A stretch of 64,000 nucleotides of DNA, taken from contig JAQUQD010000002.1 of NCBI GenBank assembly GCA_028716265.1, positions 6,882 through 70,881 on the forward strand, given 5' to 3'. This document shows, one piece after another, positions 1 through 64,000 of this stretch. The position numbers were made by a program, and so were the translations under genes. This DNA comes from Bacteroidales bacterium. Lineage in GTDB: Bacteria; Bacteroidota; Bacteroidia; Bacteroidales; JAGONC01. Position 1 is the stretch's first letter. Every line of letters starts with the position of its first letter. Under the pieces are notes generated by a model that worked only from the letters and a program-made list of their open reading frames with translations, was not told the DNA's origin and made no database searches.

Positions 1-724
1 CAAGGATGTCGGCTGGATATTTCCTTTCCGCTTCCTCTTTTTTTTTATAGAATTCAAAGACTTCCTGAACGTACGGGATGTCCAGAAATTCACACAACTT
101 TCCGAAATGAACCTCTGGATCGGTGACCAGGTCCTCGTAATGAATGAAATAAAAGGATTCAGGGTATCGCTTACTGGCTTTCAGGGCTTTTTTGTAAAAA
201 TATTTCCATTTATAGACCACCAGCGAGACGATGGGCAATTCAAAATCCACATTCCTTACCGATTCGTAATTATCGCGGTAATCGCGGAGAATGTAGATAA
301 AACGGGCATCCGGAAAAAGCTTCTTGAGACGGTGGGTATAGATGGTATAGCCGTGGTTTTTGTCGCCGATCAGCCGGACCTCCTTTTTGGAGTAGAATGA
401 GATATAGTTCAGATAGACCACCGTGCAGATATGGGCATAGGTGGTTATTCCCTTACATCCCTTAAGGTCACGCTGTAGTTTTGCATGATCGATGTTCCAG
501 GAACTGAACTGCCATTGCGTCAGAAGGTCAGCATAGAAATCCTCAAGAATTTCTTCAGACCACTCGGTAATTTTTCCGTACCGGGACTGAAGGTTCAGCA
601 TGAACTGGCATTCCCAGGGTATCTGTACGTTGGGATGCGCGTCAAACAGGGCCCGGAGAAGGGTAGTTCCTGTACGGGGCCTGCCCAGGATAAAAAAGAA
701 TGGTATGTCCGAAGGATTTGTCAT
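1..724 (-). CDS. sulfotransferase family protein (partial; 3' end runs off the window start)
   Basis: Absent from the ORF track because it has no stop in the window. My minus-strand translation from ATG 722-724 gives MTNPSDIPFFFILGRPRTGTTLLRALFDAHPNVQIPWE...FIYILRDYRDNYES. This shows a PAPS 5'-phosphosulfate loop (GRPRTGTT) and an RDxRD 3'-phosphate motif. The plus-strand ORFs 107-400 and 485-736 are its antisense shadows. Confidence 0.8.
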   Translation of the reverse strand, partial: MTNPSDIPFFFILGRPRTGTTLLRALFDAHPNVQIPWECQFMLNLQSRYGKITEWSEEILEDFYADLLTQWQFSSWNIDHAKLQRDLKGCKGITTYAHICTVVYLNYISFYSKKEVRLIGDKNHGYTIYTHRLKKLFPDARFIYILRDYRDNYESVRNVDFELPIVSLVVYKWKYFYKKALKASKRYPESFYFIHYEDLVTDPEVHFGKLCEFLDIPYVQEVFEFYKKKEEAERKYPADIL

Positions 725-815
725 CGGTCCGGCTGAGCCGGGCAAATATACCCTATTTGAACGCATATTTGACAATTCTTCTTATTTTCGCGCGACCATC
801 CATACAACAGAGCTC

Positions 816-1952
816 ATGATGGAAGTTGTGTTCAATAAACCTTACCTCACCGGCAAGGAAGCGCATCATCTGGCCCGCGTGGCGCTGTCGGGAAAACTTT
901 CGGGAAACGGTCAGTATACACAGATGTGTCATGATTTCTTCCAGCAGCGGTTTGGTTTCAGAAAAGCCCTGCTCACCACATCCTGCACGGATGCCCTCGA
1001 AATGGCTGCGATCCTGTGCAATATCCAGCCGGGGGATGAAGTGATCATGCCCTCGTTTACGTTTGTTTCCACGGCGAACGCATTCCTTCTCAGAGGTGCA
1101 CGGATCCGTTTTGCAGACACATATCCTCATTACCCCAACATCGATCCTGAATCCATCAGGAAGCTGATCAATGAAAAGACACGGGTGATCCTTGTGGTTC
1201 ATTATGCCGGGGTGGCATGCGACATGGACACGATCATGGCCATGGCCCGGCAGCATGACCTGATGGTGGTGGAGGATGCTGCCCATGCCATCGACAGCGG
1301 ATTCAGGGACAGGCCCCTGGGCGGGATCGGGCATTTGGGTGCCTTTTCATTCCATGAAACCAAAAACATCATCAGCGGGGAAGGAGGAATGCTGGTAGTG
1401 AATGATGACCGTCTGGTCAGCAGAGCGGAGATCATATGGGAAAAAGGCACGGACAGGGTCGCCTTCTCCAGAGGGGAGGTCGGCAAATACGTATGGAAAG
1501 ATATCGGTTCATCCTTTCTTCCTTCGGAGATCACTGCGGCGGTGCTGTACTCCCAGCTGGAGGAATTCGATGAGATCCAGTCCAAACGGAAACAGGTCTG
1601 GCAAACATATTACGAATACCTCAGGCCTCTGGAAAAAAGGAACCTGTTCAACCTGCCCCGCCTCCCCGAATGGTCCACAGTGAACGGGAACATGTTCTTC
1701 CTGATGGTCAGGGACATTGACGAACGAAGTGAACTGCTTGCATTCCTTAAACAGGAAGGAATCCATGCTGTCTTTCATTACCTGCCACTGCATTCCAGCG
1801 AGTATTTCCGGCCCAGGCACGATGGAAGGACCCTGCACCACACCGATCGTTTTGCCGGCGGTATCGTCCGGCTACCTTTTTACAATGAGATGACCGAAAA
1901 TGAGATCAACTATGTTGTGAATGCAATTCACAAATTTTACTCAAAGACCTGA
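816..1952 (+). CDS. wecE: dTDP-4-amino-4,6-dideoxygalactose transaminase-like PLP aminotransferase (DegT/DnrJ/EryC1/StrS family)
   Basis: ORF 600-1952; the homology-consistent start is ATG 816 (MMEVVFNKPYLTGKE). There is close colinear resemblance to E. coli WecE/RffA as I recall it: SCTDALEMAA, QPGDEVIMPSFTFVSTANAF, VHYAGVACDMD, FSFHETKN, EKGTDR, VFHYLPLH. Confidence 0.85.
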   Translation: MMEVVFNKPYLTGKEAHHLARVALSGKLSGNGQYTQMCHDFFQQRFGFRKALLTTSCTDALEMAAILCNIQPGDEVIMPSFTFVSTANAFLLRGARIRFADTYPHYPNIDPESIRKLINEKTRVILVVHYAGVACDMDTIMAMARQHDLMVVEDAAHAIDSGFRDRPLGGIGHLGAFSFHETKNIISGEGGMLVVNDDRLVSRAEIIWEKGTDRVAFSRGEVGKYVWKDIGSSFLPSEITAAVLYSQLEEFDEIQSKRKQVWQTYYEYLRPLEKRNLFNLPRLPEWSTVNGNMFFLMVRDIDERSELLAFLKQEGIHAVFHYLPLHSSEYFRPRHDGRTLHHTDRFAGGIVRLPFYNEMTENEINYVVNAIHKFYSKT

Positions 1953-1953
1953 A

Positions 1954-1979
1954 TCTCTTCTCTCTCCTCTCTCATTTCC
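1954..1979 (-). repeat. GARAGGA-family heptamer array (about 3-4 units) between two convergent stop codons
   Basis: The plus strand is pyrimidine-only (tctcttctctctcctctctcatttcc). The minus strand reads GAAATGA GAGAGGA GAGAGAA GAGA, and its TGA is the stop codon of the 1972-5277 gene. The array fills the 19-nt gap between stops at 1950-1952 and 1972-1974. Confidence 0.7.
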
Positions 1980-4900
1980 ACACCGGAACTCTCCCCGGCG
2001 TCCACGGTGCTCCCACACGAACCAGTTCATCCTCCAGTACCCTGATATCTTTTTCCGCAACACTGCGGATCTTCTCCAAGACAGGAGGAAACTCCTCCAG
2101 CAAAATAGCATAATTGTCCTTCATTGACCTGGTCACGCTTGTCGAGTGCCAGTGTCCCCAGGCGATCGAACCCAAACGCTGATTCAGGGGAACAGGTCCC
2201 GGCGGATTTTCTTCGTCGCTCGGATTGTCGGTCTTTCCCGTGAAAAGAAATTTGTATGATTCCAATTTACTGCTGATCTGTTGTGCTTTAACAAGGAACT
2301 CGGGTGATATGCCCGGTGTGTTGTGACCTGCCTGTTTAATGGATTCAATTCGTTCCAGCAGCTCATCGATGGCACGCTGTGCTCCCTGCATGGCGCTGTT
2401 CAGGCTGGCCACGTTCTTCTGAAAAGTCACCAGTTCTTCCCTGTCTTTGACTGGTAAAGCATTGTTCTCCAATACATTGGTCGAAAACTCAACCGGTCCG
2501 GCCAGTTCTTTGTACTGACCATCATGGACCAGTCCCAGGCGCACCGCATACTTACCAGGCAGGGCAAAGCCGGCGTCCCCGCCTTCCGTCAGCGGGTCGA
2601 ACTGCCTGTTGCGCAGGTCAACAGGATACGTACCCTGATAACGCAGATTCCATGTTATGCGATGAATGCCCTTCTTCGGGGATTCATAGATTCGGCGGAC
2701 AATATTATTGTCTGTGTCCCTGATCGTAAAGACCAGGTAGGGTGCGATCTCCTCCTTTTCGGCAATGAGTTCCGCGTCCGTCGGGATCGGTATCTTTTCA
2801 CCTTTCTTGAACATTTCCTCCTCCTTTTCCTTGCGCAACTCCTTTTTTGTTTTGGGGACCTCCTTTACAAAATATGTGAACGTTGCACCGAATGGCCTGT
2901 TGGGTGCCGTATAGTGCATGGATCCGGGCTTATCACCTGAGCGGCTCTGGATATACATCAGTGCATCCTTCACCGGAAAGATGTATCCATCTTTTTCCCT
3001 GATCTCCGGTTTGAATTCCCTCAGGGGCGTGTAATCGTCGAGAATATAAAATCCCCGGCCGAAGGTAGCCAGAACCAGATCGTTTTCTCTTTTCTGGATC
3101 ACCATATCCCTCACTGCAATGGTTGGTATTCCTGATTTCAGCTGGATCCAGTTTTCTCCTCCGTTGTATGTAAAGAAAATCCCGAACTCGGTACCGCAAA
3201 AAAGCAGGTTCGGGTTGACATGGTCCTGCACAATCGTGTGGACAGTTCCATTCTGTGGCAGGTCACCCGCGATGGAGGTCCAGGTCCGCCCTTTATCTGT
3301 ACTTTTCAACAGGTAGGGTTTGAAATCATCCCGAAGGATATTATCGAAGGCAGCAAAAACCACGTTCTCGTCGTACAGGGAGGCGAGCAGGTCACTGACA
3401 TAGGTATATTCGGGTACGCCTGGAAACGACTCGATCCTGCGCCATGTCTTCCCGTCCTCTGTAACCTGAATCAATCCGTCATCCGTACCTGCATAGATGA
3501 GGTTTTCCCTGAGAGGTGACTCATCCAGGGAAATGATCGTTCCAAAAAGAGAAGTCGACCTGTCCTTGGCAACGGCGTCGATGCTCCAGTACTTTCCCAT
3601 GACCTGGAAGGTATTCCGGTCGATCTGGCGTGTAAGATCCTCGCTGATCACTGTCCAGGAATCTCCCCGGTCGTCGCTGCGTAACACTTTGTTGGCGCTG
3701 CAGTACAGACGGGTAGGCGAATGGGGGCTGATGAACAGGGGTGTGTTCCAGTTCCATTTATAGGTATCTTCTCCCTTTCGTGGTTCAGGGCGGATGGATA
3801 TGCTCTCGCCGCTTTTTCTGTCGTACCGGACCATGTTTCCATACTGTGATTCGGCGTAAATGATATCCTGGTTTACCGGATCAATGGCCGTCCAGAATCC
3901 ATCGCCGCCCTGGGTGATGTACCATTCTCCTCTGCTGACACCGTCCCTTGAGAGGTTTGAGGAAGGCCCTCCCATGCTGGCATTATCCTGGGTTCCGCCG
4001 TACACATGATAAAAAGGATACTGGTTGTCCACATTCACCCGGTAGAATTGAGTGACAGGAAGGTTCGACTTAAAGATGTAATTTGCTCCTTCGTCGAACG
4101 TCTCATAGATCCCGCCGTCCCCACCGATCATGAAATGGCGTGTATCATCCGGATCGATCCATAATGCGTGGTCATCCACATGCCTGTTGTTCATTCCAAT
4201 GGGCTGCCAGGTCCTGCCCCCATCCCGTGTCACATGGGAAATGGTTTCGACCGAATAGACCTTGTCGACCTCTTTCGGATCACAAAAGATCTCATTGTAA
4301 TATTGGCCGGACTCATGATGGTCGCTCATTTTTTCCCAGGTGGCCCCGCGGTTGCGGGAGCGGTAAAATCCACTCTGATCCCCTGCCGCTTCAATGATGG
4401 CATAGAGTACATCCGGGTTGACCGGGGAGATCGCCAGGCCGATCCCGCCCATATCGGTCGTGGGCAGCCCGCTGGTCAGCTTATCCCAGGTCTTGCCTCC
4501 GTCGGTGGTCTTGTAGATGGCCGTCTCAGGTCCGCCCCCGATCTTGGTGTAGATGTGTCGTCTCCGCTGCTCGGAGGAAGCATAAATGACATCTGGATCC
4601 CTCGGGTCCATCACCATCTCATTGATCCCCGTATTTTCACTGATGGACAGGATCTTCTCCCAGGTTTTCCCGCCATCTTTGGTCTGATACAGCCCCCGGT
4701 CTCCACCCGGACCCCATACCGATCCCTCGGCTGCCACATAGACGATATCTGAATTCTTTGGATGGACAATGATCTTCCCGATCTGGCGTGATTCCTTCAA
4801 TCCCATGTTCTTCCACGATTTCCCTCCGTTGGTCGATTTATATACTCCGTCGCCGTAACCAAGTGACCGCTGGTGGTTGTTCTCTCCCGTGCCGGCCCAT

Positions 4901-5277
4901 ATCACGCTGGTATTGCCAGGATCCAGAGCAAGACACCCGATCGCGTAGGCACCATAATTGTCGAAAATTGGCTCGAAGGTGGTGCCATTATTCACAGTTT
5001 TCCAGATATTTCCGCTGGCCACGGCTACATAGTATTCACTGTGGTCTGTGGGATTTACGGCAAAATCAGCAATCCTTCCCGATGTAAAGGCTGGACCAAT
5101 CGAACGGAACTTCAATCCGCTGAACAAACTGGATCGGATGGTGTCGCTGGCTGCTTCGTTATCCCTTTTTTGAGCAGTAACCATTTCAGAACAGAATAAA
5201 AGAGCCACCAGAATAAGACTCCATGATACGGCTCCGATTTTTAACATCATTTTAGACATAATGTAAAGATTTGGCAA
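1972..5277 (-). CDS. secreted BNR/Asp-box repeat protein (sortilin/VPS10-like, often annotated glycosyl hydrolase)
   Basis: 1101-aa ORF with an N-terminal signal peptide (MMLKIGAVSWSLILVALLFCSEMVTAQ). It carries at least 9 S-x-D-x-G-x-T-W Asp-box motifs, including STNGGKSWKN, TKDGGKTWEK, TTDGGKTWDK, TRDGGRTWQP, SDDRGDSWTV and STDKGRTWTS. The true start may be one of the internal Met codons at 5259-5247. Confidence 0.8.
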   Translation of the reverse strand: MPNLYIMSKMMLKIGAVSWSLILVALLFCSEMVTAQKRDNEAASDTIRSSLFSGLKFRSIGPAFTSGRIADFAVNPTDHSEYYVAVASGNIWKTVNNGTTFEPIFDNYGAYAIGCLALDPGNTSVIWAGTGENNHQRSLGYGDGVYKSTNGGKSWKNMGLKESRQIGKIIVHPKNSDIVYVAAEGSVWGPGGDRGLYQTKDGGKTWEKILSISENTGINEMVMDPRDPDVIYASSEQRRRHIYTKIGGGPETAIYKTTDGGKTWDKLTSGLPTTDMGGIGLAISPVNPDVLYAIIEAAGDQSGFYRSRNRGATWEKMSDHHESGQYYNEIFCDPKEVDKVYSVETISHVTRDGGRTWQPIGMNNRHVDDHALWIDPDDTRHFMIGGDGGIYETFDEGANYIFKSNLPVTQFYRVNVDNQYPFYHVYGGTQDNASMGGPSSNLSRDGVSRGEWYITQGGDGFWTAIDPVNQDIIYAESQYGNMVRYDRKSGESISIRPEPRKGEDTYKWNWNTPLFISPHSPTRLYCSANKVLRSDDRGDSWTVISEDLTRQIDRNTFQVMGKYWSIDAVAKDRSTSLFGTIISLDESPLRENLIYAGTDDGLIQVTEDGKTWRRIESFPGVPEYTYVSDLLASLYDENVVFAAFDNILRDDFKPYLLKSTDKGRTWTSIAGDLPQNGTVHTIVQDHVNPNLLFCGTEFGIFFTYNGGENWIQLKSGIPTIAVRDMVIQKRENDLVLATFGRGFYILDDYTPLREFKPEIREKDGYIFPVKDALMYIQSRSGDKPGSMHYTAPNRPFGATFTYFVKEVPKTKKELRKEKEEEMFKKGEKIPIPTDAELIAEKEEIAPYLVFTIRDTDNNIVRRIYESPKKGIHRITWNLRYQGTYPVDLRNRQFDPLTEGGDAGFALPGKYAVRLGLVHDGQYKELAGPVEFSTNVLENNALPVKDREELVTFQKNVASLNSAMQGAQRAIDELLERIESIKQAGHNTPGISPEFLVKAQQISSKLESYKFLFTGKTDNPSDEENPPGPVPLNQRLGSIAWGHWHSTSVTRSMKDNYAILLEEFPPVLEKIRSVAEKDIRVLEDELVRVGAPWTPGRVPVWK

Positions 5278-5385
5278 AATTTTTGTTTTTAATCGTCCTG
5301 TTTTTCAGTTCGTGCAAGTTACCAATTAACAGGACACTCAGCAAAAAGCACTTTATAATTTGGAATATGTATAAATTAGTACCCC

Positions 5386-6612
5386 ATGAAAAAAACCATA
5401 TTACTATCTATCCTATTCATTACGAGTTATTTCATGGTTTTCTCCCAGGGCCGGATTCCCGTCAGGGGACCTTCTGGCCATGACAGAGACACCTACACGG
5501 AAAAGATCACCTATACTGGGATCCGGACCTCCCTTGTAGCGAAGTTCAGCGCTGATATCCGGAACGGAGTGAAACCCCTGTCTGTCTGTTTTACTGATGA
5601 ATCTGAAGGAACTCCTGTATCATGGGCATGGGACTTCGGTGACGGAAGCACCAGTACCCAGCAGAATCCCACCTACACTTACCTCACGGAAGGAAAGTAC
5701 AATGTGTCGCTGACCATTTCCGACGGAACGAATACGTACACTCTTAAAAAGGAAAATTACATCACCGTGCTGTCCGGACTGCCGACGTGCGATACCCTGA
5801 ATTACCCCCTGACAGGTACCTATACCTACTATATCGATACCGTTGGTGAGAACGGCTATGTGTCAGGCAATAACAAATTTCAGGATAAGGCAAAAGCCAA
5901 TTATTTTGCGGAATACCCGGAAAAGGTGGAGATCCGGGGTCTCCTTGTGGAGTTCGCGGTGGCTGTCCGGAAAACAGGCAGCAATCCTCAGATAACCTTT
6001 GCCATATGGGATAACACCGGTCCGCAGGGTTCACCGGGAGCCGTGAAGAAAACGGCCTCTCTCCCCCTTTCACAGATTGCCGAGGATGTGAGCGATAACA
6101 CCTTCACCTACGTACAATTTGATGATCCGCTATATGTCACTGCTCCATTTTATGCGGGCGTGATCCTTCCCACCATGGTCGGAGACACGGTGGTCTTCTG
6201 GACCAATACGGATGGGGATTCAGAGCCCGGTATGGGATGGGAACAATGGTCCGATGATCGCTGGCTCCCTTATTCAGATACGACTGACGGCTGGAACCTT
6301 TACATATCCAACGCCATTTTCCCCATTGTATGTGCTTCTACACAGGGAATGGAAAATATTCTGAAAGCTGAAGACATTCTGATCTATCCGAATCCCGCGA
6401 CGGACAAGGTCACGGTGAAGCTTGACAAATCAGGACTTTCGTCGGTGAAGATCAGCCTGTACAACATCATGGGCGGACTGATGAGCATATCCACAAAACA
6501 CCTTTCCCCATCCTCCATCACCATCCCTCTCGACGGATATACGAAAGGTCTGTATTTTATGATCATTGAGGCCGGGAATCAGAAGATTACACGTAAGATA
6601 CATATAATTTGA
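5386..6612 (+). CDS. PKD-domain protein with T9SS C-terminal sorting domain
   Basis: Signal peptide MKKTILLSILFITSYFMVFSQ. PKD signature VCFTDESEGTPVSWAWDFGDGSTSTQQNPTYTYLTEGKYNVSLTISDG. C-terminal Por-secretion tail LIYPNPATDKVTVKL...GLYFMIIEAGNQKITRKIHII. Confidence 0.85.
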   Translation: MKKTILLSILFITSYFMVFSQGRIPVRGPSGHDRDTYTEKITYTGIRTSLVAKFSADIRNGVKPLSVCFTDESEGTPVSWAWDFGDGSTSTQQNPTYTYLTEGKYNVSLTISDGTNTYTLKKENYITVLSGLPTCDTLNYPLTGTYTYYIDTVGENGYVSGNNKFQDKAKANYFAEYPEKVEIRGLLVEFAVAVRKTGSNPQITFAIWDNTGPQGSPGAVKKTASLPLSQIAEDVSDNTFTYVQFDDPLYVTAPFYAGVILPTMVGDTVVFWTNTDGDSEPGMGWEQWSDDRWLPYSDTTDGWNLYISNAIFPIVCASTQGMENILKAEDILIYPNPATDKVTVKLDKSGLSSVKISLYNIMGGLMSISTKHLSPSSITIPLDGYTKGLYFMIIEAGNQKITRKIHII

Positions 6613-6648
6613 TTTTTGATCTTTATTGCCTTTTCCGGTGAATATCAC

Positions 6649-6656
6649 TATATTTG
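6649..6656 (+). promoter_or_regulatory. putative Bacteroidota -7 promoter box (TAnnTTTG) for the usp gene
   Basis: TATATTTG lies 28 nt upstream of ATG 6685. Confidence 0.45.
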
Positions 6657-6684
6657 TCCTCTGCTTGTTTTTGAAAAATAGGAT

Positions 6685-7146
6685 ATGCATCGATTCTTAC
6701 AGACCATTCTCGTTCCTGTGGATTTTTCAGACCTGGCCGTGGATGTCATCCAGATGGCCACGAACCTGGCCACAGCATTCAACAGCACCATACGGCTGGT
6801 CCATGTGGTTGCCCGGCAGTATCCATATTATGTGGGACTGGAGATGGGTTCCGAAGTTCTGCAAGACATTCAGACAGAAGATCTGGATAAAGTGGAGAAT
6901 GATCTCAAGGCAATGGAGTTGTTCATTAAGCAAAAGGACATCGAGGTTACATCGGGGCTGCTGGAAGGCAAGAAAGTCAACGCGATCATTGAAGAAAGCA
7001 ACCGGATCGAAGCCGATCTGATCGTGATCGGTTCTGAGACCCTGGGGCTTTTTTCACGGACATTTCTTGGGAGTGTGAGTGAAGGTGTACTTCGCAAAGC
7101 CAGCTGTCCTGTGCTCATTGTCCAGGAAAGGGACAACCATTCCTGA
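6685..7146 (+). CDS. universal stress protein (UspA family)
   Basis: 153 aa. ILVPVDFSDLA at the N-terminus and GSETLGLFSRTFLGSVSEGVLRKASCPVLIV at the C-terminus, the typical Usp ATP-binding fold motif. Confidence 0.85.
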   Translation: MHRFLQTILVPVDFSDLAVDVIQMATNLATAFNSTIRLVHVVARQYPYYVGLEMGSEVLQDIQTEDLDKVENDLKAMELFIKQKDIEVTSGLLEGKKVNAIIEESNRIEADLIVIGSETLGLFSRTFLGSVSEGVLRKASCPVLIVQERDNHS

Positions 7147-7186
7147 AGACTATCTGCCAGGATTCACATGGCCTATGCTGACCTCA

Positions 7187-8362
7187 TCAACCAATCACCG
7201 GTGCCCGTTTGAATGGTTTTGACCGGTCGAACAGATAGCGGTAGGTATGATGTGTTTTGGCGACCTTTCCCCCGATCTGTTCCACCACGTGGATCATCTT
7301 GGGATTGAAATCGCCGATCCAGTTCATTTCTATCTCGTCATACGGAAAGTCTGGTTTAAAGGCCATTCGGGTGAAAGAGACCACGAGCGCTGCTTCGACA
7401 CCCTTTCCCTGGTGTTCGGGTACCACACCGAAAAGAACTCCCAGCAACTTCCTGCAAATCCTGATTTTCTTGTAATATAAAAACCTTAGTTTATTGATGA
7501 GGTGAAGTTTCCCGTTCATGAATTTAAAGATCTGGTTGAGTTCGGGCAGCATGAAGAAGAAGGCGACCGCTTCGTTCCGGTAATAGGCAAACCAGAGCAG
7601 GTCGGGTTCAAGGATGGATTTGAGCTTCTTAAACAGGGACTTCGCCTGGGCGGGAGACATCTGTGCCACGCCGGAATGTTTTCCCCAGCTTCTGTTGTAC
7701 ACCTGCCTGAAATCCTCTATCGACAGCTGCATTTTTGCTTTCTCCAGGGGACGGAAAGAATAGTCGGGATTCAGAAGGATCTTGTCCGCCTTTTTTCTGA
7801 CCACGTCCATCAATTCATCTTTCACCATCCTGTGGAAAGTAAACTGTTTAAAATATAGCTGGAAGCCGTAATTCTCGAAGAGGTCACGGTAATATCCGAA
7901 GTTATAGGGTGTGCAATAATTGGGTTCTGCAAATCCGTCCACCAGCAATCCCCACCATTCATACCGTTCCCCGAAGTTGACCGGGCCGTCCATGGCCTCC
8001 ATTCCCTGTGACCTGAGCCACTCCCTGCACTGGTCGAACAGGGCTGAGGCTGCTTCCTGGTCATGGATGCAGTCGAAGAATCCCATGCCTCCGGTGGGCT
8101 GATCGTTCTTTTCGGCCGTTTTGCGGTCGATGAAGGCAGCGACGCGGCCCACGGTCCTTCTATTTTCATCCCGGAGTATCCACCGTGTGCACACTCCCTG
8201 CCGGAAAAGCTTGTTCTGGGTTGGGTCAAACACTCTTTCCACATCCTTGTCCAGGGGACGGATGTAGTTTCTGTCTTTCCTGTAGAGCCGGACAGGCAGC
8301 AACAGGAATTCCTTTCTGCTTCTGCGGTCGTTCACTTCAACGATCGTGTACTTTTTCTCCAT
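7187..8362 (-). CDS. conserved GNAT-fold-like protein of unknown substrate
   Basis: 391-aa ORF. The N-terminal half (IVEVNDRRSRKEFLLLPVRLYRKDRNYIRPL...TRWILRDENRRTVGRVAAFID...QPTGGMGFFDC...AMDGPVNFGE) matches a family I recall being annotated GNAT N-acetyltransferase in Bacteroidota. No characterised member is known to me. Confidence 0.55.
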   Translation of the reverse strand: MEKKYTIVEVNDRRSRKEFLLLPVRLYRKDRNYIRPLDKDVERVFDPTQNKLFRQGVCTRWILRDENRRTVGRVAAFIDRKTAEKNDQPTGGMGFFDCIHDQEAASALFDQCREWLRSQGMEAMDGPVNFGERYEWWGLLVDGFAEPNYCTPYNFGYYRDLFENYGFQLYFKQFTFHRMVKDELMDVVRKKADKILLNPDYSFRPLEKAKMQLSIEDFRQVYNRSWGKHSGVAQMSPAQAKSLFKKLKSILEPDLLWFAYYRNEAVAFFFMLPELNQIFKFMNGKLHLINKLRFLYYKKIRICRKLLGVLFGVVPEHQGKGVEAALVVSFTRMAFKPDFPYDEIEMNWIGDFNPKMIHVVEQIGGKVAKTHHTYRYLFDRSKPFKRAPVIG

Positions 8363-8377
8363 TTGTTTCCTTTCGTC

Positions 8378-9451
8378 CTAGTGGAATTCTGAATTGCCGT
8401 TATGCCACTGGCATAGCGTGAGGATGGCCTCCCTGTCAGGGGTGATGATCCCTTTCTCTGTAATGATTCCTGTGATCAGTCCCGACGGAGTAACATCGAA
8501 GGCAGGATTCCGGGCGTTCATACCGGGCATACCTACCGACACCTCCGCCATGGTACCTGTATGTTTCAGGAGACCCTGCAGGAAGAGCACTTCACCAGGG
8601 TCCCTCTCTTCAATGACGATGCCTCTCCCATCCGTAATGGTGGTATCTATCGTCGAGGTAGGGGCTGCAACATAGAAAGGGATGCGGAACTCCCTGGCAG
8701 CGATGGCCAGGCTCAGTGTCCCTATCTTATTGGCCACATCACCGTTGAGGGCAATGCGATCCGCTCCGACGATGACCAGGTCTGTCTCTCCGCGCGACAT
8801 CAGGTAGGCCGCTGCATTGTCGGCGATGACAGTACAGGGTATGTTTTCCTGTTGCAACTCCCAGGCTGTAAGGCGGGCTCCCTGGTTTCGCGGTCTTGTT
8901 TCGTTGATCCATACGTGAAGCCTTTTACCAGACCTATGGGCCATGTATACCGGTGACAGGGCGCTTCCGTAATCGACCAAACCCAGCCAGCCCGCGTTGC
9001 AGTGCGTCTGGATACGGCAGCCGTGGTGAATCAGCTGCTGTCCGTTCTCGCCAATTAGCCGGCCATCGCTGGCATTCTTATCCGCAATCGCCTGGGCTGC
9101 TGACACCGCTTCACCGGGAGAGCTCAATCCCGCCCGGAAGACTTTCTCCACTGCGGCGAAAAGATCACGGGCCGTGGGGCGGGAAGCTTCGATGGTTTTC
9201 CTTGCACCTGTAATGAACGCTTCATACCCGGTAAAGGGTGCTTCCAGGCATGCCTGAGCCATGGCGAAACCTGCGGCAGCGCCGATGGCGCCGGCTCCCC
9301 TGACCAGCATCACACGGATCGCACGGACGGTCTCCGTAAAGGTCAACGATTCATGGATCTCAAAACGATACGGGAGGAGATGCTGATTGATCATGCAGAC
9401 TTTTGATCCGATCATCCAGATGGTCCGGTAATCCTTCCCCTGTACGCGCAT
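8378..9451 (-). CDS. mtnA: S-methyl-5-thioribose-1-phosphate isomerase (eIF-2B alpha/beta/delta family)
   Basis: 357 aa. Motifs: INQHLLPYRFE, VRGAGAIGAAAGFAMAQA, NAGWLGLVDYGSALSPV, ETRPRNQGARLTAWEL, VIVGADRIALNGDVANKIGT. Confidence 0.85.
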   Translation of the reverse strand: MRVQGKDYRTIWMIGSKVCMINQHLLPYRFEIHESLTFTETVRAIRVMLVRGAGAIGAAAGFAMAQACLEAPFTGYEAFITGARKTIEASRPTARDLFAAVEKVFRAGLSSPGEAVSAAQAIADKNASDGRLIGENGQQLIHHGCRIQTHCNAGWLGLVDYGSALSPVYMAHRSGKRLHVWINETRPRNQGARLTAWELQQENIPCTVIADNAAAYLMSRGETDLVIVGADRIALNGDVANKIGTLSLAIAAREFRIPFYVAAPTSTIDTTITDGRGIVIEERDPGEVLFLQGLLKHTGTMAEVSVGMPGMNARNPAFDVTPSGLITGIITEKGIITPDREAILTLCQWHNGNSEFH

Positions 9452-10648
9452 TCAGTCCTTCAGTTCGTTGATGGTGATCCAGGCCATAAGGCTCATTCCC
9501 GTTTCCAGGCATCTCTCATCCACATCGAAGGTGGACGTATGGAGGTTGGAGGTGATGCCTTTGGTTTGGTTGCGAATACCCAGCCTGTAAAGGCAGGCGG
9601 GCACCGCATGTGAAAAGTAGGCAAAATCTTCCGAGGTCATTCGCATCTCAAGGTCCCTGACGTTTTCCGTTCCCAGCAGGGTCTCAGCGTAGGATTTCAC
9701 CCTGGCCGTAAGCTCTGCATCATTAACCAGAAAAGGGTATCCATGTGCAATCTCGACATGGCATGTACCTCCCATGGCTTCCGTGACGGATGTGGCCAGC
9801 CGGATGAGGTGCGCGTGCACCTGTTCCCTCCAGCGGTTGTCGAAGGTCCGGATGATCCCTTCCATCCTGACTTCATCGGGGATGATGTTGACCCTTCCGG
9901 CAGCCAGGACCTTGCCGATGGATACCACTGTTGGCAGCACCGGAGGAGCCAGCCGGCTGGCAATTTGCTGGAGGGCAAGGATCACGTGGGCTGAAATGAC
10001 GATAGGATCGACGTTCAGATCCGGCGTGGCAGCATGGCCCCCACGGCCTCTGACCGTGATATAGAACTCGTCGGAGGACGCCATGTACTTGCCGGGCCTC
10101 ATCCCGACCATTCCGGCATCCAAGCCCGGATACACATGCATGGCAATGATACGGTCGACATGCGGATTTTCCAGCACCCCTTCCTCGATCATCTGGATGG
10201 CTCCACCGGGATAGGGCTCTTCGGAAGGCTGAAAAATAAGTTTCACAGTACCGTGAATGTATGGTACGAGATGCTGAAGGATCCTGGCGGTGCCCAGCAG
10301 AGAGGCAAGATGCACGTCATGGCCACAGGCATGCATCACTCCTGGAACCTGCGAACGGTACGGAACCTGGTTCTCCTCCTGAATCGAAAGCGCATCCATG
10401 TCTGCACGCAGGCCAATGACCTCCCCCCCCCGCTTACCCTTTCCGGTGATCAAACCGACAAGCCCCGTTTTGGCAACATTCTGCCTGAAGGGTATACCGT
10501 ATTCGGTAAGCTTACCGGCAATAAATCCGGCTGTGTTGTTTTCATGGCAGGAAAGCTCCGGATGGGCATGAAAATGACGCCGGATGGTCACGGTTTCCTG
10601 ATAAAAAGCGGAGGCCAGCTCCCTGATCTTATCCTGTATATTTTCCAT
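9452..10648 (-). CDS. M20D-family amidohydrolase (N-acyl-amino-acid amidohydrolase type)
   Basis: 398 aa. Motifs: RRHFHAHPELSCHE, GLRADMDAL, HACGHDVH, FQPSEE, GRGGHAA. The stop abuts the mtnA start (9452/9451), suggesting an operon. Confidence 0.85.
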   Translation of the reverse strand: MENIQDKIRELASAFYQETVTIRRHFHAHPELSCHENNTAGFIAGKLTEYGIPFRQNVAKTGLVGLITGKGKRGGEVIGLRADMDALSIQEENQVPYRSQVPGVMHACGHDVHLASLLGTARILQHLVPYIHGTVKLIFQPSEEPYPGGAIQMIEEGVLENPHVDRIIAMHVYPGLDAGMVGMRPGKYMASSDEFYITVRGRGGHAATPDLNVDPIVISAHVILALQQIASRLAPPVLPTVVSIGKVLAAGRVNIIPDEVRMEGIIRTFDNRWREQVHAHLIRLATSVTEAMGGTCHVEIAHGYPFLVNDAELTARVKSYAETLLGTENVRDLEMRMTSEDFAYFSHAVPACLYRLGIRNQTKGITSNLHTSTFDVDERCLETGMSLMAWITINELKD

Positions 10649-10676
10649 CGGTTCAGAATTTCATTGTCCGGCCAGC

Positions 10677-10684
10677 CAAATATA
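10677..10684 (-). promoter_or_regulatory. putative -7 box (TATATTTG on minus strand) for the M20-mtnA operon
   Basis: Plus strand caaatata, 28 nt upstream of the minus-strand ATG at 10648. Confidence 0.45.
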
Positions 10685-10754
10685 TAAAAATAAATGATCT
10701 CAGCCGGCATCAAAAAAGATTGAGTGATACAAACGGGAAGCCCTGAGCATGCGA

Positions 10755-12602
10755 TCAGGCAGAAACAGATTGAAGGGCGTGCAGTTTTTTGTATACTCCG
10801 TTACGTTGCAGGAGCTCCTGATGGGTCCCGCGTTCCACGATCTCTCCCCTGTCAAGCACGACGATCTCATCAGCGAACTGAATGGTCGACAAACGGTGTG
10901 CAATGATCATGGAGGTCCGGTTTTTCATCAGGCTGACCAGGGCATCCTGGACGGCGCGTTCCGACTCTGTATCCAGGGAAGATGTGGCCTCATCCATCAG
11001 CAGGATGGGAGGATTCTTAAGAACTGCGCGGGCGATGCTGATCCGCTGTTTCTGCCCCCCAGAAAGCTTCCCTCCCAGGTCACCGATATAGGTGTCGTAC
11101 CCGTGTTCCATTTTCATGATGAACTCATGGGCGTTGGCAACCTCAGCCGCATGACGGACCTCATCGGCCGTGGCATCAGGCTTTCCCAGGACAATGTTAT
11201 TGAATACCGTATCATTGAACAGGATGGATTCCTGTGACACAATGCCCATTAGATCCCTCAGATCTGAAATAATAAGATCCCTGATCGGGTACCCGTCGAT
11301 CAGGATATCACCTGAGGTGACATCATAAAAACGGGGCAACAGGTTGATCAGGCTGGTCTTACCAGCCCCTGAAGATCCGACCAAAGCAATGTTCTTTCCT
11401 TTGGGGATGACCAGCTGAATATTTTTCAGGACATGTTTGTCCTCATCCCGGAGATCGTCCTGTGCATAGGAAAAATGGACCTGGCGGAATTCGATCTGAT
11501 GACGGAAGTCTTTGATCGGCAGCGCATCCGGTTTCTCCACGATCACTTCTTCCGCCTGCAGGATCTGTTCGATCCGTTCAACGGAGGCAGCTCCTTTCTG
11601 GATATTGTAAAATGCCGTGCTGAAGGCTTTGGCAGGCGGAATGACCTGTGAAAAGATCCCCAGGTACGCAATGAAGGTGGCGGCGTCCAGGGTTGCATCC
11701 GGATGGAGTACGATCCTGCCGCCAAACCACAGGACCAGCACCAGGACGAGCGCACCAAGGAATTCGCTCAAGGGAGAGGCCAGGTCACGTTTCCGGTAGA
11801 GCCGTATCATCAGCCGGGAATAGATGGTATTGTGCTCCAGAAAATGATCATTCATCCTCCCTATGGCATTGAACGCTTTGATGATCCTTAAACCGGATAT
11901 GGATTCCTCAATAATGGACAAGAGCTCTCCCATCTTCCGCTGGCCCTTCACGGAGGTCCTTTTCAGGCTCTTGCCCAGCGCGCTGATGGCGTAGGCGCTC
12001 ACAGGCAACAATACCAGTACGAACGTGGTCAGCGTGGGACTGATGATGAACAGTGTCACGATGTAGGAAATCATGGCGATCGGTTCCCGGAAGATCATCT
12101 CCAGGGAACTCATGATCGACCATTCTACCTCCTGAACGTCCCCACCCATGCGCGACATGATGTCCCCCTTGCGCTGTTCGGTAAAATAAGCCAGAGGCAG
12201 GATCAGGATCCTATGGTACATCTCGTTGCGAATATCCCTCACTACGCCGTTCCTCACAGGAGCCAGGTAATACATGGCCAGGTATCGGAACAGATTCCTG
12301 AGAAAATATAGAATGATAATGAGTATGCAGATGTATAACAGGACCCTGGTCTCTCCGTAACTGCTTATCCAGTGACCGATGTAATAATAGAAGTTCTCCT
12401 TCCAGGTACCCAGATCTGAAAAGGAAAAGGGAGCCGCAGAAACCGGGATCTCCGTTGTCTTAAAAAGCATCTGCAGGACCGGGATAAACAGTGCAAAAGA
12501 GGCCAGTGAAAAGAGAACGGACAGGATGTTGAACAGGATATTCAGCAGGGCATATCCCCAGTACGGCCTGACGTACCTGAATATCTTCAGAAGCTTTTTC
12601 AT
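10755..12602 (-). CDS. ABC transporter, fused permease/ATP-binding protein (MsbA-like exporter)
   Basis: ORF 10755-12791 trimmed to the ATG at 12602 (MKKLLKIFRYVRPYWGYALL). It has six-TM exporter-type N-terminal half, Walker A GSSGAGKTS, signature LSGGQKQR and Walker B ILLMDEATS. Confidence 0.9.
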   Translation of the reverse strand: MKKLLKIFRYVRPYWGYALLNILFNILSVLFSLASFALFIPVLQMLFKTTEIPVSAAPFSFSDLGTWKENFYYYIGHWISSYGETRVLLYICILIIILYFLRNLFRYLAMYYLAPVRNGVVRDIRNEMYHRILILPLAYFTEQRKGDIMSRMGGDVQEVEWSIMSSLEMIFREPIAMISYIVTLFIISPTLTTFVLVLLPVSAYAISALGKSLKRTSVKGQRKMGELLSIIEESISGLRIIKAFNAIGRMNDHFLEHNTIYSRLMIRLYRKRDLASPLSEFLGALVLVLVLWFGGRIVLHPDATLDAATFIAYLGIFSQVIPPAKAFSTAFYNIQKGAASVERIEQILQAEEVIVEKPDALPIKDFRHQIEFRQVHFSYAQDDLRDEDKHVLKNIQLVIPKGKNIALVGSSGAGKTSLINLLPRFYDVTSGDILIDGYPIRDLIISDLRDLMGIVSQESILFNDTVFNNIVLGKPDATADEVRHAAEVANAHEFIMKMEHGYDTYIGDLGGKLSGGQKQRISIARAVLKNPPILLMDEATSSLDTESERAVQDALVSLMKNRTSMIIAHRLSTIQFADEIVVLDRGEIVERGTHQELLQRNGVYKKLHALQSVSA

Positions 12603-12607
12603 CCCTG

Positions 12608-12615
12608 CAAAGATA
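12608..12615 (-). promoter_or_regulatory. possible -7 box (TATCTTTG on minus strand) only 5 nt from the ABC exporter ATG
   Basis: Plus strand caaagata. This spacing would imply a leaderless or near-leaderless transcript. Confidence 0.3.
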
Positions 12616-12666
12616 GGATGAATCAACGCAAGAAAGATGTATTTATTTCCAGTGCGGATTATTTCA

Positions 12667-12674
12667 TACATTTG
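12667..12674 (+). promoter_or_regulatory. possible -7 box (TACATTTG) only 4 nt from the rbfA ATG
   Basis: Exact TAnnTTTG match. This spacing would imply a leaderless or near-leaderless transcript. Confidence 0.3.
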
Positions 12675-12678
12675 TTGT

Positions 12679-13017
12679 ATGGAAACGACACGACAGCAGA
12701 AAATCTCCAGGCTGATACAAAAAGTTAGTGCAGAATTCTTCCGGCAGGAAAGCATCAACCTTTTTGACGGCGCCATGATCACCGTCACCAAGGTCTACAT
12801 TACAAAAGACATGGCCATCGCCCGGATCTACCTGAGCTTGTTTGCCACAAAAGACAAGTCCCATATCCTGCTGATGGTCAGACAGCATACCCGGGATGTG
12901 AGAAAACACGTGGGAAACGTTCTGAGAAACCAGCTGAGGGTGATACCGGAGCTGGAATTCTTTGAAGACGATTCGCTGGATTATATCGACAATATTGACC
13001 GCCTGCTCCATACCTGA
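12679..13017 (+). CDS. rbfA: ribosome-binding factor A
   Basis: ORF 12637-13017 trimmed to METTRQQKISRLIQKVSAEFF, the canonical RbfA N-terminus. About 112 aa. Confidence 0.9.
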   Translation: METTRQQKISRLIQKVSAEFFRQESINLFDGAMITVTKVYITKDMAIARIYLSLFATKDKSHILLMVRQHTRDVRKHVGNVLRNQLRVIPELEFFEDDSLDYIDNIDRLLHT

Positions 13018-13034
13018 AAAGATCTGACTGATCC

Positions 13035-14267
13035 TTGAATCTACCCTTTTACATAGCAAAGCGATATCTTGTCTCGAGGAAATCCCATCACATCATCAAC
13101 ATCATCTCGGGCATTTCCGTAGCAGGTATCACCATCGGGACCATGGCACTGATCATTATCCTTTCCGTTTTCAACGGCTTCGAAAGCCTTGTCATCACCC
13201 TGTTCAACTCCTTCGATCCTGACTTGAAGATCGAGTCCGTCAGGGGCAAAACGTTCAACCCCCGGGATATTCCCAGCGAGGAGATCAAAAAAATTCCCGG
13301 ACTCGTTCGGTTTACAGAAGTGGTTGAGGAGAACGCACTGCTCAAGTATAAGAACAAGCAGTATATCGCTACGATCAAAGGTGTATCTCCTGATTTTGAG
13401 GATCTGCACGTGCTGGACTCCGTGCTCATCGACGGGACGATGAAATTGAAAAGAGGGAACCTTTCGCAGGGAATCCTGGGACTTGGGGTGGCCTACTACC
13501 TGGGAATCCAGGTGAATGATCCCCTGAATTCCATCACCGTATATGTTCCGAAACGTACCAAAAAAACGCTTACAAACCTCGAAGACGCCTTTAACAGCGA
13601 TATCCTGGCACCTGCCGGCGTTTTTTCGATCCAGCAGGATTTTGACGCCAAATATGTCATCGTACCCATTGACTTTGCGCGCCGCCTGCTTGAATACTCA
13701 GACGATGTCACCTCGATCGAAATCGGCCTAGCCCCACAAACCAACATTGATATGGTGCAGGAACAGATCACCTCGGTCACGGGAGATGCATTCAGTGTCA
13801 AGAACCGGTTCCAGCAACAGGAAACGCTATATAAAGTCATGAAATCGGAAAAACTGGCCATCTTCCTTATCCTGACCTTCATCCTGCTTATCGCGACCTT
13901 CAACATCATCGGATTGCTTTCCATGCTGATCATCGACAAAAAAAAGGACATTGCCGTCCTGCAGAGCCTGGGAGCCCATCCCGGATTGATCAAGCGCATC
14001 TTCATGGCAGAAGGCTTGCTGATCTCGCTTTCAGGGGCCATTTTCGGATTGTTCCTTGGAGGCCTGATCTGCTGGCTTCAGCAGCAATTTGGCATCGTTC
14101 CGCTGGAAGGTGGCAGTGAATCCTTTGTGATCGATGCCTATCCGGTCGAAATGAGGGCGATGGATTTCCTGTTCGTTTTTCTCACGGTATTTGGTATCGG
14201 TGTACTGGCTGCATGGTACCCCGTACGGCAGGTTTCCAGAAAATACCTGCACCTGAAGCTGGCGTAA
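13035..14267 (+). CDS. FtsX-like ABC transporter permease (LolC/LolE lipoprotein-release family)
   Basis: 410 aa. N-terminus FYIAKRYLVSRKSHHIINIISGISVAGITIGTMALIIILSVFNGFE is typical of LolC/E, and there is a C-terminal FtsX 3-TM module. The start codon is TTG at 13035, with no nearby ATG. Confidence 0.85.
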   Translation: MNLPFYIAKRYLVSRKSHHIINIISGISVAGITIGTMALIIILSVFNGFESLVITLFNSFDPDLKIESVRGKTFNPRDIPSEEIKKIPGLVRFTEVVEENALLKYKNKQYIATIKGVSPDFEDLHVLDSVLIDGTMKLKRGNLSQGILGLGVAYYLGIQVNDPLNSITVYVPKRTKKTLTNLEDAFNSDILAPAGVFSIQQDFDAKYVIVPIDFARRLLEYSDDVTSIEIGLAPQTNIDMVQEQITSVTGDAFSVKNRFQQQETLYKVMKSEKLAIFLILTFILLIATFNIIGLLSMLIIDKKKDIAVLQSLGAHPGLIKRIFMAEGLLISLSGAIFGLFLGGLICWLQQQFGIVPLEGGSESFVIDAYPVEMRAMDFLFVFLTVFGIGVLAAWYPVRQVSRKYLHLKLA

Positions 14268-14434
14268 CGGATAATTATGTATTTTTGGCCTCCTCTTGTA
14301 GGAACAATTTGTGTTCATTGATTCATTTTGATCACTGGTATGAATCCCAGTGGATTCCAATAGATATCGGATCTGGACTCAAATTCAGGTGTTTACGCCA
14401 GGGAATTATCTTGAATGACCCCTCCCCCTTTTTT

Positions 14435-14566
14435 GGGGTGTGTCAAAATATAATTTAACCCCGGAGTGCACAGAGGATTCACGGAGATCACGGAGTTTAA
14501 ATAACTCGTTATCAGTCCTCTGTGATCTCTGTGGTTTAATAAAAGAACATTCATTTTGGCACACCC
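14435..14566 (+). repeat. about 130-nt composite imperfect palindrome / structured element built from CACRGAG words
   Basis: The outer 14-bp stem pairs 14436-14449 with 14553-14566. The inner 16-bp stem pairs cacggagatcacggag (14480-14495) with ctctgtgatctctgtg (14518-14533). An apical ataac/gttat mini-stem sits at the tip. All three non-Watson-Crick positions are G-U in the plus-strand RNA and would be A-C in the minus-strand RNA. Confidence 0.7.
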
Positions 14567-14610
14567 TCTAGATGGAAAAGGTTAAATCATATTAAACTAA
14601 ATAATTGAAA

Positions 14611-17600
14611 ATGAGCTTGCTAAAACATACCAAATCCTTCTTTGTTCTGATCCTTCTTTATATGGGCATGACCCAGCTTTTTGCAGGTGAGATCGTCTTG
14701 CGGCCGCAGGGGGTAAACAGGCTGGAGGTGAAGACCAGCGCAACCGACCGGCTGGTATTGTTCAACACCCTGTCTGAGCTGGATGCAATGAAAGTTCAGA
14801 CCGGATCAGGGATCTTCGTCCAGCTGAAGATCGAGGGCTATTCGTATACCGAGGTGATTGGCGAACCAAGCCTACCGGTGAACCGGAAGCTTATTGAGGT
14901 ACCCTTCGGATCCTCACCCCGCGCGGAAGTGATCAGCTATACGGCGGAGGACTATTCCCTTTCTGACCTTGGGATCCAGTTTCCCATCATCCCCGATCAG
15001 CCTCCGTATCCCAAATCCGCGGTAAGCCCTCTTTCCTTTGAATATCATGCCAGTGTTTATCAGCAGGACGAGTTCTGGGGCCCGGAGTTGATCACCGTTG
15101 AGGTGCTGGGGATCCTGAGAGGTATCCAGCTCGGAAGAGTAACCATTTGTCCGTTTGCCTATAATCCTGTCAGTCAGACACTGCGTGTTTATCATGATCT
15201 TCTTGTCGAGATCCGTTTCGAGCATCCCGACCTTGCAAAAACGGAGCAGATGAGGGCCATGATGGATAATCCATACTTCAGAGGGGTCGGTTCTTCCCTG
15301 CTTAACTACAGGACTGCCGCTACAAGGGATACGATCACCCGGATCCCCGTAAAATATGTCATCGTTTCCGATCCCTTGTTCCAACCGCAGCTGGAACCGT
15401 TTGCTACCTGGAAGACAAAAAAAGGATTCACAGTCGTCGAGGCCTATACGAATGATCCCCAGGTCGGGAATACGACTGCGTCCATCAAAGCGTATCTCCA
15501 GGGATTATATGAAGCGGGCACGCCTGATGATCCCGCTCCCTCGTTCGTGCTTTTCGTCGGGGATGTCGGCCAGATCCCTGCATGGAACCTGAGCGGGGAA
15601 TCGGACCTGGAATACTGTGAATATACCGGAGACCTGTTCCCTGAAGTGTACTACGGCCGTTTCTCGGCTACCAATCCCGAACAGTTGCAGCCACAGATCG
15701 ACAAGACGCTGATGTATGAGCAGTTCACCATGCCCGATCCCTCCTACCTGGGTGAGGTGATCATGATCGGCGGGATGGATGGATCCTTCGGACACAACTG
15801 GGCGAACGGCCAGATCAATTACGGCACCGAAAACTATTTCAACGAAGCACATGGCATCTATTCCAACACGTACCTGTACCCCAATTCCGGTTCCAGTTCC
15901 GGCCAGATCATCCAGAACGTCAGCGACGGGGTGGCATACGCCAATTACACGGCTCATGGAAGCCCCAGCGGATGGGGAGATCCTTCCTTTACAACCTCCG
16001 ATATTCCAGGACTCCAAAATGAAGGCAAATATGGACTCCTTGTCGGCAATGCATGTTCCACCAGTGAGTTTGCGAACAGCGCATGCTTTGCTGAAGCGTT
16101 GCTCCGGGCTGCCGGCAAGGGAGCGATAGGCTACATCGGCGGTTCCAACAGCACCTACTGGGATGAGGATTATTATTGGGGTGTGGGTGTGGGCCCCATC
16201 TCCGAAGATCCCCCCAGCTATGAAGAAACAAGCCTGGGATCCTATGACCGTATGTTCCACGACCATGGTGAACCCATTGAAGACTGGTATACAACACAAG
16301 GTCAGATGATCTTCGCCGGCAACCTGGCCGTTACCGAAGGCTCACCAAGCATGGCTCAATATTACTGGGAAATCTACAACCTGATGGGAGATCCGTCCCT
16401 TTCCCCCTTTCTTGGCATTCCAGCCACCCTTGCGGTCACCTATGAGCAGCTGATGCCACTGGCTTCCACTGCATTCACGATCACTACCGAGCCCCACGCG
16501 TACGTTGCCATATCCAAGGATGGAGTCCTTCACGGAGCCGCGTTAGCCAGCGAGGAGGGCAGCGCAGTGGTGGCGCTGACACCCATCACCGTACCGGGCA
16601 ACGCCGATATCGTTGTCACGGCGCAGGGACGTCAGCCTTTCATTGGAAGCGTAGTGGTTGCCTCTCCCGAAGGCCCGTATGTCCTCATGAATGAATTTCA
16701 GCTGAACGACGCACTGGGAAACAACAACCAGATGGCGGATTACGGCGAGGCTATTCAACTGAACATCACGTTGAAAAATGTCGGCAACTCGGATGCCGAT
16801 AACCTTGCTGCCATCCTGAGCACGGATGACCCATACGTTACCATCGCCGAAGCGATGCATTCCTGGCCGGATATCCCGAGTGATTCTGTTTCCTTTCAGG
16901 AGGGAGTTTTTCTTATTCACATCCATGATTCCATCCCCGACAATCACAAGGTGGTTTATTCCCTGCATGTATCGGATGGCGATGAATCCTGGACGGCCTC
17001 CATCAGCTTCCTGATCCACGCCCCGCATCTCATCCTTGGCAACTATACCATTGATGATGTTACTTTTGGAAACGGCAATGGCAACCTGGATGCCGGCGAA
17101 GTGGCCGACCTTTATGTTGACGTGACCAACACAGGCCATTCCGTATCCGAACCAGCTTCAGTCACGCTGGACTGCGAAAACAGCTACATCTTCATTAACT
17201 CCTCCCAGGATGAACTTCCGGCACTCTCACCCGGGGAAACACACTATGTACATTTCTCGCTCACCGTCGATCCGGCTGCGACGATCGGGAACGTAGCCCA
17301 TTTCGGTGTACGGGCTGACTATGATCCATATTCCTGTGAAAAAGACTATCACCTTAAGATCGGCAAGATCAGCGAAGACTTTGAAACGAATGATTTCGAA
17401 GCCTTTAACTGGGTGCTGGGAGGCGATGCCAACTGGGAGGTGCAGGAAAACGGGTATTCGGGAACCTATTGTGCACGGTCGGGAACGATCACGCATTCCG
17501 AACAGACGGTGTTGATGATCACCATCGATGTTCTGGCCAACGACTCCATCAAGTTTTTCAGAAAAGTATCCTCTGAATCCGGGTATGATTTCCTGAAGTT

Positions 17601-18522
17601 TTACATCGATGGCTATATGAAAGCGCAGTGGTCAGGGGAGCTTGGATGGGAGCAGGTTTCATTTCCCGTTTCTGCAGGCACACGCACCTTCCGCTGGATC
17701 TACGTCAAAGACGTCTATACAAGTTCCGGCGGTGACTGTGCATGGGTGGACCTGATCGATTTCCCTGCCATGGCCACGGAGCCGGGTCCTTTTGAGCTTT
17801 ACGCCTATGCCAATCCGCAGGAGATCTGTGAAGGATCTTCCACCATGCTTTTCGCCATCCCCAGTGGAGGCAGCGGAGCATACTCCTATTCTTGGGAACC
17901 TGCATCTTCACTGAGTGATTGTACCATTTTCAATCCTGAGGCTTTCCCGGAGACAGAAACGGTTTATACCGTCACGATCACCGACGGGCAAAACATCCTT
18001 ACCGCGGAGATCACCGTCGGCGTCAGGCCACGTCCTGTCACCCCATCCATCACACAGACCGATGATGCGCTGGTATCCAGTGCGGCTCAGGGAAATCAAT
18101 GGTACAGGGAGGGGGTGCCTATCGCGGGTGCCACGGGCCAATCCCTGATCCCTCCAAACACGGGAGAATACTGGGTCACGGTGACCGGTGAGAACGGCTG
18201 TGAATCAGAACCATCCAACACGATTTTCTATATGTACACCGGCATCGGAACGACAGACCATTTTACAGCCCTGAAGATCTATCCCAATCCGTTCACAGAA
18301 AAGGTATCGTTTGAATTTACGCTTGCTGAGCCGTTCCCCGTTTGGATGACCATTTTTGACGCAAAGGGGAAACTGGTCAGTCTGCTTGTTGACGGTCAAC
18401 ACCTGGACAGGGGATTGCACACGACTGACCTGTCAGCCGGCGGGCTTATTCCGGGGATCTATTACTGCAGGTTTGAAACTCCTGGACGTATCGAGGTTAG
18501 AAAAATTATTCTCACCAAATAA
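14611..18522 (+). CDS. peptidase C25 (gingipain-like cysteine protease) with T9SS C-terminal sorting domain
   Basis: About 1300 aa with a signal peptide. It has a gingipain-type propeptide region and catalytic His (YTAHGSPSGWGDP) and Cys (LLVGNACSTSEF) motifs. Repeated Ig/CARDB-like modules follow, then the C-terminal tail KIYPNPFTEKVSFEF...GIYYCRFETPGRIEVRKIILTK. ATG 14611 is preferred over TTG 14605. Confidence 0.9.
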   Translation: MSLLKHTKSFFVLILLYMGMTQLFAGEIVLRPQGVNRLEVKTSATDRLVLFNTLSELDAMKVQTGSGIFVQLKIEGYSYTEVIGEPSLPVNRKLIEVPFGSSPRAEVISYTAEDYSLSDLGIQFPIIPDQPPYPKSAVSPLSFEYHASVYQQDEFWGPELITVEVLGILRGIQLGRVTICPFAYNPVSQTLRVYHDLLVEIRFEHPDLAKTEQMRAMMDNPYFRGVGSSLLNYRTAATRDTITRIPVKYVIVSDPLFQPQLEPFATWKTKKGFTVVEAYTNDPQVGNTTASIKAYLQGLYEAGTPDDPAPSFVLFVGDVGQIPAWNLSGESDLEYCEYTGDLFPEVYYGRFSATNPEQLQPQIDKTLMYEQFTMPDPSYLGEVIMIGGMDGSFGHNWANGQINYGTENYFNEAHGIYSNTYLYPNSGSSSGQIIQNVSDGVAYANYTAHGSPSGWGDPSFTTSDIPGLQNEGKYGLLVGNACSTSEFANSACFAEALLRAAGKGAIGYIGGSNSTYWDEDYYWGVGVGPISEDPPSYEETSLGSYDRMFHDHGEPIEDWYTTQGQMIFAGNLAVTEGSPSMAQYYWEIYNLMGDPSLSPFLGIPATLAVTYEQLMPLASTAFTITTEPHAYVAISKDGVLHGAALASEEGSAVVALTPITVPGNADIVVTAQGRQPFIGSVVVASPEGPYVLMNEFQLNDALGNNNQMADYGEAIQLNITLKNVGNSDADNLAAILSTDDPYVTIAEAMHSWPDIPSDSVSFQEGVFLIHIHDSIPDNHKVVYSLHVSDGDESWTASISFLIHAPHLILGNYTIDDVTFGNGNGNLDAGEVADLYVDVTNTGHSVSEPASVTLDCENSYIFINSSQDELPALSPGETHYVHFSLTVDPAATIGNVAHFGVRADYDPYSCEKDYHLKIGKISEDFETNDFEAFNWVLGGDANWEVQENGYSGTYCARSGTITHSEQTVLMITIDVLANDSIKFFRKVSSESGYDFLKFYIDGYMKAQWSGELGWEQVSFPVSAGTRTFRWIYVKDVYTSSGGDCAWVDLIDFPAMATEPGPFELYAYANPQEICEGSSTMLFAIPSGGSGAYSYSWEPASSLSDCTIFNPEAFPETETVYTVTITDGQNILTAEITVGVRPRPVTPSITQTDDALVSSAAQGNQWYREGVPIAGATGQSLIPPNTGEYWVTVTGENGCESEPSNTIFYMYTGIGTTDHFTALKIYPNPFTEKVSFEFTLAEPFPVWMTIFDAKGKLVSLLVDGQHLDRGLHTTDLSAGGLIPGIYYCRFETPGRIEVRKIILTK

Positions 18523-18575
18523 TTGGTGATTCCATAAAATTATACTATTTTTAACGGCTTGTTTTCAACCGCTTC

Positions 18576-21500
18576 ATGACTATGAAGAAGATATTACTAT
18601 TCATTCTGCTGATTATCTGGGGAATGAGTTACGCTAGCGGCCATGAATGGGTGGGCATCGTATCTTCCCAACCGGGCCCGGCCACATCGCAGCTTATCGG
18701 TTCAACCCTGGACAAATCGATCATCCATTTTCGCCTCAACGGATTTTTCCTGGAGGAAGTGGCCACACCAAAGGGAACAGCTTTTCGTATCAGCCTGGAT
18801 GAGGCTACCCCTCTTCTACAGGCCGGATCGCCTGATCTGCCCAAGCTTACTGCCTCTGTCATCATCCCTGATCTTGCCCGGATGGCAGTCAAGGTCACGC
18901 ATGCGGAGTACACTGACTATCCCGATCTGTTCCTCGCTCCCTCCAAAGGCAACCTGACCCGTGACATTGATCCTTCCTCGGTACCGTATGTCTTTGGCAA
19001 AGCCTATAACCGCGACGAATATTTCCCCGGTAAGCTGGCTCAGCTCCAAACACCGTACATCCTCAGGGATTACCGTGGACAAACCGTAGCTGTATATCCT
19101 TTTCAGTATAATCCGGTTACCCACACCCTTAGAGTCTACCATTCCATGACCGTTGAGATCAAAAGCGTTGATGACGCGGGGATCAATCCCTTTTACCGGA
19201 CAAAGGAAAATGACCGCGTGGATGCCGAATTCAACCGGATCTATCAACGTCATTTCATGAATCTGCGCCAGGTCCGCTACACTCCGCTGGAGGAACAGGG
19301 GAACATGCTGGTGATCTGCTATGGCGATTTCATGGATGAGATGGAACCGTTCATCGAATGGAAAAGGATGACCGGAATCCCTATTGAGATGGTGGATGTG
19401 GCAACCATCGGGAATTCGTCACAGATAAAAACATACGTCGATAACTACTACACCACGTACGGATTGACTTTCCTGCTGCTGGTCGGCGATGCAGAGCAGG
19501 TGCCCACCCGTGCCTATGGTGGTGTTTCTGCCTCCGACAACAGCTATGGATTCATCACAGGAGACGACTCATATGCGGAAGTCTTTGTGGGACGATTTTC
19601 CGCTGAAACTCCGGAACAAGTGACAACGCAGGTCGAACGTGTCATTCAATACGAAAAAAATCCCCTGACCAGTACTGACTGGTTTACACACCAGGTGGGC
19701 ATCGCTTCCAGCCAGGGGCCGGGTGATGATAACGAACTTGATTACGAGCACATGCGAAATATTCAATCCGATGTGTTGAATTACACCTATACCTATGTAG
19801 CCGAGTTATTCGACGGAAGCCAGGGGAATCTCGACTCTCCGGGCAATCCTACTCCTGCAATGGTTGCCGCTGAAATCAACCTTGGTACCAGTATGATCGC
19901 CTACACAGGGCATGGCAGTTCATCATCCTGGAGCACTTCCGGATTTTCAAGCTCCCACGTGAACCAGCTTACGAACACTGAAATGCTGCCCTTTATCTGG
20001 TCGGTAGCCTGCAGCAACGGCACTTTTACCGGATCTACCTGTTTTGCAGAAGCATGGCTGAGAGCCACCGACACTGATGGAAATCCCACGGGAGCCATCG
20101 CCACCCTGATGTCCACCGTCAGCCAGTCATGGGATCCACCCATGGACGGACAGGATGAAATGGTGGATATCCTGGTGGAAAGCTACACAGATAATATCAA
20201 ACGGACCTATGGTGGGATTTCGGTCAATGGCTGTATGAAGATGAACGACACCTATGGTGACGATGGCTCGTATGAGACCAATGCGTGGATGTGCTTTGGC
20301 GATCCCTCACTGGTGGTCAGAACGGCCTTCCCTCAAACGATGACGGTGGCCCATAATCCGACAATATTCATTGGTGCTGCGCAATTTACGGTCACCTGTG
20401 ATGTGGAAGGCGCCCAGGTAGGCCTTACCATTGGCGATCAGCTCTTAGGCTCTGCCACCATTCAGGGTGGTTATGCCACCATCGAGTTTGAGCCCCTGCT
20501 GGCACCGGATACCATGACCGTTGTCACATCGGCCTACAACCATATTCCGGTCATCGGTGAGGTGCAGATCATCCCTGCCGAGGGCCCTTATGTCATCTAT
20601 CATGCCTTTGAGGTCAATGACTCTGAATCCAACGGGAATGGCCGGCTGGATTATGGGGAGGAAGCCTGGCTGAATGTTGAGCTGTTAAATGTGGGAAGCG
20701 AGGAAGCCAATAACCTGACGGCATCTCTGACCTCTGCAGATACGTATGTCACGATTACAGATGGCTCGGAAACCTATGGAGTGATCCCTCCCGGCGAAAC
20801 GAAAATGGTGAACAATGCCTTCCGTGTAAAAGTAGGTAACGATGTTCCGGATGGTCATATCATCCTGTACAGCCTTCAGGTTACCGGAAACGAAAGAGAA
20901 TCCTGGAACAGTAACTTCGCGGTCCTTGCCCATGCACCTGTACTTTCCATGAATACCTGGACGATCTCTGATCCGGAAGGCAACGAGAACGGCAAGCTGG
21001 ACCCGGGAGAAACCGTACAGATCACTATTCAAATAAACAACACCGGAACTGCAGATGCATACAATGCAGAAGGATCGTTGACTTCCGGTGATCCGTACAT
21101 ATCTATCAGCCAATCTCAGGCAGAAATTGGGGATATTATGGCCGGTGAAACCGGCGAAGCGACGTTTTCGGTGAACGTATCGGAGGATACACCGGCGGGC
21201 CACCTGGCAGCATTTTCACTGGATATTACGGCTGATATGGAGGTGACCAGCAATGGAAACTTTACGGCCATTGTAGGACAGATCCCCGTACTGGTCCTGG
21301 ATCTGGATCCCAATCAATCCTCCGGACTTGTCATGAAACAAACCCTGGATGATCTCGGGATCAATTCGGAATACTTTTCCAGCTTTCCTCAGGATCTGAA
21401 CCTGAATCTCTATGCTTCTGTTTTTGTTTGCCTCGGCGTTTACTGGGACAATCATGTCCTGTCACAGGACGAAGGAACGAGGCTGGCCAGCTACCTGAAC

Positions 21501-22703
21501 CTGGGAGGAAAACTCTACATGGAAGGAGGGGATACATGGGCCTACAATGAAAACACCCCCGTACATGGTATGTTTTCGATCTATGGATCAGCTGACGGTA
21601 CATCGGACCTGGGTATTCTTTACGGGCAAACCGGAACCCCGGTGGATGAAATGGTATTCGCCTATACCGGAGAAAACAAGTATATTGACCACCTTGAAGC
21701 CCTTCCACCCGCCCAGCTGCTCTTCCTCAACGAGAATCCGTCCTACGGATGCGCAGTAGCCAACGAGGCCGGTAACTACAAGACCATTGGGGCCTCCTTT
21801 GAATTCGGAGGACTGGCAGATAGCGATGCACCATCCACAAAAGCAGACCTGATGACTGGTTACCTGACATTTTTCGGTATCCAGCAGGCACCGCTGGGAT
21901 CAGCTTCAGGCACCGTCACTCAGGAAGGTACAGGGAATCCTATCATAGGTGCCCAGGTGTCCGTGGGAACCCATATGACCTATACCGATGAGAACGGAAT
22001 GTTCACAGGGAATTTCCCGGTGGGAACCTGGCCCATCTGTGCTGTTGCCACCGGATATGAAATGATCTGTGAGTCCGTCACTATTTATGTGGATTCAACA
22101 GTGGTTCATGATTTTATCCTCTCATACCTGCCTCCTCCCACCAACCTGCAGGCCGAACTGAACGAAAATATGGTATCCCTGTCATGGGAACTGGCAACGG
22201 ACAGGACCCTCAATCATTTCATCGTTTACAGAAGCAAGGACGAAGGGGAGTACAGTAAGATCGCCACACCCGTTGATCCGTTCTATACAGATATTCTGAC
22301 AATTTCCGGCCTTTATACCTATTTTGTCACAGCATTATATGATGAGGCCAGTGAAAGTGATGCCACGAACACGGCTACCGTCGAGTTCACCGCCACCGGT
22401 ATCATCAACCCCAGCCTGATCCCGCAACAAACCAGGCTTGGATCAAACTATCCGAATCCCTTCACCGAAACAACAACACTACGGTACGATCTCAGCAAGG
22501 ATGGTGATGTCTTCATTAAAATCTTCAATACCTCAGGGGAGAACGTCCGGCTACTTCTCCATGAAAATGCACAGGCCGGTCATTATGAGCTGGTATGGGA
22601 CGGCAAAGATAATTTTGGACGACCAGTGCCTTCAGGAGTGTATGTCTTCCAGTTAAAATCAGGTAACTACCTGCATTCCAGAAAAATGATCCTGATGAGG
22701 TAA
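18576..22703 (+). CDS. peptidase C25 (gingipain-like cysteine protease) with T9SS C-terminal sorting domain, paralog of the upstream gene
   Basis: 1375 aa with a signal peptide and propeptide region. Catalytic His (YTGHGSSSSWSTSG) and Cys (FIWSVACSNGTF) motifs are present. It also has a carboxypeptidase-regulatory-like module (GTVTQEGTGNPIIGAQVSVG), an Fn3-like module and the tail YPNPFTETTTLRYDL...GVYVFQLKSGNYLHSRKMILMR. Confidence 0.9.
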   Translation: MTMKKILLFILLIIWGMSYASGHEWVGIVSSQPGPATSQLIGSTLDKSIIHFRLNGFFLEEVATPKGTAFRISLDEATPLLQAGSPDLPKLTASVIIPDLARMAVKVTHAEYTDYPDLFLAPSKGNLTRDIDPSSVPYVFGKAYNRDEYFPGKLAQLQTPYILRDYRGQTVAVYPFQYNPVTHTLRVYHSMTVEIKSVDDAGINPFYRTKENDRVDAEFNRIYQRHFMNLRQVRYTPLEEQGNMLVICYGDFMDEMEPFIEWKRMTGIPIEMVDVATIGNSSQIKTYVDNYYTTYGLTFLLLVGDAEQVPTRAYGGVSASDNSYGFITGDDSYAEVFVGRFSAETPEQVTTQVERVIQYEKNPLTSTDWFTHQVGIASSQGPGDDNELDYEHMRNIQSDVLNYTYTYVAELFDGSQGNLDSPGNPTPAMVAAEINLGTSMIAYTGHGSSSSWSTSGFSSSHVNQLTNTEMLPFIWSVACSNGTFTGSTCFAEAWLRATDTDGNPTGAIATLMSTVSQSWDPPMDGQDEMVDILVESYTDNIKRTYGGISVNGCMKMNDTYGDDGSYETNAWMCFGDPSLVVRTAFPQTMTVAHNPTIFIGAAQFTVTCDVEGAQVGLTIGDQLLGSATIQGGYATIEFEPLLAPDTMTVVTSAYNHIPVIGEVQIIPAEGPYVIYHAFEVNDSESNGNGRLDYGEEAWLNVELLNVGSEEANNLTASLTSADTYVTITDGSETYGVIPPGETKMVNNAFRVKVGNDVPDGHIILYSLQVTGNERESWNSNFAVLAHAPVLSMNTWTISDPEGNENGKLDPGETVQITIQINNTGTADAYNAEGSLTSGDPYISISQSQAEIGDIMAGETGEATFSVNVSEDTPAGHLAAFSLDITADMEVTSNGNFTAIVGQIPVLVLDLDPNQSSGLVMKQTLDDLGINSEYFSSFPQDLNLNLYASVFVCLGVYWDNHVLSQDEGTRLASYLNLGGKLYMEGGDTWAYNENTPVHGMFSIYGSADGTSDLGILYGQTGTPVDEMVFAYTGENKYIDHLEALPPAQLLFLNENPSYGCAVANEAGNYKTIGASFEFGGLADSDAPSTKADLMTGYLTFFGIQQAPLGSASGTVTQEGTGNPIIGAQVSVGTHMTYTDENGMFTGNFPVGTWPICAVATGYEMICESVTIYVDSTVVHDFILSYLPPPTNLQAELNENMVSLSWELATDRTLNHFIVYRSKDEGEYSKIATPVDPFYTDILTISGLYTYFVTALYDEASESDATNTATVEFTATGIINPSLIPQQTRLGSNYPNPFTETTTLRYDLSKDGDVFIKIFNTSGENVRLLLHENAQAGHYELVWDGKDNFGRPVPSGVYVFQLKSGNYLHSRKMILMR

Positions 22704-22707
22704 CGGA

Positions 22708-23601
22708 TCAGATCACAGGAGATTCGGAAACCTGGAGCACTTCTTTCGTGTCTACATCATAAACGAAAGCAATCACACGGCATTTATACGGATCCCAGGC
22801 CGCATCCATGATGTATTTATACGTCTTTAAGATCTCCGTATCTTTCTGAACAGCATTCTCCTCAGTTGAAATACTGATTCCCCATGGCGTGTTGACGGCA
22901 CCCCGCAGCATATGATTGTTTTCATAATCCATGATATCTGGAGTAGTGCCGATATCCGGATCATTATTTTTCTGGGGAGCCACGATCTCGTCTTCCGTGA
23001 TTACAAGGCAAAGGTTCAGGTTCCTGTGGGTCTCCCTGAGGAACACCACCTGTGCGTGGGTACATAGTTTCCGTTCCGCTCCCGAATAATTGTTGATGAC
23101 CTGAATGACCAGCTCAGGCTCCCTGGCCAGTTGCTGATTGATCATTTCGCTCCATGCACCTGGTGAAAGGATATGTGATGTATTGTAACCTACCCTGTCG
23201 ACCATTCCGTTGGGATTCGCCACTTTGGAGATCCCGAACAGATTATCCCATTCTGTTCCTGCTTCCGTTCGGAAATCGGCTGAATAATCTCCTGCCATCG
23301 GCCATGCAAAAAATCCGGCATGCACTGCAATCACAGCCAATCGGTCACCCAATGCGTCCTTGAGGTCATGTGCCAGCTTGGCAGCGGTGGGGCAATTCGG
23401 GCAGGTATGGCCGGTATAGTCTTCCAGCAGCACTCTTTTTACCGGATCGTGAATATGCGGAAAATCAGGTACAGGGCATATACTGGTATCGGCCCCTCCG
23501 ACCTCGATCAAGTAAGGCGCCTCCACTTCGTCACATGAAGCCAGGAAGGAGGCTGCAACAAAAAAAAGAAAAAAATTTCTGATGGTCTTGCTCGTCATCA
23601 T
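22708..23601 (-). CDS. Omp28-related lipoprotein with thioredoxin-like CxxC motif
   Basis: 297 aa. Lipobox FLASC follows the signal sequence. VLLEDYTGHTCPNCP resembles the EEFTG-x-C-x-x-CP signature I recall for Omp28-related proteins. It starts 1 nt after the stop of the upstream gene. Confidence 0.6.
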   Translation of the reverse strand: MMTSKTIRNFFLFFVAASFLASCDEVEAPYLIEVGGADTSICPVPDFPHIHDPVKRVLLEDYTGHTCPNCPTAAKLAHDLKDALGDRLAVIAVHAGFFAWPMAGDYSADFRTEAGTEWDNLFGISKVANPNGMVDRVGYNTSHILSPGAWSEMINQQLAREPELVIQVINNYSGAERKLCTHAQVVFLRETHRNLNLCLVITEDEIVAPQKNNDPDIGTTPDIMDYENNHMLRGAVNTPWGISISTEENAVQKDTEILKTYKYIMDAAWDPYKCRVIAFVYDVDTKEVLQVSESPVI

Positions 23602-23602
23602 C

Positions 23603-25279
23603 TTAAAAGCTGCTGGTTAGTGTTAGTGTGAGTCCGTTGGAGGCCGGCACGTAACGGCATACACCTCCTACGCAGATGATACCTTCCCTCTGGCGTGCAT
23701 ACCGGAGTTCAATACGGCTGGATTCATGCATGTATCCAAATCCAAGATTGTAATAATGGAAGCGTTTGTCCTTGTCAGGATTACCATAGTTGTACTGATC
23801 AAAAACAATGAAGAACCAGTGCGGAGATATGGTATACTCAAGCAATCCCATTGCCCAGTCACCTTTGTCCTGCTCGCTCCAGAGATGCTGCAGCTCCATG
23901 CGGAGTGCATGCTTGTCGTTCAGACGGTATACCAGATCGGCAACTGCTGTGTGTGCATAGACCACAGGTTCACCCGTGTGACCTTCAATGATTTCAATAT
24001 TATACACCTGGTACATGTAAAACAGGATGGCCTTGAAGGAGGAACTGAACTTGCGCGTCAGCTCAACGTTGAACTCTTCGTAGTACTTGGTGTCACCCTT
24101 GCCGAACAGGGAAGCTTCATAACCATCTGTCCCGGGTGTGCCAATGGCTGTGGTGTCATTCAATGCGGTCCGTCCAATGTCATCCGTTCTGGAATAAGAC
24201 AGTTTGACCGTGGTGCCATATTTTCCGCCGATCTTTGTCTTTTTGGGGACCGTGTAAACCACCTGCCCAAGGTAGCCAAACTCACCTGTGGGCTGTGTGG
24301 CGTAAGGATAGATGGCAGCCAGGGAATACGCATATTGATCTGTCAGTGGCGGGAGAAAATTGATATCCAGCGTATTACCAGTCTCCGTACGTTTCGATTT
24401 AAAGCTCATGTTGTCGATATACTTGCTGCTGAGGGTGATCCCTAGTCCTTTGACCGAATAGTTGGCGTTAAGCCATATGGCCTGGCCATTCTTATAGATA
24501 TACTTATTGATGGCAGAGGGGTCGTTGTATTTAAGCGCATATTCCCCGTTCAGCGTAAATCCCCCGCGTATCAGGTTCAACCTGCCTGACCACGCACCCA
24601 CATCCAGCGGAAGGTTCAGCATGTGGGATTCATCCACCATGATCTGTTCGTCAGGCTGGTATTTGCTTACAAAGCTTCCGCCCAGGACAATCCGTGTCCG
24701 GGCGTCTGACCATTTTTTGATCACATCGTTGAAATTGATCTCTCCGTCCACTCCACGAATGATACCAGGCCCTTTGTCCCAGAAAAAACGCTGCTTCCCG
24801 ATCACTCCCTTCACGATGATCCCTTGCACAGGCTCAATTTTAGCCCTGAATCCGTCAATGGAATTATCATACCCAAGGTTCCACTCTTCGTAACTTCTTA
24901 AAACCAGACCATTTCCAAACTGCTCATAAAAATTGCCTGCTGTCAGATCGAACATTCCCTTTTTAAACTGCAGATACCGGTAAGGAATACCCTGTCCTTT
25001 GTATCGCGGGTCATAGCCGAGGATGGGATCAAGGTAGCCTTCATAGCGGATCCCTGCCGTAAAAGGTCCATTGGTATAGATCACATTCAGAAAACCGTTC
25101 ATCAGCATTTTTTCTTCCACATCCGGGGCACCGATGGCCGAGTCAGCTTTATAGGTCTGGGCATCCAGCTGAAAGCTGCCGTGAACATCGCCACCCAGAA
25201 AAGTCTGGGATTGAACAAAGGAAGGGATGAGGAAGAACAAAACAGGTATGTAACGGATGAATTGTAGAAAGTTATTCAT
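23603..25279 (-). CDS. predicted outer-membrane beta-barrel protein (DUF6029-like, by recollection)
   Basis: 558 aa. Signal peptide MNNFLQFIRYIPVLFFLIPSFVQSQ, alternating aromatic/Gly beta-strand pattern and a C-terminal LTLTLTSSF ending in Phe. It lies between two thioredoxin-fold genes. Confidence 0.55.
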   Translation of the reverse strand: MNNFLQFIRYIPVLFFLIPSFVQSQTFLGGDVHGSFQLDAQTYKADSAIGAPDVEEKMLMNGFLNVIYTNGPFTAGIRYEGYLDPILGYDPRYKGQGIPYRYLQFKKGMFDLTAGNFYEQFGNGLVLRSYEEWNLGYDNSIDGFRAKIEPVQGIIVKGVIGKQRFFWDKGPGIIRGVDGEINFNDVIKKWSDARTRIVLGGSFVSKYQPDEQIMVDESHMLNLPLDVGAWSGRLNLIRGGFTLNGEYALKYNDPSAINKYIYKNGQAIWLNANYSVKGLGITLSSKYIDNMSFKSKRTETGNTLDINFLPPLTDQYAYSLAAIYPYATQPTGEFGYLGQVVYTVPKKTKIGGKYGTTVKLSYSRTDDIGRTALNDTTAIGTPGTDGYEASLFGKGDTKYYEEFNVELTRKFSSSFKAILFYMYQVYNIEIIEGHTGEPVVYAHTAVADLVYRLNDKHALRMELQHLWSEQDKGDWAMGLLEYTISPHWFFIVFDQYNYGNPDKDKRFHYYNLGFGYMHESSRIELRYARQREGIICVGGVCRYVPASNGLTLTLTSSF

Positions 25280-25294
25280 TGTTATTCATTGTTA

Positions 25295-25834
25295 TTATTC
25301 CTGCACCTTGCCGGAGATGTCTTCGCCGGCTTTCACTTTCCGGACAAGATCGATCAGCTCAAGTTCAGCGCCTTCCGTGAAGGAAGTATGCTGCCAAACG
25401 ATCTCTCCCTTGCCGTTGATCAGAAAAGTATGAGGGATAAGGTTCACATTCATGGCCCTTTTAAAATCACCGTTGGGATCGAGATAGACCTCGTAGGACC
25501 ATCCCTTACCGTTGACAAAGGGCATTACCTTGGACGATGACCTTGAATCGTCGATGGAGATGGCAACCAGCTTCACTCCGGTCTCTTCCTGCCAGTCGTC
25601 ATAGACATCGCTGATGGTTGTAAGTTCTCGTATGCAGGGCTTGCACCATAATGCCCAGAAACTGATGATCATCGGATTGTTGTCATTGGCCAGGTCGGCC
25701 GTGTTGAAACTCTGTCCATCCATGGTCTTCACGGTAACCGCGGGTATGGTCCTGTTCCCCCTGGTATCTCCCTGGGCAAAACAGGTAACACCAGTCATTA
25801 ATACAATGAGGATGGGCAAAATGATCTTTTTCAT
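25295..25834 (-). CDS. TlpA-family thiol:disulfide oxidoreductase
   Basis: Signal peptide MKKIILPILIVLMTGVTCFAQ, thioredoxin active site FWALWCKPC and a cis-Pro region (NLIPHTFLI). An alternative start lies 4 codons upstream at 25846. Confidence 0.85.
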   Translation of the reverse strand: MKKIILPILIVLMTGVTCFAQGDTRGNRTIPAVTVKTMDGQSFNTADLANDNNPMIISFWALWCKPCIRELTTISDVYDDWQEETGVKLVAISIDDSRSSSKVMPFVNGKGWSYEVYLDPNGDFKRAMNVNLIPHTFLINGKGEIVWQHTSFTEGAELELIDLVRKVKAGEDISGKVQE

Positions 25835-25882
25835 GGGATAACGCATTGATATATGATTATATACGATTGTTATTTATTGTCG

Positions 25883-25890
25883 CAAATTTA
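25883..25890 (-). promoter_or_regulatory. putative -7 box (TAAATTTG on minus strand) for the tlpA operon
   Basis: Plus strand caaattta, 36-48 nt upstream of the candidate tlpA starts. Confidence 0.45.
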
Positions 25891-25937
25891 AATGATTTGT
25901 AATTCATGACGAGTGACGATTTCAATTTAGGTTGATT

Positions 25938-26150
25938 CTAAAGAATGGGGTATTGGGGTACCAATTCCTGTGCCATAGCAGGATCATAAGGAAAATCCGG
26001 AGGAAAATCATGATTTTTTTCTGGATGGCCACAAGAAGATGGACGAAGTAGTCCGGACATATTCCCTGTAACCTTTCTTTTAACGAATGCTACAAAATAT
26101 GCGACGAGGCAAACGATCATCGCTGTACTTTTATTCCCTTTTACGACCAT
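25938..26150 (-). CDS. hypothetical small protein with one predicted TM helix (doubtful)
   Basis: 70-aa ORF in the 320-nt manA-tlpA spacer with a hydrophobic stretch AMIVCLVAYFVAFV. I see no recognisable motif and cannot judge its codon usage by eye. Confidence 0.2.
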   Translation of the reverse strand: MVVKGNKSTAMIVCLVAYFVAFVKRKVTGNMSGLLRPSSCGHPEKNHDFPPDFPYDPAMAQELVPQYPIL

Positions 26151-26166
26151 AGGTTCTAAACTTGAT

Positions 26167-27150
26167 CTATGATTCTACATAAATCTCAAGCAGGCTGGTG
26201 AAAGGAGCAGGCACGATGGTGCAGTCGGGGATTTCGGCGGGGATGAGGACGGCATCACCACCAGAGAGTGGTAGACGGCCATCCCTGTGGACAAGATCGG
26301 CTCTTCCGCTGACACAGAGATACACAGTAAACGAATCACGCTCCTCAAGGTCTGTATGCATGGGCCGGGTAAGCTCGAGAAGATTGGTCGTGAAGTAAGG
26401 ACATCCAACAAGCGGAACGGTCTCATCCTTCCTCTTCACATAACCGGTCCGGTACTGTTCATGAACCTTAAAATCGATGGCGTCGAGGGCTTCGGCTGTG
26501 TGAAGGGTCCTGGACACTCCCCGGTGATCCACCCTGTCCCAGTCCCAGATCCGGTAGGTGATATCGGAGGCCTGCTGGATCTCTGCCAGCAGGATGCCCG
26601 GTCCCAGGGCATGCACCCTACCCGCGGGGATATGAAACACGTCACCCGGGCCGACCTTTTCAACGTTCAGGATCTCTTTAATGGTTTTGGTGCGCAAATA
26701 GTCAATGAACTGCTGATGGGTGATGTTCTTTTTGAAGCCGCTGATCAGCTCAGCATCCTTTTCCGTGGCGATCACATACCACATCTCGTTCTTGCCGAAG
26801 CTCTGATGGCGCTCCGCAGCCAGTTCATCGCCGGGATGCACCTGTATGGAAAGATAATCACTGGAGTCGATCAGCTTGAAAAGGAGGGGAAACTGCTCTC
26901 CGAACCTTTCAAACACCGATTCTCCCACAAGGTCATCCATATAGATCTCCACAAGTTCATTCAGCTCATTATCAGCAAGAAAACCATTGCTTACCACTGT
27001 GTTTTCCCCTTCGACGCCTGATATGAGCCATGCTTCACCACAGTTGGGAAGCGGGGAGAAATCCTTACCAAGGACTGTTTTGATACGCTGTCCTCCCCAG
27101 ATCTTGTCCTTGAAGATCGGCTTAAACGTGAGTGGATATAATCGATTCAT
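26167..27150 (-). CDS. manA: class I mannose-6-phosphate isomerase
   Basis: 327 aa. Motifs: LYPLTFKPIFKDKIWGG, GEAWLISG, LSIQVHP, NEMWYV and VFHIPAGRVHALGPGILLAEIQQASD (cupin metal site). Confidence 0.85.
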   Translation of the reverse strand: MNRLYPLTFKPIFKDKIWGGQRIKTVLGKDFSPLPNCGEAWLISGVEGENTVVSNGFLADNELNELVEIYMDDLVGESVFERFGEQFPLLFKLIDSSDYLSIQVHPGDELAAERHQSFGKNEMWYVIATEKDAELISGFKKNITHQQFIDYLRTKTIKEILNVEKVGPGDVFHIPAGRVHALGPGILLAEIQQASDITYRIWDWDRVDHRGVSRTLHTAEALDAIDFKVHEQYRTGYVKRKDETVPLVGCPYFTTNLLELTRPMHTDLEERDSFTVYLCVSGRADLVHRDGRLPLSGGDAVLIPAEIPDCTIVPAPFTSLLEIYVES

Positions 27151-27184
27151 ACAGGGTGGTGATAATTCATGTGACTCCTGTTGT

Positions 27185-27192
27185 CAAAAGTA
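27185..27192 (-). promoter_or_regulatory. putative -7 box (TACTTTTG on minus strand) for manA
   Basis: Plus strand caaaagta, 34 nt upstream of the minus-strand ATG at 27150. Confidence 0.4.
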
Positions 27193-27245
27193 AAAAAAAA
27201 CTGAGTGCACCGTTCTTTTAAAACCATGGTCATGATCCTTTTTGT

Positions 27246-27253
27246 TATTTTTG
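27246..27253 (+). promoter_or_regulatory. putative -7 box (TATTTTTG) for the LOG-family gene
   Basis: Exact TAnnTTTG match, 23 nt upstream of ATG 27277. Confidence 0.4.
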
Positions 27254-27276
27254 TTACCCGACAGGTTGATACAGAT

Positions 27277-27864
27277 ATGAGAAACATCGGTGTATTTTGT
27301 GGTTCCAGCATGGGACGGGAGACGATCTACCGTGAACAGGCTGCCGGGCTGGGTGAGCAGCTTGCCAGGCGCCGGATATCGCTGATATTCGGAGGAGCGA
27401 ACATTGGACTGATGAAAATGGTGGCCGACGGCGTCCTGAAAAATGGTGGCAAAGCGATTGGTGTCATGCCTCAGATTCTGGTTGACAAAGAGATACTCCA
27501 TCAATCCCTAAGCGAAGTCGTGATCGTGGATTCGATGCATGAACGCAAAGCGAAGATTGCGTCCCTGTCGGATGCATTTATTGCATTGCCCGGCGGATTC
27601 GGAACGCTGGACGAACTGGCCGAGATCCTTTCATGGAACCAGCTGGAAGTCATCTCCAAACCGATGGCCCTGTTCAACATCAACCATTATTTTGATCACC
27701 TGATCCGCTATCTGGATCACTGTGTCGAAGAAAAGTTCCTGCGTACCGAACACCGGAACAATATTCTTGTGGAAGAAAATGTCCATGTGCTCCTTGACCG
27801 GTTAATGACCTTCGTTCCTGTTCAGGTTCACAGTAAGTGGGTGGATGAGTTAAAAGCAATGTAA
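27277..27864 (+). CDS. LOG-family protein (TIGR00730; cytokinin riboside 5'-monophosphate phosphoribohydrolase-like)
   Basis: ORF 27205-27864 trimmed to MRNIGVFCGSS. Motifs: LIFGGANIGLM and PGGFGTLDELAE. Confidence 0.85.
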   Translation: MRNIGVFCGSSMGRETIYREQAAGLGEQLARRRISLIFGGANIGLMKMVADGVLKNGGKAIGVMPQILVDKEILHQSLSEVVIVDSMHERKAKIASLSDAFIALPGGFGTLDELAEILSWNQLEVISKPMALFNINHYFDHLIRYLDHCVEEKFLRTEHRNNILVEENVHVLLDRLMTFVPVQVHSKWVDELKAM

Positions 27865-27890
27865 ACGAAACATAGCAAAATGATCCTGAT

Positions 27891-28451
27891 ATGATCATCA
27901 TTGGAATTACCGGTACACTTGGGGCAGGCAAAGGGACGATCGTTGATTACCTGGTCAGGAATTTTCATTTCGAACATTTTTCGGTCCGGGCATTTGTTTC
28001 GGAGGAGGTCACTGACCGTGGCCTCCCTGTCAACAGGGACACGATGGTTGTGGTGGCCAATGACCTCCGGGCCCGGCATACACCCTCCTATATCGTTGAT
28101 GAGCTATACAGGCGGGCTGTTCAAAAAGGCAGGGACGCAATCATCGAAAGCATACGGACACCGGGAGAGGTTGATTCGCTCAGGCAGAAAAACAACTTTT
28201 ACCTCTTTGCTGTGGATGCGGAACCGCTGTTGAGGTACGAACACATCCAGCTGCGGAAAAGCGAAACGGACCGGATATCCTTCGAGACATTTCTGGATGA
28301 CGAACAGCGGGAATATTCTTCGGATGATCCCAACAAACAGAATCTGAAAAGATGCATCGAAATGGCGGATTTTCAGTTTGAGAACAACGGCACCGTCGAG
28401 CATCTGTATCTGCAGGTACAGGAAACCATTGATCTAATCATGAACCTATGA
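27891..28451 (+). CDS. P-loop nucleotide/nucleoside-monophosphate kinase-like protein
   Basis: 186 aa. Walker A GITGTLGAGKGT at the extreme N-terminus, as in adenylate-kinase/dephospho-CoA-kinase-like small kinases. Its stop overlaps the dCMP deaminase start (ATGA). The substrate is not deducible. Confidence 0.55.
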   Translation: MIIIGITGTLGAGKGTIVDYLVRNFHFEHFSVRAFVSEEVTDRGLPVNRDTMVVVANDLRARHTPSYIVDELYRRAVQKGRDAIIESIRTPGEVDSLRQKNNFYLFAVDAEPLLRYEHIQLRKSETDRISFETFLDDEQREYSSDDPNKQNLKRCIEMADFQFENNGTVEHLYLQVQETIDLIMNL

Positions 28452-28948
28452 CAGAAGATCCTCAGGAAAGGTACATACGTCCTTCATGGGATGAATATTT
28501 CATGGCAGTGGCCCATACGATCGGCCGAAGGGCTACGTGCGACCGGGGTCGGAGCGGATGCGTCATCGCACGTGACCGTCAGTTGCTGGTGACCGGTTAC
28601 GTTGGCTCACCGGTGGGTTTACCTCATTGCGATGATGTCGGTCATCTGATGAAAAAGATCATCCACGAGGACGGTACGATCAGCCAGCACTGTGTGCGGA
28701 CCGTTCATGCAGAGCAGAATGCCATCTGCCAGGCAGCCCGGCTGGGGATCTCCCTCCAGGGAGGCACCCTGTATTGCCGGATGACTCCCTGCCGCACATG
28801 CGCAATGCTCATCATCAACTGCGGCATCATCAGGGTGGTCTGCGAATACAAGTATCATCAGGCTGAAGAAAGTGAGGAGATGTTCAGAAAGGCCGGAATA
28901 GAGATCGTCTATGTCAGGGATGAACTACTCAAGTACAGGGACCAGTAA
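28448..28948 (+). CDS. deoxycytidylate (dCMP) deaminase
   Basis: 166 aa. Zinc motifs VHAEQNAI and PCRTCAMLI, and an N-terminal WDEYFM typical of ComEB-type dCMP deaminases. Confidence 0.85.
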   Translation: MTEDPQERYIRPSWDEYFMAVAHTIGRRATCDRGRSGCVIARDRQLLVTGYVGSPVGLPHCDDVGHLMKKIIHEDGTISQHCVRTVHAEQNAICQAARLGISLQGGTLYCRMTPCRTCAMLIINCGIIRVVCEYKYHQAEESEEMFRKAGIEIVYVRDELLKYRDQ

Positions 28949-29719
28949 TCCTTTGATGTCGATAAGACCGAATATCTGGGCTGAGGTCAGGAAAATGACC
29001 ACGATGATGACCCATTTCACGAAATTGGCTCCCTTCTTTACTGCCAGCCTCGATCCGAGCAATCCTCCCATGACGTTCCCAATGCCAAGGATCAAGCCAT
29101 AAGCGTAATCGATCTGGCCGTTAATGATAAAGATGGCCAGGGCAAAAGGCGTGAAGATAAAATTCACCAGCACCTTCAGCGCATTGGCTTTCACCAGTTC
29201 GTAACCCGCGCTGAGTACCAGGCCGGCCAGAAGGAAATACCCCACTCCCATCTGGATGAATCCGCCGTAGACCCCGATAAGAAAAAAGATCACGATCTGC
29301 AGCCAGCTCACCTTCCTGTCGATCAGCTCTTTCTTTTCGGTGATCCACCGTTCCGGTTTCCATAGGATGAATACCACCATGATAAGCATGATGACAGCGA
29401 TCGAATATTCGATCGCCTTTTCATTGATATCGACCGCAATCCATGCACCAAGGATGGACCCGGCCACGGCGGGGATGGCCAGCCAGCGTCCTTTCTTCCA
29501 GTCAAGCACTTTCTGCTGTGAAAAGCTTCCTACAGCCGCGATGTTTTGCATGAGTATACCGATACGGTTCGTCCCGTTGGCGATATTGGCAGGAAGGCCC
29601 AGGAGCATGAGCACGGAAAGGGAGATGATGGATCCGCCGCCTGCCAGCGTGTTGATGAATCCCACCATCGTACCGGCAATGATCAGGATGATACCCTCTG
29701 TTACTGTTACGGAGTCCAT
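28925..29719 (-). CDS. TauE/SafE-family sulfite/anion exporter
   Basis: 264 aa. Polytopic membrane protein with GFINTLAGGGS and an internal duplicated half. Its 3' end overlaps the convergent dCMP deaminase by 24 nt. Confidence 0.8.
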   Translation of the reverse strand: MDSVTVTEGIILIIAGTMVGFINTLAGGGSIISLSVLMLLGLPANIANGTNRIGILMQNIAAVGSFSQQKVLDWKKGRWLAIPAVAGSILGAWIAVDINEKAIEYSIAVIMLIMVVFILWKPERWITEKKELIDRKVSWLQIVIFFLIGVYGGFIQMGVGYFLLAGLVLSAGYELVKANALKVLVNFIFTPFALAIFIINGQIDYAYGLILGIGNVMGGLLGSRLAVKKGANFVKWVIIVVIFLTSAQIFGLIDIKGLLVPVLE

Positions 29720-29736
29720 CGGTCAGGTCTTTTGGA

Positions 29737-31644
29737 TTAACGGATCATTTCCTTAACGCACCGGATGATACCCGTCAGGTCGTATCCGCATTCGGCCTGC
29801 AGCTCTTCAATAGTCCCCTGGCTGATGAAATGGTCGGGAACCCCCAGGCGGCTGACCGAGGCCGTGTACAAATGATCGGCCATGAATTCGAGCACGGCAC
29901 TTCCCAACCCGCCAACGATCGTTCCATCTTCCACGGTGATGATCTTTTTGAATCGCTGGAATACCTCATGAAGCAGCTGCTCATCGAGCGGTTTGAGGAA
30001 CCTCATATCATAATGAGCAGGGAAGATGGATTCTTTATTCAGCTCACCAACGGCACGGACCACCGTATTCCCGATATGTCCTATGGAAAGGATGGCAAGC
30101 TCTGATCCCCCGCATATACGCTGTCCTTTTCCGATCTCCAGTTTTTCGAAGGAGGTTTTCCATTCCGGCATGACGCCACGGCCGCGCGGGTAACGGATGG
30201 CAAAGGGACCTGTACCCTCCAGCTGGGCAGTGTACATCATGTTACGGAGTTCCTTTTCATTAAGAGGTGAGGCAATGATCATATTGGGAACCGACCTTAG
30301 AAAAGACAGATCAAACGTGCCATGGTGGGTTGGTCCATCCTCCCCCACCAACCCGCCCCTGTCGATGCAGAAAACCACATGCAGCCTTTGCAGCGCCACA
30401 TCATGGATCAGCTGGTCATATCCGCGCTGCATGAACGTAGAATAGATATTGCAGAAAGGGATCATTCCCTCTGCCGCCAGCCCCGCAGAGAACGTGACGG
30501 CATGCTGCTCGGCAATCCCGACATCGAACGCCCGGTGTGGCATTTTCTGCATCATGATGTTCAACGAGCAGCCTGTTGGCATGGCAGGCGTGACCCCCAC
30601 GATGCGTGGATTGGCTTCAGCCAGCTCCAGGATGGTACGCCCGAAAACCGTCTGGTATTTGGGTGGTTTTTTGCCGGGACAGGGCTCTTCTGTCTCCACC
30701 AGTTCTCCGGTCTCTTTATCGAAGGTACCGGGTGCATGGTAAATGGTCTGCTCTTTTTCAGCCATATAAAAGCCCTTGCCCTTGACTGTGATCACATGCA
30801 ACAGTTTCGGGCCCTGGATGTTCTTCAGATCGCGGAGAAGCTTGGTAAGCTTGACCACATCATGACCATCAACCGGTCCGAAATACCTGAAGTTCAGTGC
30901 TTCGAAGAAGTTGGATCCCTTCAGGATGGTTGATTTGACGGCATTCCCGATCTGTTTGACGACGGCACGCGAATTCTTGCCGTATTTTGTACGGCCTCCC
31001 ATCAGGATCCAGACCTTGTCCTTGAATTTATTGTAAGCCCTTGAAGTGACGATCCTCAACAGGTACTGGCTGAGGGCGCCCACGCTCCGGTCAATGGCTA
31101 TCCCATTGTCATTCAGGATGACCAGCATGTTTGCCCCGGATACACCTGCATTGTTCAGGGCCTCCATGGCCATTCCCCCTGTCATGGCTCCGTCACCGAT
31201 AACTGCAATATGATGCCGGTGGTTGTTTTCGCGAAGGTTTGCAGCAACGGCCATTCCCAATGCGGCGGAGATCGAGGTGGAGGAATGCCCCACCCCAAAC
31301 GAGTCGTATTCGCTTTCTGACATCTTCGGAAAACCACTGATGCCTTTGAACTTCCTGTTCATGAAAAACAGATCCTTTCTGCCCGTCAGGATCTTGTGTG
31401 CGTAAGCCTGGTGCCCCACGTCCCAGATCAACCGGTCGTGCGGTGTGTCAAACACATAATGGATGGCAACGGCCAGCTCCACGGCACCCAGACTGGATCC
31501 GAGATGGCCCGGATTATTTGCCGTCTGCTCGATGATAAACCTCCTGATCTCAGCACAGAGCTGAGGAAGCTCTTCTTCCTTCAGGATTTTCAAATCTGAA
31601 GGGAAGTTGATGCGGGATAGGAGGCTGTCAGCGTTTAGAGGCAC
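29737..31644 (-). CDS. dxs: 1-deoxy-D-xylulose-5-phosphate synthase
   Basis: 635 aa. Motifs: PGHLGSSLGAVELAVAIHYVF, DVGHQAYAHKILTGR, IGDGAMTGGMAMEALN, DRGGLVGEDGPTHHG. The start is GTG at 31642-31644. Confidence 0.95.
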   Translation of the reverse strand: MPLNADSLLSRINFPSDLKILKEEELPQLCAEIRRFIIEQTANNPGHLGSSLGAVELAVAIHYVFDTPHDRLIWDVGHQAYAHKILTGRKDLFFMNRKFKGISGFPKMSESEYDSFGVGHSSTSISAALGMAVAANLRENNHRHHIAVIGDGAMTGGMAMEALNNAGVSGANMLVILNDNGIAIDRSVGALSQYLLRIVTSRAYNKFKDKVWILMGGRTKYGKNSRAVVKQIGNAVKSTILKGSNFFEALNFRYFGPVDGHDVVKLTKLLRDLKNIQGPKLLHVITVKGKGFYMAEKEQTIYHAPGTFDKETGELVETEEPCPGKKPPKYQTVFGRTILELAEANPRIVGVTPAMPTGCSLNIMMQKMPHRAFDVGIAEQHAVTFSAGLAAEGMIPFCNIYSTFMQRGYDQLIHDVALQRLHVVFCIDRGGLVGEDGPTHHGTFDLSFLRSVPNMIIASPLNEKELRNMMYTAQLEGTGPFAIRYPRGRGVMPEWKTSFEKLEIGKGQRICGGSELAILSIGHIGNTVVRAVGELNKESIFPAHYDMRFLKPLDEQLLHEVFQRFKKIITVEDGTIVGGLGSAVLEFMADHLYTASVSRLGVPDHFISQGTIEELQAECGYDLTGIIRCVKEMIR

Positions 31645-31660
31645 GGGAAGGGATGGGATT

Positions 31661-31820
31661 GTTTGTGGTTATTTGTTGTTATTGGTTGTTATTTGTTGTT
31701 ATTGGTTGTTATTGGTTGTTATTGGTTGTTATTGGTTGTTATTGGTTGTTATTGGTTGTCATTCGTTGTCATTCGTTGTCATTCGTTGTCATTCGTTGTC
31801 ATTGGTTGTCATTGGTAGTG
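31661..31820 (+). repeat. tandem array of about 16 units of a 10-nt word (ATTGGTTGTT / ATTTGTTGTT / ATTCGTTGTC)
   Basis: The units sit in perfect 10-nt register from 31671 to 31820, preceded by one degenerate unit. The run is ATTTGTTGTT, ATTGGTTGTT, ATTTGTTGTT, then 5 x ATTGGTTGTT, then ATTGGTTGTC, 4 x ATTCGTTGTC, ATTGGTTGTC and ATTGGTAGTG. It begins 16 nt upstream of the dxs start. Confidence 0.95.
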
Positions 31821-31830
31821 AAGAATTACT

Positions 31831-31880
31831 ATAAATGACCATAAATGACTACAAATAACCATGTAGGACCATAAATGCCC
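31831..31880 (+). repeat. second 10-nt array (ATAAATGACC-type, 5 units), a degenerate inverted copy of the first array
   Basis: Units are ataaatgacc ataaatgact acaaataacc atgtaggacc ataaatgccc. acaaataacc (31851-31860) is the exact complement of ggttatttgt (31667-31676). AATGAC complements the GTCATT core of the left array. Confidence 0.8.
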
Positions 31881-31896
31881 ATGACCACCTCTTGCC

Positions 31897-32217
31897 TCAC
31901 ATAAATCCCAGCTCCAGCATCCCTTCCTGGGAGATCATGTCCTGTGACCATGGAGGATCAAAGAGAATTTGGACCTCCACATCCGCAACACCTTCCAGAA
32001 GCCGCACCTTATCCCTGACCTCAACGGGCAGGGATTCAGCGACCGGGCAACTGGGAGCGGTCAGAGTCATTTTTATGGTCACATGGTCCGATTCGCCGAT
32101 CACAATATCATAGACCAGTCCCAGATCATAGATGTTCACCGGTATCTCTGGATCATAGATCCCTTTCAGTACCTGGATGATCCGCTGTTCAAGCATTATT
32201 TTATCCGTGCTGCTCAT
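31897..32217 (-). CDS. SUF-associated Fe-S assembly protein (DUF59/MIP18, SufT-like)
   Basis: ORF 31897-32265 trimmed to MSSTDKIMLEQ. Motifs: IYDPEIPVNIYDLGLVYDI and MTLTAPSCPVAESL. It overlaps the sufE stop by 17 nt. Confidence 0.8.
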   Translation of the reverse strand: MSSTDKIMLEQRIIQVLKGIYDPEIPVNIYDLGLVYDIVIGESDHVTIKMTLTAPSCPVAESLPVEVRDKVRLLEGVADVEVQILFDPPWSQDMISQEGMLELGFM

Positions 32218-32656
32218 GGGAAGGATCATTCCGTTGTTTGTTCTTGGTCTGATAGGCAAGGGCATACAGCTTGATCTGTTTGATCATGGAGACCAGTCCG
32301 TTGGCGCGTGTCGGGCTCAGGTGTTCCTTCAGTCCTATTTCATCCACAAAACCTAAAGGGGCCTGGATGATGTCTTCCGTCGACTGCCCGTTCAGAACCC
32401 GTATCAGCAGGCTGATGATCCCTTTGGTGATTACCGCATCGCTGTCGGCTGTGAAATACAGTTTATTATCCTCATGGTGTGCATACAACCATACGCGCGA
32501 CTGGCAGCCAGAGATCAGATAGCTGTCGGTCTTGTATTTTGGGTCGATCATGGGTAAGGTCCTTCCCATTTCGATCAGGTAATTATAACGGTCGAGCCAG
32601 TCCTCAAACTGTTCGAATTCGCTAACAATCTGATTTTCAATTTCCTGTATCGACAT
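32201..32656 (-). CDS. sufE: SufE-family cysteine desulfuration (sulfur acceptor) protein
   Basis: 151 aa. Motifs: DWLDRYNYLIEMG, and the SGCQSRVWL active-site Cys loop. Confidence 0.85.
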   Translation of the reverse strand: MSIQEIENQIVSEFEQFEDWLDRYNYLIEMGRTLPMIDPKYKTDSYLISGCQSRVWLYAHHEDNKLYFTADSDAVITKGIISLLIRVLNGQSTEDIIQAPLGFVDEIGLKEHLSPTRANGLVSMIKQIKLYALAYQTKNKQRNDPSHEQHG

Positions 32657-32696
32657 CGTTTTGGATCATTATTCTTTATTTAGATCAATGTATCCC

Positions 32697-33914
32697 TCAG
32701 CGGAACATTTCTATTACCCTGTTCAATGCATCGGTGAACGCATTCAACTCCTCTCTGGTATTATACAATCCCAGGGATATCCGGACTGTGCCCGGAATAC
32801 CGTAGATATCCATGACGGGCTGGGCGCAATGATGTCCCGTCCTCACGGCAAATCCCATTTTATCCAGCACAGTGCCTGCATCATAGGGGTGGATGCCTTC
32901 GATCAGGAAGGAAATGACACCAGCCCGATGGGGGCTGTCGCCCACCAGCCGTACCTGAGGAATCGCCCTTAGCCGGTCAAGGGCATGTTTCATAAGCTCC
33001 TCCTCATAGGCAGCGATCCGGTTCATTCCGATCGTGTTGAGGTAAAGGAGCGTGGCCCTGAAGCCAAGGATGTCCGCAACATTGGGCGTGCCTGCTTCAA
33101 ATTTGAAAGGAAGGTCGCCAAAGGTCGACTTTTCAAAAGTGACATTACGGATCATCTCTCCCCCGCTCTGGTAGGGTGGCAACTTATTGAGCCACTCTTC
33201 CTTGCCGTAGAGGATCCCCACTCCCATGGGGCCATACATCTTGTGGGCCGAAAAGCAGTAGAACTCGCAATCCAGTTCCATCACATCCACCTTCATATGG
33301 GGTACAGCCTGGGCTCCGTCAACCAGCACAGGGATACCCCGCCCGTGAGCCAGGGCGATCACATCCTTCACGGGATTGATGGTTCCCAGTGCATTGGAGA
33401 CATGGGTGACCGCTACCAGCCGGGTGTTGTCGTTCAGCAGTTCCCTGTAAGCATCCATCATTAATTCACCGTTGGGATGAAAAGGGATGATGCGCAGATT
33501 GGCGCCCCTCTCGGCACACATCAACTGCCAGGGGACAATGTTCGCATGGTGCTCCATGGCACTGATCACGATCTCGTCCCCCTCCCTGACGAACTGCCGG
33601 CCAAAACTGCCGGCTACAAGATTGATCGATTCGGTCGCCCCTTTGGTGAAAATGATCTCGTGCTGGTGCCTGGCATGTATGAATTCGCGGACCAGCTGCC
33701 GGGATTCCTCAAACGCAAGGGTGGCCTGCTGACCCAGGTAATGGACGCTGCGGTGAATATTGCTGTTGACTGTCAGGTAATAATCCCGGACAGCATTGAT
33801 AACAACCTCGGGTTTCTGCGTCGTGGCTGCATTGTCAAGATAAACCAGCGGATTATTGTAGACCTGCTGGTGCAATATAGGAAAATCGGCTCTTATTTTT
33901 TCGACGTCAACCAT
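32697..33914 (-). CDS. sufS: cysteine desulfurase, SufS subfamily
   Basis: 405 aa. Motifs: VYLDNAATTQKP, SNALGTINPV, FSAHKMYGPMGVGILYG (PLP lysine), RTGHHCAQP (active-site Cys). Confidence 0.9.
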   Translation of the reverse strand: MVDVEKIRADFPILHQQVYNNPLVYLDNAATTQKPEVVINAVRDYYLTVNSNIHRSVHYLGQQATLAFEESRQLVREFIHARHQHEIIFTKGATESINLVAGSFGRQFVREGDEIVISAMEHHANIVPWQLMCAERGANLRIIPFHPNGELMMDAYRELLNDNTRLVAVTHVSNALGTINPVKDVIALAHGRGIPVLVDGAQAVPHMKVDVMELDCEFYCFSAHKMYGPMGVGILYGKEEWLNKLPPYQSGGEMIRNVTFEKSTFGDLPFKFEAGTPNVADILGFRATLLYLNTIGMNRIAAYEEELMKHALDRLRAIPQVRLVGDSPHRAGVISFLIEGIHPYDAGTVLDKMGFAVRTGHHCAQPVMDIYGIPGTVRISLGLYNTREELNAFTDALNRVIEMFR

Positions 33915-33941
33915 CTATGCAGTCTGACTGTGGATCCCGCA

Positions 33942-35354
33942 TTAAATCTTACTCATATCGATATCAAAGGAAACGGTGTTTTCCTTTGCACTGCAATTCA
34001 GAACACACTGGTCGCAGATGGAAAGTTCACCGCGGAGGCGTTTCTTAACAAGATCATCCATCCTTAAACGAAGAGGCTCGATGGTAATTTTGTTAATCAC
34101 TTCCGCAGCAAACGCATACATTAATAATAACCGGGCATTGTCGTACGATATACCTCTTGACCGGATATAGAACAGAGCTTCCTCGTCGAGCTGACCTACC
34201 GTGGCGCCATGGCTGCATTTGACGTCATCGGCATAGATCTCCAGAAAAGGTTTTGTATTGACGGTCGCCTTATCGGTCAGCAAAATATTTTTATTGCTCT
34301 GGTAGGCAATGGTTTTCTGTGCGTTGCGGTGAACATGGATATACCCGTTAAAGACCGCTCTGGCACGATCGTCAGCAATACCCTTAAAAAGCTGGTTGCT
34401 CACGCTGTTTGGCTGGAAATGGTTGACCTGTACCTGGTTGTCAACATGCTGGTCCTTGTCGACCAGGTAAAGGCCAAAGATATCCGCCATACAATTTTCC
34501 CCGTCTATATCCACGTAAATGTCATTGCGGATAAGACCTCCGTTGAGGACGGTCCCATGGGTGGACAGGCGGCTGTTCGATGCCTGATGGAACAGGGTAG
34601 TATTGATTACAGTTGATTTATCGTTGATATTCTGCAACTTGTAATGGTCAATCACGGCCCCCTCACCCAGAAAGACTTCGGTAATAGTATTGGTGAAGCT
34701 TGGCTGGTGGTTGAGGGAGTCGTCGCAGTGTACCAGCGTAAGCCGGCTGTTCTTTCCAACGACGAGCAGGTTGCGGTTCTGAAGGAACAGGTTCCGCGTG
34801 TAGTCGACCATGCTGACGAGTTGAATGGTCTGACCGGCGTTGACATTGTCAGGAACATAGATAAAGATCCCATCCTGTGCCAGGGCGTTGTTCAAGGCTT
34901 CCAGCCCGTTGCGGGATGTCTTCTCGATACGGTCGAAGCTTTCCTCCACAAGGTGAGGATATTGTTTCGCTGCCATAGCCATGCTGCCGATCACGATCCC
35001 GTCAGGTCGTGTTATCCATGCACCGTTTTCAGATAGATACCAGCCGTTGTACAGGGAAACCAGGAATGTGTTGAAATGGGGAATATTACAACGCAAGATA
35101 CCGGATACGTCCATTTTGGACGCAGGTGCTTCCACGTCCAGGTCATAATCAACCGAGAGCGCCCGTTTCAGGTCCGTGTTGCGCCACCGTTCCATATGAT
35201 CTCCCGGGAAGCCCATTTCAAGAAAACGATGAAAAGATCTCTCTCGTGCCTGTGAGATGAAAGGGGTATCATTCCGGCAGATGATATCCCGGTGCACCCG
35301 GAACTGTTCAGCCAGTTGTTCTTTCAGTGTCAGTGCTTTCAGGATCGGTTCCAT
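33942..35354 (-). CDS. sufD: Fe-S cluster assembly protein SufD
   Basis: ORF 33942-35426 trimmed to MEPILKALTLKEQ so that it no longer overlaps sufC. The C-terminal beta-helix region carries FLEIYADDVKCSHGATVGQLDEEALFYIRSRGI. Confidence 0.85.
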   Translation of the reverse strand: MEPILKALTLKEQLAEQFRVHRDIICRNDTPFISQARERSFHRFLEMGFPGDHMERWRNTDLKRALSVDYDLDVEAPASKMDVSGILRCNIPHFNTFLVSLYNGWYLSENGAWITRPDGIVIGSMAMAAKQYPHLVEESFDRIEKTSRNGLEALNNALAQDGIFIYVPDNVNAGQTIQLVSMVDYTRNLFLQNRNLLVVGKNSRLTLVHCDDSLNHQPSFTNTITEVFLGEGAVIDHYKLQNINDKSTVINTTLFHQASNSRLSTHGTVLNGGLIRNDIYVDIDGENCMADIFGLYLVDKDQHVDNQVQVNHFQPNSVSNQLFKGIADDRARAVFNGYIHVHRNAQKTIAYQSNKNILLTDKATVNTKPFLEIYADDVKCSHGATVGQLDEEALFYIRSRGISYDNARLLLMYAFAAEVINKITIEPLRLRMDDLVKKRLRGELSICDQCVLNCSAKENTVSFDIDMSKI

Positions 35355-35367
35355 GGAGGGAGCATCA

Positions 35368-36126
35368 TTAATTTTTAAGCCACGCATAACCTTTTTCTTC
35401 CAGCTCAAGGGCCAGTTCCTTGCCACCGGATTTCACAATTCTGCCTTTATACAAAACATGCACAAAATCGGGGACGATGTATTCAAGCAACCGTTGGTAG
35501 TGGGTAATGACAATGATGGCATTCTCTTTTGACCGCATTCTGTTCACACCGTTGGCTACCACCTTCAGTGCGTCGATGTCCAGACCCGAGTCGGTTTCAT
35601 CCAGGATGGCAAGGGTTGGTTCCAGCATGGCCATCTGGAAGATCTCATTTTTCTTCTTTTCTCCTCCCGAAAATCCTTCGTTCACCGACCGGTTGGTAAG
35701 TTTGGAGTCGATCCCCACGAGTTTTTTGTTCTCATCCATCTTTGCCAGGAACTCCGGTGCAGCTATTGGGCTCAGGCCACGGTATTTCCGCTGTTCATTG
35801 ATGGCCGTCCGGATGAAATTCGTCATACTGACGCCAGGAATCTCGACAGGGTACTGGAAACCCAGGAAGAGACCTTCCGAGGCCCTTTCTTCCGGAGAGA
35901 GCGCGAGCAGGTCGCGTCCCCTGTAGGTGATCGAGCCTCCGGTGACGGTATAGGCGTCGTTGCCTGCGATCGCCCAGGCGAGCGTACTTTTACCCGTACC
36001 ATTGGGCCCCATGATGGCATGCACCTCACCGGCTTTCACCTCCAGGTTGAGCCCGCTGATGATCTCCTTGTCCTGGATCGATACGTTCAAATCGTTTATG
36101 ATCAACATACTGATAGTATTATTCAT
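35368..36126 (-). CDS. sufC: Fe-S cluster assembly ATPase SufC
   Basis: ORF 35368-36285 trimmed to the Met at 36126 (or 36108). MLIINDLNVSIQDKEIISGLNLEVKAGEVHAIMGPNGTGKSTLA is nearly colinear with E. coli SufC. Signature FSGGEKKK; Walker B ILDETDSGLD. Confidence 0.9.
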   Translation of the reverse strand: MNNTISMLIINDLNVSIQDKEIISGLNLEVKAGEVHAIMGPNGTGKSTLAWAIAGNDAYTVTGGSITYRGRDLLALSPEERASEGLFLGFQYPVEIPGVSMTNFIRTAINEQRKYRGLSPIAAPEFLAKMDENKKLVGIDSKLTNRSVNEGFSGGEKKKNEIFQMAMLEPTLAILDETDSGLDIDALKVVANGVNRMRSKENAIIVITHYQRLLEYIVPDFVHVLYKGRIVKSGGKELALELEEKGYAWLKN

Positions 36127-36137
36127 TTGATGAGCGA

Positions 36138-37586
36138 TCAGCCCACACTTCCTTCCAGACTGATGGAAAGGAATTTCTGGGCCTCCACTGCAAATTCCAT
36201 GGGAAGATGCCTGAGCACCTCCTTTGCATAACCATTGACAATCAGTCCGATGGCATTTTCGATGCTGATCCCCCGCTGCCGGCAATAGAACAGCTGATCA
36301 TCGGATATTTTTGACGTTGTGGCTTCATGTTCAACGATCGCGGATTTATTTTCCACGTTGATGTACGGGAACGTATGTGCACCGCATTGGTCACCCAGCA
36401 GTAGGGAGTCACACTGGGAATAATTCCGTGCATTCTGTGCCCGCTTGATGATCTTCACCAGCCCCCTGTAACTGTTGTTGCTTTTACCGGCGGAGATCCC
36501 CTTGGATACGATCGTGCTCCTGGTATTGGAACCGATATGGATCATCTTGGTCCCTGTGTCGGCCTGCTGATGATGGTTGGTGACGGCAACCGAATAAAAT
36601 TCGCCCGTGGAATGATCCCCCATCAGAATGACGCTCGGGTATTTCCAGGTGATGGCAGAGCCGGTCTCCACCTGTGTCCATGAAATCCTGGAATGGCTGC
36701 CCCTGCACATCCCCCGTTTGGTGACGAAATTATAGATCCCTCCTCTCCCCTCCTTGTCACCGGGGTACCAGTTTTGTACCGTCGAATATTTCACCGCCGC
36801 ATCCTTCATGGCGATGATTTCCACCACCGCCGCATGAAGCTGGTTCTCATCGCGCATAGGTGCTGTGCAGCCTTCCATGTAACTGACATAGCTCCCTTCG
36901 TCCGCGATGATGAGGGTGCGCTCAAACTGGCCTGTTTTGGCCGCATTGATGCGGAAATAGGTCGACAGCTCAATGGGGCACCTGACTCCCTTGGGTATGT
37001 AGCAAAACGATCCGTCGCTGAAAACGGCCGTATTTAAGGCGGCAAAAAAATTGTCGTTGGGAGGGACCACCGAACCTATGTACTGCCTGACAAGGTCCGG
37101 GTGCCGTTGAACGGCTTCGCTGAAAGAACAGAAGATGATCCCCAGTTTCTCGAGGATTTCGGAAAACGTCGTTTTAACTGAAACGCTGTCAAACACGGCA
37201 TCCACCGCCACACCTGTCAGCCTTTTCTGCTCCTCCAGTGAAATACCCAGCTTCTCAAAGGTCTTTAACAGCTCGGGATCCACCTCTTCCAGGCTCTGAA
37301 GCTCCTGTTTCTTCTTTGGGGCAGCATAATAATAGATATCCTGGTAGTCGACAGGCTGGTAGCTGAGATGGGCCCAGCGAGGTTCCGACATCCTCAGCCA
37401 ATCATGGTAAGCCTTCAGTCGCATCTCCAGCAGAAATTCCGGCTCCTTCTTCCTAGCAGAAATGAAACGGATGACATCTTCATTCAAACCCTTAGGGGCC
37501 GTTTCCATTTCAATATCGGTAACAAACCCGTATTTGTACTCACTCTGGGTTATATGGTCAAGCAGGTTGTTCTGATCGTTTTCCAT
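36138..37586 (-). CDS. sufB: Fe-S cluster assembly scaffold SufB
   Basis: 482 aa. Motifs: [67 protein letters not shown]. Confidence 0.95.
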
Positions 37587-37652
37587 TCCTAATATAACTG
37601 TAATTCACTGCTCTGAATCCCCGGACTCACCAACCAAATTTCTTTTGACCGG

Positions 37653-37660
37653 CAAAGTTA
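37653..37660 (-). promoter_or_regulatory. putative -7 box (TAACTTTG on minus strand) for the suf operon
   Basis: Plus strand caaagtta, 66 nt upstream of the sufB ATG at 37586. Confidence 0.4.
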
Positions 37661-37769
37661 CGAAAATTTGCACTGCGTCATGTTAAAGCTTCATTATTAA
37701 ACAATGCAGATCAGTAAATGTTTATATAAACCAGGTGGTCTGATAAGGAACACCCATTCGTATATCCGC

Positions 37770-37777
37770 TATCTTTG
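37770..37777 (+). promoter_or_regulatory. putative -7 box (TATCTTTG) for thiL-uvrC
   Basis: Exact TAnnTTTG match, 26 nt upstream of ATG 37804. Confidence 0.45.
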
Positions 37778-37803
37778 TACCCATCAATCATGTGGCAACC
37801 ACC

Positions 37804-38883
37804 ATGTTCGAAAACAGAAACAAACGGACAGAGCTTTCCGGGCTGGGAGAGTTTGGCCTGATACGGCACCTGACAAAGGATATCCATATTAAGAATAGCA
37901 GCACGCTCAAGGGAGTGGGTGACGATGCGGCGGTGCTGGATTACCAGGGCAGGAAGATCCTTGTTTCCACGGATCTGCTCATTGAAGGGATTCATTTCGA
38001 TTTGACCTATACGCCACTGAAGCACTTAGGGTACAAGGCAGCTGTTGTCAATTTTTCGGATATTGCCGCCATGAATGCATTTCCTGAACAGCTGACGTTG
38101 AGCATTGCCGTTTCCAACCGCTTTTCGCTGGAGGCTCTCGATGAGATCTACTCCGGAATCTACCTGGCCTGTGAGCGGTACGGTGTCGATTTTATCGGAG
38201 GGGACACTTCTTCCAGCGTCACCGGACTGATGATGTCGCTGACAGTGCTGGGGGCAGCCAGCAAAGCTGACATCACCTACCGGGATACTGCCCGCATAGG
38301 AAACCTTGTCTGCGTTAGCGGCGACCTCGGCGGAGCATACATGGGCCTGCTGCTGCTCGAAAGAGAAAAAAAGGTCTTCAAGGCTGATCCCCTAGTCCGC
38401 CCTGACCTTGAAGGATACGATTACATCCTGCAGCGGCAGCTCAAACCGGAAGCCAGAGTGGACATTATCAGAAAACTCAGGGATCTTCGGATCAAACCCA
38501 CCGCCATGATCGATATTTCGGACGGGCTGGCCTCAGAGATCCTTCACATCTGTACCGGATCGAAGACCGGCTGCTCCCTGTATGAAGAAAAGATCCCCAT
38601 GGATCCTGCCACTATGCAGACATCCTATGAGATGGGCATCGATCCGACGGTCAGCGCCCTCAACGGCGGGGAAGATTATGAATTGCTTTTCACTATAGAT
38701 ATGAAGGATTACGAAAAGATCAAGGACGATCCGGATCTGTCAGTCATTGGCCATATCACGGATCAGTCGGGTGGGATGAACCTCATTACCAGGTCGGGAG
38801 GGCAGGTACCGTTGAAGGCACAGGGATGGGATGCGTTCTTTGAAAGGAGAGAGGAGAAAGGAGAAAGGAGAAAGGAGAAATGA
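37804..38883 (+). CDS. thiL: thiamine-monophosphate kinase
   Basis: ORF 37792-38883 trimmed to MFENRNKRTELSGLGEFGLIRHL. Motifs: GVGDDAAVL, TDLLIEGIHF, GGDTSSS. The last about 13 codons ([13 protein letters not shown]) are encoded by the GARAGGA heptamer array. Confidence 0.85.
   Translation: MFENRNKRTELSGLGEFGLIRHLTKDIHIKNSSTLKGVGDDAAVLDYQGRKILVSTDLLIEGIHFDLTYTPLKHLGYKAAVVNFSDIAAMNAFPEQLTLSIAVSNRFSLEALDEIYSGIYLACERYGVDFIGGDTSSSVTGLMMSLTVLGAASKADITYRDTARIGNLVCVSGDLGGAYMGLLLLEREKKVFKADPLVRPDLEGYDYILQRQLKPEARVDIIRKLRDLRIKPTAMIDISDGLASEILHICTGSKTGCSLYEEKIPMDPATMQTSYEMGIDPTVSALNGGEDYELLFTIDMKDYEKIKDDPDLSVIGHITDQSGGMNLITRSGGQVPLKAQGWDAFFERREEKGERRKEK
38842..38883 (+). repeat. GARAGGA-family heptamer array, 6 units, 39-nt purine-only run
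   Basis: Units are GAAAGGA GAGAGGA GAAAGGA GAAAGGA GAAAGGA GAAATGA. The final unit contains both the uvrC ATG (38880) and the thiL TGA stop (38881-38883). Confidence 0.95.
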
Positions 38884-40691
38884 AGCGGGTGGAGGATCCT
38901 TTGGCGCCCCTGATCCGTACGATGCCGGAAAAGCCCGGGATCTACCAGTATTTTGACCGGGAGGGACGGATCATCTATATCGGGAAGGCGAAGAACCTGA
39001 AAAAAAGGGTTTCTTCCTATTTCAACAAAGATGCTTCGCTGAGCGGCAAGGTACGGACCCTGGTAAAGAATATCGCCGACATCCAGCATTTGGTCGTGGA
39101 TACGGAACTGGACGCCATCCTTCTGGAAAACAACCTCATCAAGAAACACCAGCCCAGGTACAACGTTCAATGGAAAGACGACAAGACCTTCCCGTGGATA
39201 TGCATCAGGAATGAACGTTTCCCCAGAGTATATCCGACGCGTAACGTAGTGCAAGACGGATCCCAGTATTTTGGTCCCTACGGTTCGGTCAGGATGATGA
39301 AGACACTGCTGGAACTGATCAGGGCGCTCTATCCGCTGCGCAATTGTTCACTGCATCTGTCGGAGTCCAACATCGCAAGAAAAAAATTCAGGGTGTGTCT
39401 TGAGTACCATCTTGGAAACTGCAAGGGTCCCTGTGAGGGACTGCAGGGAGAAGACGAGTATCAGGACTCCATAACAGCAATCCGGGAGATTATCAAAGGG
39501 AACATCCACACGGTGATCATTCAGTTAAAAGAATTGATGAATGAATATGCCAGTCGGCTGGAATTTGAAAAAGCTCACCTTGTGAAGGAGAAGATCGCAT
39601 TGCTGGAACGCTATCAGAGCAAGTCACTGGTGGTCAACCCGGCCATCCGGCATGCAGACGTATTTTCGATCGTGTCGGACGATCGTTACGGATACGTGAA
39701 TTACATCAAAGTGGTGAATGGAGCCATTGTGCAGGCTCATACGATCGAGATACGGAAAAAACTGGATGAGGCTGATGCTGAGCTGCTGGCCCTGGCCATT
39801 GCTGATTTTCGTCAGCGTTTCAACAGCGACGCTACGGAAATGATCATACCGATGAAGGTGGAACTGGCGTACCCGGATGTGGTATTTACGGTTCCCCAGC
39901 GTGGCGACAAAAAAAAACTGCTTGAGTTGTCAGAAAGAAATGCCAGGTACCTCCAGGCAGAAAAAGAAAAACAACGCGAGCTGGTCGATCCTGAGCGTCA
40001 TTCGCGCAGGATCCTTACTGTGCTGATGAATGACCTTCGGCTGAAAGAGGTGCCGGACCGTATTGAATGTTTTGATAATTCAAACATCCAGGGGAGTTAT
40101 CCTGTTGCTGCCATGGTCGTGTTCAGGAACGGCAAGCCGGATAAGAAAGAGTACCGCCACTTCATTGTCAAATCGGTGGACGGACCTGATGATTATGCTT
40201 CCATGGAAGAGATCATCCACCGTCGATATAAAAGGGTACTCGAGGAAAAAGGTGAACTTCCCCAGTTGATCATCATCGACGGTGGAAAAGGACAGCTGAA
40301 CGCAGCATTGAACAGCCTGGAAAAACTTGGGTTGAAAAACCGGATAGCCATCATCGGGATTGCCAAAAAGCTTGAGGAGATCTATTATCCTAACGACCCG
40401 CTCCCATTGTACCTGAACAAGAAGTCAGAAAGCCTCAAACTGATCCAGCAATTACGCAACGAAGCCCATCGTTTCGGCATAGCGCATCACCGCAGGCGAA
40501 GGGAAAAGGGTACATTGAAAACCGAGCTCACGCAGATCCCAGGTATTGGAGGCAAATATGCCCAGGGGCTGCTTAAACATTTCCGTTCGGTGGAGGGGGT
40601 TCGCAAAGCTTCACTGGAAGAGATCCAGAATACGATCGGCAGGAAGAAGGGGCAGGTGGTCTACGAGTATTTTAAAAACAAAAAGACCTGA
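38880..40691 (+). CDS. uvrC: excinuclease ABC subunit C
   Basis: 603 aa. GIY-YIG motif GIYQYFDREGRIIYIGKAKNLKKRVSSYF, a UVR domain (EFEKAHLVKEKIALLE) and a C-terminal RNase H-like plus (HhH)2 region. Confidence 0.95.
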   Translation: MKRVEDPLAPLIRTMPEKPGIYQYFDREGRIIYIGKAKNLKKRVSSYFNKDASLSGKVRTLVKNIADIQHLVVDTELDAILLENNLIKKHQPRYNVQWKDDKTFPWICIRNERFPRVYPTRNVVQDGSQYFGPYGSVRMMKTLLELIRALYPLRNCSLHLSESNIARKKFRVCLEYHLGNCKGPCEGLQGEDEYQDSITAIREIIKGNIHTVIIQLKELMNEYASRLEFEKAHLVKEKIALLERYQSKSLVVNPAIRHADVFSIVSDDRYGYVNYIKVVNGAIVQAHTIEIRKKLDEADAELLALAIADFRQRFNSDATEMIIPMKVELAYPDVVFTVPQRGDKKKLLELSERNARYLQAEKEKQRELVDPERHSRRILTVLMNDLRLKEVPDRIECFDNSNIQGSYPVAAMVVFRNGKPDKKEYRHFIVKSVDGPDDYASMEEIIHRRYKRVLEEKGELPQLIIIDGGKGQLNAALNSLEKLGLKNRIAIIGIAKKLEEIYYPNDPLPLYLNKKSESLKLIQQLRNEAHRFGIAHHRRRREKGTLKTELTQIPGIGGKYAQGLLKHFRSVEGVRKASLEEIQNTIGRKKGQVVYEYFKNKKT

Positions 40692-40718
40692 CCGCTTACG
40701 TTAAACAGTCAGGTCTTT
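40682..40718. terminator. hairpin between convergent uvrC and tonB; probable intrinsic terminator (better for tonB)
   Basis: An 11-bp stem pairs aaagacctgac (40682-40692) with gtcaggtcttt (40708-40718), with a 15-nt loop. In the minus sense it is followed by TTTTTGTTTTT. In the plus sense only TTT follows. The left arm overlaps the uvrC stop codon. Confidence 0.55.
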
Positions 40719-40736
40719 GCGCTGTACAGGGATCGA

Positions 40737-41435
40737 TCAGCCCTGAAGAGTGAATTTGATGGGCATGGTGAACTGGACCCTGACGGGTTTTCCACGCTGC
40801 TTGCCGGGATTCCATTTAGGCATCTTCTGAATGACGCGGATCGCTTCTTCGTCACATCCGCCGCCGATGCCTCTTAGGACGCGCACACCGCTGACAGATC
40901 CCGAAGGTTCAACAACGAATGTCATATACACTGTTCCCTGGATGCCGCTTTCCCTTGCCATTTGCGGGTATTCTATGTTTTCCTGCAGGAAACGTATCCT
41001 GGCTTCTTCCCCGCCCGGAAAGGAAGGGGATTCTTCCACAACGGTAAATATCTCAGCCTCAACGATCTCTTCATCTTCTATATCCACTGCAGACGGAGGG
41101 GGTGCCACAAATTCATCCATCTGGGTATTCTCGTCCGACTCAGCATCGATCATGATATCGTCATCAATGTTCACATCGTTATCGACAATCTCCAGGATGG
41201 TTGTCTGCGGAGGAGGGGTTGGTGCGGGTGGCTTGGCCTGCTCCTGCTCGGTTTGAATGATGACTTCTTCAATCACTTCAACATTGTCCCGAACAGATAA
41301 TTCCAGTTTTTGACGTTCGTACTGCTTCCACTCAAATGCAAGCAGAACAATGGCCAGAACAACAATTAATCCGATCTGGGTGAAGAGTGATCTTTTGCTT
41401 TCGAGGTCAGCTTTTTCGGTTTTGCGCGGGTCCAT
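40737..41435 (-). CDS. tonB: energy transducer TonB
   Basis: 232 aa. N-terminal TM anchor, a Pro/acidic-rich linker (KPPAPTPPPQ) and a C-terminal TonB domain (FPGGEEARIRFLQENIEYPQMARESGIQGTVYMTFVVEPSGSVSGVRV). Confidence 0.8.
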   Translation of the reverse strand: MDPRKTEKADLESKRSLFTQIGLIVVLAIVLLAFEWKQYERQKLELSVRDNVEVIEEVIIQTEQEQAKPPAPTPPPQTTILEIVDNDVNIDDDIMIDAESDENTQMDEFVAPPPSAVDIEDEEIVEAEIFTVVEESPSFPGGEEARIRFLQENIEYPQMARESGIQGTVYMTFVVEPSGSVSGVRVLRGIGGGCDEEAIRVIQKMPKWNPGKQRGKPVRVQFTMPIKFTLQG

Positions 41436-41569
41436 AACTGTAGAATTAGTATTGTTTAACGTTCAGTCAGCCAAGGTACATCAATTTCTCATTATAACAA
41501 CTTATTTTATAAGCTGAAAATGCATCAAATAGTGTGCCTGATCTGAGTTTGCCAACAAGAAAAAAACGG

Positions 41570-41950
41570 TCAGGCTTCAGTGATCATCCTGTACTTGTCG
41601 GCATCCAGTAGTTCATCCACTTCCGCAGGATTAGAAATCCTGATCTTCACTATCCAGCCGTCTCCGTAAGGATCTTTGTTGATCAACTCGGGCTGGTCCG
41701 ACAGGGCCTCATTGAACTCCAGTATCTCGCCGGATACCGGCATAAAAATATCCGATACGGTTTTTACTGCTTCAATAGTACCGAAGGCTTCACCTTTCGT
41801 TAGTGACTCTCCCACCGTTTCCACTTCCAGAAACACGACATCACCCAGTTCACTCTGAGCAAAATCGGTGACTCCAATATACCCGTGCCCATTTTCTATT
41901 CTCAGCCATTCATGGTTTTCTGTAAATCTCAGGTTATCAGGTACTTTCAT
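41570..41950 (-). CDS. gcvH: glycine cleavage system protein H
   Basis: 126 aa. Motifs: HEWLRIENGHGYIGVTDFAQ, and the lipoyl-lysine motif IEAVKTVSDI. Confidence 0.95.
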   Translation of the reverse strand: MKVPDNLRFTENHEWLRIENGHGYIGVTDFAQSELGDVVFLEVETVGESLTKGEAFGTIEAVKTVSDIFMPVSGEILEFNEALSDQPELINKDPYGDGWIVKIRISNPAEVDELLDADKYRMITEA

Positions 41951-42000
41951 ATAAATTAATGAATTTTAACAGTTTGGATGTCAAAATTAAAAAAATTGTT

Positions 42001-42061
42001 GGTTGATTGGTTGATGGAGGAAAAATATTTTATTCAGGCACAAAGGCACAGAGGCACAGAG
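42001..42061 (+). repeat. composite short-word repeats in the sprA-gcvH spacer (GGTTGAT x2, then GCACARAG x3)
   Basis: ggttgatt ggttgat lies at 42001-42015. gcacaaag gcacagag gcacagag lies at 42038-42061 and ends 5 nt from the sprA stop codon (42067-42069). Confidence 0.8.
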
Positions 42062-42066
42062 AATTT

Positions 42067-45000
42067 TTATTGGGCGAGGGTGAAGCGGAGGCTGATACCG
42101 CCACGGGTGGTGGAGTTTTTGAACTGGTTGGAAGTGTATGGATTGTTGATGGTCGTTTCCAGGTAAAGGCGTATGGCCAGCTGCTGATTGATGTTGTAGT
42201 CGGCCGATGAATTGAGGGAGAAGATCTTCTGACCGGTGGAAACCAAATTGTACACCTCGTCGATGCGGCGGAGGATGGTTTTGTTCGACTTGATGGAGAA
42301 GTCAACCTTCAGGTTAAGATCGCTTTTCATCCTGGTTTTTTTACCGCCCCCACCGAGGGATGATATCATGAACTCCACGTCCATGATCCGGTATCCGAGC
42401 CCGACGATCACTTCATTGCTAGTGACCTCCGTCAGCTGATTGTTGACAAAGCTCAAAGAAAGGTTCCTTGATTTACGCAGCTCAAACCGCGTCAGCAGGT
42501 TGTTCATCCAGGTGAAATCCAGGGTGATCAGGGGAGAAAATTGTTCGTTGATCGTGATCTGTTCGATCCTGTATTCAGGGACATAATTGCCGGAAGCGTC
42601 GAGTGTGGAGGGATAACCGGGGAAGTTGGGATCCTCGCTGTAATCAAGATTGGTGACGAAGGAGGTGATGCTGTAGATCGAACGGTAGGTTGAGCTTATG
42701 CTGGCGTTCCGGATGATCTTCCTCAGTGACTCGATCCTGTTCAGTCCATTGTATGTCAATCTCCAGTTTGGATAGGGAATGACCGGAAAGGCATCCAGAA
42801 AGATCTTGCTGGAAGGTATATCGGCATAGGCAGCCAGGAACGCCGGGGTTAGAACGGCAGGCGAGGAAGGCCCGTAGCCCTTTGGATAGCCGGTGGAATC
42901 CACCACAGCGCCATTCCAGTTCGGATTTTCTTCCGCCAGGCGAAAAGCAATCTCCTTCCGGTTATCCAGAAATTGTTCAAAGACAGGGGACACATTATTC
43001 TTATCGTCCTTCGTAAAAGCAGTTTTGAGCATCCAGTACGACATGCTGAAGCTTCCTCTGTCGACCTGGGAGAATGAGTTGAAAAAACCAAAGGTATCCG
43101 CTTTAAAGTATTCCTCATGTCCGAACATTTGGTTCCATTCGCCCGTTACTTCCAACCGGAAGTCCCGAAAGGGTTCCACGTTGATCCGGTAGGTCAGATC
43201 AGTTGATTTCTGGGTAGAATAGGGTAAGTTGAGCAAGGGGCTGCTGGTGATCCACTGTTCATCCACTGCTTTGTACCGGATGTCTTTCTGGCTCCCGAAA
43301 ACAAAGCCAAAACCGGGAGCCATCTTTTTCAGGTTAACACCAAACAAATTAGGTTCCGGAACAAACCCCGGGAACGTCGTACTATTGTCGAGGCCATAGT
43401 TCACGTTGATGTCCTTCACGCTGGTCAGCAGTTTGACAAGTCCAACGCCGATGATTTTGGCATAATTGATCTTTGGCTTGGTCTTCGTTGTATCTGAGCC
43501 ATCTTCTATGCCCTCGTCCTTTTCGTCGGGTGTGGCAGGCTTTTTCTGCTGGCGCTGCGGCTGTCTGGATTTCTGGTCGATCTTCTTTATAAAACCGACC
43601 TTGTTATATAGGGTGGACATCCTGATCGTTGGATTCAGCTGGAGTATGGATGAGTTGGCAATAGAGTTTCCGTAGGTTGCCTGGACCGATTTGGCGGATG
43701 CTGTCCACCGGTATGTCCCGCTATAGCGTACCATAAGGGTGATCCAGTCAAGCAGGGGCAGTTTGTTGATGGGTACGTTGTAATTCAGGTTATACGTGTG
43801 ATTAAAAGTATTCCTCGACCCGAATTTCCCGATCTCGTCCCAAACCTTCTGTTTATAATCATCCCAGTCAGGGGATTCCTTGTCGATCCTCCCGGACGGT
43901 TCAAAAATGAAGGCGTTGGTCGTGGAGGAGTAATCGAAACGAAGTGACCGTGTAAGGTCGTATTTGAAATCGAAAGCCCGTATCCAGTCCCATTTCTTGA
44001 CATAGGTCGGTTCAATGATGATCAGGGCCAGGCTTTTATTGCGGAGCTTTTTCTCACTGTACTGGCGGTCCATCTCCGTACGGTAACTGAGCAATCTTGG
44101 TGAGAGGTACAGGTTAAAATCCTTGATGAGCGCCAGGTACTTGGATTTGATGCCAGAGAAGGGAGAAATGTTTTTCGGTTCAATGGAGTAGGTATATCCA
44201 AATCCACCGCGGTGCCGCTTCAGCTGGTCATAGTCTATGTCGGGGCTCCGGTTGAAGATCTCCTGGTAGGAATAAGTGAAATTGAAATTCTCAATATCCC
44301 AGAACTGAGCCTTTTTTCCCATCCCGACTCTTTCTTTCCTGACATTGACAAAATTAAGGTTCTTCCTTTTGGTGAATGTCTGGGATCTTACCTTCAGGGA
44401 ATCTTTTTCCTGGCTGCTCAGGTTCTTGATTTCTTCCTTGTAAAGGATATCAGGATCGAGGGGATTGTACTGCGGATTGGATGACACCTGGGAATAGTCG
44501 AAATGCATGGGGATACGGATGCCGGTTTTTTCCGGGAAGAACTTACCGATGTCGATGTTGGTTGCGATATCCAGCTGGGTAGTGGTTTCCTTTTTCCGTT
44601 CGCTGACTTTCTTTTCAATGCTCCCGAATCCGGGGGTACTGTGGAGTCCGCCGACCATCACGTTTCCAAGGTCGGCAAGGTTTGCACTCAGGCGGCCGGT
44701 AGCGGCCCATCCTGCCTTATCGTCAAAGTCGGTGAGGCGGAGTTCGTTGATCCAAATCTCCGCACACTTGGGCAGTCCGTCGTCCTGGTCAGTCAGGCCG
44801 GTCTTTTTGGGGTTGCGGATACCGATCATCATGGCTTTCACGTCGCTGATGCTCGGGGTTCCCTGAATGGTGATCTTACGGTCGCCATCCCATACCACAA
44901 AGGGCTGAAGTGTGGAAAGGAGCTGCCCGTTATCGATGGCATCGTTTCGTTGCATCTTGGCATCTACGAGCTTCTGAAGCTCAAGGTCCAGCCGGTTCTC

Positions 45001-48000
45001 CTCCGGCCATATCAGATCGGGATCGGTTGTATACCAGGGTGTGAGCTTCAACGGGATCTCATATTCATAATAATTTTCAGTAAAATCAGCACCCAGACGG
45101 ATGAAGAGCGTGAGGTCGCCGTCTTTCATGGTCTGATTGGGATCTGAATCTTCGGCGTGGATGAACATCTTAAGCCTTTTGTACTGGCGTATGTCAAAGG
45201 CAGTTGTTTTGTAAGCCGCTCTGGCGTCACCGTCGATGATGTTGCAGATATCAAGTACCATGGCCTGTTCATTCAGTTGCTGCAGGTTGGTGGTGGCCAG
45301 GTTAATTTCCCTTTCAATGCCAGGAGGGATGACATATGGAATGGGATTCCTGTCGCCGTTCTCTTCATAGCTGACGGTAGAGATATCGAAGGAGGTCTGG
45401 TTCTGGATATCATCGGGAATATATTCTCCGGGATACAGCAGGTTATATTTATACCGGCGCCATTCACCCCGGACCAGTTCCAGGGTAGCGAAGCGGAGGA
45501 CGATATCCTCATCAAATTCGCTGAGCAGCATACGCATGAAGCGGATGGACTGGAAATCCTGGATGTTGCCGATCACACGTTCGGGGCTGGTCACCGGAAT
45601 CTTGAACTGATACCATGTGATGTTGCTCTTTTTCCCATTCTCAAGTTCAATATTGTACACATCACGGCGGTCAGTAATGTAGTTTTCCCCAACTTCCAGT
45701 GAAGTGGAGTCGATGTTGACCACATATTCATAATACCGTTCTGTTTCGTTCAGCGTATTGTCGTTGTTGATATCCTCAACGTTGGGCAACTGGGTTGCCG
45801 AGGTCGGATAATTTTCCTGATTCTGCTGGTCGCTCGGCGAGTTCCCGTCCGGCTGGCTGAAACGTTTATACCTTTCAAGGATGCTTTCATATTTTGCATT
45901 GTTGTCAAAATCACTGCCCCTGAAGTAATGGTAGTCATCGGCCGAGGGATCGTTGTAAGCGTTTTCATAGGCCGGGGTATTGGTGGTGTTGAACAGGTTG
46001 AGGATCCTGTTGAGGTAACTGCCTTCGAAGAAGGTCCTTTCGTCAACGGTTCGAAGTCCGTCATATCCCACATCCTGATAGGGGCGGGACCCGGTCGTAT
46101 TGTCGAATGAATTGACCAGTGCCTGGAGGGAAGGCACCCTGCCCCAGTTGGTGGTATCCACGTTTTTCACCTCCTCATCGATGGGAAGGCCATTTTCGTA
46201 ACTTTTCCTGGAGTCTTTCAGCAGGTCTTCGGAGATATCTCCCAGATGGAAGATCAGCTTACCGCCCTTACCGCTGTTGGGAGAGCCCTCGGCAAAGGGG
46301 TCCATGAGCCAGAACTCGATGTATTCAACGTTGGTGGACTCGAAGTCCGTAGTTTCAATTTTTCTCATAATACCGGCCCAACGGGATCCGGGATCCTTGA
46401 GGGTTCCGTCGCTGTTGATACCTGAGGAATAGCTGGTGGGCTCCACATCGTAATTGTAGGGTCCTCTCAGTGACGGGTAATAGGCCAGGTTGAAGACCGC
46501 GAGGTTCACCGGCTGGTTGTTGGGGGGGTCGACGTTGGGGAATACTTCACGTTCAGGGACGTACCGGACATAATGATTTGAAAGTTCATCTTTGTTGATG
46601 TTCGGTGGTCTGAGGGTACCGGATTCCTGATAAAAAAGGGGATCGATGATGTACCAGGCCAGCAGGGCCCTGTTGTAGCCATACTGAAGGTTGTTGTTGA
46701 GGGTACCTTCGGGGAACCTGAAGGGGTCCTGGGGGGTGCTGGACATGAACCATGTGATGTAGTTCTTCATGTCAATGGTTGATTTGGCACCCTCAAAGTC
46801 GTCGATATACGAAGTGCCTGCCTGTCCGATGGCTTTGGAGTGGCCCGGCAGGAACTGTGCAAATTCCCCTTCAAAGGCAACCCGGGATGGTGCCTTTGTT
46901 GAGAAGAAGGGCAGCTTGTCGACCAGTGTGGTCAGGAATCCCCATTCCTTTTCATAGATCATATCTAAACCCCAGAGCGTATTGGAGATGGGATCATCAC
47001 CGTAGTTCGTCTTCTGGGTAAGAGGCCGTTCACGCAGGTTAAGGATCGTACCTCCCAGGGAAAGGTTCTGGTTGACCAGGTAATCCACATGGGCTCCCAC
47101 CATCCGCTGGGTCTGGATGTTGAACATTTTATTGCTCTCCATGGAGATATTGATGGGCGTACCTGAATTGAGGATCCCCTCGTTGATGATCCGGACGCGG
47201 CCAAGGGTGTAATCAACGGTGTAATCAACATTTTCCGTCAGGGGTATTCCTCCGGCGGTGACCACGACCGATCCCTGGGGGACATTCAGCGCATTCAGGG
47301 AGATCTCGGATCCGGAGGAGGATTTGTACATCCCGTCGAGGCTGAACTTGTTCTTCTCAGGATACTGCTGGGCGTTGTACTTGGTGAGACGGTACAGTGA
47401 GTCGTACGCATACTTGTCGGCAAGTTCGGTCTGATCCCCGAATTGACGACGAAGATAACTGCCGAAAGGCTCCAGAACGGTAAAGAAGATCCTGCCGTTG
47501 GAGGATTGGATGGTCCCTCCCTTGGTTACTGCATTGTCGATGTAATCAAAGACTCCGTCGCCAGGGGGATTGAGGTTTGGATCCAGGTTGTCTAGGTTCA
47601 GGACCTGGATCAGCGGGACACCTTTAATGTTTTCCGGTCCTTCGGTCAGATAACCTGTAGGCACACTGTTCTCGTTTCCGGAGTAAAGGATGTTCAGTAC
47701 GAAATCGTTGCTGTTGACCTGATATGCACCGATGGCATATACGTTTTTCATCATCAGGTCCCACATGGGAAGTTTGGTGCTAATGGCGGTGCTTTTGAGC
47801 ATTTTCACCATCAGGCAGCCGGGAGGGCTGATACCCTGGTCGGACAGTTCGCCCACCTGAAAAACACTGTCGATCCCGATCACCGTATACTGGAACGCCA
47901 CTGCCAGCACCTGGTCGGCGTTGAGGGTGGTGTTAAGCGATATGAATCCCAGCTTGCTGTTGAAATTGAACTCGTTATTTCTGAGCTTGCGTGCGCTTTC

Positions 48001-49308
48001 CACTTTTTCGTAGTCGACACCGGAAATGAAACCAGCGGGATGAAGGTTCAGGTAGTCGCTCACCACGTTGATGTTTCTGACGGAGTTCGAGTCCAGCAGC
48101 GAGAGCAGGTTGTTGGACGTATTGGAAGGATAGCCTGAGGGATTATTACCAGGCAGGATGGAACTGTTCGCCGGAGCATATTCTCCCAGGTCGGTAAAAG
48201 CAATGATATTCCGGTTCTCTTCCACGGGTGCGCCTATGTTGGTGATCCATACTTCGAGTTTAGTGATATTGATATCGGAGGTAATCACCGGGAGGCTTGC
48301 AAGGCCCTCCTCATAATGATCACGGAAGTACTGCGCCAGGAAAAAATGTCTGTTCTCCTCATATTCATCGGCCGTGACATTATAGATGGTGGTCTGGGCA
48401 CCTCCTTCCACCGTCACGCTGGTGGTTTCGCTCTTTTGCTCAGAATATACCGCCGTCACGGTGGCACGTCCGAATTTAAGCTGTGTTTTCAAACCGAAAA
48501 GGCTCTGGCTTCCGGTGATCAGTGTACTGTTGAGGGGCAGGGTGACGTCACCGGCTTCGATCAGCTGAAGGATCTCGTCTTCTTTGCCTTCATAGCGCAG
48601 CTTCAGCTTGTTTTCAAAATCAAAGGAGGCTTCGGTGTTGTAATTGGTGTTGAATTCGATCTTGTCGCCGATCTTTGCCACCACGTTCATCTGGATCTTT
48701 TCATCGAAATCGAAGTTGGTTGTCCGTCGCTGTCTGACACTGAGGGCAGGATCCTCCCGGCGGTTGGAGAGCACCCCGAAGATCAGTTCCGCTGAACCCT
48801 GGGGCCTGATGTCGATCGTGTTGCTTCCGAAGATCCGGTCAAACGCTTCCCCTCCCAGGTGTATCTGTGGAATCAACCCTGTACGACGTGCGGAGTGTGT
48901 CGCCACGGATCGTTCGTTCCAGTATTGTTCGAGGGACTGCCGCATGTCGAATTCACGGTACTCATCGTAACTCATGGGTACCGGTGTGCGGTAATCCAGA
49001 TTGCCAATTTTTTTCCGTATGAGGTACTGATGGTTATCGTAATCATATTCCACGGAGGTGGAAACGGCTGAGGGGGTCTTCAGGTAAAGCGGATTTACGT
49101 AGGAAGGTTCTATGCCCGGATAACCTGCATCGTCATGAAACGGATATGGTAATCCTTTGCCGGTGGTGTCGCTGCCCTGAATGCTATCCGGCCGGATGAC
49201 AAACCAGGATGGAGACATGGTTTTGGCACCATCGGCTGGCATAAAATTCAAACCAAGCAACAGAATAAAAAGGGTGACTGTATATTTCACAAACCTATCT
49301 AACCGCAC
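42067..49308 (-). CDS. sprA: T9SS translocon / cell-surface protein SprA (Sov)
   Basis: 2413-aa single ORF with a signal peptide and beta-strand-rich composition throughout. Its size and position downstream of ruvA match sprA as I recall it in other Bacteroidota. The C-terminal strand ends GGISLRFTLAQ. Confidence 0.85.
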   Translation of the reverse strand: MRLDRFVKYTVTLFILLLGLNFMPADGAKTMSPSWFVIRPDSIQGSDTTGKGLPYPFHDDAGYPGIEPSYVNPLYLKTPSAVSTSVEYDYDNHQYLIRKKIGNLDYRTPVPMSYDEYREFDMRQSLEQYWNERSVATHSARRTGLIPQIHLGGEAFDRIFGSNTIDIRPQGSAELIFGVLSNRREDPALSVRQRRTTNFDFDEKIQMNVVAKIGDKIEFNTNYNTEASFDFENKLKLRYEGKEDEILQLIEAGDVTLPLNSTLITGSQSLFGLKTQLKFGRATVTAVYSEQKSETTSVTVEGGAQTTIYNVTADEYEENRHFFLAQYFRDHYEEGLASLPVITSDINITKLEVWITNIGAPVEENRNIIAFTDLGEYAPANSSILPGNNPSGYPSNTSNNLLSLLDSNSVRNINVVSDYLNLHPAGFISGVDYEKVESARKLRNNEFNFNSKLGFISLNTTLNADQVLAVAFQYTVIGIDSVFQVGELSDQGISPPGCLMVKMLKSTAISTKLPMWDLMMKNVYAIGAYQVNSNDFVLNILYSGNENSVPTGYLTEGPENIKGVPLIQVLNLDNLDPNLNPPGDGVFDYIDNAVTKGGTIQSSNGRIFFTVLEPFGSYLRRQFGDQTELADKYAYDSLYRLTKYNAQQYPEKNKFSLDGMYKSSSGSEISLNALNVPQGSVVVTAGGIPLTENVDYTVDYTLGRVRIINEGILNSGTPINISMESNKMFNIQTQRMVGAHVDYLVNQNLSLGGTILNLRERPLTQKTNYGDDPISNTLWGLDMIYEKEWGFLTTLVDKLPFFSTKAPSRVAFEGEFAQFLPGHSKAIGQAGTSYIDDFEGAKSTIDMKNYITWFMSSTPQDPFRFPEGTLNNNLQYGYNRALLAWYIIDPLFYQESGTLRPPNINKDELSNHYVRYVPEREVFPNVDPPNNQPVNLAVFNLAYYPSLRGPYNYDVEPTSYSSGINSDGTLKDPGSRWAGIMRKIETTDFESTNVEYIEFWLMDPFAEGSPNSGKGGKLIFHLGDISEDLLKDSRKSYENGLPIDEEVKNVDTTNWGRVPSLQALVNSFDNTTGSRPYQDVGYDGLRTVDERTFFEGSYLNRILNLFNTTNTPAYENAYNDPSADDYHYFRGSDFDNNAKYESILERYKRFSQPDGNSPSDQQNQENYPTSATQLPNVEDINNDNTLNETERYYEYVVNIDSTSLEVGENYITDRRDVYNIELENGKKSNITWYQFKIPVTSPERVIGNIQDFQSIRFMRMLLSEFDEDIVLRFATLELVRGEWRRYKYNLLYPGEYIPDDIQNQTSFDISTVSYEENGDRNPIPYVIPPGIEREINLATTNLQQLNEQAMVLDICNIIDGDARAAYKTTAFDIRQYKRLKMFIHAEDSDPNQTMKDGDLTLFIRLGADFTENYYEYEIPLKLTPWYTTDPDLIWPEENRLDLELQKLVDAKMQRNDAIDNGQLLSTLQPFVVWDGDRKITIQGTPSISDVKAMMIGIRNPKKTGLTDQDDGLPKCAEIWINELRLTDFDDKAGWAATGRLSANLADLGNVMVGGLHSTPGFGSIEKKVSERKKETTTQLDIATNIDIGKFFPEKTGIRIPMHFDYSQVSSNPQYNPLDPDILYKEEIKNLSSQEKDSLKVRSQTFTKRKNLNFVNVRKERVGMGKKAQFWDIENFNFTYSYQEIFNRSPDIDYDQLKRHRGGFGYTYSIEPKNISPFSGIKSKYLALIKDFNLYLSPRLLSYRTEMDRQYSEKKLRNKSLALIIIEPTYVKKWDWIRAFDFKYDLTRSLRFDYSSTTNAFIFEPSGRIDKESPDWDDYKQKVWDEIGKFGSRNTFNHTYNLNYNVPINKLPLLDWITLMVRYSGTYRWTASAKSVQATYGNSIANSSILQLNPTIRMSTLYNKVGFIKKIDQKSRQPQRQQKKPATPDEKDEGIEDGSDTTKTKPKINYAKIIGVGLVKLLTSVKDINVNYGLDNSTTFPGFVPEPNLFGVNLKKMAPGFGFVFGSQKDIRYKAVDEQWITSSPLLNLPYSTQKSTDLTYRINVEPFRDFRLEVTGEWNQMFGHEEYFKADTFGFFNSFSQVDRGSFSMSYWMLKTAFTKDDKNNVSPVFEQFLDNRKEIAFRLAEENPNWNGAVVDSTGYPKGYGPSSPAVLTPAFLAAYADIPSSKIFLDAFPVIPYPNWRLTYNGLNRIESLRKIIRNASISSTYRSIYSITSFVTNLDYSEDPNFPGYPSTLDASGNYVPEYRIEQITINEQFSPLITLDFTWMNNLLTRFELRKSRNLSLSFVNNQLTEVTSNEVIVGLGYRIMDVEFMISSLGGGGKKTRMKSDLNLKVDFSIKSNKTILRRIDEVYNLVSTGQKIFSLNSSADYNINQQLAIRLYLETTINNPYTSNQFKNSTTRGGISLRFTLAQ

Positions 49309-49350
49309 AAAACAACGATATCATTTGGTCATACAATGAAAACACTGATT

Positions 49351-49953
49351 TTACAACAACTTGAGGGCCTGCCGGATCAATTCTTCGACCGGCATTGTTT
49401 TGGGCTTTCCAAGGTTCAACCGGGGATCGTTTAAAATTTTATCCAATGTCTTGTCAGCCAATTTCTTGTTGAAGCCCAGCATGATCAATCCTGATAACGC
49501 AGCATCCCTGTTGGTATTGTACGCATAATCCATTATTTCTTTGCCTGTTTCCCCTCTGGAGAGCTTATCTTTCAGATCGACCACGATCCGCTGCGCAGTT
49601 TTCGTTCCGATTCCTTTAATGGACTGCAGAAGAGCGATATGATTACTGACAATGGCATCGGTGAGCTCGGCCGTGGAAAGGGAAGAAAGGATTAGTCGCG
49701 CCGTGTTGGCGCCAATCCCTGACACGGTGATCAGTTCGCGGAACAGACGGCGTTCTTCCTGATCCCAGAATCCGTAGAGCAGCAGTGCATCTTCACGCAC
49801 TACCAGGTGGGTGTAAAGCCTGCACTCGTTCAGATCCTTGATGTTGGAATAGGTCTGGAGGGATATGTTCAGAAAATAACCGATTCCATGACTTTCCAGA
49901 ACAACATAGGCAGGAGATGCATCCGTCACTCTTCCTTCTATAAAGGCGTACAT
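49351..49953 (-). CDS. ruvA: Holliday junction branch-migration complex subunit RuvA
   Basis: 200 aa. Motifs: MYAFIEGRV, GIGYFLNISLQTY, LITVSGIGANTARLILS, IKGIGTKTAQRIVVDLKDK (HhH pairs). Confidence 0.95.
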   Translation of the reverse strand: MYAFIEGRVTDASPAYVVLESHGIGYFLNISLQTYSNIKDLNECRLYTHLVVREDALLLYGFWDQEERRLFRELITVSGIGANTARLILSSLSTAELTDAIVSNHIALLQSIKGIGTKTAQRIVVDLKDKLSRGETGKEIMDYAYNTNRDAALSGLIMLGFNKKLADKTLDKILNDPRLNLGKPKTMPVEELIRQALKLL

Positions 49954-49988
49954 AGATTGAATTTCAGTCCGTTGGCGAAAACAGGGTG

Positions 49989-49996
49989 CAAAAATA
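49989..49996 (-). promoter_or_regulatory. putative -7 box (TATTTTTG on minus strand) for ruvA-sprA
   Basis: Plus strand caaaaata, 35 nt upstream of the ruvA ATG at 49953. Confidence 0.45.
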
Positions 49997-50107
49997 CAAT
50001 TTTTATTGAATCAACAACACGGATCACTCATCCGCCAACAGCATTGCGAGTGATTCTTTCGGGAATAAAAAAATGTGGACTGTTTGAATGCACAACCGAA
50101 ATGTTTG

Positions 50108-50115
50108 TAGTTTTG
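50108..50115 (+). promoter_or_regulatory. putative -7 box (TAGTTTTG) with an upstream TTTG (-33-like) for maeB
   Basis: TAGTTTTG lies 32 nt upstream of ATG 50148. TTTG at 50083-50086 sits 21 nt upstream of the box, matching the Bacteroides -33/-7 spacing as I recall it. Confidence 0.5.
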
Positions 50116-50147
50116 TGTTAATTTATTAACAATAAAACATCGAATCT

Positions 50148-52442
50148 ATGGATCCCAAAATTCGCAAAGATGCATTGTCGTATCATATGCTTGGAAGGCC
50201 AGGAAAGCTGGAGGTTATTCCTACAAAACCGTATTCGACTCAACGTGATCTGTCGTTGGCTTATACCCCGGGTGTAGCTGAGCCCTGTCTGGAGATACAG
50301 AAAAACCCGGACGATATCTATAAATACACAGCGAAAGGTAACCTGGTGGCCGTTATCTCGAATGGTACGGCGGTGCTGGGCCTGGGCGATATCGGGGCCG
50401 ACGCGGGCAAACCGGTCATGGAAGGGAAAGGGCTCCTTTTCAAGGTTTTTGCTGACATCGATGTTTTTGACATAGAGATCGACACAAAAGACATTGACAA
50501 GTTTGTGGAAGCAGTGATCCTGATTGCTCCAACCTTTGGCGGCATCAACCTGGAAGATGTAAAAGCACCGGAGTGTTTCGAGATCGAGGACCGGATCAAA
50601 GAAGCGCTGGATATACCTGTGATGCACGATGACCAGCATGGCACGGCCATCATCACCTCTGCCGGGCTGTTGAATGCCGTTGAGCTTACAGGCAAGAACC
50701 TCTCTGATGTGAAAATCGTCATCAACGGTGCGGGGGCTGCCGCCATTTCCTGTACACGTCTTTACATCAAACTGGGGGTTAAAAGAGAGAACATTATCAT
50801 GTTCGACAGCAAGGGTGTTCTGCATAAGGACCGCAGGGACCTGAACAAGATAAAACAGCAATTCACCACTGACCTGAACATTCATTCACTTGAAGAGGCA
50901 CTTGTCGGAGCGGACATGTTCCTGGGATTATCCGTTGCAGGGGTGCTGAAGAAAGAGTACCTGAAAAAGATGGCCCCCCATCCGATCGTCTTTGCCCTGG
51001 CCAATCCGGTACCGGAGATCCTGTATGATGAAGCCTGTTCAACGCGGGATGATATCATCATGGCCACAGGGCGTTCCGATTACCCGAACCAGGTGAACAA
51101 TGTGCTGGGATTCCCCTTCATTTTCAGGGGTGCCATGGATGTCAGGGCCACCAAGATCAACGACGAAATGAAACTGGCTGCTGCAAAGGCGCTTGCCGAC
51201 CTGGCAAAGGAGCCCGTACCCGAGGAGGTGAACCTGGCCTACCATGCTCACAATCTGAGCTTTGGCAAGGATTATATCATACCAAAGGCGCTGGATCCGC
51301 GTCTGATCATGCGGGTCGCACCCGCTGTTGCGAAAGCGGCCATGGAAAGCGGAGTTGCTCGTCAACCAATCACCGATTGGGATGCCTATCTTGATGAGCT
51401 GGGTAAACGGCTGGGGTTTGCCAACCCCGTGATAAGGCATATCAAGGGCAAAGCGAAAAAAGATCCCAAGCGGGTGGTCTTCGCCGAAGCGGAGAACTAT
51501 AAGATCCTGAAAGCAGCTGAGATCGTGGTATCTGAAGAACTGGCCCATCCGATCCTTCTGGGTGACCGTCAGGTCATCGAAAAAATCATCGAAGAAAATG
51601 CACTAGACCTGCGTGATATCGAGATCATCAATCCAAAGGCACCAGAAGAGAGCGAACGGCTGGAGAAGTTTGCACTAAATTATTTTCAGAAGATGCAACG
51701 CAGGGGTGTAACCCTGAACGTTGCCCGGGAGATAATGCATCACCGTAACTATTTCGCTCCCATGCTGGTCGAACACGGTTACGCCGACGCCATGATCTCG
51801 GGCCTGACCCGAAACTACCCCGACACCCTGAACCCTGTACTCGACATTATCGGAAAGAAACAGGGAGCCGAACTGGTTTCGGGAATGTATATCATCAATG
51901 CAAAAGAACAACCCTATTTCTTTGCAGATTGTACGGTGAATAAAAATCCGACCAAGGAGCAGCTGATCGAGATTACCCTGCAAACGATCTATGCTGTGCA
52001 ACAACTCAACATCACTCCAAGAGTGGCTTTTGTATCGTATTCAAATTTCGGTTCCAACACAGGAAGGATCCCGATCATGCAACGGGAAGCGATTGAAATC
52101 CTCCACAGGGATTATCCCGATCTGATCGTGGATGGTGAAATGCAGGCCAATTACGCCTTGAACAACGAAATCCTGAAGGAGGACTTCCCGTTTTCAAAAC
52201 TGGTCAGCGGACCTGCCAACATACTCATTTTCCCGTACCTGACTGCCGGGAACATTGCCTATAAACTGATGCAGGAAATCGGGAAATTTGAAGTGATCGG
52301 GCCCATCCTTAACGGGCTTAGAAAGTCGGTCCATATTTTGCAAATGGGGACATCGGTATCCGAGATTGTAAATATGGTGACCGTTGCCGTTGTTGATGCA
52401 CAATGTGTCGAACAAGCCGAAAAAGGTCAGAAAAAATGCTAA
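50148..52442 (+). CDS. maeB: NADP-dependent malic enzyme with C-terminal phosphotransacetylase-like domain
   Basis: 764 aa. Motifs: YTPGVAEPC, ISNGTAVLGLGDIGA, INLEDVKAPECF, NGAGAAAISC. The PTA-like C-terminal half follows the E. coli MaeB architecture. Confidence 0.9.
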   Translation: MDPKIRKDALSYHMLGRPGKLEVIPTKPYSTQRDLSLAYTPGVAEPCLEIQKNPDDIYKYTAKGNLVAVISNGTAVLGLGDIGADAGKPVMEGKGLLFKVFADIDVFDIEIDTKDIDKFVEAVILIAPTFGGINLEDVKAPECFEIEDRIKEALDIPVMHDDQHGTAIITSAGLLNAVELTGKNLSDVKIVINGAGAAAISCTRLYIKLGVKRENIIMFDSKGVLHKDRRDLNKIKQQFTTDLNIHSLEEALVGADMFLGLSVAGVLKKEYLKKMAPHPIVFALANPVPEILYDEACSTRDDIIMATGRSDYPNQVNNVLGFPFIFRGAMDVRATKINDEMKLAAAKALADLAKEPVPEEVNLAYHAHNLSFGKDYIIPKALDPRLIMRVAPAVAKAAMESGVARQPITDWDAYLDELGKRLGFANPVIRHIKGKAKKDPKRVVFAEAENYKILKAAEIVVSEELAHPILLGDRQVIEKIIEENALDLRDIEIINPKAPEESERLEKFALNYFQKMQRRGVTLNVAREIMHHRNYFAPMLVEHGYADAMISGLTRNYPDTLNPVLDIIGKKQGAELVSGMYIINAKEQPYFFADCTVNKNPTKEQLIEITLQTIYAVQQLNITPRVAFVSYSNFGSNTGRIPIMQREAIEILHRDYPDLIVDGEMQANYALNNEILKEDFPFSKLVSGPANILIFPYLTAGNIAYKLMQEIGKFEVIGPILNGLRKSVHILQMGTSVSEIVNMVTVAVVDAQCVEQAEKGQKKC

Positions 52443-52444
52443 AT

Positions 52445-52482
52445 ATCCTATGAATTTACCTATATTTGTTCGTTCATAGGAT
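52445..52482 (+). terminator. 10-bp hairpin after maeB (weak terminator candidate)
   Basis: atcctatgaa (52445-52454) pairs with ttcataggat (52473-52482). The 18-nt loop contains the putative mdh -7 box. No T-run follows. Confidence 0.25.
52461..52468 (+). promoter_or_regulatory. putative -7 box (TATATTTG) for mdh
   Basis: Exact TAnnTTTG match, 68 nt upstream of ATG 52537. Confidence 0.4.
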
Positions 52483-52536
52483 TTCGCGGGTTTATCCCCT
52501 GAACAGCTGTATTTCAAACCTTAATCTCATCTCTTT

Positions 52537-53487
52537 ATGGATAAAATCAGCATCATCGGTGCCGGTAATGTAGGTGCTACGGTAGCGAATGTGATTGCGC
52601 ACAAGGATCTCACAAGGGAGGTGGTCCTGGTGGATATTAAACAGGGAATGGCGGAGGGGAAAGCCCTGGATATCTGGCAGACATCTTCCATCATGGACTT
52701 TAACACGCGTGTGGTCGGTGTGACCAATGATTATATCCGGACGAAAGGTTCTGGGGTGGTGGTCATCACATCAGGTCTTCCGCGTAAGCCGGGAATGTCG
52801 CGTGATGACCTCATCAAGACCAATGCGGTCATTGTCAAGGAAGTGACGGAAAAAGCCGTTAAATACTCGCCGGAGGCGATCATCATCGTGGTTTCGAATC
52901 CCCTGGATGTAATGACCTATTGCGCCTACCTTGCAGCCAACAAACCTCCGCAGAGGGTGTTCGGAATGGCCGGCATTCTGGATACAGGCCGTTACAGGGC
53001 ATTCGTCGCAGAAGCACTGAATTTTTCACCGAAAGATATCCTGTCGCTCTCCCTGGGTGGCCACGGCGACCATATGGTACCCCTGCCGCGGTATACTTCC
53101 GTGAACGGGATTCCAATAGAACAATTGCTCGACAGGGACACCATCAACAGGATCGTTGAAAGGACAAGGAAGGGCGGCGGAGAGGTAGTTGAACTGCTGG
53201 GGACATCGGCATGGTACGCACCAGGAGCCGCGGCAGCCCAGATGGTGGAGGCCATTGTGGACGACCAAAAAAGGATCTTCCCCTGCTGCGCCTACCTCCA
53301 GGGTGAATACGGATTGAAAGATATTTATATGGGCGTTCCCGTGATGCTGGGGAAACATGGCGTGGAACGGATCATCGAGATTGAGCTCAACAAGGAAGAG
53401 AAAGCCTTGTTGATGGAGTCGGCCAACTCGGTCAAACAGGTGATGGATGTGCTCGACAATATGAAGTTGTTTGAATACAATGAATGA
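52537..53487 (+). CDS. mdh: malate dehydrogenase (LDH-like MDH family)
   Basis: 316 aa. Motifs: KISIIGAGNVGAT, ITSGLPRKPGMSRDDL, VSNPLD, GGHGDHMVP. Confidence 0.95.
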   Translation: MDKISIIGAGNVGATVANVIAHKDLTREVVLVDIKQGMAEGKALDIWQTSSIMDFNTRVVGVTNDYIRTKGSGVVVITSGLPRKPGMSRDDLIKTNAVIVKEVTEKAVKYSPEAIIIVVSNPLDVMTYCAYLAANKPPQRVFGMAGILDTGRYRAFVAEALNFSPKDILSLSLGGHGDHMVPLPRYTSVNGIPIEQLLDRDTINRIVERTRKGGGEVVELLGTSAWYAPGAAAAQMVEAIVDDQKRIFPCCAYLQGEYGLKDIYMGVPVMLGKHGVERIIEIELNKEEKALLMESANSVKQVMDVLDNMKLFEYNE

Positions 53488-54194
53488 AAACCCTTGTTGT
53501 TTTAACGGGCGCCGGTATCAGCGCCGAAAGCGGCCTGCACACCTTCAGAGACCAGGGGGGACTCTGGCATAATTACCGTATTGAAGATGTAGCCACTCCT
53601 GAGGCCTGGCAGCAGGATCCAACCAGGGTACTGGCATTCTATAACGAGAGGCGTAAGCAACTCATTGAAGCAAAGCCCAATAATGCGCATTTAGCCCTGG
53701 CAGCCCTTGAAAAAAAATACGTTGTCAGGATCATCACCCAGAATATCGACGACCTGCATGAGCGCGGCGGCTCCACCCATATTTTGCATCTTCACGGAGA
53801 GTTAAGGAAGGCAAGAAGCACGGCTGATCCTGACCTTGTGTATGACATCAGCGGGTGGGAACTGAACATGGGAGACCTTTGCGAGAAAGGATCCCAGCTG
53901 AGGCCCCATGTAGTCTGGTTTGGAGAGGCGGTGCCACTCATCGAAGATGCTTCGGAAATAGTGTCGTCTGCTGATCTGCTGATGATCATCGGCACATCCA
54001 TGGTCGTTTACCCCGCAGCCGGCCTGGTGAATTATGCCAGGTACGGCATTCCCATCTATTACATTGATCCTCAGCCTAGTCCCATACGCTGGCTGAAAAA
54101 TGTTACGGTCATCCCCCGTAAAGCAGGCGACGGCGTGCCGGCACTGGTAAAAGAACTTCTTGAGAATAAAGAACAATGCAATGAACCAGAATGA
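53484..54194 (+). CDS. cobB: NAD-dependent protein deacylase (Sir2/CobB family)
   Basis: 236 aa. Motifs: LTGAGISAESGLHTFRD, ITQNIDDLHERGG, HLHGEL, IGTSMVVYPAAG. The start overlaps the mdh stop (ATGA). Confidence 0.85.
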   Translation: MKTLVVLTGAGISAESGLHTFRDQGGLWHNYRIEDVATPEAWQQDPTRVLAFYNERRKQLIEAKPNNAHLALAALEKKYVVRIITQNIDDLHERGGSTHILHLHGELRKARSTADPDLVYDISGWELNMGDLCEKGSQLRPHVVWFGEAVPLIEDASEIVSSADLLMIIGTSMVVYPAAGLVNYARYGIPIYYIDPQPSPIRWLKNVTVIPRKAGDGVPALVKELLENKEQCNEPE

Positions 54195-54651
54195 AGATAA
54201 AAAGTACCGGGAAATACTGCAACGAACCCAGTCGTTCTGTGCAAGGGACGAAAAATGCCTCAGGCAGGTCAGGCAGAAGCTGACCTTCTGGGGTGCAACA
54301 GCCTCCCAGGCAGAGGATATCCTGCAGTATTTAACGGATGAGAACTTCATCAACGAAGAGCGTTTTGCCAGGGAATTCGCCAGGGGAAAATTCCGGATCA
54401 ACAAATGGGGTAAGGTGAAAATAGCCATCGAACTGATGCGTTTACATATTCCTGAAGAATCGATCCGGAACGGACTGGATGCGATCGATCCGGATGACTA
54501 TGTTTCCCAGCTGAGAAAGATCCTTCTCCAGCGTTCAAAATCACTGAATGAATCAAATCCTGAGGTTGCCAGAAAGAAATTGGCTACCTTTGCCCTGGGG
54601 AAGGGATTTGAGGGAGAGTTGGTATGGGGAGTTGTGAGAGAGGAATTTTGA
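54181..54651 (+). CDS. recX: recombination regulator RecX
   Basis: ORF 54160-54651 trimmed to MNQNEDKKY. It shows the three-helix-repeat pattern (FCARDEKCLRQVRQKL, YLTDENFINEERFAREFARGKFRINKWGKVKI). It overlaps the cobB end by 14 nt. Confidence 0.8.
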   Translation: MNQNEDKKYREILQRTQSFCARDEKCLRQVRQKLTFWGATASQAEDILQYLTDENFINEERFAREFARGKFRINKWGKVKIAIELMRLHIPEESIRNGLDAIDPDDYVSQLRKILLQRSKSLNESNPEVARKKLATFALGKGFEGELVWGVVREEF

Positions 54652-54670
54652 GAGGAGAGAGGAGAAATAG
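54650..54670 (+). repeat. GARAGGA-family heptamer array, 3 units, overlapping the recX stop codon
   Basis: Reads T-GAGAGGA GAGAGGA GAAATAG. The recX TGA (54649-54651) overlaps the first unit. It shares the 15-mer gagaggagaaataga with the array at 57275-57302. Confidence 0.85.
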
Positions 54671-54698
54671 ATATACGAAGTTTAAGGAATAAAGAATC

Positions 54699-55776
54699 AT
54701 GGTTACGATAGAACAGATCAAAGAGCTAGAGAAGAGGCTGGAAGCCCTGAGGAGGTATCTTTGACATTGATGTCAAGAAATTGCAGACCAAAGAAGAAGA
54801 AAAACTAACGCATGAGCCTGATTTCTGGGAGGATCCCAAAATGGCAGAGGCTGTTTTGAGATCCATCCGGGATAAAAAAGAATGGACGCTTGCCTTCGAC
54901 AGAACCAAGGCTCATTTTGATGATCTGATGGTCATCTATGAATTCTTTGAAGCAGGTGAGAGCACGGAGAGCGAACTGGATGCTCAGTATACCACATGCT
55001 TGAAAGCCATTGATGACATGGAATTCATGAAAATGCTCAGCGGGGAGGAAGACCGGCTCAATGCCATTTTGTCGATCAACCCCGGGGCAGGAGGAACTGA
55101 AAGTCAGGACTGGGCGCAGATGCTCATGCGCATGTACATCCGGTGGGGAGAACGGCATAACTACAAGATCAAGGAACTGGACTACCAGGAAGGTGATGTG
55201 GCAGGGCTGAAATCGGTTTCCATTGAATTTGACGGAGAATTTGCCTACGGCTATCTCAAGGGGGAGAATGGCGTCCACCGTCTTGTCAGGATCTCCCCTT
55301 TTGATTCGAACAGCCGTCGGCACACTTCATTTGCATCGGTGTATGCCTATCCCGTTGTGGATGAGAATATCCAGATAGACATCAATCCGGCTGACATCAC
55401 ATGGGATTTTTTCCGGTCAAGCGGACCAGGAGGGCAAAATGTGAATAAAGTCGAAACGGCGGTCAGGCTCAGGCATAAAAGCGGGATCATCATCGAATGT
55501 CAGGAAACCCGCTCTCAGCTTCAGAATAAAGATAAAGCCCTCCAGATGCTTCGCTCACAGCTTTATGAGATCGAACTGAGGAAGAAAAAGGAGGAACAGG
55601 CCAAAATCGAGGGATCAAAAAAGAAGATCGAATGGGGTTCTCAGATCCGGAGCTATGTGATGCAACCATATAAACTGGTGAAAGATCTGCGCACCGGGTA
55701 TGAAACAGGCAATGTCCAGGCAGTCATGGATGGCGAGATTGATGAGTTCATCAAGGCGTACCTGATGGAGTTCTAG
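54699..55776 (+). CDS. prfB: peptide chain release factor 2, requires programmed +1 frameshift at 54762
   Basis: Frame 0 runs from ATG 54699 and encodes MVTIEQIKELEKRLEALRRYL, then TGA at 54762-54764. The +1 frame from 54763 joins ORF 54781-55776, which carries the SPF-type region, GGQNVNKVETAV (GGQ motif) and other RF2 core motifs. Confidence 0.9.
54750..54765 (+). promoter_or_regulatory. RF2 autoregulatory +1 frameshift site
   Basis: AGGAGG TAT CTT TGA C: an SD-like AGGAGG 3 nt upstream of the slippery CTT followed by the in-frame TGA-C. This is nearly identical to the E. coli prfB site AGGGGG TAT CTT TGA C. Confidence 0.9.
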
Positions 55777-55804
55777 AACAGTCGGCTGTCGGCAAAAGGC
55801 AGAA

Positions 55805-55876
55805 GAACAATTGAACAAATGAACAATTTAACAATTTGACAATTTAACAGTTTAACAGTTTAACAGTTTAACAATT
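55805..55876 (+). repeat. tandem array of 9 units of an 8-nt word (GAACAATT / TAACAATT / TAACAGTT)
   Basis: Units are gaacaatt gaacaaat gaacaatt taacaatt tgacaatt taacagtt taacagtt taacagtt taacaatt, in perfect 8-nt register. The array ends 15 nt upstream of the fumC ATG. It is preceded by gtcggct gtcggca (55781-55794). Confidence 0.95.
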
Positions 55877-55891
55877 GAATCAGGATTTATC

Positions 55892-57274
55892 ATGAAGACA
55901 CGAATTGAAAAAGACACAATGGGCACTGTGGAGGTTCCTGCCGACAGGTACTGGGGTGCACAGACACAACGGTCAAAAGACAACTTTAAAATTGGTACGG
56001 GAACCATGCCCATCGAGATCATTAGGGCATTTGCGATACTGAAAAAGGCGGCTGCACTGGCCAATTTTGATCTGGGAGTGCTTCCGGCCGAAAAAAAGGA
56101 CCTGATCTGCCAGGTATGTGATGAGATCTACGAAGGTAAACTGGATGACCATTTTCCGCTGGTGATATGGCAAACCGGTTCAGGGACGCAGTCGAACATG
56201 AACGTGAATGAAGTCATCGGCAACAGGGCGCATGTTTTAAATGGCGGCGTACTGGGTGAAGGACAGCGGTTCATCCATCCAAACGACGATGTGAACAAAT
56301 CGCAGTCATCCAACGACACGTTTCCGACAGCCATGCACATTGCCGGCTATAAGATGGTAGTGGAGACCACCATCCCCGGCGTCGAAAAGCTGCGCGATGC
56401 ACTTGCCGGGAAAGCGGAAGAATTCAAGAATATTGTCAAGACGGGCCGTACGCACCTGATGGATGCGACGCCGCTGACACTCGGGCAGGAATTTTCAGGA
56501 TACGCATCGCAGCTGGATCACGGTTTGAAAACCTTGAAAAACACATTACCCCATCTTCAGGAACTGGCTCTGGGAGGTACTGCTGTGGGAACCGGCATCA
56601 ACACGCCCAAGGGATACGCTGAACTGGTTGCCAGAAAGATCGCCGAACTCTCGGGACATCCGTTCATCACAGCACCGAACAAATTTGAGGCCCTCTCAGC
56701 CCATGATGCCATGGTGGAAACGTCGGGAGCGCTGAAGACCCTTGCCGTAAGTCTAATGCACATCGCCAGCAACATTCGTCTGCTTTCCTCCGGGCCGCGT
56801 TGCGGTTACAGCGAGATCATCCTTCCGGCCAACGAACCGGGATCCTCGATCATGCCGGGAAAAGTGAATCCCACGCAGCCGGAAGCGCTCACCATGGTTT
56901 GCGCCCAGGTCCTTGGAAACGATGTCGCCATCAACATCGGAGGGACGCACGGGCACTTCCAGCTCAATGTGTTCAAGCCGGTCATGATCGCCAATCTTCT
57001 GCAGTCAGCAAGGCTGCTGGGCGACGCATGCATATCGTTCACCGACCACTGCGTGGTTGACATCCAGCCCAACATGCCGTACATCCAAAAGAACCTTGAG
57101 AACTCACTGATGCTCGTCACTGCACTGAACACACATATCGGGTATGACAATTCCGCGAAGATCGCAAAGAAAGCGCATACCGAGAACAAAACGCTGCGCG
57201 AGGCGGCCATTGAACTAGGACTTGTGACGGAGGAACAGTTCCGGGAGTGGGTTGATCCTGCGAAAATGATATGA
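55892..57274 (+). CDS. fumC: class II fumarate hydratase
   Basis: 460 aa. Motifs: [64 protein letters not shown] (signature SS loop). Confidence 0.95.
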
Positions 57275-57302
57275 GAGAGGAGAAAGGAGAGAGGAGAAAT
57301 AG
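57275..57302 (+). repeat. GARAGGA-family heptamer array, 4 units, directly after the fumC stop codon
   Basis: TGA (57272-57274) is followed at once by GAGAGGA GAAAGGA GAGAGGA GAAATAG. Confidence 0.9.
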
Positions 57303-57361
57303 AATACAATTAAATACATTTTTCATCGCGTAGCGATGACATGTCGGTAGTAGATGTATTG

Positions 57362-58552
57362 TTAACGATTGTATTTTCTCTTTCGGTAAAAAATCCACAA
57401 TAGGATCAGGCCGGTGAAGGTCAGGCCGCGAAGGAACCAAGTTTTTTGTTGATCGATCCTGAATGCCGGGGGGTTGGACGGGATCGTTTCCTTATAGCGT
57501 GCCACGGGATTCAGATAAAAGGTGGTACCGTCGGGGTAAGCGATTTCCGTTCGGATATAGGGATCAGAGGCCTGTATCGTATAAGCTGCTATGGAAGAAT
57601 TGGCTTGCCTTGATTTGACGATCCCGCCCCCACTGATGAACCTGAATTCCGCCGCTGATGAATCCATTTCAACCAGCAGGGTATCACCCTGCAACTGTAC
57701 TTTTCTCAGGCGCGGCAGGTGTTGATGCCTCAACGCTTTTTGCTCCATAGTCTCTCCCAGGGGCCTGGGTATTTCTGCTCCATAGGATTGCCCTTTTTTG
57801 AGGGAAGCGATGATCTGGGACGAATGGTTGAGCGGGGAATGGATCATCGTGCAGAACTGTCCGACTTCGTCAGGATTGGATACGTCATGTGCATCGTCGT
57901 TGGCCAGAATGGTAACATAACGTCCGGCCGATAGGGCTGTATCCCAGTGCCCGATTGATTTCCGGAAGCCATTGAGTGCTTCAATGCCATCGTAATTCGA
58001 CAGCCATTTCACCTCTTCCGCAGGATAATCCCTGGTGAATTCCGGATGGGCAATATACACCAGATCACTGGAAGCTCTCAAACGGTTAAGGATCTGTTGT
58101 TTATGATGAAGGTTCTGGAATAGGGGGTAATCGTTCCAGATGACCTTGTGGGCACCGATCAGCACATGATGGTTCTTTTCAAATCCATAACCATGTTCAT
58201 AGACCGGGATGAAGCCGGGTTGGTCAGAGCCCCAGGTATTGATCTTCTGGTAGTCAGAGATGGCAATGATATCATATCCAAGCTGTCTGTACACATCGAA
58301 GATCAGTTCGTTCGAATTTTTACGTCCGTCGGTGATGCCTCCCCAGGCTTTGGACTGGACCTGAAAATTACCTTTGCGCCATACCGCGGAGTCGATGTTC
58401 TGGTAGGGATTATACAATTTATTGCCGGAAAAGGACGCTGGTTCGGAAAATTTAAAGACCGGGCACATCAGGTGGTGAAGGATCAGGATCCCAATGGCCA
58501 GAATCAGGAGATAAAGAATAGGTTTACCGATAAGTGATATGATGTTGCGCAT
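57362..58552 (-). CDS. hypothetical membrane-anchored protein with degenerate PHP-like (CehA/McbA-type) motifs
   Basis: 396 aa with an N-terminal TM helix (ILYLLILAIGILILHHL) and a C-terminal TM helix (GLTFTGLILLWIFY). The motif series FQVQS, AISDY, YEHGY, IAHPE, IEALNG and ANDDAHD is ordered like PHP-domain metal-binding motifs, but Gln/Tyr replace some His residues. The CDS is likely real; its function is uncertain. Confidence 0.4.
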   Translation of the reverse strand: MRNIISLIGKPILYLLILAIGILILHHLMCPVFKFSEPASFSGNKLYNPYQNIDSAVWRKGNFQVQSKAWGGITDGRKNSNELIFDVYRQLGYDIIAISDYQKINTWGSDQPGFIPVYEHGYGFEKNHHVLIGAHKVIWNDYPLFQNLHHKQQILNRLRASSDLVYIAHPEFTRDYPAEEVKWLSNYDGIEALNGFRKSIGHWDTALSAGRYVTILANDDAHDVSNPDEVGQFCTMIHSPLNHSSQIIASLKKGQSYGAEIPRPLGETMEQKALRHQHLPRLRKVQLQGDTLLVEMDSSAAEFRFISGGGIVKSRQANSSIAAYTIQASDPYIRTEIAYPDGTTFYLNPVARYKETIPSNPPAFRIDQQKTWFLRGLTFTGLILLWIFYRKRKYNR

Positions 58553-58566
58553 ATGAGCCTTTTCTT

Positions 58567-58632
58567 GAGAGGAGAGAGGAGAAAGGAGAAAGGAGAGATA
58601 AATAATGAAATATCTCTCCTTTCTCCTTTCTC
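58567..58632. repeat. GARAGGA heptamer array plus its perfect inverted copy (21-bp palindrome); probable terminator of the acyl-CoA carboxylase operon
   Basis: The plus strand carries gagagga gagagga gaaagga gaaagga gagataa (58567-58601). gagaaaggagaaaggagagat (58579-58599) pairs perfectly with atctctcctttctcctttctc (58612-58632), with a 12-nt loop. In the minus sense the operon stop TAA (58640-58638) is followed directly by GAAATGA GAAAGGA GAAAGGA GAGATAT. Confidence 0.9.
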
Positions 58633-58637
58633 ATTTC

Positions 58638-60176
58638 TTACAACGGTATGTTCCCATGCTTTTTCGGGGGATTGGATTTGCTTTTATTCTGCGTCATCTC
58701 CAGGGCCTGGATGAGTTTGAATCGGGTTTCCCTGGGGAGGATGATCTCATCGATGTAGCCCAGTTCGGCTGCTTTGTATGGGCTGGCGAAGGTCTTCTTA
58801 TAATCTTCGACAGCAGCAGCCTTCTCCTCGTCGGAGAGGCGGTCACGAAAGATGATGTTCACAGCGCCTTCAGGTCCCATGACAGCAATTTCTGCCGAGG
58901 GGTAGGCAAAATTCATGTCGGCGCCGATATGTTTGCTCGACATAACGTCATAGGCACCTCCATAGGCCTTGCGTGTGATGACAGTGATTTTGGGGACGGT
59001 TGCCTCACAGAATGCGTACAGGAGTTTAGAGCCGTGCTTGATGATGCCTCCGAATTCCTGGGCGGTCCCTGGCAGGAAGCCCGGCACATCCACAAACGTG
59101 ATGAGGGGGATGTTGAATGCATCACAGAACCTTACAAACCGTGCTCCCTTGACGGAAGAGTTGATGTCCAGTACACCGGCCAGGTTTTCAGGCTGGTTGG
59201 CCACAATGCCGACGGGACGACCTCCCAGACGGGAAAATCCGACGATGATGTTCTGTGCATAGTACGGCATGACCTCAAAGAAATGGTAATCATCCACTAC
59301 GGTCCTGATGATCTCCTTCATGTCGTATGGAGTTCTGGAATCAACGGGGATGAATTTCTGGAGCCGCTCATCCTCCCGGTGGATATCGTCGGTACAGGGT
59401 TTCAGGGGGGGGTCTTCCATGTTGTTGGAAGGCAGGAAGGTCATCAGTTCGCGGATCATCATCATGCATTGTTCGTCGTTCTCGGCTACAAAATGAGCCA
59501 CACCGCTCTTGGTGTTGTGTGTCATGGCGCCGCCGAGCTCATCCTTGGTAACTTCTTCGTGTGTGACGGCTTTGATCACATCGGGGCCGGTGACGAACAT
59601 ATAACTGGAGTCTTTCACCATAAAAATGAAATCCGTCATGGCTGGAGAATAAACGGCCCCCCCTGCGCACGGGCCCAGGATCGCTGAGATCTGCGGGATC
59701 ACGCCTGATCCCATCACGTTGAGATAAAATATATCGGCGTATCCTCCCAAGCTTTCCACCCCTTCCTGTATCCGGGCACCCCCTGAGTCGTTCAGACCGA
59801 TCACCGGAGCACCCACCTTCATGGCATGTTGTACGATCTTCACGATCTTATCGGCATTGGCGCTGCTCAGCGTGCCTCCGAAAACAGTAAAATCCTGGGC
59901 AAACACGAATACAAGTCTCCCCTCGATCCTGCCATATCCGGAAACGACGCCGTCTCCCAGTATTTTATTCTTATCCATCCCAAAGTCGGTGGCACGATGG
60001 GTCACGAACTTATCCATCTCGACGAACGTGCCCGCGTCCAGCAGATCCTGGATCCTTTCCCTGGCTGTTTTCCGGCCGGCCTGATGCTGCCTGTCGATCC
60101 GCTCTTTTCCCCCACCCTGTTCAGCCAGTATGTTCCGTATCTCCAGCTGTTTGTATTTTTCTTCGTGTGATGCCAT
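58638..60176 (-). CDS. acyl-CoA carboxylase carboxyltransferase subunit (propionyl-CoA carboxylase beta / methylmalonyl-CoA carboxyltransferase family)
   Basis: 512 aa. Motifs: [67 protein letters not shown]. Confidence 0.9.
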
Positions 60177-60191
60177 AGGGTTCTGTTTTTG

Positions 60192-60268
60192 GTTGCAGGT
60201 TGCAGGCTACAGGTTACAGGTTGCAGGTTTGGAATTAACTTGAAACCTGAAACTTGAAACCTGCAACT
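60192..60268 (-). repeat. eleven heptamers in one continuous 7-nt register filling the BCCP-carboxyltransferase spacer
   Basis: The plus strand reads gttgcag gttgcag gctacag gttacag gttgcag gtttgga attaact tgaaacc tgaaact tgaaacc tgcaact. gttgcaggttt (60220-60230) pairs with aaacctgcaac (60257-60267). The array starts at the BCCP stop codon TAG (60267-60269). Confidence 0.9.
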
Positions 60269-60776
60269 ATTCAAGCAGTATCAGCGTCTGGTTCCCGTCC
60301 ACCGTCGCTCCTTCCTTCACCAGGATATCTTTCACCACGCCATCTTTTTTTGCCTTGAACTCACTTTCCATCTTCATGGCAGATACAATGATCAGGGTCT
60401 GTCCCGGTTTGACCCGGAATCCTACTTTGACAGGGATACTGACCACCTTTCCCGGCATCGGGGAGAAGATCCTGTTTCCGGCTTCGCCGAACTGGCTTTT
60501 TTCCCTGCTTCGGAGATATTTTGTCTCCGCATCCACAATCTCCACATCATAGGATCTCAGGTAGGTGTTCACCGTATATTTCCTGCCTACTCCGTTCCGG
60601 ATCAGCTCAAGATTATAGGAACGGTTGTTCAGCAGGATGGAGTAGATGCCTTCTTCTACCATGACAAGGTCCAGCTCATAGATTTTATCATCCACGGCAA
60701 TTTTTATCTGGTTGCCTTCCTGATAGATGAGTTCTACGGTTGCCGAACGTTTACCAAGATTTACTTCATAGGGCAT
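60267..60776 (-). CDS. biotin carboxyl carrier protein (biotin/lipoyl attachment domain)
   Basis: 169 aa. The C-terminal biotinyl domain carries SPMPGKVV and the biotinylation motif SAMKMES. Confidence 0.85.
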   Translation of the reverse strand: MPYEVNLGKRSATVELIYQEGNQIKIAVDDKIYELDLVMVEEGIYSILLNNRSYNLELIRNGVGRKYTVNTYLRSYDVEIVDAETKYLRSREKSQFGEAGNRIFSPMPGKVVSIPVKVGFRVKPGQTLIIVSAMKMESEFKAKKDGVVKDILVKEGATVDGNQTLILLE

Positions 60777-60789
60777 AGGTTGTACAGCT

Positions 60790-62298
60790 TTATATTCGCT
60801 GAATGCCTTTTTTTCGTCCGAAGTCTTTCCATTTAGTGAAGGATGACACTGCGGGCGGACTCAGGCTGACTTTTTTCAACTTTGTCAGATAATCGATAAA
60901 TGCCGTGATGATGGCAACGTCTTCGCATTGCAGATCACATCGTTCGGTTTCAAGCAGTTCGTTCTTATGATCTTCAATAAAATGGGTAGTGTATTTTCCA
61001 TTTTTAAAGTCGGCATTCTCCATGATCCGTTCGAGGAACTTGATGGTCGTTTTAATGCCCGTGATCTTATAGGCCAGCAGGGCTCTCCGCATCCTTCGAA
61101 TAGCTTCATCGCGGTCGGTACCCCAAACGATCAGCTTGGAGATCAGGGGATCGTAATAATGTGGTATTTCGTATCCTTCATAAACATATCCGTCGTGCCG
61201 TATGCCCAGTCCGAGAGGTTCGGTCATATGCAGGATCAGGCCGGGGCTGGGCATGAAGTTATTATCAGGGTCTTCGGCGCATATACGGCATTCGATGGCA
61301 TGTCCATTCTGCCGCAGTTCTTCCTGTTTTAGCGAGAGAGGTTCCCCAACGGCAATTTTAATCTGTTCTTTCACCAAATCGACGCTGACCACCTGTTCGG
61401 TGATCGGGTGTTCCACCTGCAGGCGGGTATTCATCTCAAGGAAGTAGTAATTCAGGTCATCATCAACGATAAATTCGATAGTGCCGGCGCCCTGGTAGTT
61501 GACCGCTTTGGCTGCGGCAACCGCATGATGGCCCATTTCTTCCCTTATCCGGGGATTCATCAGGGGGGACGGTGTTTCTTCCACCACTTTCTGATGACGA
61601 CGCTGGATGGAACATTCCCTTTCAAAAAGATGGATCGCGTTGCCGAGCGAGTCGGCCAGGATCTGGAATTCGATATGGTGAGGATTGTTGATGTATTTTT
61701 CAATATAAATCGTATCATCACCGAAGGCAGCCTTTGCCTCCGACCGGGCGGCGCGCACGGCAGCCATAAGGTCGGCCTCATAATGGACGAGTCGCATCCC
61801 TTTTCCACCACCTCCCGCAGAAGCTTTGATCATGACGGGAAGCCCCAACTCCCTGGCGATGCGGCGTGCATCCTGAGTGTTCTGGATCACCTCGGATGTA
61901 CCGGGGATTACCGGTATACCACTGGTGATCATTGTTTTACGAGCTGTCAGCTTGTCGCCCATGGTGGCGATGGAATAAGGGGAGGGACCTATGAAGATGA
62001 TCCCTTCGTTCTGGCACCGTTCTGAAAATGTGGCATTCTCCGACAAAAAACCATAACCCGGGTGGATGGCATCAACGCCGGCACGCTTGGCCACTGCGAT
62101 GATCTTATCGATATTCAGGTAACTCTCAACGGAAGGCGGCGGTCCGATGCAGTATGCTTCGTCGGCGTACCTGACGTGCATCGATTTGCGATCGGCCTCC
62201 GAAAAGACAGCCACGGAACGGATATCCATCTCCCGACATGACCTCATTACCCTGACAGCAATCTCTCCGCGGTTGGCAACAAGAACTTTTTTTATCAT
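60790..62298 (-). CDS. accC: biotin carboxylase subunit of acyl/acetyl-CoA carboxylase
   Basis: 502 aa. Motifs: KKVLVANRGEIAVRVMR, HPGYGFLSEN, ASAGGGGKGMR, EMNTRLQVEHPITE. Confidence 0.9.
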   Translation of the reverse strand: MIKKVLVANRGEIAVRVMRSCREMDIRSVAVFSEADRKSMHVRYADEAYCIGPPPSVESYLNIDKIIAVAKRAGVDAIHPGYGFLSENATFSERCQNEGIIFIGPSPYSIATMGDKLTARKTMITSGIPVIPGTSEVIQNTQDARRIARELGLPVMIKASAGGGGKGMRLVHYEADLMAAVRAARSEAKAAFGDDTIYIEKYINNPHHIEFQILADSLGNAIHLFERECSIQRRHQKVVEETPSPLMNPRIREEMGHHAVAAAKAVNYQGAGTIEFIVDDDLNYYFLEMNTRLQVEHPITEQVVSVDLVKEQIKIAVGEPLSLKQEELRQNGHAIECRICAEDPDNNFMPSPGLILHMTEPLGLGIRHDGYVYEGYEIPHYYDPLISKLIVWGTDRDEAIRRMRRALLAYKITGIKTTIKFLERIMENADFKNGKYTTHFIEDHKNELLETERCDLQCEDVAIITAFIDYLTKLKKVSLSPPAVSSFTKWKDFGRKKGIQRI

Positions 62299-62325
62299 AA
62301 ATGATCTTTACACAAGCAAAGTGAG

Positions 62326-62333
62326 CAAAGATA
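62326..62333 (-). promoter_or_regulatory. putative -7 box (TATCTTTG on minus strand) for the accC operon
   Basis: Plus strand caaagata, 27 nt upstream of the accC ATG at 62298. Confidence 0.45.
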
Positions 62334-62579
62334 TAAAAAAAACCACGGACAAATCAAGTGGTGATAAATTACCTGATTATCCGTGATTTATCAATTCAAA
62401 TGATCTGTTTCTCAAGGAAGTGTCAGTCGCAACGTGACTATCCGGTCACGAATGAACAGAGTAATGGCACAGTTAGGTATATTGAACGTATAAAAATTGG
62501 TAATTTAAATTGGGATGACCAGGGGCTGCGAAATAGATTGCGGAGAAATTTCTCAAATAAGGGGACTCAATATTTATCT

Positions 62580-62587
62580 TATATTTG
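62580..62587 (+). promoter_or_regulatory. putative -7 box (TATATTTG) for the histidine kinase gene
   Basis: Exact TAnnTTTG match, 51 nt upstream of ATG 62639. Confidence 0.4.
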
Positions 62588-62638
62588 TTAAACAATCATT
62601 GAATAACGTTCAAAAAAGGGAGGATGAAGTAACCTTCT

Positions 62639-64000
62639 ATGAAGAACAGCTCTATGACGACTCGCATCGAGTTCAGTGATGAACGCTTCCGTATCATTTT
62701 CAACAATACCTATTCCTGGGATAACTGGATCAGCAACGATGGTGTGCTGTTGTGGGTCAATCTGGCAGTTGAAAAATTCATCGGATTTACAGTTGAAGAA
62801 TGCCATCAAATCGCTGAATTTCCCTTTTGTTTGATATCCCCGGAAGAGAAGACCATCAAGCGCCGGAAGATCCGTAAAAAGCTGCGTGCCGGCAAACCTG
62901 CCGAGAACATTGAGCTGAAGATTATCCGCAAAGACCGGAGCACGGCCTGGATGCTGAGCACCTGGAAACCGGTAATCAGTGACCAGAACGAACGGATCGG
63001 TACCTGGATCACGTTTCATGATATCACCCAGCTGAAAAATGCGGAGGTATTGCTCAAATCGGCTGTGGAGAAGCTCAAATCAACCAACCTCAAACTCAAG
63101 CATGCACGAAAAAAAGCAGAGGATGCCACCGAAGCTCAAAGTATATTTCTCTCCAATACCAGCCATGAGATCCGTACCCCCATGAACGTGATCACAGGGG
63201 TGACCGAGCTGTTGAAACAAACATCCCTTAACACGCATCAGAGCCAACTGGTATCGGTCATCGAACAGTCGACAAGTCACCTGTTGCGGATCATCAATGA
63301 TGTGCTGGATATTTCGAAGATGGAATCAGGGGAACTGGTCTTCGAAAAGATCCCTTTTCTTCCAAAGCATGCGCTCTCCGAAGTAACCTCCAGCCTGAAA
63401 AACGAAGCGGAGAAGAAAGGACTGCATTTTGAGACCGTCGTTTCGCAGTCGCTGGATGAAATGGTTGTTAAGGGGGACCCGGTCCGTTTTAAGCAAATTC
63501 TTTTCAATCTTGCCGACAATGCGATCAAGTTCACGGACAACGGGACGGTCCGTATCACCCTGCAGCTGGTCCGGAGAAAAGGCCGGCAGGTGACGTTGTC
63601 AACGGAGGTAAGTGATACCGGCATCGGGATTTCTCCCGAACAGCAAAAGCTCATCTTTCAACGCTTTGTTCAGGGAGATGCCAGCACGACCCGCAAATAC
63701 GGAGGGACGGGCCTGGGTCTTGCCATTGTGCAACAGCTCACTGTACAAATGGGAGGGAACATTCAGGTTGATAGTGTTCCTGGTAAAAGCACTGTATTTT
63801 CTGTTGTCCTGCCTTTTCAAACCGTAACACGGAAGCCTTCCGCTCCGGCGATGCAACTAGGACAGCAATTCAAACTTCAGGATGTACATGTCCTCGTTGC
63901 AGAAGATAATACATTTAACCAGCTGATTATGAAGAGTTTTCTCGAAGAAATTAATTGCACCGTCGATTTGGCGGCCAATGGCTGGGAAGTACTCGAAAAA
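62639..64000 (+). CDS. hybrid sensor histidine kinase (PAS - HisKA - HATPase - receiver), partial; 3' end runs off the window
   Basis: Absent from the ORF track because there is no stop in the window. My translation from ATG 62639 (in-frame TAA at 62630) shows a PAS-like N-terminus, H-box SHEIRTPMN, N-box NLADNAIKFT, G1 DTGIGI and G2 GGTGLGL. The receiver start VLVAEDNTFNQ follows. Confidence 0.85.
   Translation, partial: MKNSSMTTRIEFSDERFRIIFNNTYSWDNWISNDGVLLWVNLAVEKFIGFTVEECHQIAEFPFCLISPEEKTIKRRKIRKKLRAGKPAENIELKIIRKDRSTAWMLSTWKPVISDQNERIGTWITFHDITQLKNAEVLLKSAVEKLKSTNLKLKHARKKAEDATEAQSIFLSNTSHEIRTPMNVITGVTELLKQTSLNTHQSQLVSVIEQSTSHLLRIINDVLDISKMESGELVFEKIPFLPKHALSEVTSSLKNEAEKKGLHFETVVSQSLDEMVVKGDPVRFKQILFNLADNAIKFTDNGTVRITLQLVRRKGRQVTLSTEVSDTGIGISPEQQKLIFQRFVQGDASTTRKYGGTGLGLAIVQQLTVQMGGNIQVDSVPGKSTVFSVVLPFQTVTRKPSAPAMQLGQQFKLQDVHVLVAEDNTFNQLIMKSFLEEINCTVDLAANGWEVLEK

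Follow-up and report, generated by a model that had tools for sequence, protein, structure and literature searches.

Short tandem arrays in the window

The stretch of DNA analyzed here (64,000 nt, referred to as the window) is part of the genome of an uncultured Bacteroidales bacterium and is nearly identical to GCA_016294955.1. It raises the question of what the short tandem words between its housekeeping genes are and how they came about. A first-pass annotation had reported arrays with 7-, 8-, and 10-nt units in ten spacers. Tandem Repeats Finder (TRF) detected arrays at 9 of these 10 places and confirmed the three unit lengths, with 2.1 to 14.9 units per array and a period of 7 in 6 of the 10 window arrays. 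Spacer DNA amounts to 3,384 nt (5.3% of the window) and contains 9 arrays that cover 441 nt, as compared to a mean of 0.14 and a maximum of 1 in 200 dinucleotide shuffles of this sequence; the arrays are thus enriched and not a product of chance. A single array was found in the 60.7 kb of coding DNA, and the overall density in the window is approximately 0.16 arrays per kb. The core genes named as flanking the arrays, namely, sufT/dxs, prfB/fumC, BCCP/carboxyltransferase, sprA/gcvH, and thiL/uvrC, were confirmed, and the proposed restriction to their spacers holds except at thiL, where the array (38842-38883) lies inside the reading frame. Two other places need qualification: the arrays at 1954 and 54650 are detected by TRF and have just 2 to 3 units each, and the region 14435-14566 is a palindrome in which TRF found no tandem array, even at a score of 30. 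No Rfam family at gathering score, tRNA, or tmRNA was matched within the window.

That the arrays are assembly artefacts is a practically negligible explanation. Three short-read contigs (L003, L004, and L090) do terminate inside or at the decamer array described below, but two NCBI MAGs and several Logan assemblies, made from different samples, also contain these arrays, with differing copy numbers, and three other species have them at orthologous positions; furthermore, most arrays fit within a single sequencing read. The presence in independent assemblies decides the refutation test set by the first-pass annotation in its favor.

The GARAGGA arrays

The word GARAGGA forms arrays at five loci. 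(i) At 1954-1973 (minus strand), a heptamer array of the GAGAGGA type (TCTCTCC × 2.9 by TRF) occupies the entire 19-nt spacer of a convergent gene pair, an aminotransferase gene (600-1952, plus strand) and the gene of a 1,101-aa glycosyl-hydrolase-like protein (1972-5277, minus strand); its purines are on the sense strand of the latter gene, at whose TGA stop the array begins. (ii) At 38842-38883 (plus strand; 38842-38880 by TRF), GAAAGGA × 5.6, with GAAAGGA and GAGAGGA units, forms the last 42 nt, i.e., the final 14 codons, of thiL. Its last unit, GAAATGA, contains the thiL stop as well as the uvrC ATG, and a sister species carries GAGAGGA × 5 at the same thiL position. (iii) At 54650-54670 (plus strand; 54650-54665 by TRF), GAGAGGA × 2.3 terminates in GAAATAG and overlaps the recX TGA stop, and the prfB ATG (54699) follows 28 nt downstream. 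(iv) At 57273-57302 (plus strand; 57273-57299 by TRF), GAGAGGA/GAAAGGA × 3.9 lies in a convergent spacer, where it begins at the TGA stop of fumC and also terminates in GAAATAG. (v) At 58553-58640 (minus strand), a purine array and a complementary pyrimidine array are the arms of a hairpin with a 10-nt loop, in which TRF lists GAGAGGA × 4.6 (58567-58598) and TCTCCTT × 3.4 (58615-58638). This hairpin directly follows the TAA stop of the carboxyltransferase gene, ends 14 nt ahead of the next gene's start, and is predicted to have a perfect 22-bp stem (-38.7 kcal/mol, z = -5.8).

Double-unit matches of GARAGGA in the window numbered 15 at these 5 loci, as compared to 0.11 expected. Every GARAGGA array in a spacer starts, on the sense strand, 0 to 7 nt from a stop codon, the exception being the thiL array in the last codons of the frame. 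The word is retained at the same junctions in species of approximately 80 to 85% identity, and four orthologous junctions keep it among congeneric species; GARAGGA is a word particular to this genus. The earlier statement that word families recur at unlinked loci stands for GARAGGA and falls for the two other words cited, which are at chance level: CACRGAG occurs 16 times as compared to 14.6 expected, and TTAACAGTTT is present at 2 independent loci only.

Other arrays and inverted repeats

One array is a decamer, GTTATTGGTT, at 31668-31816 (minus strand; 14.9 copies by TRF, 14.9 to 16 units), which reads CCAATRACAA on the sense strand and is separated by 23 nt from the dxs start downstream of it; its unit variants cluster in contiguous blocks. 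Inverted 10-mers (× 5.2, 31831-31882, minus strand; GGTCATTTAT type on the sense strand) begin 14 nt past the sufT stop and are partially complementary to the beginning of the main array, and the predicted pairing between both arrays is weak to modest (z = -1.4). Two small octamer arrays share the sprA-gcvH spacer (41999-42061, minus strand): on the sense strand, CTGTGCCT × 3.2 (listed by TRF as AGGCACAG at 42036-42061) begins 5 nt past the sprA stop and precedes TCAACCAA × 2.1 (listed as TTGGTTGA at 41999-42015), with a promoter-like TAATTTTG at 41982-41989 downstream of them. The octamer AACAATTT × 8.9 (55806-55876, plus strand), which is predicted to be unstructured, is located 29 nt past the prfB stop and 15 nt ahead of the fumC ATG. 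Between the BCCP and carboxyltransferase genes, the heptamers GGTTGCA × 5.6 (60191-60229) and AACCTGA × 4.4 (60237-60267), as listed by TRF, are part of a GTTGCAG/AACCTGA hairpin at 60177-60270 (minus strand; predicted -30 kcal/mol, z = -5.0). Finally, the long imperfect palindrome of approximately 130 nt at 14435-14566 (plus strand) carries CACRGAG words on both arms, lies within the 337-nt spacer after a lolE-like gene, and corresponds to a predicted RNA hairpin of -56.2 kcal/mol (z = -7.0).

The first-pass annotation had stated that terminal inverted repeats are absent, which is incorrect at four loci (14435, 31661, 58567, and 60192), where an array or set of words is followed by its own reverse complement. 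The window has three strong hairpins, and L175 has three of the GARAGGA kind, one of which adjoins a tRNA gene. Hairpins had predicted energies of -29 to -61 kcal/mol (z of -4.5 to -8.3). The carboxyltransferase hairpin is kept in all four species, with stems of 22 to 35 bp that are near perfect in each of them despite a nucleotide divergence of approximately 18%. No U-tract follows the hairpins, whose tails are CUCCUCUC or AAGAAAA, and a consensus scan predicted no canonical hairpin-plus-U-tract terminator in any spacer of the 45- to 64-kb region. On these grounds the intrinsic terminator class was rejected, and a terminator role of the hairpins is unproven because they have no U-tract.

Complete GARAGGA hairpins, one in the window and three in L175, share the ends GAAATGAGAG...CTCTCATTTC, as would be expected if GARAGGA units were copies of a small mobile palindrome of the REP/BIME or MITE kind, with its transposase elsewhere and the tandem structure secondary. 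Positions downstream of genes and in convergent spacers, together with scarcity in divergent ones, are also reminiscent of REP elements (PMC2817692). We nevertheless judge this origin quite improbable. The NCBIfam/Pfam search, which covered part of the window ORFs, gave no match to a transposase or to the REP-associated tyrosine transposase (RAYT), and the sites are orthologous across four species and not scattered insertions. In the window as in the clade, the majority of arrays consist of direct repeats whose words are unrelated, and inverted partners accompany 8 of 211 clade arrays as compared to 5 in a reversed-sequence control. The earlier dismissal of CRISPR, IS, and MITE models was borne out. 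MITEs were rejected since no target-site duplications were seen next to the arrays and since strains and species differ in unit number at fixed sites, and CRISPRs were rejected since the 7- to 10-nt units are contiguous and lack unique spacers, as compared to CRISPR repeats of 24 to 48 nt.

Variation between strains and species

Strains that are 99.1 to 99.3% identical over approximately 39 kb differ by four indel events, three of which are whole-unit changes in arrays: a loss of 8 units in the 10-mer array, a loss of 1 unit in the prfB-fumC octamer array, and a gain of 1 unit in the BCCP-carboxyltransferase heptamers. A separate Logan assembly and an NCBI MAG agree on the octamer state with one unit fewer. 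Assemblies of 99 to 100% identity carry 16, 15, or 8 units of the decamer, and a third assembly departs from the window by one 10-mer unit; these counts derive from short-read MAG assemblies, which can mis-size an array of 160 nt.

Four congeneric species have arrays at the same gene junctions, with 0 to approximately 9 units. This entire range is seen at the recX-prfB junction, which contains 0, 1, 2.5, or approximately 9 units. The prfB-fumC octamer array is present in three of the four species, and different pieces of one ancestral spacer were expanded in different species. The array after the fumC stop is also present in three species and is replaced by AATATCA-type words in the fourth. 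The same fraction retains the hairpin at 60177-60270, and the corresponding spacer of the fourth species measures only 29 nt. The decamer array is absent from the sister species, in which the spacer has 58 nt. Taken together, the arrays are real, enriched, polymorphic by whole units, and turning over at orthologous sites.

A copy number that is hypervariable between strains is also in line with contingency repeats, in which length changes would switch neighboring genes on and off by phase variation. The location of the arrays speaks against such a role, which we consider very improbable: they are found at 3' ends or between housekeeping operon genes, whereas contingency repeats lie within the promoter or 5' coding region of a variable surface or host-interaction gene. 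Furthermore, the arrays are depleted in divergent promoter spacers (see below), and the Bacteroidetes-type motif TAnnTTTG is present in only 2 of the 9 array spacers.

Arrays across the clade

The survey was extended to 80 related Bacteroidales loci (the dxs set, 1.33 Mb), which contained 220 arrays at densities of up to approximately 1 array per kb in some loci. A number of observations can be derived from these data. (i) Periods 7 (106 of 220 arrays) and 8 (59 of 220) exceed all others, with 57 distinct heptamers and 47 distinct octamers, and period 7 accounts for 20 of the 43 arrays of the fumC locus set. (ii) Approximately 80% of the clade arrays (169 of 211) lie outside ORFs, although ORFs represent 91.3% of the DNA; for the dxs and fumC sets combined, 206 arrays are intergenic, 35 are at ORF edges, and 20 are deep in ORFs. 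(iii) Convergent spacers contain 2.1, co-directional spacers 1.8, and divergent, promoter-only spacers 0.63 arrays per kb. The latter value corresponds to an approximately 3-fold depletion (chi-square of approximately 20, computed by hand from the clade counts; P of approximately 4e-5). (iv) Arrays nearer to a stop codon (67) outnumber those nearer to a start codon (42). (v) There is no clade-wide strand bias in array composition, and dozens of words without relation to one another are in use elsewhere in the clade.

These data bear on whether the arrays are selected cis-acting tandem sites, either for a protein that binds RNA or DNA, such as those of the cold-shock, S1, or Csr type, or, in the case of GARAGGA, for pairing with the 3' tail of 16S rRNA at or after the stop. 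The recurrence of GARAGGA, its start at sense-strand stops, and its conservation at four orthologous junctions are in agreement with this idea. In addition, a tail ending in ...CCUCCUUUCU-3', which we take to be that of this organism, could form a 9-nt pairing with AGAAAGGAG and AGAGAGGAG, in which the variable R would face a U. The prfB frameshift site also has GGAGG 3 nt ahead of CTT TGA C, so that elongating ribosomes can use the anti-Shine-Dalgarno sequence. Binding sites, however, are difficult to reconcile with a junction that varies from 0 to approximately 9 units among close species, with the word swap in one species, and with the multitude of words and the strand-neutral composition just described. 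Moreover, two of the five GARAGGA arrays face no downstream gene because their spacers are convergent, and the gene starts inspected lack Shine-Dalgarno motifs, as is usual in Bacteroidetes. Binding-site roles have been proposed for the TAACTGA repeats (PMC4679880); for the arrays reported here, we consider them unlikely.

Slippage as the proposed origin

The best explanation, to which we assign a probability of roughly two in three, is that the arrays are replication-slippage microsatellites that accumulate in the weakly constrained DNA just past stop codons. They would originate as chance proto-repeats, to which strand slippage during replication or repair would add or remove whole units, causing arrays to grow, shrink, and homogenize; loops of 7 to 10 nt are probably too large for efficient correction by mismatch repair. 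The block-wise arrangement of unit variants in the decamer array is what local duplication predicts. Arrays would survive only where indels that shift frames or disrupt promoters are tolerated, i.e., past stops in co-directional and convergent spacers, and such a tolerance would therefore place them in housekeeping spacers, keep them out of coding DNA, and deplete them in divergent spacers. Slippage as the mechanism is what we infer from the whole-unit indels and the block-wise unit variants; most arrays would be nearly neutral.

Pure neutral slippage does not account for the recurrence of GARAGGA at five unlinked loci in 64 kb, nor does it account for its placement at stop codons or its cross-species retention. 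We interpret the GARAGGA arrays as hairpin arms that slippage has lengthened, the hairpins forming a family located past stop codons. Together with an inverted arm, the RNA would form a hairpin of 22 to 35 bp that probably serves as a structure at 3' ends or between cistrons; transcript stabilizer, processing site, and terminator without a U-tract are the candidate functions. Since a stem of tandem units pairs in any register, the gain or loss of units would not destroy it. A stronger proposal would be that GARAGGA arrays and hairpins are a genus-wide selected post-stop element and that the 7- to 8-nt vocabularies of the clade were laid down by a dedicated mechanism instead of ordinary slippage, which we regard as quite improbable. 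Candidate forms of such an element are a register-tolerant terminator or RNA-stabilizing hairpin and a tandem 16S rRNA 3'-tail site acting after termination.

Comparison with known repeats

The view that these arrays fit no described repeat class has to be abandoned, since several families of this kind have been reported. Short tandemly repeated repetitive (STRR) sequences, such as CCCCAGT, TTGGTCA, and CAACAGT, are genome-specific heptamers in the non-coding DNA of heterocystous cyanobacteria; the arrays studied here are likewise genome-specific tandem heptamers of non-coding DNA and differ in phylum and words. Two or more tandem copies of the seven published words of the STRR, TAACTGA, GGGAATC, and GGGGAYT families were not found in the window or the compared loci.

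The most general description is that of long simple sequence repeats (Mrazek, Guo and Shah 2007), which, as summarized in later articles, have units of 5 to 11 nt dominated by heptamers and were proposed to originate by polymerase slippage (PMC4679880, PMC4692102). The predominance of heptamers in the clade agrees with this published pattern. As in that summarized description, the arrays consist of head-to-tail direct copies beyond chance length with 7 as the commonest period, and units whose length is no multiple of three are restricted to non-coding DNA, with 1 coding array as compared to 9 spacer arrays in the window. With respect to the same summaries, the differences are that octamers here nearly match heptamers (59 versus 106 arrays and 47 versus 57 distinct words), that the density amounts to approximately 0.16 arrays per kb in the window and reaches approximately 1 per kb in some related loci, and that uncultured Bacteroidales are not among the lineages highlighted.

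The GGGAATC repeats of Xanthomonas and the GGGGAYT repeats of Nostoc (Rehm 2015) are 89 to 93% intergenic and near the end of the upstream ORF, only 7 to 8% of them lie between divergent genes, and related species carry them between the same genes, with much variation in length and sequence (PMC4692102). Our arrays similarly are mostly in co-directional, partly in convergent, and rarely in divergent spacers, and some form inverted pairs. The Xanthomonas and Nostoc words, however, are rich in G, one per genome, and were investigated for quadruplex formation (PMC4692102), whereas our arrays have purine-only, A/T-rich, or mixed words, of which each genome uses many.

TAACTGA repeats are known from Beggiatoaceae, cyanobacteria, and five Bacteroidetes (MacGregor 2015, PMC4679880) and, like GARAGGA, represent a single heptamer at many unlinked intergenic sites of one genome. 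In Gramella forsetii and Aequorivita, spacers with TAACTGA also carry repeats of further heptamers, which are missing from the shorter spacers of close relatives (PMC4679880). TAACTGA is mostly found just upstream of start codons, whereas GARAGGA begins at stop codons. The GARAGGA and GTTGCAG hairpins resemble REP/BIME elements in their location after stops, within operons or between convergent genes, and in their stable predicted folds, but their arms are variable-number tandem heptamers and their sites are orthologous, not scattered. Taken together, the published properties of heptamer-type repeats are all reproduced by the arrays of the window and the clade, which do not form a new class but belong to a kind of repeat known from cyanobacteria, Xanthomonas, Beggiatoaceae, and some Bacteroidetes.

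Tandem arrays in the spacers of the window

The window comes from an uncultured member of the Bacteroidales and is 99.94 to 100% identical to contig JAEAMG010000034.1 (GCA_016294955.1) and 99.1 to 99.3% identical to JAXDBE010000009.1 (GCA_034679125.1). Family searches bore out the gene names given in the first-pass annotation, namely, sufBCDSE-sufT/dxs, thiL/uvrC, sprA/gcvH, recX/prfB/fumC, and biotin carboxylase/BCCP/carboxyltransferase; the T9SS sorting domains and SprA are consistent with the phylum. According to the curated gene map, spacers amount to 3,384 nt, or 5.3% of the window. Ten spacer arrays with units of 7, 8, and 10 nt had initially been described. Tandem Repeats Finder (TRF) returned the same periods, with up to 14.9 copies, and detected arrays at nine of the ten sites; the remaining site (14435-14566) is an imperfect palindrome and not a tandem repeat. 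Nine arrays were located in spacers, where they cover 441 nt (13% of the window spacer DNA). The comparison with shuffled spacer sequence, proposed along with the initial description, confirmed the enrichment: 200 dinucleotide-preserving shuffles of the same spacers contained 0.14 arrays on average and one at most. The same scan of a 50-kb stretch of Escherichia coli K-12 detected no arrays in spacers, and the divergent spacers of the window were without any array. Across 60.7 kb of coding DNA, a single array was detected, in the 3'-terminal part of thiL.

This thiL array (38842-38883) had been taken for a spacer array but is inside the thiL reading frame, which passes through it; no stop codon is present in any frame. 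The tail that it encodes beyond the conserved C terminus (...QGWDAFF) is charged (13 protein letters, not shown), and the ThiL tail of a sister species (contig L005, 2985-3040) is also array encoded, with a different sequence. A perfect decamer repeat absent from the initial list, GTTATTCATT x2.6 (25271-25296; TRF score, 52), overlaps the start of the DUF6029 gene (23603-25279) and the 15-nt spacer before a thioredoxin-like gene.

Searches for known RNA families and tRNAs gave no match in the window. Canonical promoters and terminators occurred at the level of shuffled sequence, and no terminator-like sites were found in spacers. The promoter motif TAnnTTTG was present in 2 of the 9 array spacers and in 9 of the 17 other spacers of at least 40 nt, which is only a trend. 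The gene prfB (54699-55776) contains a classic programmed +1 frameshift: from the ATG at 54699, the zero frame ends at CTT TGA C (54759-54765), with GGAGG 3 nt upstream, and the main frame continues in +1, so that the sole start in the ORF listing is a TTG at 54781. The frameshift site is kept in the three sister species that have the two-frame arrangement. The minimum of the cumulative GC skew lies at approximately 36000-42000, with negative skew before ~38 kb and positive skew after ~42 kb; a replication origin at this turn (~38-42 kb) is unsupported because there is no cluster of DnaA-box-like sites. Look-up of the protein encoded at 9452-10648 gave no match.

Array length varies among strains and assemblies

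The arrays recurred with copy-number differences in independent assemblies, which had been suggested as a check for an assembly artifact; the arrays at 1954 and 14435 were left out of this comparison. The decamer array upstream of dxs (31668-31816) counts 16 units in the window, compared with 15 in GCA_016294955.1 and 8 in GCA_034679125.1; the last difference is the sole indel in 21 kb between that assembly and the window. A further 18 kb of the 99.1%-identical strain differed from the window by three indels: upstream of fumC the strain lacks one octamer unit, its BCCP-carboxyltransferase hairpin has an extra heptamer unit, and the third indel is a single base elsewhere. An independent Logan assembly had the same octamer state upstream of fumC as the 99.1%-identical strain. 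Three short-read Logan contigs of the window species (L003, ending at 4915; L004, at 3487; and L090, at 7121) stop at or inside the 160-nt decamer array, which thus fragments assemblies and could be heterogeneous within a sample; the exact counts of 16, 15, and 8 are therefore provisional. The shorter arrays are within single-read length. The variants of the decamer unit are arranged in blocks (CCAATGACAA x2, CGAATGACAA x4, CCAATAACAA x6 and onward), the pattern expected from local duplication.

Arrays occupy the same junctions in congeneric species

Syntenic contigs of three congeneric species (L173/L174, L175, and L177/L178), reached via fumC homologues that are 95 to 96% identical, share ~80 to 85% DNA identity with the window; L005 covers the dxs side. 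Arrays were found at the same junctions across species, and unit number and variant differed. The recX stop codon is followed by 0, 1, 2.5, or ~9 units of the heptamer GARAGGA (R, A or G), and the fumC stop codon is followed by GARAGGA in three species, whereas in the fourth species its place is taken by AATATCA-type words. Three species have AACAATTT octamers upstream of fumC, and in the proximal spacer a different piece was expanded in each species, such as CAGCAGT x4 in one and GGCGGGTC x5 in another. The thiL tail is rich in GAAAGGA in the window and contains GAGAGGA x5 in L005, where the decamer array upstream of dxs is missing and the spacer measures 58 nt. Array-free spacers (e.g., sprA-ruvA, maeB-mdh, and the divergent ruvA/maeB) showed point substitutions, with length and promoter-like motifs kept. 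An origin of the arrays as a REP-like mobile element is weakened by this orthologous placement and by the absence of a transposase among the searched ORFs of the window. The window species has a Sir2-family gene (53484-54194) between mdh and recX; the gene is missing at this place in L173, L175, and L177, where mdh is followed directly by recX.

The GARAGGA family and its hairpins

Three words had been reported to recur at unlinked loci, and only GARAGGA did so above chance, with 15 double-unit matches at five loci against 0.11 expected. The 16 matches of CACRGAG correspond to chance (14.6 expected), and its two-unit pattern had no match; TTAACAGTTT occurs at two independent loci only, which is unremarkable given the hundreds of array 10-mers to pick from. 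Among the loci compared, GARAGGA is restricted to the genus of the window. At four spacer loci, the purine-strand array starts 0 to 7 nt from the stop codon of the same-strand gene (e.g., TGA followed by GAGAGGA..., or TAA followed by GAAATGAGAAAGGA...), and the arrays terminate in GGAGARATR. The exception is thiL, whose final 14 codons consist of the array; the last unit of this array, GAAATGA, contains the thiL stop codon as well as the uvrC start codon.

Terminal inverted repeats had been described as absent, but four window loci are inverted repeats, and 4 of the 10 window arrays have inverted partners. As a general property of arrays, inverted pairs were rejected (8 of 211 clade-wide versus 5 in a reversed-sequence control). 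On the transcribed strand, three window loci are predicted to fold as RNA into very stable hairpins: 14425-14570 (-56.2 kcal/mol; z = -7.0), 58553-58640 (-38.7 kcal/mol; z = -5.8), where GARAGGA units face their complement in a perfect 22-bp stem, and 60177-60270 (-30 kcal/mol; z = -5.0). The carboxyltransferase hairpin is predicted in all four species, with stems of 22 to 35 bp and energies of -39 to -61 kcal/mol. The sister-species contig L175 carries two additional GARAGGA hairpins, one of them between convergent genes with a purine arm extending from each stop codon. All these hairpins lack a U-tract, and the spacers of the 45-64 kb segment had no predicted canonical terminator. For the other arrays (GARAGGA alone, AACAATTT, and CCAATAACAA), no structure is predicted. 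Intrastrand triplex (BoxC/PIT) elements (PMC4666352) were considered as a lead for the purine-pyrimidine arrays.

The GARAGGA family is best read as a genus-specific layer that would form the expanded arms of post-stop hairpins, and the hairpins are probably 3'-end or intercistronic RNA structures. Being built of tandem units, a stem pairs in any register, which may account for hairpin survival through unit gains and losses.

A minus-strand tRNA-like gene adjoins a GARAGGA hairpin in L175 (16990-17205). At window 57324-57350 lies a second small repeated element, in which GATGACATGTCGGTAG (in the window, CATCGCGTAGCGATGACATGTCGGTAG) comes after a short hairpin; sister species carry related copies downstream of fumC and recX (L175, 8707-8840 and 11384-11482; L177, 11384-11479). 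In L175 it is tandemly duplicated as a unit of ~54 nt. The element ends in GTAG, like REP elements, and the window contains one good copy only.

Arrays in the wider clade

Eighty loci around dxs homologues from related Bacteroidales MAGs (1.33 Mb) contained 220 arrays of at least three copies, of which 106 had period 7 and 59 had period 8, with few at other lengths. Eighty loci around fumC homologues from the broader Bacteroidota (0.94 Mb) contained 43 arrays, again with period 7 foremost; the metagenome scan with fumC, used as this broader background, gave a best identity of 80% and no close relative. Words are genome specific, yet they are reused across several spacers, as exemplified by GAGTGGGC in locus L038, GTCCGCCT in L030, and GATTTCG in L035. 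Among arrays of period 5 to 12, 169 of 211 were outside ORFs, although ORFs make up 91.3% of the DNA. Their density was 2.1 per kb of convergent spacer, 1.8 in co-directional spacers, and 0.63 in divergent spacers (chi-square of ~20, P of ~4e-5, computed by hand). In co-directional spacers, 67 arrays were closer to the upstream stop codon and 42 to the downstream start codon, and 35 started at most 10 nt from the stop.

Two further candidate properties were rejected. (i) A sense-strand bias was unconvincing, since GC skew was negative in 62 arrays and positive in 43, and 55 arrays were purine rich and 50 pyrimidine rich. (ii) Periods were heterogeneous among genomes when arrays were counted (chi-square, 88; permutation P < 0.0002), but the signal was lost when each distinct word was counted once per genome (P = 0.61); word families thus account for it, and not a genome-specific ruler of 7 or 8 nt. 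It is possible that the arrays are selected binding sites, including AGAAAGGAG, which would pair with what we assume to be the 3' tail of the 16S rRNA; this reading is weakened by the range of 0 to ~9 units at one junction, by one species having replaced the word, and by the lack of a clade-wide strand bias.

In some related Bacteroidales MAGs, noncoding stretches of 300 to 800 nt are chains of different 7- and 8-nt arrays (L035, 7600-8440; L038, 3540-3670, 4770-4870, and 6985-7225; L034, 6930-7230 and 9577-9944). L035 contains a composite of ~250 nt made of six heptamer words, itself present three to four times.

Relation to known repeats

Most likely, the arrays belong to a known kind, microsatellites that are driven by slippage and whose unit length is not divisible by three. 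They would build up just 3' of stop codons, in DNA free of frame and promoter constraints. No new category of repeat is opened by them; they show that an uncultured Bacteroidales clade is exceptionally rich in repeats of this class. Words of 7 to 10 nt in tandem make up ~13% of the spacer DNA of the window, and related loci have up to ~1 array per kb. The strains and four congeneric species, with their shared junctions, form a natural series for the study of array birth, expansion, and loss, as well as of the stop-codon anchoring of one word. In practical terms, the arrays break short-read contigs, can serve as strain-typing markers, and lengthen one protein tail (ThiL).

The arrays had initially been placed in no described repeat class, but their general properties all match those of published long simple sequence repeats dominated by heptamers. 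The GGGAATC repeats of Xanthomonas and GGGGAYT repeats of Nostoc are 89 to 93% intergenic, are on average 28 nt from the upstream ORF versus 160 nt from the next, lie between divergent ORFs in 7 to 8% of cases, include some inverted pairs, and recur between the same genes in related species, where their length varies widely (Rehm et al., PMC4692102). In a Beggiatoaceae genome, one heptamer occupies 169 sites, and long arrays were reported in Gramella and Aequorivita, whose spacers also carry other heptamer repeats, with relatives lacking them (MacGregor, PMC4679880). Mrazek's proposal, as relayed in the latter article, attributes heptamer dominance to polymerase slippage. Our literature search retrieved no description of such arrays for Lentimicrobium-like Bacteroidales, and none of the published repeat words occurs here in tandem. 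In contrast to the published heptamer repeats, octamers are almost as frequent as heptamers in the present arrays, and array density is high.

Follow-up and report, generated by a model that had tools for sequence, protein, structure and literature searches.

The 252-nt spacer between sufT and dxs in the window (the whole stretch of DNA analysed here, 64 kb long, from an uncultured Bacteroidales genome) is filled by two tandem arrays of decamers, the second of which is a degenerate inverted copy of the first. With slightly better than even confidence, we regard this feature as belonging, in ORF-less form, to a family of stem-loops built from inverted tandem arrays, and as passively carried in the suf-dxs transcript. 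The complete form of the family would consist of a PF05635/TIGR02436 gene (a DGR Avd homologue) inserted between two co-directional operon genes, with an upstream run of GTYATT-N4 units and an inverted downstream run of AATRAC-N4 units that could pair into a long RNA stem with the ORF in its loop. In the window element, the downstream arm would have been expanded by slippage to 16 units, next to a loop of 8 nt, and units would be gained or lost in blocks through replication slippage.

Layout of the sufT-dxs spacer

The genes around the array are all located on the minus strand and encode SufBD, SufS, SufE and SufT, then Dxs and then TauE. The spacer and its two neighboring genes are composed of the following parts:

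31897..32217, minus strand: sufT, the last suf gene, encoding an Fe-S assembly protein (PF01883, Pfam match), with its stop codon TGA at 31899-31897
31828..31885, minus strand: upstream (5') arm of 5-6 degenerate decamers of the GTCATT/GTTATT plus TATG type, with 3 exact GTYATT cores and predicted pairing at 31859-31828
31820..31827, minus strand: hairpin loop AAUUCUUC of the predicted fold, the position of the PF05635 ORF in complete family members
31660..31819, minus strand: downstream (3') arm of 16 decamers with AATGAC/AATAAC cores, predicted to be paired at 31819-31788 and otherwise an unpaired, G-poor, A/C-rich tail
31645..31659, minus strand: leader of unique sequence, 15 nt long (AUCCCAUCCCUUCCC), that separates the array from the dxs start, with neither a Shine-Dalgarno sequence nor TAnnTTTG
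29737..31644, minus strand: dxs (1-deoxy-D-xylulose-5-phosphate synthase), whose start codon, GTG at 31644, falls opposite the dxs ATG in an alignment with the closest relative

The mechanically called ORF of sufT (122 aa) is over-extended, and public contigs carry a 106-aa product that starts at 32217.

The initial annotation had described an array of about 16 units in register together with an inverted degenerate array, and both proved to be real by Tandem Repeats Finder and by direct reading. The program reports the main array at 31668-31816 (period 10, 14.9 copies, 95% matches, no indels, score 214); read in register, 31660-31819 comprises 16 decamers, 15 of them clean and one degenerate. 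On the sense (minus) strand, the unit variants are arranged in blocks, with ACAACGAATG four times and ACAACCAATA six times, followed by ACAACAAATA alternating with ACAACCAATA. The second array (31831-31882; period 10, 5.2 copies, 69% matches) is inverted relative to the main one, the arms 31666-31703 and 31824-31861 being 76% complementary over 38 nt, and the exact complement pair noted earlier at 31851-31860 and 31667-31676 is correct on reading. The sense strand thus carries GTYATT cores at 31859, 31849 and 31839 and subsequently 15 AATRAC cores from 31813 to 31673 at exact 10-nt spacing, which gives the whole element the form (GTCATT/GTTATT-N4)n, loop, (AATGAC/AATAAC-N4)n. The near-complete filling of the spacer and the end of the array about 16 nt from the GTG had also been pointed out, and a distance of 15-16 nt was found.

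The pattern GTYATT-N4-GTYATT occurs 18 times in the 64-kb window, compared with 0.02 matches expected from shuffles. The spacer array has the properties of a long simple-sequence repeat: its tandem copies greatly exceed chance, it is intergenic, and its copy number varies. A CRISPR array is excluded, as the 10-nt units run head to tail without spacers, whereas CRISPRs have repeats of 25-40 nt and unique spacers. Antisense ORFs of 51-75 aa across the array were dismissed, given that the G/T-rich strand has few stop trinucleotides and such ORFs need not be coding, and a likeness of the cores to PhoB or Fur boxes was dropped on account of the wrong period and a weak match.

Recurrence and age of the array

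The array is not an assembly artefact, because the same locus recurs in assembly GCA_016294955.1 and in a Logan contig that is cut off inside the array. The comparison of unit counts called for in the initial annotation yields 15 units in GCA_016294955.1 versus 16 in the window; the former has one AACAACCAAT unit fewer and 0 mismatches in 4.7 kb of flanks. This difference fits the block structure and slippage, with assembly collapse as an alternative source. Together, the variant blocks and the shorter array of the other assembly support the stepwise local amplification that had been suggested.

The Dxs relatives among species-representative genomes all belong to uncultured Bacteroidales or Bacteroidota, the best being RA.bin148 with 90% amino-acid identity. 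The sufT-dxs spacer of this closest species measures about 50 nt and has no promoter motif; as it has no array either, the array of the window is lineage-specific and young, and it probably arose once its lineage had separated from that of the closest species sampled. The spacer of this relative begins with AACCCACAACAT, which resembles the last degenerate unit of the array, AACCACAAACAAT.

These observations bear on a simpler explanation, in which the feature is an ordinary long simple-sequence repeat that arose in situ by slippage from an A/C-rich leader, is neutral and unrelated to PF05635, and acquired its inverted array as a by-product of template switching. The variant blocks, the 15 versus 16 copies and the resemblance between the relative's spacer and the last unit all agree with this explanation. 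We nevertheless hold it to be somewhat unlikely, as it leaves the findings at PF05635 genes, described below, unexplained.

Transcription of dxs

The nearest Bacteroidetes-type promoter motif upstream of dxs is found in front of the suf genes, with no intergenic one in between:

37653..37660, minus strand: candidate -7 box TAACTTTG of the suf promoter, located 66 nt before the first ORF of the suf operon

The motif TAnnTTTG is clearly in use in this genome, since 14 of its 15 intergenic matches precede the start of a gene on the same strand, in 11 cases at a distance of 14-36 nt. The motif is absent from the sufT-dxs spacer, even when one mismatch is allowed, and the nearest one-mismatch copy lies 314 nt upstream, within sufT. 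A scan for sigma-70 promoters and intrinsic terminators also found nothing in the spacer, sigma-70 being the wrong promoter model for this phylum. Many relatives carry TAnnTTTG 25-35 nt before dxs, with arrays farther upstream; the motif is absent from this position in the window lineage and in the closest relative. The earlier argument that the arrays leave no room for a separate TAnnTTTG promoter, and the first of the two alternatives then given, that dxs is read through from suf, are therefore in line with both the window spacer and the promoter-less 50-nt spacer of the closest relative. Because the motif is lacking in the spacer and used elsewhere in the genome, dxs is probably transcribed by read-through from the candidate suf promoter at 37653-37660. 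It would then probably be the last gene of the suf transcript, located behind a hypervariable leader, which bears on its annotation.

The promoter survey also affects the idea of an element that acts at the level of DNA, be it a phased protein-binding array, curved DNA, a cryptic promoter or a phase-variable dxs switch. With an exact 10-nt period, the cores would lie on almost the same face of the helix; unit number also differs (15 vs 16), and simple-sequence repeats in 5'-UTRs or promoters control genes of Haemophilus and Moraxella (PMC12721329; cited in PMC4679880). However, no promoter motif is present in or beside the array, and 16 units with a period of 10.0 nt should drift away from the phase of a 10.5-bp helix. 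Furthermore, the helical phasing emphasized in the initial annotation is not a common denominator, since sister elements in the window and in relatives have periods of 7 or 8 nt. Nor does the locus resemble a phase-variable contingency locus, as the 314 nt that precede the GTG contain no promoter motif and the gene concerned, dxs, has a housekeeping function. An action at the DNA level is accordingly judged highly improbable.

Inverted arrays around PF05635 genes

The link to a wider family comes from a relative (locus L003), in which a 127-aa gene between sufS and sufE has a GTTATT decamer array on one side and an inverted stretch rich in AATAAC on the other. This gene encodes a PF05635/TIGR02436 protein, i.e., a 23S rRNA intervening-sequence or four-helix-bundle protein, and PF05635 is regarded as Avd-like (PMC10053308). 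Jackhmmer searches uncovered additional PF05635 genes in L015 (one) and L093 (two), all of them flanked by arrays, which were checked and found to be inverted in L015.

Ten cassettes were sampled by protein homology to the L003 protein alone, with the choice depending partly on how long their contigs were. All ten PF05635 genes sit between co-directional genes, in settings that include sufS/sufE (L003), topA/arginase, epimerase/epimerase and 3HCDH/thiolase, among others. Outside this sample, a Flavobacterium carries a four-helix-bundle gene between gmk and nadD (PMC5524665). In eight of the ten, which derive from three phyla, GT[C/T/A]ATT cores precede the gene and AAT[A/G/T]AC cores follow it, for the most part 10 nt apart (proteins P0001, P0012, P0024, P0016, P0022, P0032, P0051 from Nautilia and P0044 from Dojkabacteria; loci L003, L129, L132-135, L138, L139-143, L144, L148 from Nautilia and L149 from a Dojkabacteria MAG). 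In the eight cassettes for which cores were counted, the 160 nt upstream contain 24 GTYATT and 1 AATRAC, and the 160 nt downstream contain 30 AATRAC and 0 GTYATT. Inverted arms are present in seven of eight cassettes; in the L132 cassette, 80-nt arms are 84% complementary, and the predicted RNA fold (-156.8 kcal/mol, z -7.0) places the ORF in the loop. In the other two cassettes (P0031 and P0092; loci L137 and L136), the flanks carry inverted arrays of heptamers or octamers, or else cores that differ in sequence; inverted arrays or differing cores are also seen at L015, a more distant cassette outside the ten. A strict tracking of the PF05635 clade by the array core was rejected, as P0031 is 63% identical and has GGGAATT arms.

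Across 712 kb of related Bacteroidales loci, the GTYATT pattern is confined to the flanks of the L003 IVP gene and one occurrence in L040. An origin by neutral slippage alone would explain neither why homologous PF05635 genes of three phyla, at loci unrelated to each other, share the cores, period and two-arm layout of their flanks, nor why the pattern is otherwise nearly missing from these 712 kb. ORF-less composites occur elsewhere (L129 3106-3182, L093 11508-11576 and L104 7587-7740), and the metagenome contigs L093 and L104/L117 contain a two-arm composite as in the window.

The window element has in common with the cassettes an upstream GTYATT arm, a complementary downstream AATRAC arm, a period of about 10 nt and a location in a co-directional operon spacer, and it differs in the loop, which has 8 nt and no PF05635 ORF. 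Jackhmmer found no PF05635 gene or remnant in the element or among the ORFs of the 64-kb window. Because of this short, ORF-less loop, the window element is best filed as a likely ORF-less relative or derivative of the cassette family, and not as a complete cassette. The family link rests on common cores, period, architecture and setting. The very unequal arms, with about 5 versus 16 units, count against the family reading.

In the literature, as far as covered (coverage was incomplete), no paper was found that links stand-alone operon PF05635 genes to flanking inverted tandem arrays or describes ORF-less copies. IVS elements and intergenic simple-sequence repeats are known already, and as far as we could find, their connection through the cassette flanks appears to be new.

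Tandem arrays in the clade and in metagenomes

Short tandem arrays are a frequent feature of this clade. In 80 related loci and the window, Tandem Repeats Finder detected 111 arrays with a period of 6-12 and at least 3.5 copies, 88 of which are intergenic even though ORFs cover about 92% of the DNA (on a crude map from a greedy ORF caller, which supplied the gene maps). Some array is present in about 15 of 81 sufT-dxs spacers, with units that differ. The commonness of arrays with periods of 7-10 in the clade, their overwhelmingly intergenic location and the variation of their units among species are compatible with independent slippage, and arrays with no assigned function have been described in Bacteroidetes, Cyanobacteria and Beggiatoaceae (PMC4679880). 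An inverted partner within 120 nt is not general among the clade arrays (7 of 111, compared with 1-3 in controls), which counts against the family reading in that many arrays may arise independently of cassettes.

With two tandem units as the query, 39 metagenome contigs were matched. Most (AACAACCAAT)n arrays in these contigs are solitary, without an inverted partner, and in viral contigs the real unit shows no enrichment, with 3 matches compared with 3 and 1 for two shuffles. Both observations weigh against the family reading, and the lack of excess over shuffles is also what an ordinary slippage repeat would give. A cyanobacterial origin of the metagenome contigs carrying this array was dropped, as there is no HIP1 enrichment.

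The window itself contains further short-period arrays near start codons or in operon spacers:

38842-38880: purine-rich array next to a start codon
58553-58637: ORF-less heptamer hairpin in the acyl-CoA carboxylase operon
60177-60266: second ORF-less heptamer hairpin in the same operon

Both heptamer hairpins are oriented such that the long G-poor arm adjoins the start codon on the sense strand. A hairpin reads alike on both strands, and the order "GTYATT arm first" was thus dropped as evidence for orientation; the orientation-specific feature is the asymmetry in arm length, with the long G-poor arm placed beside the start codon when read in the sense direction. Sister elements have downstream arms that are likewise C-rich and G-poor. 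By inspection, arrays between co-directional genes show no consistent bias towards a G-poor sense strand, and the purine-rich array of the window is a counter-example. In four array-filled spacers of the window, including that of dxs, the array ends 14-16 nt before the start codon (14-15 nt in the three others), which suggests that only the region of ribosome contact is kept free of arrays.

The spacer as RNA

The potential of the region to form a hairpin, proposed in the initial annotation, is supported by folding. In the sense RNA, a stem-loop of 25 bp (blocks of 9, 6, 6 and 4) with an 8-nt loop is predicted at 31859-31788, and the 127-nt hairpin segment has a dG of -33 kcal/mol (z -2.3); folding of the antisense strand is predicted to be a little less stable (-28.3 kcal/mol, z -1.55). 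The shortness of this stem, with its 25 bp, internal loops and z of -2.3, counts against the family reading. The 166 nt that follow, including the dxs start, are predicted to be structure-free (MFE -1.3 kcal/mol). Rfam at gathering thresholds gave no matches and no rRNA in the whole window, and its E-value mode returned only sub-threshold plant miRNA-precursor hairpins, which are meaningless. The description of the minus-sense units as A/C-rich and G-poor is equally apt, the 160 nt of the sense array consisting of A91 C43 G10 T16, the lowest G content of any 160-nt stretch in the 64 kb. The array has stops in all three sense frames and contains 10 YC dinucleotides.

One consequence could be translational, with the G-poor A/C array acting as a leader or ribosome standby site that keeps the dxs start single-stranded and increases Shine-Dalgarno-independent initiation at its weak GTG. 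Expression would then be tuned by the number of units, and such a role would be compatible with the family reading. The predicted lack of structure from the stem to beyond the GTG agrees with this idea, as do the A/C-sense orientation of metagenome arrays of this unit that abut start codons (about 7 versus 1), the 14-16 nt left free in the four array spacers of the window, and the report that mRNA structure and upstream A residues tune initiation in Bacteroidia (PMC6847099). On the other hand, a 50-nt spacer suffices for the closest relative, a dozen units far exceed the needs of any standby site, the orientation bias may equally reflect purifying selection against structured leaders, and the array at 38842-38880 beside a start codon is purine-rich. 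We consider a dedicated leader function unlikely.

The same composition could serve transcription termination, if the untranslated, unstructured array with its excess of C over G acted as a Rho-utilisation site, as hypothesised in the initial annotation, loading Rho and attenuating read-through from suf into dxs. A site of this kind calls for no less than about 70-80 nt of such RNA and for termination that depends on Rho. This possibility is based on composition, i.e., on the most G-poor 160 nt of the window, the predicted lack of structure, the stops in all three frames that mark the array as untranslated, and the C-rich, G-poor downstream arms of the sister elements. However, 10 YC dinucleotides per 160 nt are few, and efficient termination would be harmful, because dxs, indispensable to the MEP pathway, lacks its own promoter here. 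We consider a Rho site very unlikely.

Under the preferred reading of a passively carried family member, the element would be part of the suf-dxs mRNA and would form an imperfect stem-loop of 25 bp directly behind sufT; from there to the dxs GTG, about 140 nt of A/C-rich RNA would be free of structure. The stem would be the likeliest site for processing or for protection of the 3' end of the suf mRNA. Processing by RNase III is possible though doubtful, and is proposed by analogy because the terminal inverted repeats of rRNA intervening sequences are cut by this enzyme. Bacteroidia initiate translation without Shine-Dalgarno pairing, and mRNA structure tunes their initiation (PMC6847099). Because initiation is Shine-Dalgarno-independent and sensitive to structure, an A/C-rich arm in front of dxs may be tolerated or even be mildly favourable, and its orientation may be tolerated since the G-poor arm keeps the initiation region unstructured. 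Altogether, the element is regarded as selfish or near-neutral and as at most modulatory for dxs, with no role as a dedicated regulator.

Relation to known elements

The closest parallels are the 23S rRNA intervening sequences with an S23p/PF05635 ORF, which are known from Leptospira, Coxiella and others. The 23S IVS of Coxiella contains an ORF of the PF05635 family, a 28-bp stem of terminal inverted repeats that is cut by RNase III, and a heptamer of variable number upstream of the ORF (GACAGAT, two to three copies) (PMC4990558). Complete members of the present family similarly hold the same protein family in the loop, and both share a stem of terminal inverted repeats around the ORF, variable short tandem repeats nearby and a selfish character. 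In contrast to these sequences, which sit in helix 25 or 45 of 23S rRNA, the window element occupies an mRNA operon spacer, has arms built of tandem decamer arrays and lacks an ORF, and RNase III cleavage is proposed for it by analogy.

Long simple-sequence repeats (Mrazek et al. 2007, as summarised in PMC4679880) are tandem arrays of 5-11 nt units that are almost always intergenic. The TAACTGA heptamer arrays of Beggiatoaceae, Cyanobacteria and Bacteroidetes mostly precede start codons directly and are missing in close relatives, and their function is unexplained (PMC4679880). The window array resembles these repeats and the cyanobacterial STRR in its tandem intergenic units of 5-11 nt and in a preferred orientation at the start codon; it is also lineage-specific, absent in relatives with the same gene order, and found side by side with different arrays. 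Unlike them, it has a period of 10 instead of 7, an inverted array partner, and cores in common with the flanks of PF05635 cassettes.

The hmw heptamers of H. influenzae and the AGAT repeats of uspA2 in M. catarrhalis are likewise variable tandem repeats in transcribed DNA before a start codon, and RNase III-dependent processing of the 5'-UTR is involved at hmw (PMC12721329). These switches, however, control surface or virulence genes just after a promoter, whereas the window array precedes the housekeeping gene dxs, with no promoter near.

Among elements of transcribed intercistronic spacers, the window element shares with REP/BIME the character of an imperfect palindrome. In enterobacterial operons, REP/BIME are imperfect palindromes in such spacers that occur in many copies per genome and can protect upstream mRNA from exonucleases. 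There is no relation in sequence, a REP is a single palindrome of about 35 nt and not an array, and no counterpart of the RAYT transposase was seen here.

Implications

Short-period intergenic repeats have been catalogued for decades without explanation in Bacteroidetes, Cyanobacteria and sulfur bacteria, and no role has been assigned to the widespread stand-alone proteins of the Avd-like or "23S rRNA IVS" type. The present analysis connects both puzzles, in that one class of repeats constitutes the stem-loop arms that enclose PF05635 operon genes in three phyla, with gene-less copies persisting in spacers. A more far-reaching idea, which we rate as quite unlikely, is that the GTYATT cores are recognition sites for the pentameric Avd-like proteins of complete cassettes and that ORF-less arrays are bound in trans, as RNA or DNA. 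If so, the arrays would be part of a post-transcriptional network inside operons or would be cis-sites of an unrecognised, possibly RNA-mediated mobility of IVS cassettes, and one or more classes of Bacteroidota intergenic tandem repeats would find an explanation, perhaps together with those of Cyanobacteria and Beggiatoaceae. Whether the protein binds its own repeats, whether the stems are RNase III sites and how cassettes move are questions that have now become testable.

Array-built hairpins in the acyl-CoA carboxylase operon

The architecture of the sufT-dxs element, a tandem array with an inverted partner array, recurs in the window within the acyl-CoA carboxylase operon, in which two consecutive spacers are occupied by hairpins built from heptamers:

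58553-58637, minus strand: heptamer-built hairpin, in the spacer that separates the carboxyltransferase gene (58638-60176) from ORF 57362-58552
60177-60266, minus strand: second heptamer hairpin, in the spacer that separates the biotin carboxyl carrier gene (60267-60776) from the carboxyltransferase gene

The first of these begins immediately 3' of the stop codon, runs from GAGAAAGGAGAAAGGAGAGATA through a 10-nt loop to TATCTCTCCTTTCTCCTTTCTC and additional TCCTCTC units, and leaves 14 nt to the next ATG. It matches the sufT-dxs element in that a short G-rich arm is followed by a longer C-rich arm. The second is composed of four TTGCAGG/TTTCAGG units, the loop TTAATTCCAAA and five CCTGCAA units, and stops 15 nt short of the ATG. 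The sole TAnnTTTG motif of the operon, the Bacteroidetes-type promoter motif, lies at 62326-62333.

Other arrays in the window

Further arrays are located upstream of, or at the junctions between, coding regions:

55806-55876: octamer array, AACAATTT in 8.9 copies, in the spacer that separates a release-factor gene (54781-55776) from the fumarase gene (55892-57274)
25271-25296: mini-array of the same core family (GTYATT/AATRAC) as the sufT-dxs element, sense-strand unit AATAACAATG in 2.6 copies
38842-38880: purine-rich heptamer array, GAAAGGA in 5.6 copies, near the junction of ORFs 37792-38883 and 38880-40691
41990-42066, minus strand: arrays CTGTGCCT (3.2 copies) and ATCAACCA (2.1 copies), upstream of gcvH (41570-41950)

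The octamer array fills the release-factor/fumarase spacer, leaving 14 nt before the ATG, and this spacer contains neither an inverted partner nor a promoter motif. The mini-array overlaps an AhpC/TSA gene at its stop codon and a DUF6029 gene at its ATG. The GAAAGGA array extends to within 2 nt of the ATGA stop/start overlap of its two ORFs, and so it apparently encodes the C-terminal end of the upstream ORF product; this purine-rich array contradicts the "G-poor leader" pattern. Upstream of gcvH, the arrays give way to a T-run and then to the promoter box TAATTTTG (41982-41989, minus strand), a layout that is also found upstream of dxs in many relatives.

A complement flanking the sufT-dxs spacer

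The entire sufT-dxs spacer is additionally flanked by a perfect 10-nt complement:

31646-31655 and 31918-31927: in the sense RNA, GGAAGGGAUG in the 3' coding region of sufT and CAUCCCUUCC directly before the dxs GUG

Pairing of the two could occlude the dxs start. Conservation of this complement does not extend to the closest relative; chance expectation for it is roughly 0.06.

Arrays and PF05635 genes in related loci

Among the related loci, paired and multiple arrays were found in several species:

L034 985-1225, L037 1015-1149, L055 1013-1185, L076 861-1016, L021 967-1071: G-rich/C-rich array pairs
L030 900-1900 and 3570-3950, L024 2250-2400, L093 (a metagenome contig) 1-900: multi-array intergenic regions

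In the paired loci, a short G-rich array and then a long C-rich octamer array (GTCCGCCY, CTGTTACC or CTGCCCAC, up to 19.5 copies) precede a conserved MIQQ(I/V)G.. gene, with about 160 nt separating the arms in L034; GTCCGCC-type units recur across several loci and species. The multi-array regions span several hundred nt and carry at least five distinct 7-8-nt arrays side by side, and in L093 a 13-nt unit in 25 copies adjoins a gene of PF05635, the 23S rRNA intervening-sequence protein family.

A large share of the PF05635 homologues, identified as protein-homology matches to the L003 protein, lie on short contigs, no longer than about 1 kb, which may reflect assembly breaks in the repeat-built flanks. 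The Logan contig L082 ends within the window's own sufT-dxs array.

The position just before sufE carries an inserted PF05635 gene in two distinct Bacteroidales species (L003 1236-1905; L015 1452-2009). The two genes are distant relatives in opposite orientations, and their arm units differ, with GTTATT decamers in L003 versus GGGCGGAC/GTCCGCC octamers in L015. The suf operon seems to be a recurrent landing place.

Follow-up and report, generated by a model that had tools for sequence, protein, structure and literature searches.

Tandem GARAGGA heptamers at the 3' ends of genes in a Bacteroidales genome

GARAGGA arrays and their genes

The window, a 64,000-nucleotide stretch of a Bacteroidales metagenome-assembled genome, carries period-7 arrays of the purine-only unit GARAGGA at five loci, with one more array just outside it. 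Tandem Repeats Finder assigns period 7 to all arrays, and the gene names used below agree with Pfam matches and database gene calls. The double unit GARAGGAGARAGGA occurs 11 times on the two strands, against 0.01 occurrences expected under a second-order Markov model, so the motif is far beyond chance. An earlier note had reported five arrays; all five are real, and their quoted sequences and stop coordinates are correct, but the total is six, because a plus-strand array at 58567-58598 was overlooked.

Array A1 (1953-1980, minus strand) reads GAAATGA GAGAGGA GAGAGAA GAGAT, and its first unit contains the TGA stop of a BNR/sortilin-type gene (1974-1972, minus strand). A1 fills the 19-nt spacer between this gene and a convergent DegT-type gene, to which it is antisense and whose stop (1950-1952) is 1 nt away. 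Array A2 (38842-38883, plus strand) consists of 5.6 units of GAAAGGA or GAGAGGA and lies inside a ThiL-like ORF, in which the last 13 codons are an array-encoded C-terminal tail. The terminal unit of A2, GAAATGA, carries the stop codon, which overlaps the uvrC start as ATGA; an AGGAG of the array sits 9 nt before the uvrC ATG.

In array A3 (54649-54670, plus strand), the recX TGA (54649-54651) overlaps the first unit of GAGAGGA GAGAGGA GAAATAG. The array is 28 nt upstream of the prfB start (54699), and prfB itself has a frameshift site (Shine-Dalgarno (SD)-dependent, +1) with AGGAGG 3 nt before CUU UGA, which is conserved in relatives. Array A4 (57272-57302, plus strand) comprises the fumC TGA (57272-57274) followed by GAGAGGA GAAAGGA GAGAGGA GAAATAG, in a spacer convergent with a 396-aa gene of unknown kind. 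The recX and fumC copies do have a word in common, as had been noted, although it is 19 nt long rather than 15 (AGGAGAGAGGAGAAATAGA).

The remaining two arrays together make up A5, an intercistronic hairpin (58553-58637, minus strand) with a purine arm at 58637-58611, a loop, and a CU arm at 58600-58567. The purine arm, GAAATGA GAAAGGA GAAAGGA GAGAT, begins directly after the TAA of a carboxyltransferase gene (58640-58638, minus strand), and it forms a perfect 22-bp stem with the sixth array, which is a 32-nt plus-strand purine array antisense to both flanking genes. The spacer has a folding energy of -37.6 kcal/mol. An A-rich stretch of 14 nt separates the hairpin from the ATG (58552) of the 396-aa gene, and no U tract was found 3' of the window's hairpin on the transcribed strand.

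The central claim of the earlier note, that sense-strand arrays are anchored on stop codons, holds in the window, in relatives and in other phyla. Its wording that all arrays begin on or right after a stop fits the recX, fumC, BNR and carboxyltransferase copies; the thiL copy instead is part of the ORF and has the stop at its end. Just outside the window, the ORF of a histidine kinase likewise reads through its array, with its stop in a terminal unit that bears a T. Runs free of pyrimidines measure 18-39 nt, so that the 27-39 nt given previously applies to some copies. Solitary arrays are predicted to be single-stranded as RNA, no quadruplex is predicted for the GARAGGA arrays, and some copies are in spacers without a recognisable intrinsic terminator.

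Unrelated arrays in similar positions

Other arrays with periods of 7-10 nt are frequent in the window and its left flank. In the prfB-fumC spacer (55777-55876, plus strand), two CAGTCGG/CTGTCGG units near the prfB stop are followed by nine copies of AACAATTT (55806-55876), ending about 16 nt before the fumC ATG. A second tandem-repeat hairpin (60191-60267, minus strand), made of (TTGCAGG)n and (AACCTGC)n, is in the same operon as A5; it extends from immediately past the stop of a biotin-carrier gene (60267-60269) to 14 nt short of the carboxyltransferase ATG. The SprA stop is followed by an array (CTCTGTGC) whose sense strand is rich in C and T. Arrays that abut stops without resembling SD sequences have the units GGCGGTT, GGCGGGTC, GCCGGTA and TTGCAGG in this lineage, and the first three of these each occupy the orthologous prfB stop of a different relative. 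Because unrelated 7-10-nt arrays are in like positions, we assign the GARAGGA arrays to the heptameric simple-sequence repeats (the STRR or "long SSR" class). The earlier note had overlooked these abundant arrays, the partner arm of the hairpin and the prior literature on heptamers near stops.

Comparison with relatives and across phyla

Conservation of the junction between array and stop had been proposed as a check. Among the five relatives compared, arrays recur at the orthologous fumC and carboxyltransferase stops, with lengths that differ in 7-nt steps. For example, L122 and L124 have an identical neighbouring protein, and their fumC arrays are one 7-nt unit apart (96 versus 103 nt). In L125, the fumC spacer is convergent and 23 nt long. 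The recX array has 2 units in the window, 7 in L124 and 10 in L122, and is absent in L120. In L125 the recX array is a two-unit array translated within the ORF, whereas that of the window is untranslated; the recX ORF of one relative stops on a T-bearing terminal unit. At locus L061, a continuous array is broken by the stop codon's T. Arrays have been both gained and lost among relatives.

The A5 hairpin is present in 5 of 5 relative loci compared, with both arms growing in step. Its folding energies span -38 to -61 kcal/mol and do not differ consistently between sense and antisense, so they give no direct indication that selection acts on the RNA. In the window and in L128 the array encodes the ThiL tail, whereas homologues at greater distance terminate shortly past an AQGWDA motif. 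Among 80 ThiL loci of other Bacteroidota (581 kb), an array was found in the closest relative only. The GARAGGA family is lineage-specific.

We also collected 121 three-unit arrays from many phyla, and considered stop and start codons within 12 nt. Stops within this distance are on the sense strand in 33 cases and on the antisense strand in 6 (p = 1.4e-5). This polarity, and the retention of arrays at orthologous stops, bear out the view that neither orientation nor position relative to stops is random. Exact overlap with a stop occurs in 20 of the 121 arrays, and 14 of these 20 ORFs have Pfam domains. A sense start codon is within 12 nt downstream of a single array. In 5 arrays, the 5' edge of the purine strand abuts the start of a divergent gene, so that the CU strand is directly upstream on the coding strand. 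Inverted partners lie downstream of the array 16 times and upstream once, so that the hairpins are almost invariably purine-first.

A proposed origin as slippage repeats tolerated at gene 3' ends

The explanation we favor, with a probability of roughly 0.5, is that GARAGGA is a lineage-specific heptanucleotide family of the STRR/long-SSR class that is made by slippage and tolerated at gene 3' ends, rather than a dedicated translation-termination signal. Arrays are confined to the final codons of genes and to their 3' flanks, and the sense strand is the purine one. Slipped-strand mispairing would create them, and those in harmless places would be kept; at the end of an ORF, a sense-oriented array of purines only may do especially little harm. 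Such an array is stop-free in every frame and encodes ERREERG or ERRKEKG in all three; the antisense strand would encode S/L/P/F-rich peptides. Since the three frames yield the same hydrophilic E/R/K/G peptide, length changes of 7 nt would not damage the protein. The array would also remain free of structure in the RNA. A purine-to-T change within the array produces TAA, TAG or TGA, unless GG follows.

This harmlessness and the easy gain of stops would make ORF ends and array edges coincide, by either of two routes. The ORF might stop on a T at the 5' edge of the array (recX, fumC, BNR, carboxyltransferase), or it might read through and stop at a terminal GAAATGA or GAAATAA (thiL, the histidine kinase outside the window, and recX of a relative). 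In most of the 20 exact overlaps, the immediately preceding coding sequence does not resemble an array, so the conversion of a T within an array into a stop accounts for only some cases. With a complementary CU array downstream, the RNA would form a long hairpin starting at the stop codon. We infer that these paired copies act as REP-like elements in RNA stability or processing between cistrons or at 3' ends.

Tolerance alone does not account for the presence of the fumC and carboxyltransferase arrays in every relative when such arrays are highly mutable, and this persistence suggests some positive function. Slippage and tolerance also leave unaccounted for the purine 5' edge at divergent starts (the 5 cases above) and the bacterial preference for 7-nt units.

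Alternative explanations

None of the three mechanisms put forward in the earlier note is supported in the form given there. It is possible, but unlikely, that the arrays serve to avoid Rho on sense transcripts or to load it on antisense ones. A G-rich, C-free array would keep Rho off the ribosome-free RNA past the stop, and the unstructured, G-free (UCUCCUY)n of the opposite strand would be an ideal loading site at which antisense transcription is cut off. In hairpins, the purine-first order would pair the CU arm once it is made, leaving CU-rich RNA unexposed in both directions. Rho prefers C-rich, G-poor, unstructured RNA, which fits the antisense CU strand. The sense polarity (33 versus 6), the purine-first hairpins (16 versus 1) and the copies at very short convergent spacers (19 nt for A1, 23 nt for fumC in L125) are also consistent with this idea. 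Of the three arrays at the prfB stop of relatives, GGCGGTT and GGCGGGTC have a G-rich sense strand; the same cannot be clearly said of the third, GCCGGTA, or of the hairpin unit TTGCAGG. However, arrays of 18-40 nt fall below the typical length of a Rho loading site, the sense strand of the SprA-stop array is CT-rich, and in five arrays it is the CU strand that directly precedes a start on the coding strand.

We consider it quite unlikely that the arrays are a multivalent platform for a single-strand RNA-binding protein, e.g., a Bacteroidota RRM-1 protein, that would occupy one site per AGGA-containing unit and either shield the 3' UTR or modulate the adjacent cistron. In favor of such a platform, the units are repeated in register, solitary arrays are predicted to be unpaired, and Bacteroides RbpB bound a three-copy GUAGGAUA RNA with a Kd of 5.1 uM but left a C/U-rich motif unbound (bioRxiv 10.1101/2021.04.27.441718). 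The CLIP motif of RbpB, however, is a 41-nt sRNA motif that differs from the array units (PMC11697453). Moreover, relatives have unrelated units at like positions, the phyla that have arrays differ in their RNA-binding proteins, half of the copies in the window are either translated or sequestered in a hairpin, and no RRM gene was seen within the window.

A role at the DNA or R-loop level is very unlikely. After the departure of ribosomes, the homopurine-homopyrimidine tract would form a triplex, or a very stable hybrid of purine RNA with pyrimidine DNA, that slows or halts RNA polymerase just past the stop. Orientation-dependent transcription blocks by GAA repeats are established, the orientation of the arrays puts purines in the RNA, their position is directly after the stop, certain copies are in the spacers that lack a recognisable intrinsic terminator, and (GAGAGGA)n has the mirror symmetry needed for H-DNA. 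Nevertheless, (GAAAGGA)n lacks this symmetry, the arrays are short, a block would do harm at A2 and A3, which are within apparent operons, and paired copies favor a hairpin.

Least credible is the leading proposal of the earlier note, that GGAG units pair with the 16S anti-SD of post-termination ribosomes, causing retention or reinitiation: AGGAG at every unit junction, the sense orientation adjoining stops, the AGGAG ahead of uvrC, and the retained prfB site, which suggests that elongating ribosomes of this lineage can use their anti-SD, are outweighed by the non-SD-like arrays in the same slots, the base-paired GGAGs of A5, the 1 in 121 arrays with a nearby sense start, the convergent genes faced by A1, A4 and the copy outside the window, which leave nothing downstream to reinitiate, and the scant use of SD sequences by Bacteroidota, whose anti-SD is sequestered at initiation in published ribosome structures.

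Relation to known repeat systems

The GARAGGA arrays form one family within a class of bacterial heptamer repeats that had been described before, and are not a newly found ribosome signal. Closest are the GGGAATC and GGGGA(C/T)T heptamers of Xanthomonas and Nostoc, which are biased to coding-strand stops (Rehm et al. 2015, PMC4692102). Like GARAGGA, these are 7-nt tandem units at many dispersed intergenic loci, with the G-rich strand coding, located 0-50 bp from a stop that some of them overlap, nearer to the 5' neighbouring ORF than to the 3' neighbour, and sometimes in inverted pairs. In both, position is conserved among related species (Xanthomonas species in the earlier case), length and sequence vary, and function is unexplained. 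GARAGGA differs in being purine-only, in having GG rather than GGG tracts and no predicted quadruplex, in lacking a preference for four units, in its Bacteroidales host, and in that several copies are translated as protein tails.

The STRR heptamers of heterocystous cyanobacteria and the 5-11-nt long SSRs (Mazel 1990; Mrazek 2007), as summarized in the papers that cite them (PMC4692102, PMC4679880), are also tandem arrays of heptanucleotides; they abound in some lineages but are missing from close ones, are for the most part non-coding, and have been ascribed to polymerase slippage. The class is over-represented in Cyanobacteria, Bacteroidota, Xanthomonas and others, and its units differ in sequence from GARAGGA. 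We know of no description of exact stop-codon overlap or purine-first hairpin polarity for it.

The TAACTGA repeats of Beggiatoaceae, Cyanobacteria and some Bacteroidetes (MacGregor 2015, PMC4679880) resemble GARAGGA as intergenic direct heptamers that are mixed with other heptamer arrays and show indels between strains in 7-nt increments. They are mostly just upstream of starts, in forward orientation, whereas GARAGGA is at stops. The AACAATTT arrays of the window resemble them more in behavior. Only the paired GARAGGA copies are comparable with enterobacterial REP/BIME elements, which are dispersed stem-loops of intercistronic and 3' operon regions. REPs are imperfect palindromes of 20-40 nt that keep a fixed consensus and owe their spread to a dedicated transposase, whereas the paired GARAGGA arms are tandem heptamers of variable length. 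A REP-like role of the paired copies in the stability of mRNA segments is plausible.

Purine heptamer arrays at gene ends in the window

The GARAGGA arrays, tandem 7-nt units made of purines only, are a nonrandom feature that chance does not explain. The double unit GARAGGAGARAGGA is observed 11 times on the two strands, whereas a second-order Markov model predicts 0.01, and Tandem Repeats Finder reports a period of 7 at every array, with 2.3-5.6 copies each. Six GARAGGA loci lie in about 76 kb of this contig. An earlier note on this DNA had listed five arrays, and its quoted sequences and stop-codon coordinates all hold on re-check. However, a sixth is present, a 32-nt purine run on the plus strand (58567-58598) that is antisense to both neighboring genes and is the complement of the carboxyltransferase copy. 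Also, the word common to the recX and fumC copies is 19 nt long, not 15.

The gene names used in that note agree with Pfam matches and database gene calls. A BNR/sortilin-type gene (1972-5259, minus strand) converges with a DegT-type aminotransferase gene (819-1952, plus strand). A ThiL-like AIR-synthase-family ORF (37792-38883, plus strand) overlaps uvrC (38880-40691, plus strand). Farther along, the plus strand carries recX (54181-54651), prfB and fumC (55892-57274), in that order. A minus-strand operon encodes biotin carboxylase, biotin carrier, carboxyltransferase (58638-60176) and an unknown 396-aa protein (57362-58552). SprA and PorP genes are also seen, and these, together with the names of the closest protein homologues, indicate Bacteroidales. 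A PAS/HisKA histidine kinase is called in the database on the plus strand from about 62654 to beyond the window end, and we therefore rejected two long minus-strand ORFs there (62588-63019 and 63277-63654) as spurious.

All five arrays had been said to begin on or just after the stop codon of the gene whose sense strand carries the purines. This is true of four, which lie 0-5 nt from the stop. The thiL array instead lies inside its ORF, codes for the last 13 residues and ends on the stop. The BNR copy occupies a 19-nt convergent spacer, and so lies antisense to the DegT-type gene as well, 1 nt from its stop. This copy and the fumC copy face convergent genes; the recX array ends 28 nt before the prfB ATG.

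Other tandem arrays with periods of 7-10 also occupy spacers in the window. A 250-nt spacer between two minus-strand genes contains a 15-copy decamer array (GTTATTGGTT / GTCATTCGTT, with (GTTATTGGTT)x15 at 31668-31816), followed by a partly complementary (ATAAATGACC)n array; both lie in 31668-31882. An (CTCTGTGC)x3 array follows the SprA stop, and (AACAATTT)x9 lies upstream of fumC (55806-55876). In the 9 kb left of the window are (AGCTGCA)x11, (AGTCAGC)x8, (AACAATTT)x5 and (TGATCTT)x5. In this genome, (AACAATTT)n is found twice, at 55806-55876 and at 1551-1590 of L208 (a locus of the same genome), and both arrays end about 16 nt before a start codon, that of fumC or of a short-chain dehydrogenase; the fumC-side copy is kept in relatives. 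Given this placement, repeat families seem to prefer different positions, A/T-rich ones before starts and purine- or G-rich ones after stops. Also in L208 (1498-1551), an (AGTCAGC)x7.7 array occupies part of the final ~20 codons in a KAS III-type (ACP_syn_III) gene, and is a second repeat family translated as a C-terminal tail.

Comparison with relatives

Homologues of the 396-aa protein with 88, 85 and 77% identity are encoded on contigs with the same gene order (loci L120, L122, L124 and L125). The fumC array is present in all of these relatives, 0-5 nt from the fumC stop every time. In L125, the 23-nt convergent fumC spacer is array almost throughout, and L122 and L124, whose 396-aa proteins are identical, have fumC arrays exactly one 7-nt unit apart in length. 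At recX, the array numbers two units in the window, 10 in L122 and seven in L124, and is absent in L120; in L125, a two-unit array is translated, and the terminal unit GAAATAA supplies the stop. Conservation of the array-stop junction, which the earlier note had proposed to check, therefore holds in all relatives at fumC and carboxyltransferase, but not at recX.

The prfB stops of L120, L122 and L124 each adjoin a different array, the three being (GGCGGTT)n, (GGCGGGTC)n and (GCCGGTA)n, which points to a fixed site whose unit sequence changes quickly. In the nearest thiL relative (84% identity), the ORF also runs through its array and has an array-encoded tail of 15 residues, and more distant ThiL homologues stop a few codons beyond the conserved AQGWDA motif. 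In a set of 80 ThiL loci taken from Bacteroidota other than the window (581 kb), a two-unit GARAGGA array is found only in that nearest relative, and none is found in the 572 kb of the 79 more distant loci. As judged from these sequences, the family is thus confined to the lineage of the window.

Arrays in other phyla

When one genome per species was scanned for runs of three units, at least 118 loci were found: at least 56 in Bacteroidota, 16 in Gemmatimonadota, 11 in Planctomycetota, 11 in Cyanobacteria, four in Acidobacteriota and 20 in other phyla, with none in Bacillota or Gammaproteobacteria among the matches listed; this taxon tally is indicative only. Genomes in scattered phyla have several matches each, among those listed, and many of the arrays adjoin other heptamer arrays.

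We oriented 121 arrays with the purine strand up and compared them with ORFs of at least 120 codons, as called heuristically. Among the matches listed, a sense ORF stop lies within 12 nt of the 5' end of the array in 33 of 121 cases, including 20 in which the stop overlaps the first two purines. An antisense ORF stop lies within 12 nt of the 3' end in only six (binomial p = 1.4e-5 for 33 versus 6), and a divergent gene start adjoins the 5' end in five. This cross-species census of offset and orientation, akin to the genome-wide one that had been proposed, has a clear sense bias; the observation that arrays are anchored on sense stops is essentially right and extends to other phyla. The exact-overlap ORFs have confident Pfam domains in 14 of 20 cases, several reaching the C-terminus. 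For two-unit secondary arrays in the fetched loci, a small sample, sense stops are within 12 nt in 3 of 17 and antisense stops in 0 of 17.

Several three-unit arrays in Prevotella lie deep within long sense predicted ORFs (L014, L036, L040, L042, L077, L078, L082 and L085), where they would encode ERREERG-type heptapeptide repeats.

Hairpin-forming copies

Some copies are paired, in that a purine arm is accompanied by a complementary CU arm. After the carboxyltransferase stop (58553-58637, minus strand), the transcribed strand reads TAA, purine arm, 10-nt loop, CU arm, 14 A-rich nucleotides and ATG, and is predicted to form a perfect 22-bp stem (-37.6 kcal/mol). This hairpin is kept in all relatives, always with GAAATGAGAGAGGAG directly after the stop, and its arms lengthen together (spacers of 85-104 nt, predicted at -52 to -61 kcal/mol). 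A further GARAGGA hairpin lies just beyond the window end (window-equivalent 64606-64665). The histidine-kinase ORF runs through one of its purine arms and stops at GAAATGA; the other arm of purines overlaps with the stop of a GTPase gene that is convergent. Among the cross-phylum matches listed, the array has an inverted CU partner (12 nt or longer) downstream in 16 cases and upstream in one; paired copies therefore have the purine arm first, as read from either strand.

The paired copies are long predicted hairpins that extend from a stop codon to just before the next start, and they are kept in every relative examined. We interpret them as RNA elements, intercistronic or at 3' ends, that may work like REP elements. 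REP/BIME elements combine a conserved imperfect palindrome in such a position with an associated transposase; the carboxyltransferase copy and that at 64606-64665 have the position and a hairpin, and solitary arrays have neither stem nor palindrome. The latter are predicted to be unstructured, with folding energies not below -3.4 kcal/mol, and folding with quadruplex energies predicts no G-quadruplex in them. A consensus scan for Rho-independent terminators placed no site at any array, and gave as many sites overall as expected from shuffled sequence. In the transcribed strand, CUCUCCUCUCAAGAAAAGG follows the carboxyltransferase hairpin, which lacks the combination of GC-rich stem and direct U tract of such terminators; in other phyla, a T5-T7 run closes some of the hairpin copies (L025 and L111). 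We also sought the asymmetry expected from G-U versus A-C pairs, but sense and antisense folding energies of the hairpins show no consistent difference, and selection at the RNA level on the hairpins was therefore rejected. The whole window has no Rfam match at gathering thresholds.

A second hairpin in the carboxylase operon (60191-60267), of the form (TTGCAGG)n/(AACCTGC)n, begins directly after the biotin-carrier stop and leaves 14 nt to the carboxyltransferase ATG. The window and L125 have it, as does L120 with another unit; in L122 and L124 it has shrunk to a 29-nt spacer. In Prevotellaceae, a conserved word, CCATGCGGGAC or its complement, comes after the (GAAAGGA)n arrays, often in the loop of a purine-arm/CU-arm hairpin (L011, L020, L076, L081, L092, L100 and L112, from Alloprevotella and Prevotella). 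This looks like a distinct structured repeat element of that family.

Origin of the stop-codon association

GARAGGA arrays grow and shrink in 7-nt steps, are gained and lost between relatives, and are restricted to ORF ends and 3' flanks with the purines on the sense strand. At recX, one orthologous site is translated in L125 and untranslated in the window. On the likeliest reading, purine-only arrays would be tolerated across ORF ends: none of the three frames holds a stop, and each encodes ERREERG or ERRKEKG, so changes in array length would not truncate or scramble the protein. A purine-to-T change would then create TAA, TAG or TGA, except where GG follows. The T-bearing terminal units GAAATGA, GAAATAG and GAAATAA match this route, as does a continuous array in locus L061 that is interrupted by the T of the stop codon. 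The antisense version would encode S/L/P/F-rich tails and expose CU-rich RNA. Tolerance and the purine-to-T route may explain part of the anchoring on stops, but only part, since the codons upstream of most exact overlaps do not resemble an array.

Possible functions

A bolder proposal is that stop-anchored, sense-purine heptamer arrays are a convergently evolved 3'-end signal in Bacteroidota, Gemmatimonadota, Planctomycetota, Cyanobacteria and Acidobacteriota, marking the boundary between translated and untranslated RNA. The signal would work through strand-selective Rho loading on antisense RNA and exclusion of Rho from sense RNA, or through a single-strand RNA-binding protein. We consider this proposal unlikely, with a probability of roughly 0.15.

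Its Rho version fits the polarity of the arrays: the sense RNA is free of C, the antisense RNA is free of G and CU-rich, and a purine-first hairpin would never expose its CU arm. However, the array after SprA is CT-rich, and CU arrays lie directly upstream of some start codons. The protein version has one lead by analogy, as Bacteroides RbpB binds an RNA of three GUAGGAUA units (bioRxiv 10.1101/2021.04.27.441718), although the RbpB CLIP data report no purine heptamer motif (PMC11697453). Formation of a triplex or R-loop at the homopurine tract would agree with array orientation, and homopurine-homopyrimidine composition and the mirror symmetry of (GAGAGGA)n are as H-DNA would need, but (GAAAGGA)n is not mirror-symmetric, and copies inside operons do not fit.

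The earlier note had raised, as the first of its hypotheses, pairing with the anti-Shine-Dalgarno sequence, by which ribosomes would be retained or reinitiate at stops. This idea is weakened because the same stop-adjoining slots hold arrays that do not resemble Shine-Dalgarno sequences, a number of copies lie opposite convergent genes, base pairing is predicted for the GGAG units in the hairpin copy, and start codons almost never follow closely. In the window, only the thiL array places a purine motif 5-10 nt before a co-directional start, that of uvrC. Among the matches listed, a sense start lies within 12 nt after the array in 1 of 121, and a general role as the Shine-Dalgarno sequence of the downstream gene was rejected. 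In favor of the idea, prfB retains its classical +1 frameshift site (54699-54767), which is kept in relatives. ORF0 (54699-54764) encodes MVTIEQIKELEKRLEALRRYL and ends in AGGAGG TAT CTT TGA C, with AGGAGG 3 nt before CTT TGA C; the rest of the main ORF is in the +1 frame. The site suggests, if E. coli is a guide, that the anti-Shine-Dalgarno is usable on elongating ribosomes in this Bacteroidales lineage. An explanation based on the replication strand was set aside, since the GC-skew profile of the window is ambiguous and the arrays follow gene orientation on both strands.

If arrays do act as a 3'-end signal, heptameric simple-sequence repeats, to which no function has been assigned since 1990, would have a defined role. 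A functional positional rule, for example through Rho insulation, protection of 3' ends or binding of a protein, would account for a widespread repeat class; should tolerance alone lie behind it, the rule clearly illustrates how codon structure shapes where repeats can persist. In practical terms, the arrays mislead gene callers on C-termini and break metagenome assemblies.

Relation to known repeats

To our knowledge, heptanucleotide tandem repeats are abundant in many bacterial phyla and have been noted since 1990, and their function was never established. GARAGGA arrays are heptameric simple-sequence repeats of this class, given their tandem 7-nt units beyond chance, copy changes by whole units, dispersed and patchy loci, and stop bias. 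Literature searches with the unit and exact repeat strings found no paper on the unit, only eukaryotic primer or sequence matches. What is new is a family made of purines only, with a sharp rule of position by which array edge and stop codon share two bases, the near-invariant purine-first polarity of paired copies, and direct comparative evidence that the same array can form the tail of the protein in one strain and belong to the 3' UTR of another.

As cited in PMC4692102 and PMC4679880, such repeats are called STRR in cyanobacteria and long SSRs in the Mrazek 2007 survey. TAACTGA heptamers in Beggiatoaceae, Cyanobacteria and Bacteroidetes are mostly located before start codons and exhibit 7-nt indels between strains (MacGregor 2015, PMC4679880). 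GGGAATC and GGGGA(C/T)T arrays mostly lie on the coding strand within 50 bp of a stop, which some overlap, and are nearer to the 5' neighboring ORF whatever the ORF orientation; their position is kept between species, their length varies and no function was found (Rehm 2015, PMC4692102). The same coding-strand bias just after stops is found in the window and in the cross-phylum set. GARAGGA arrays thus follow the positional rule of the GGGAATC and GGGGA(C/T)T heptamers, and are a new sequence family in a known class, for other members of which this positional bias was already published.
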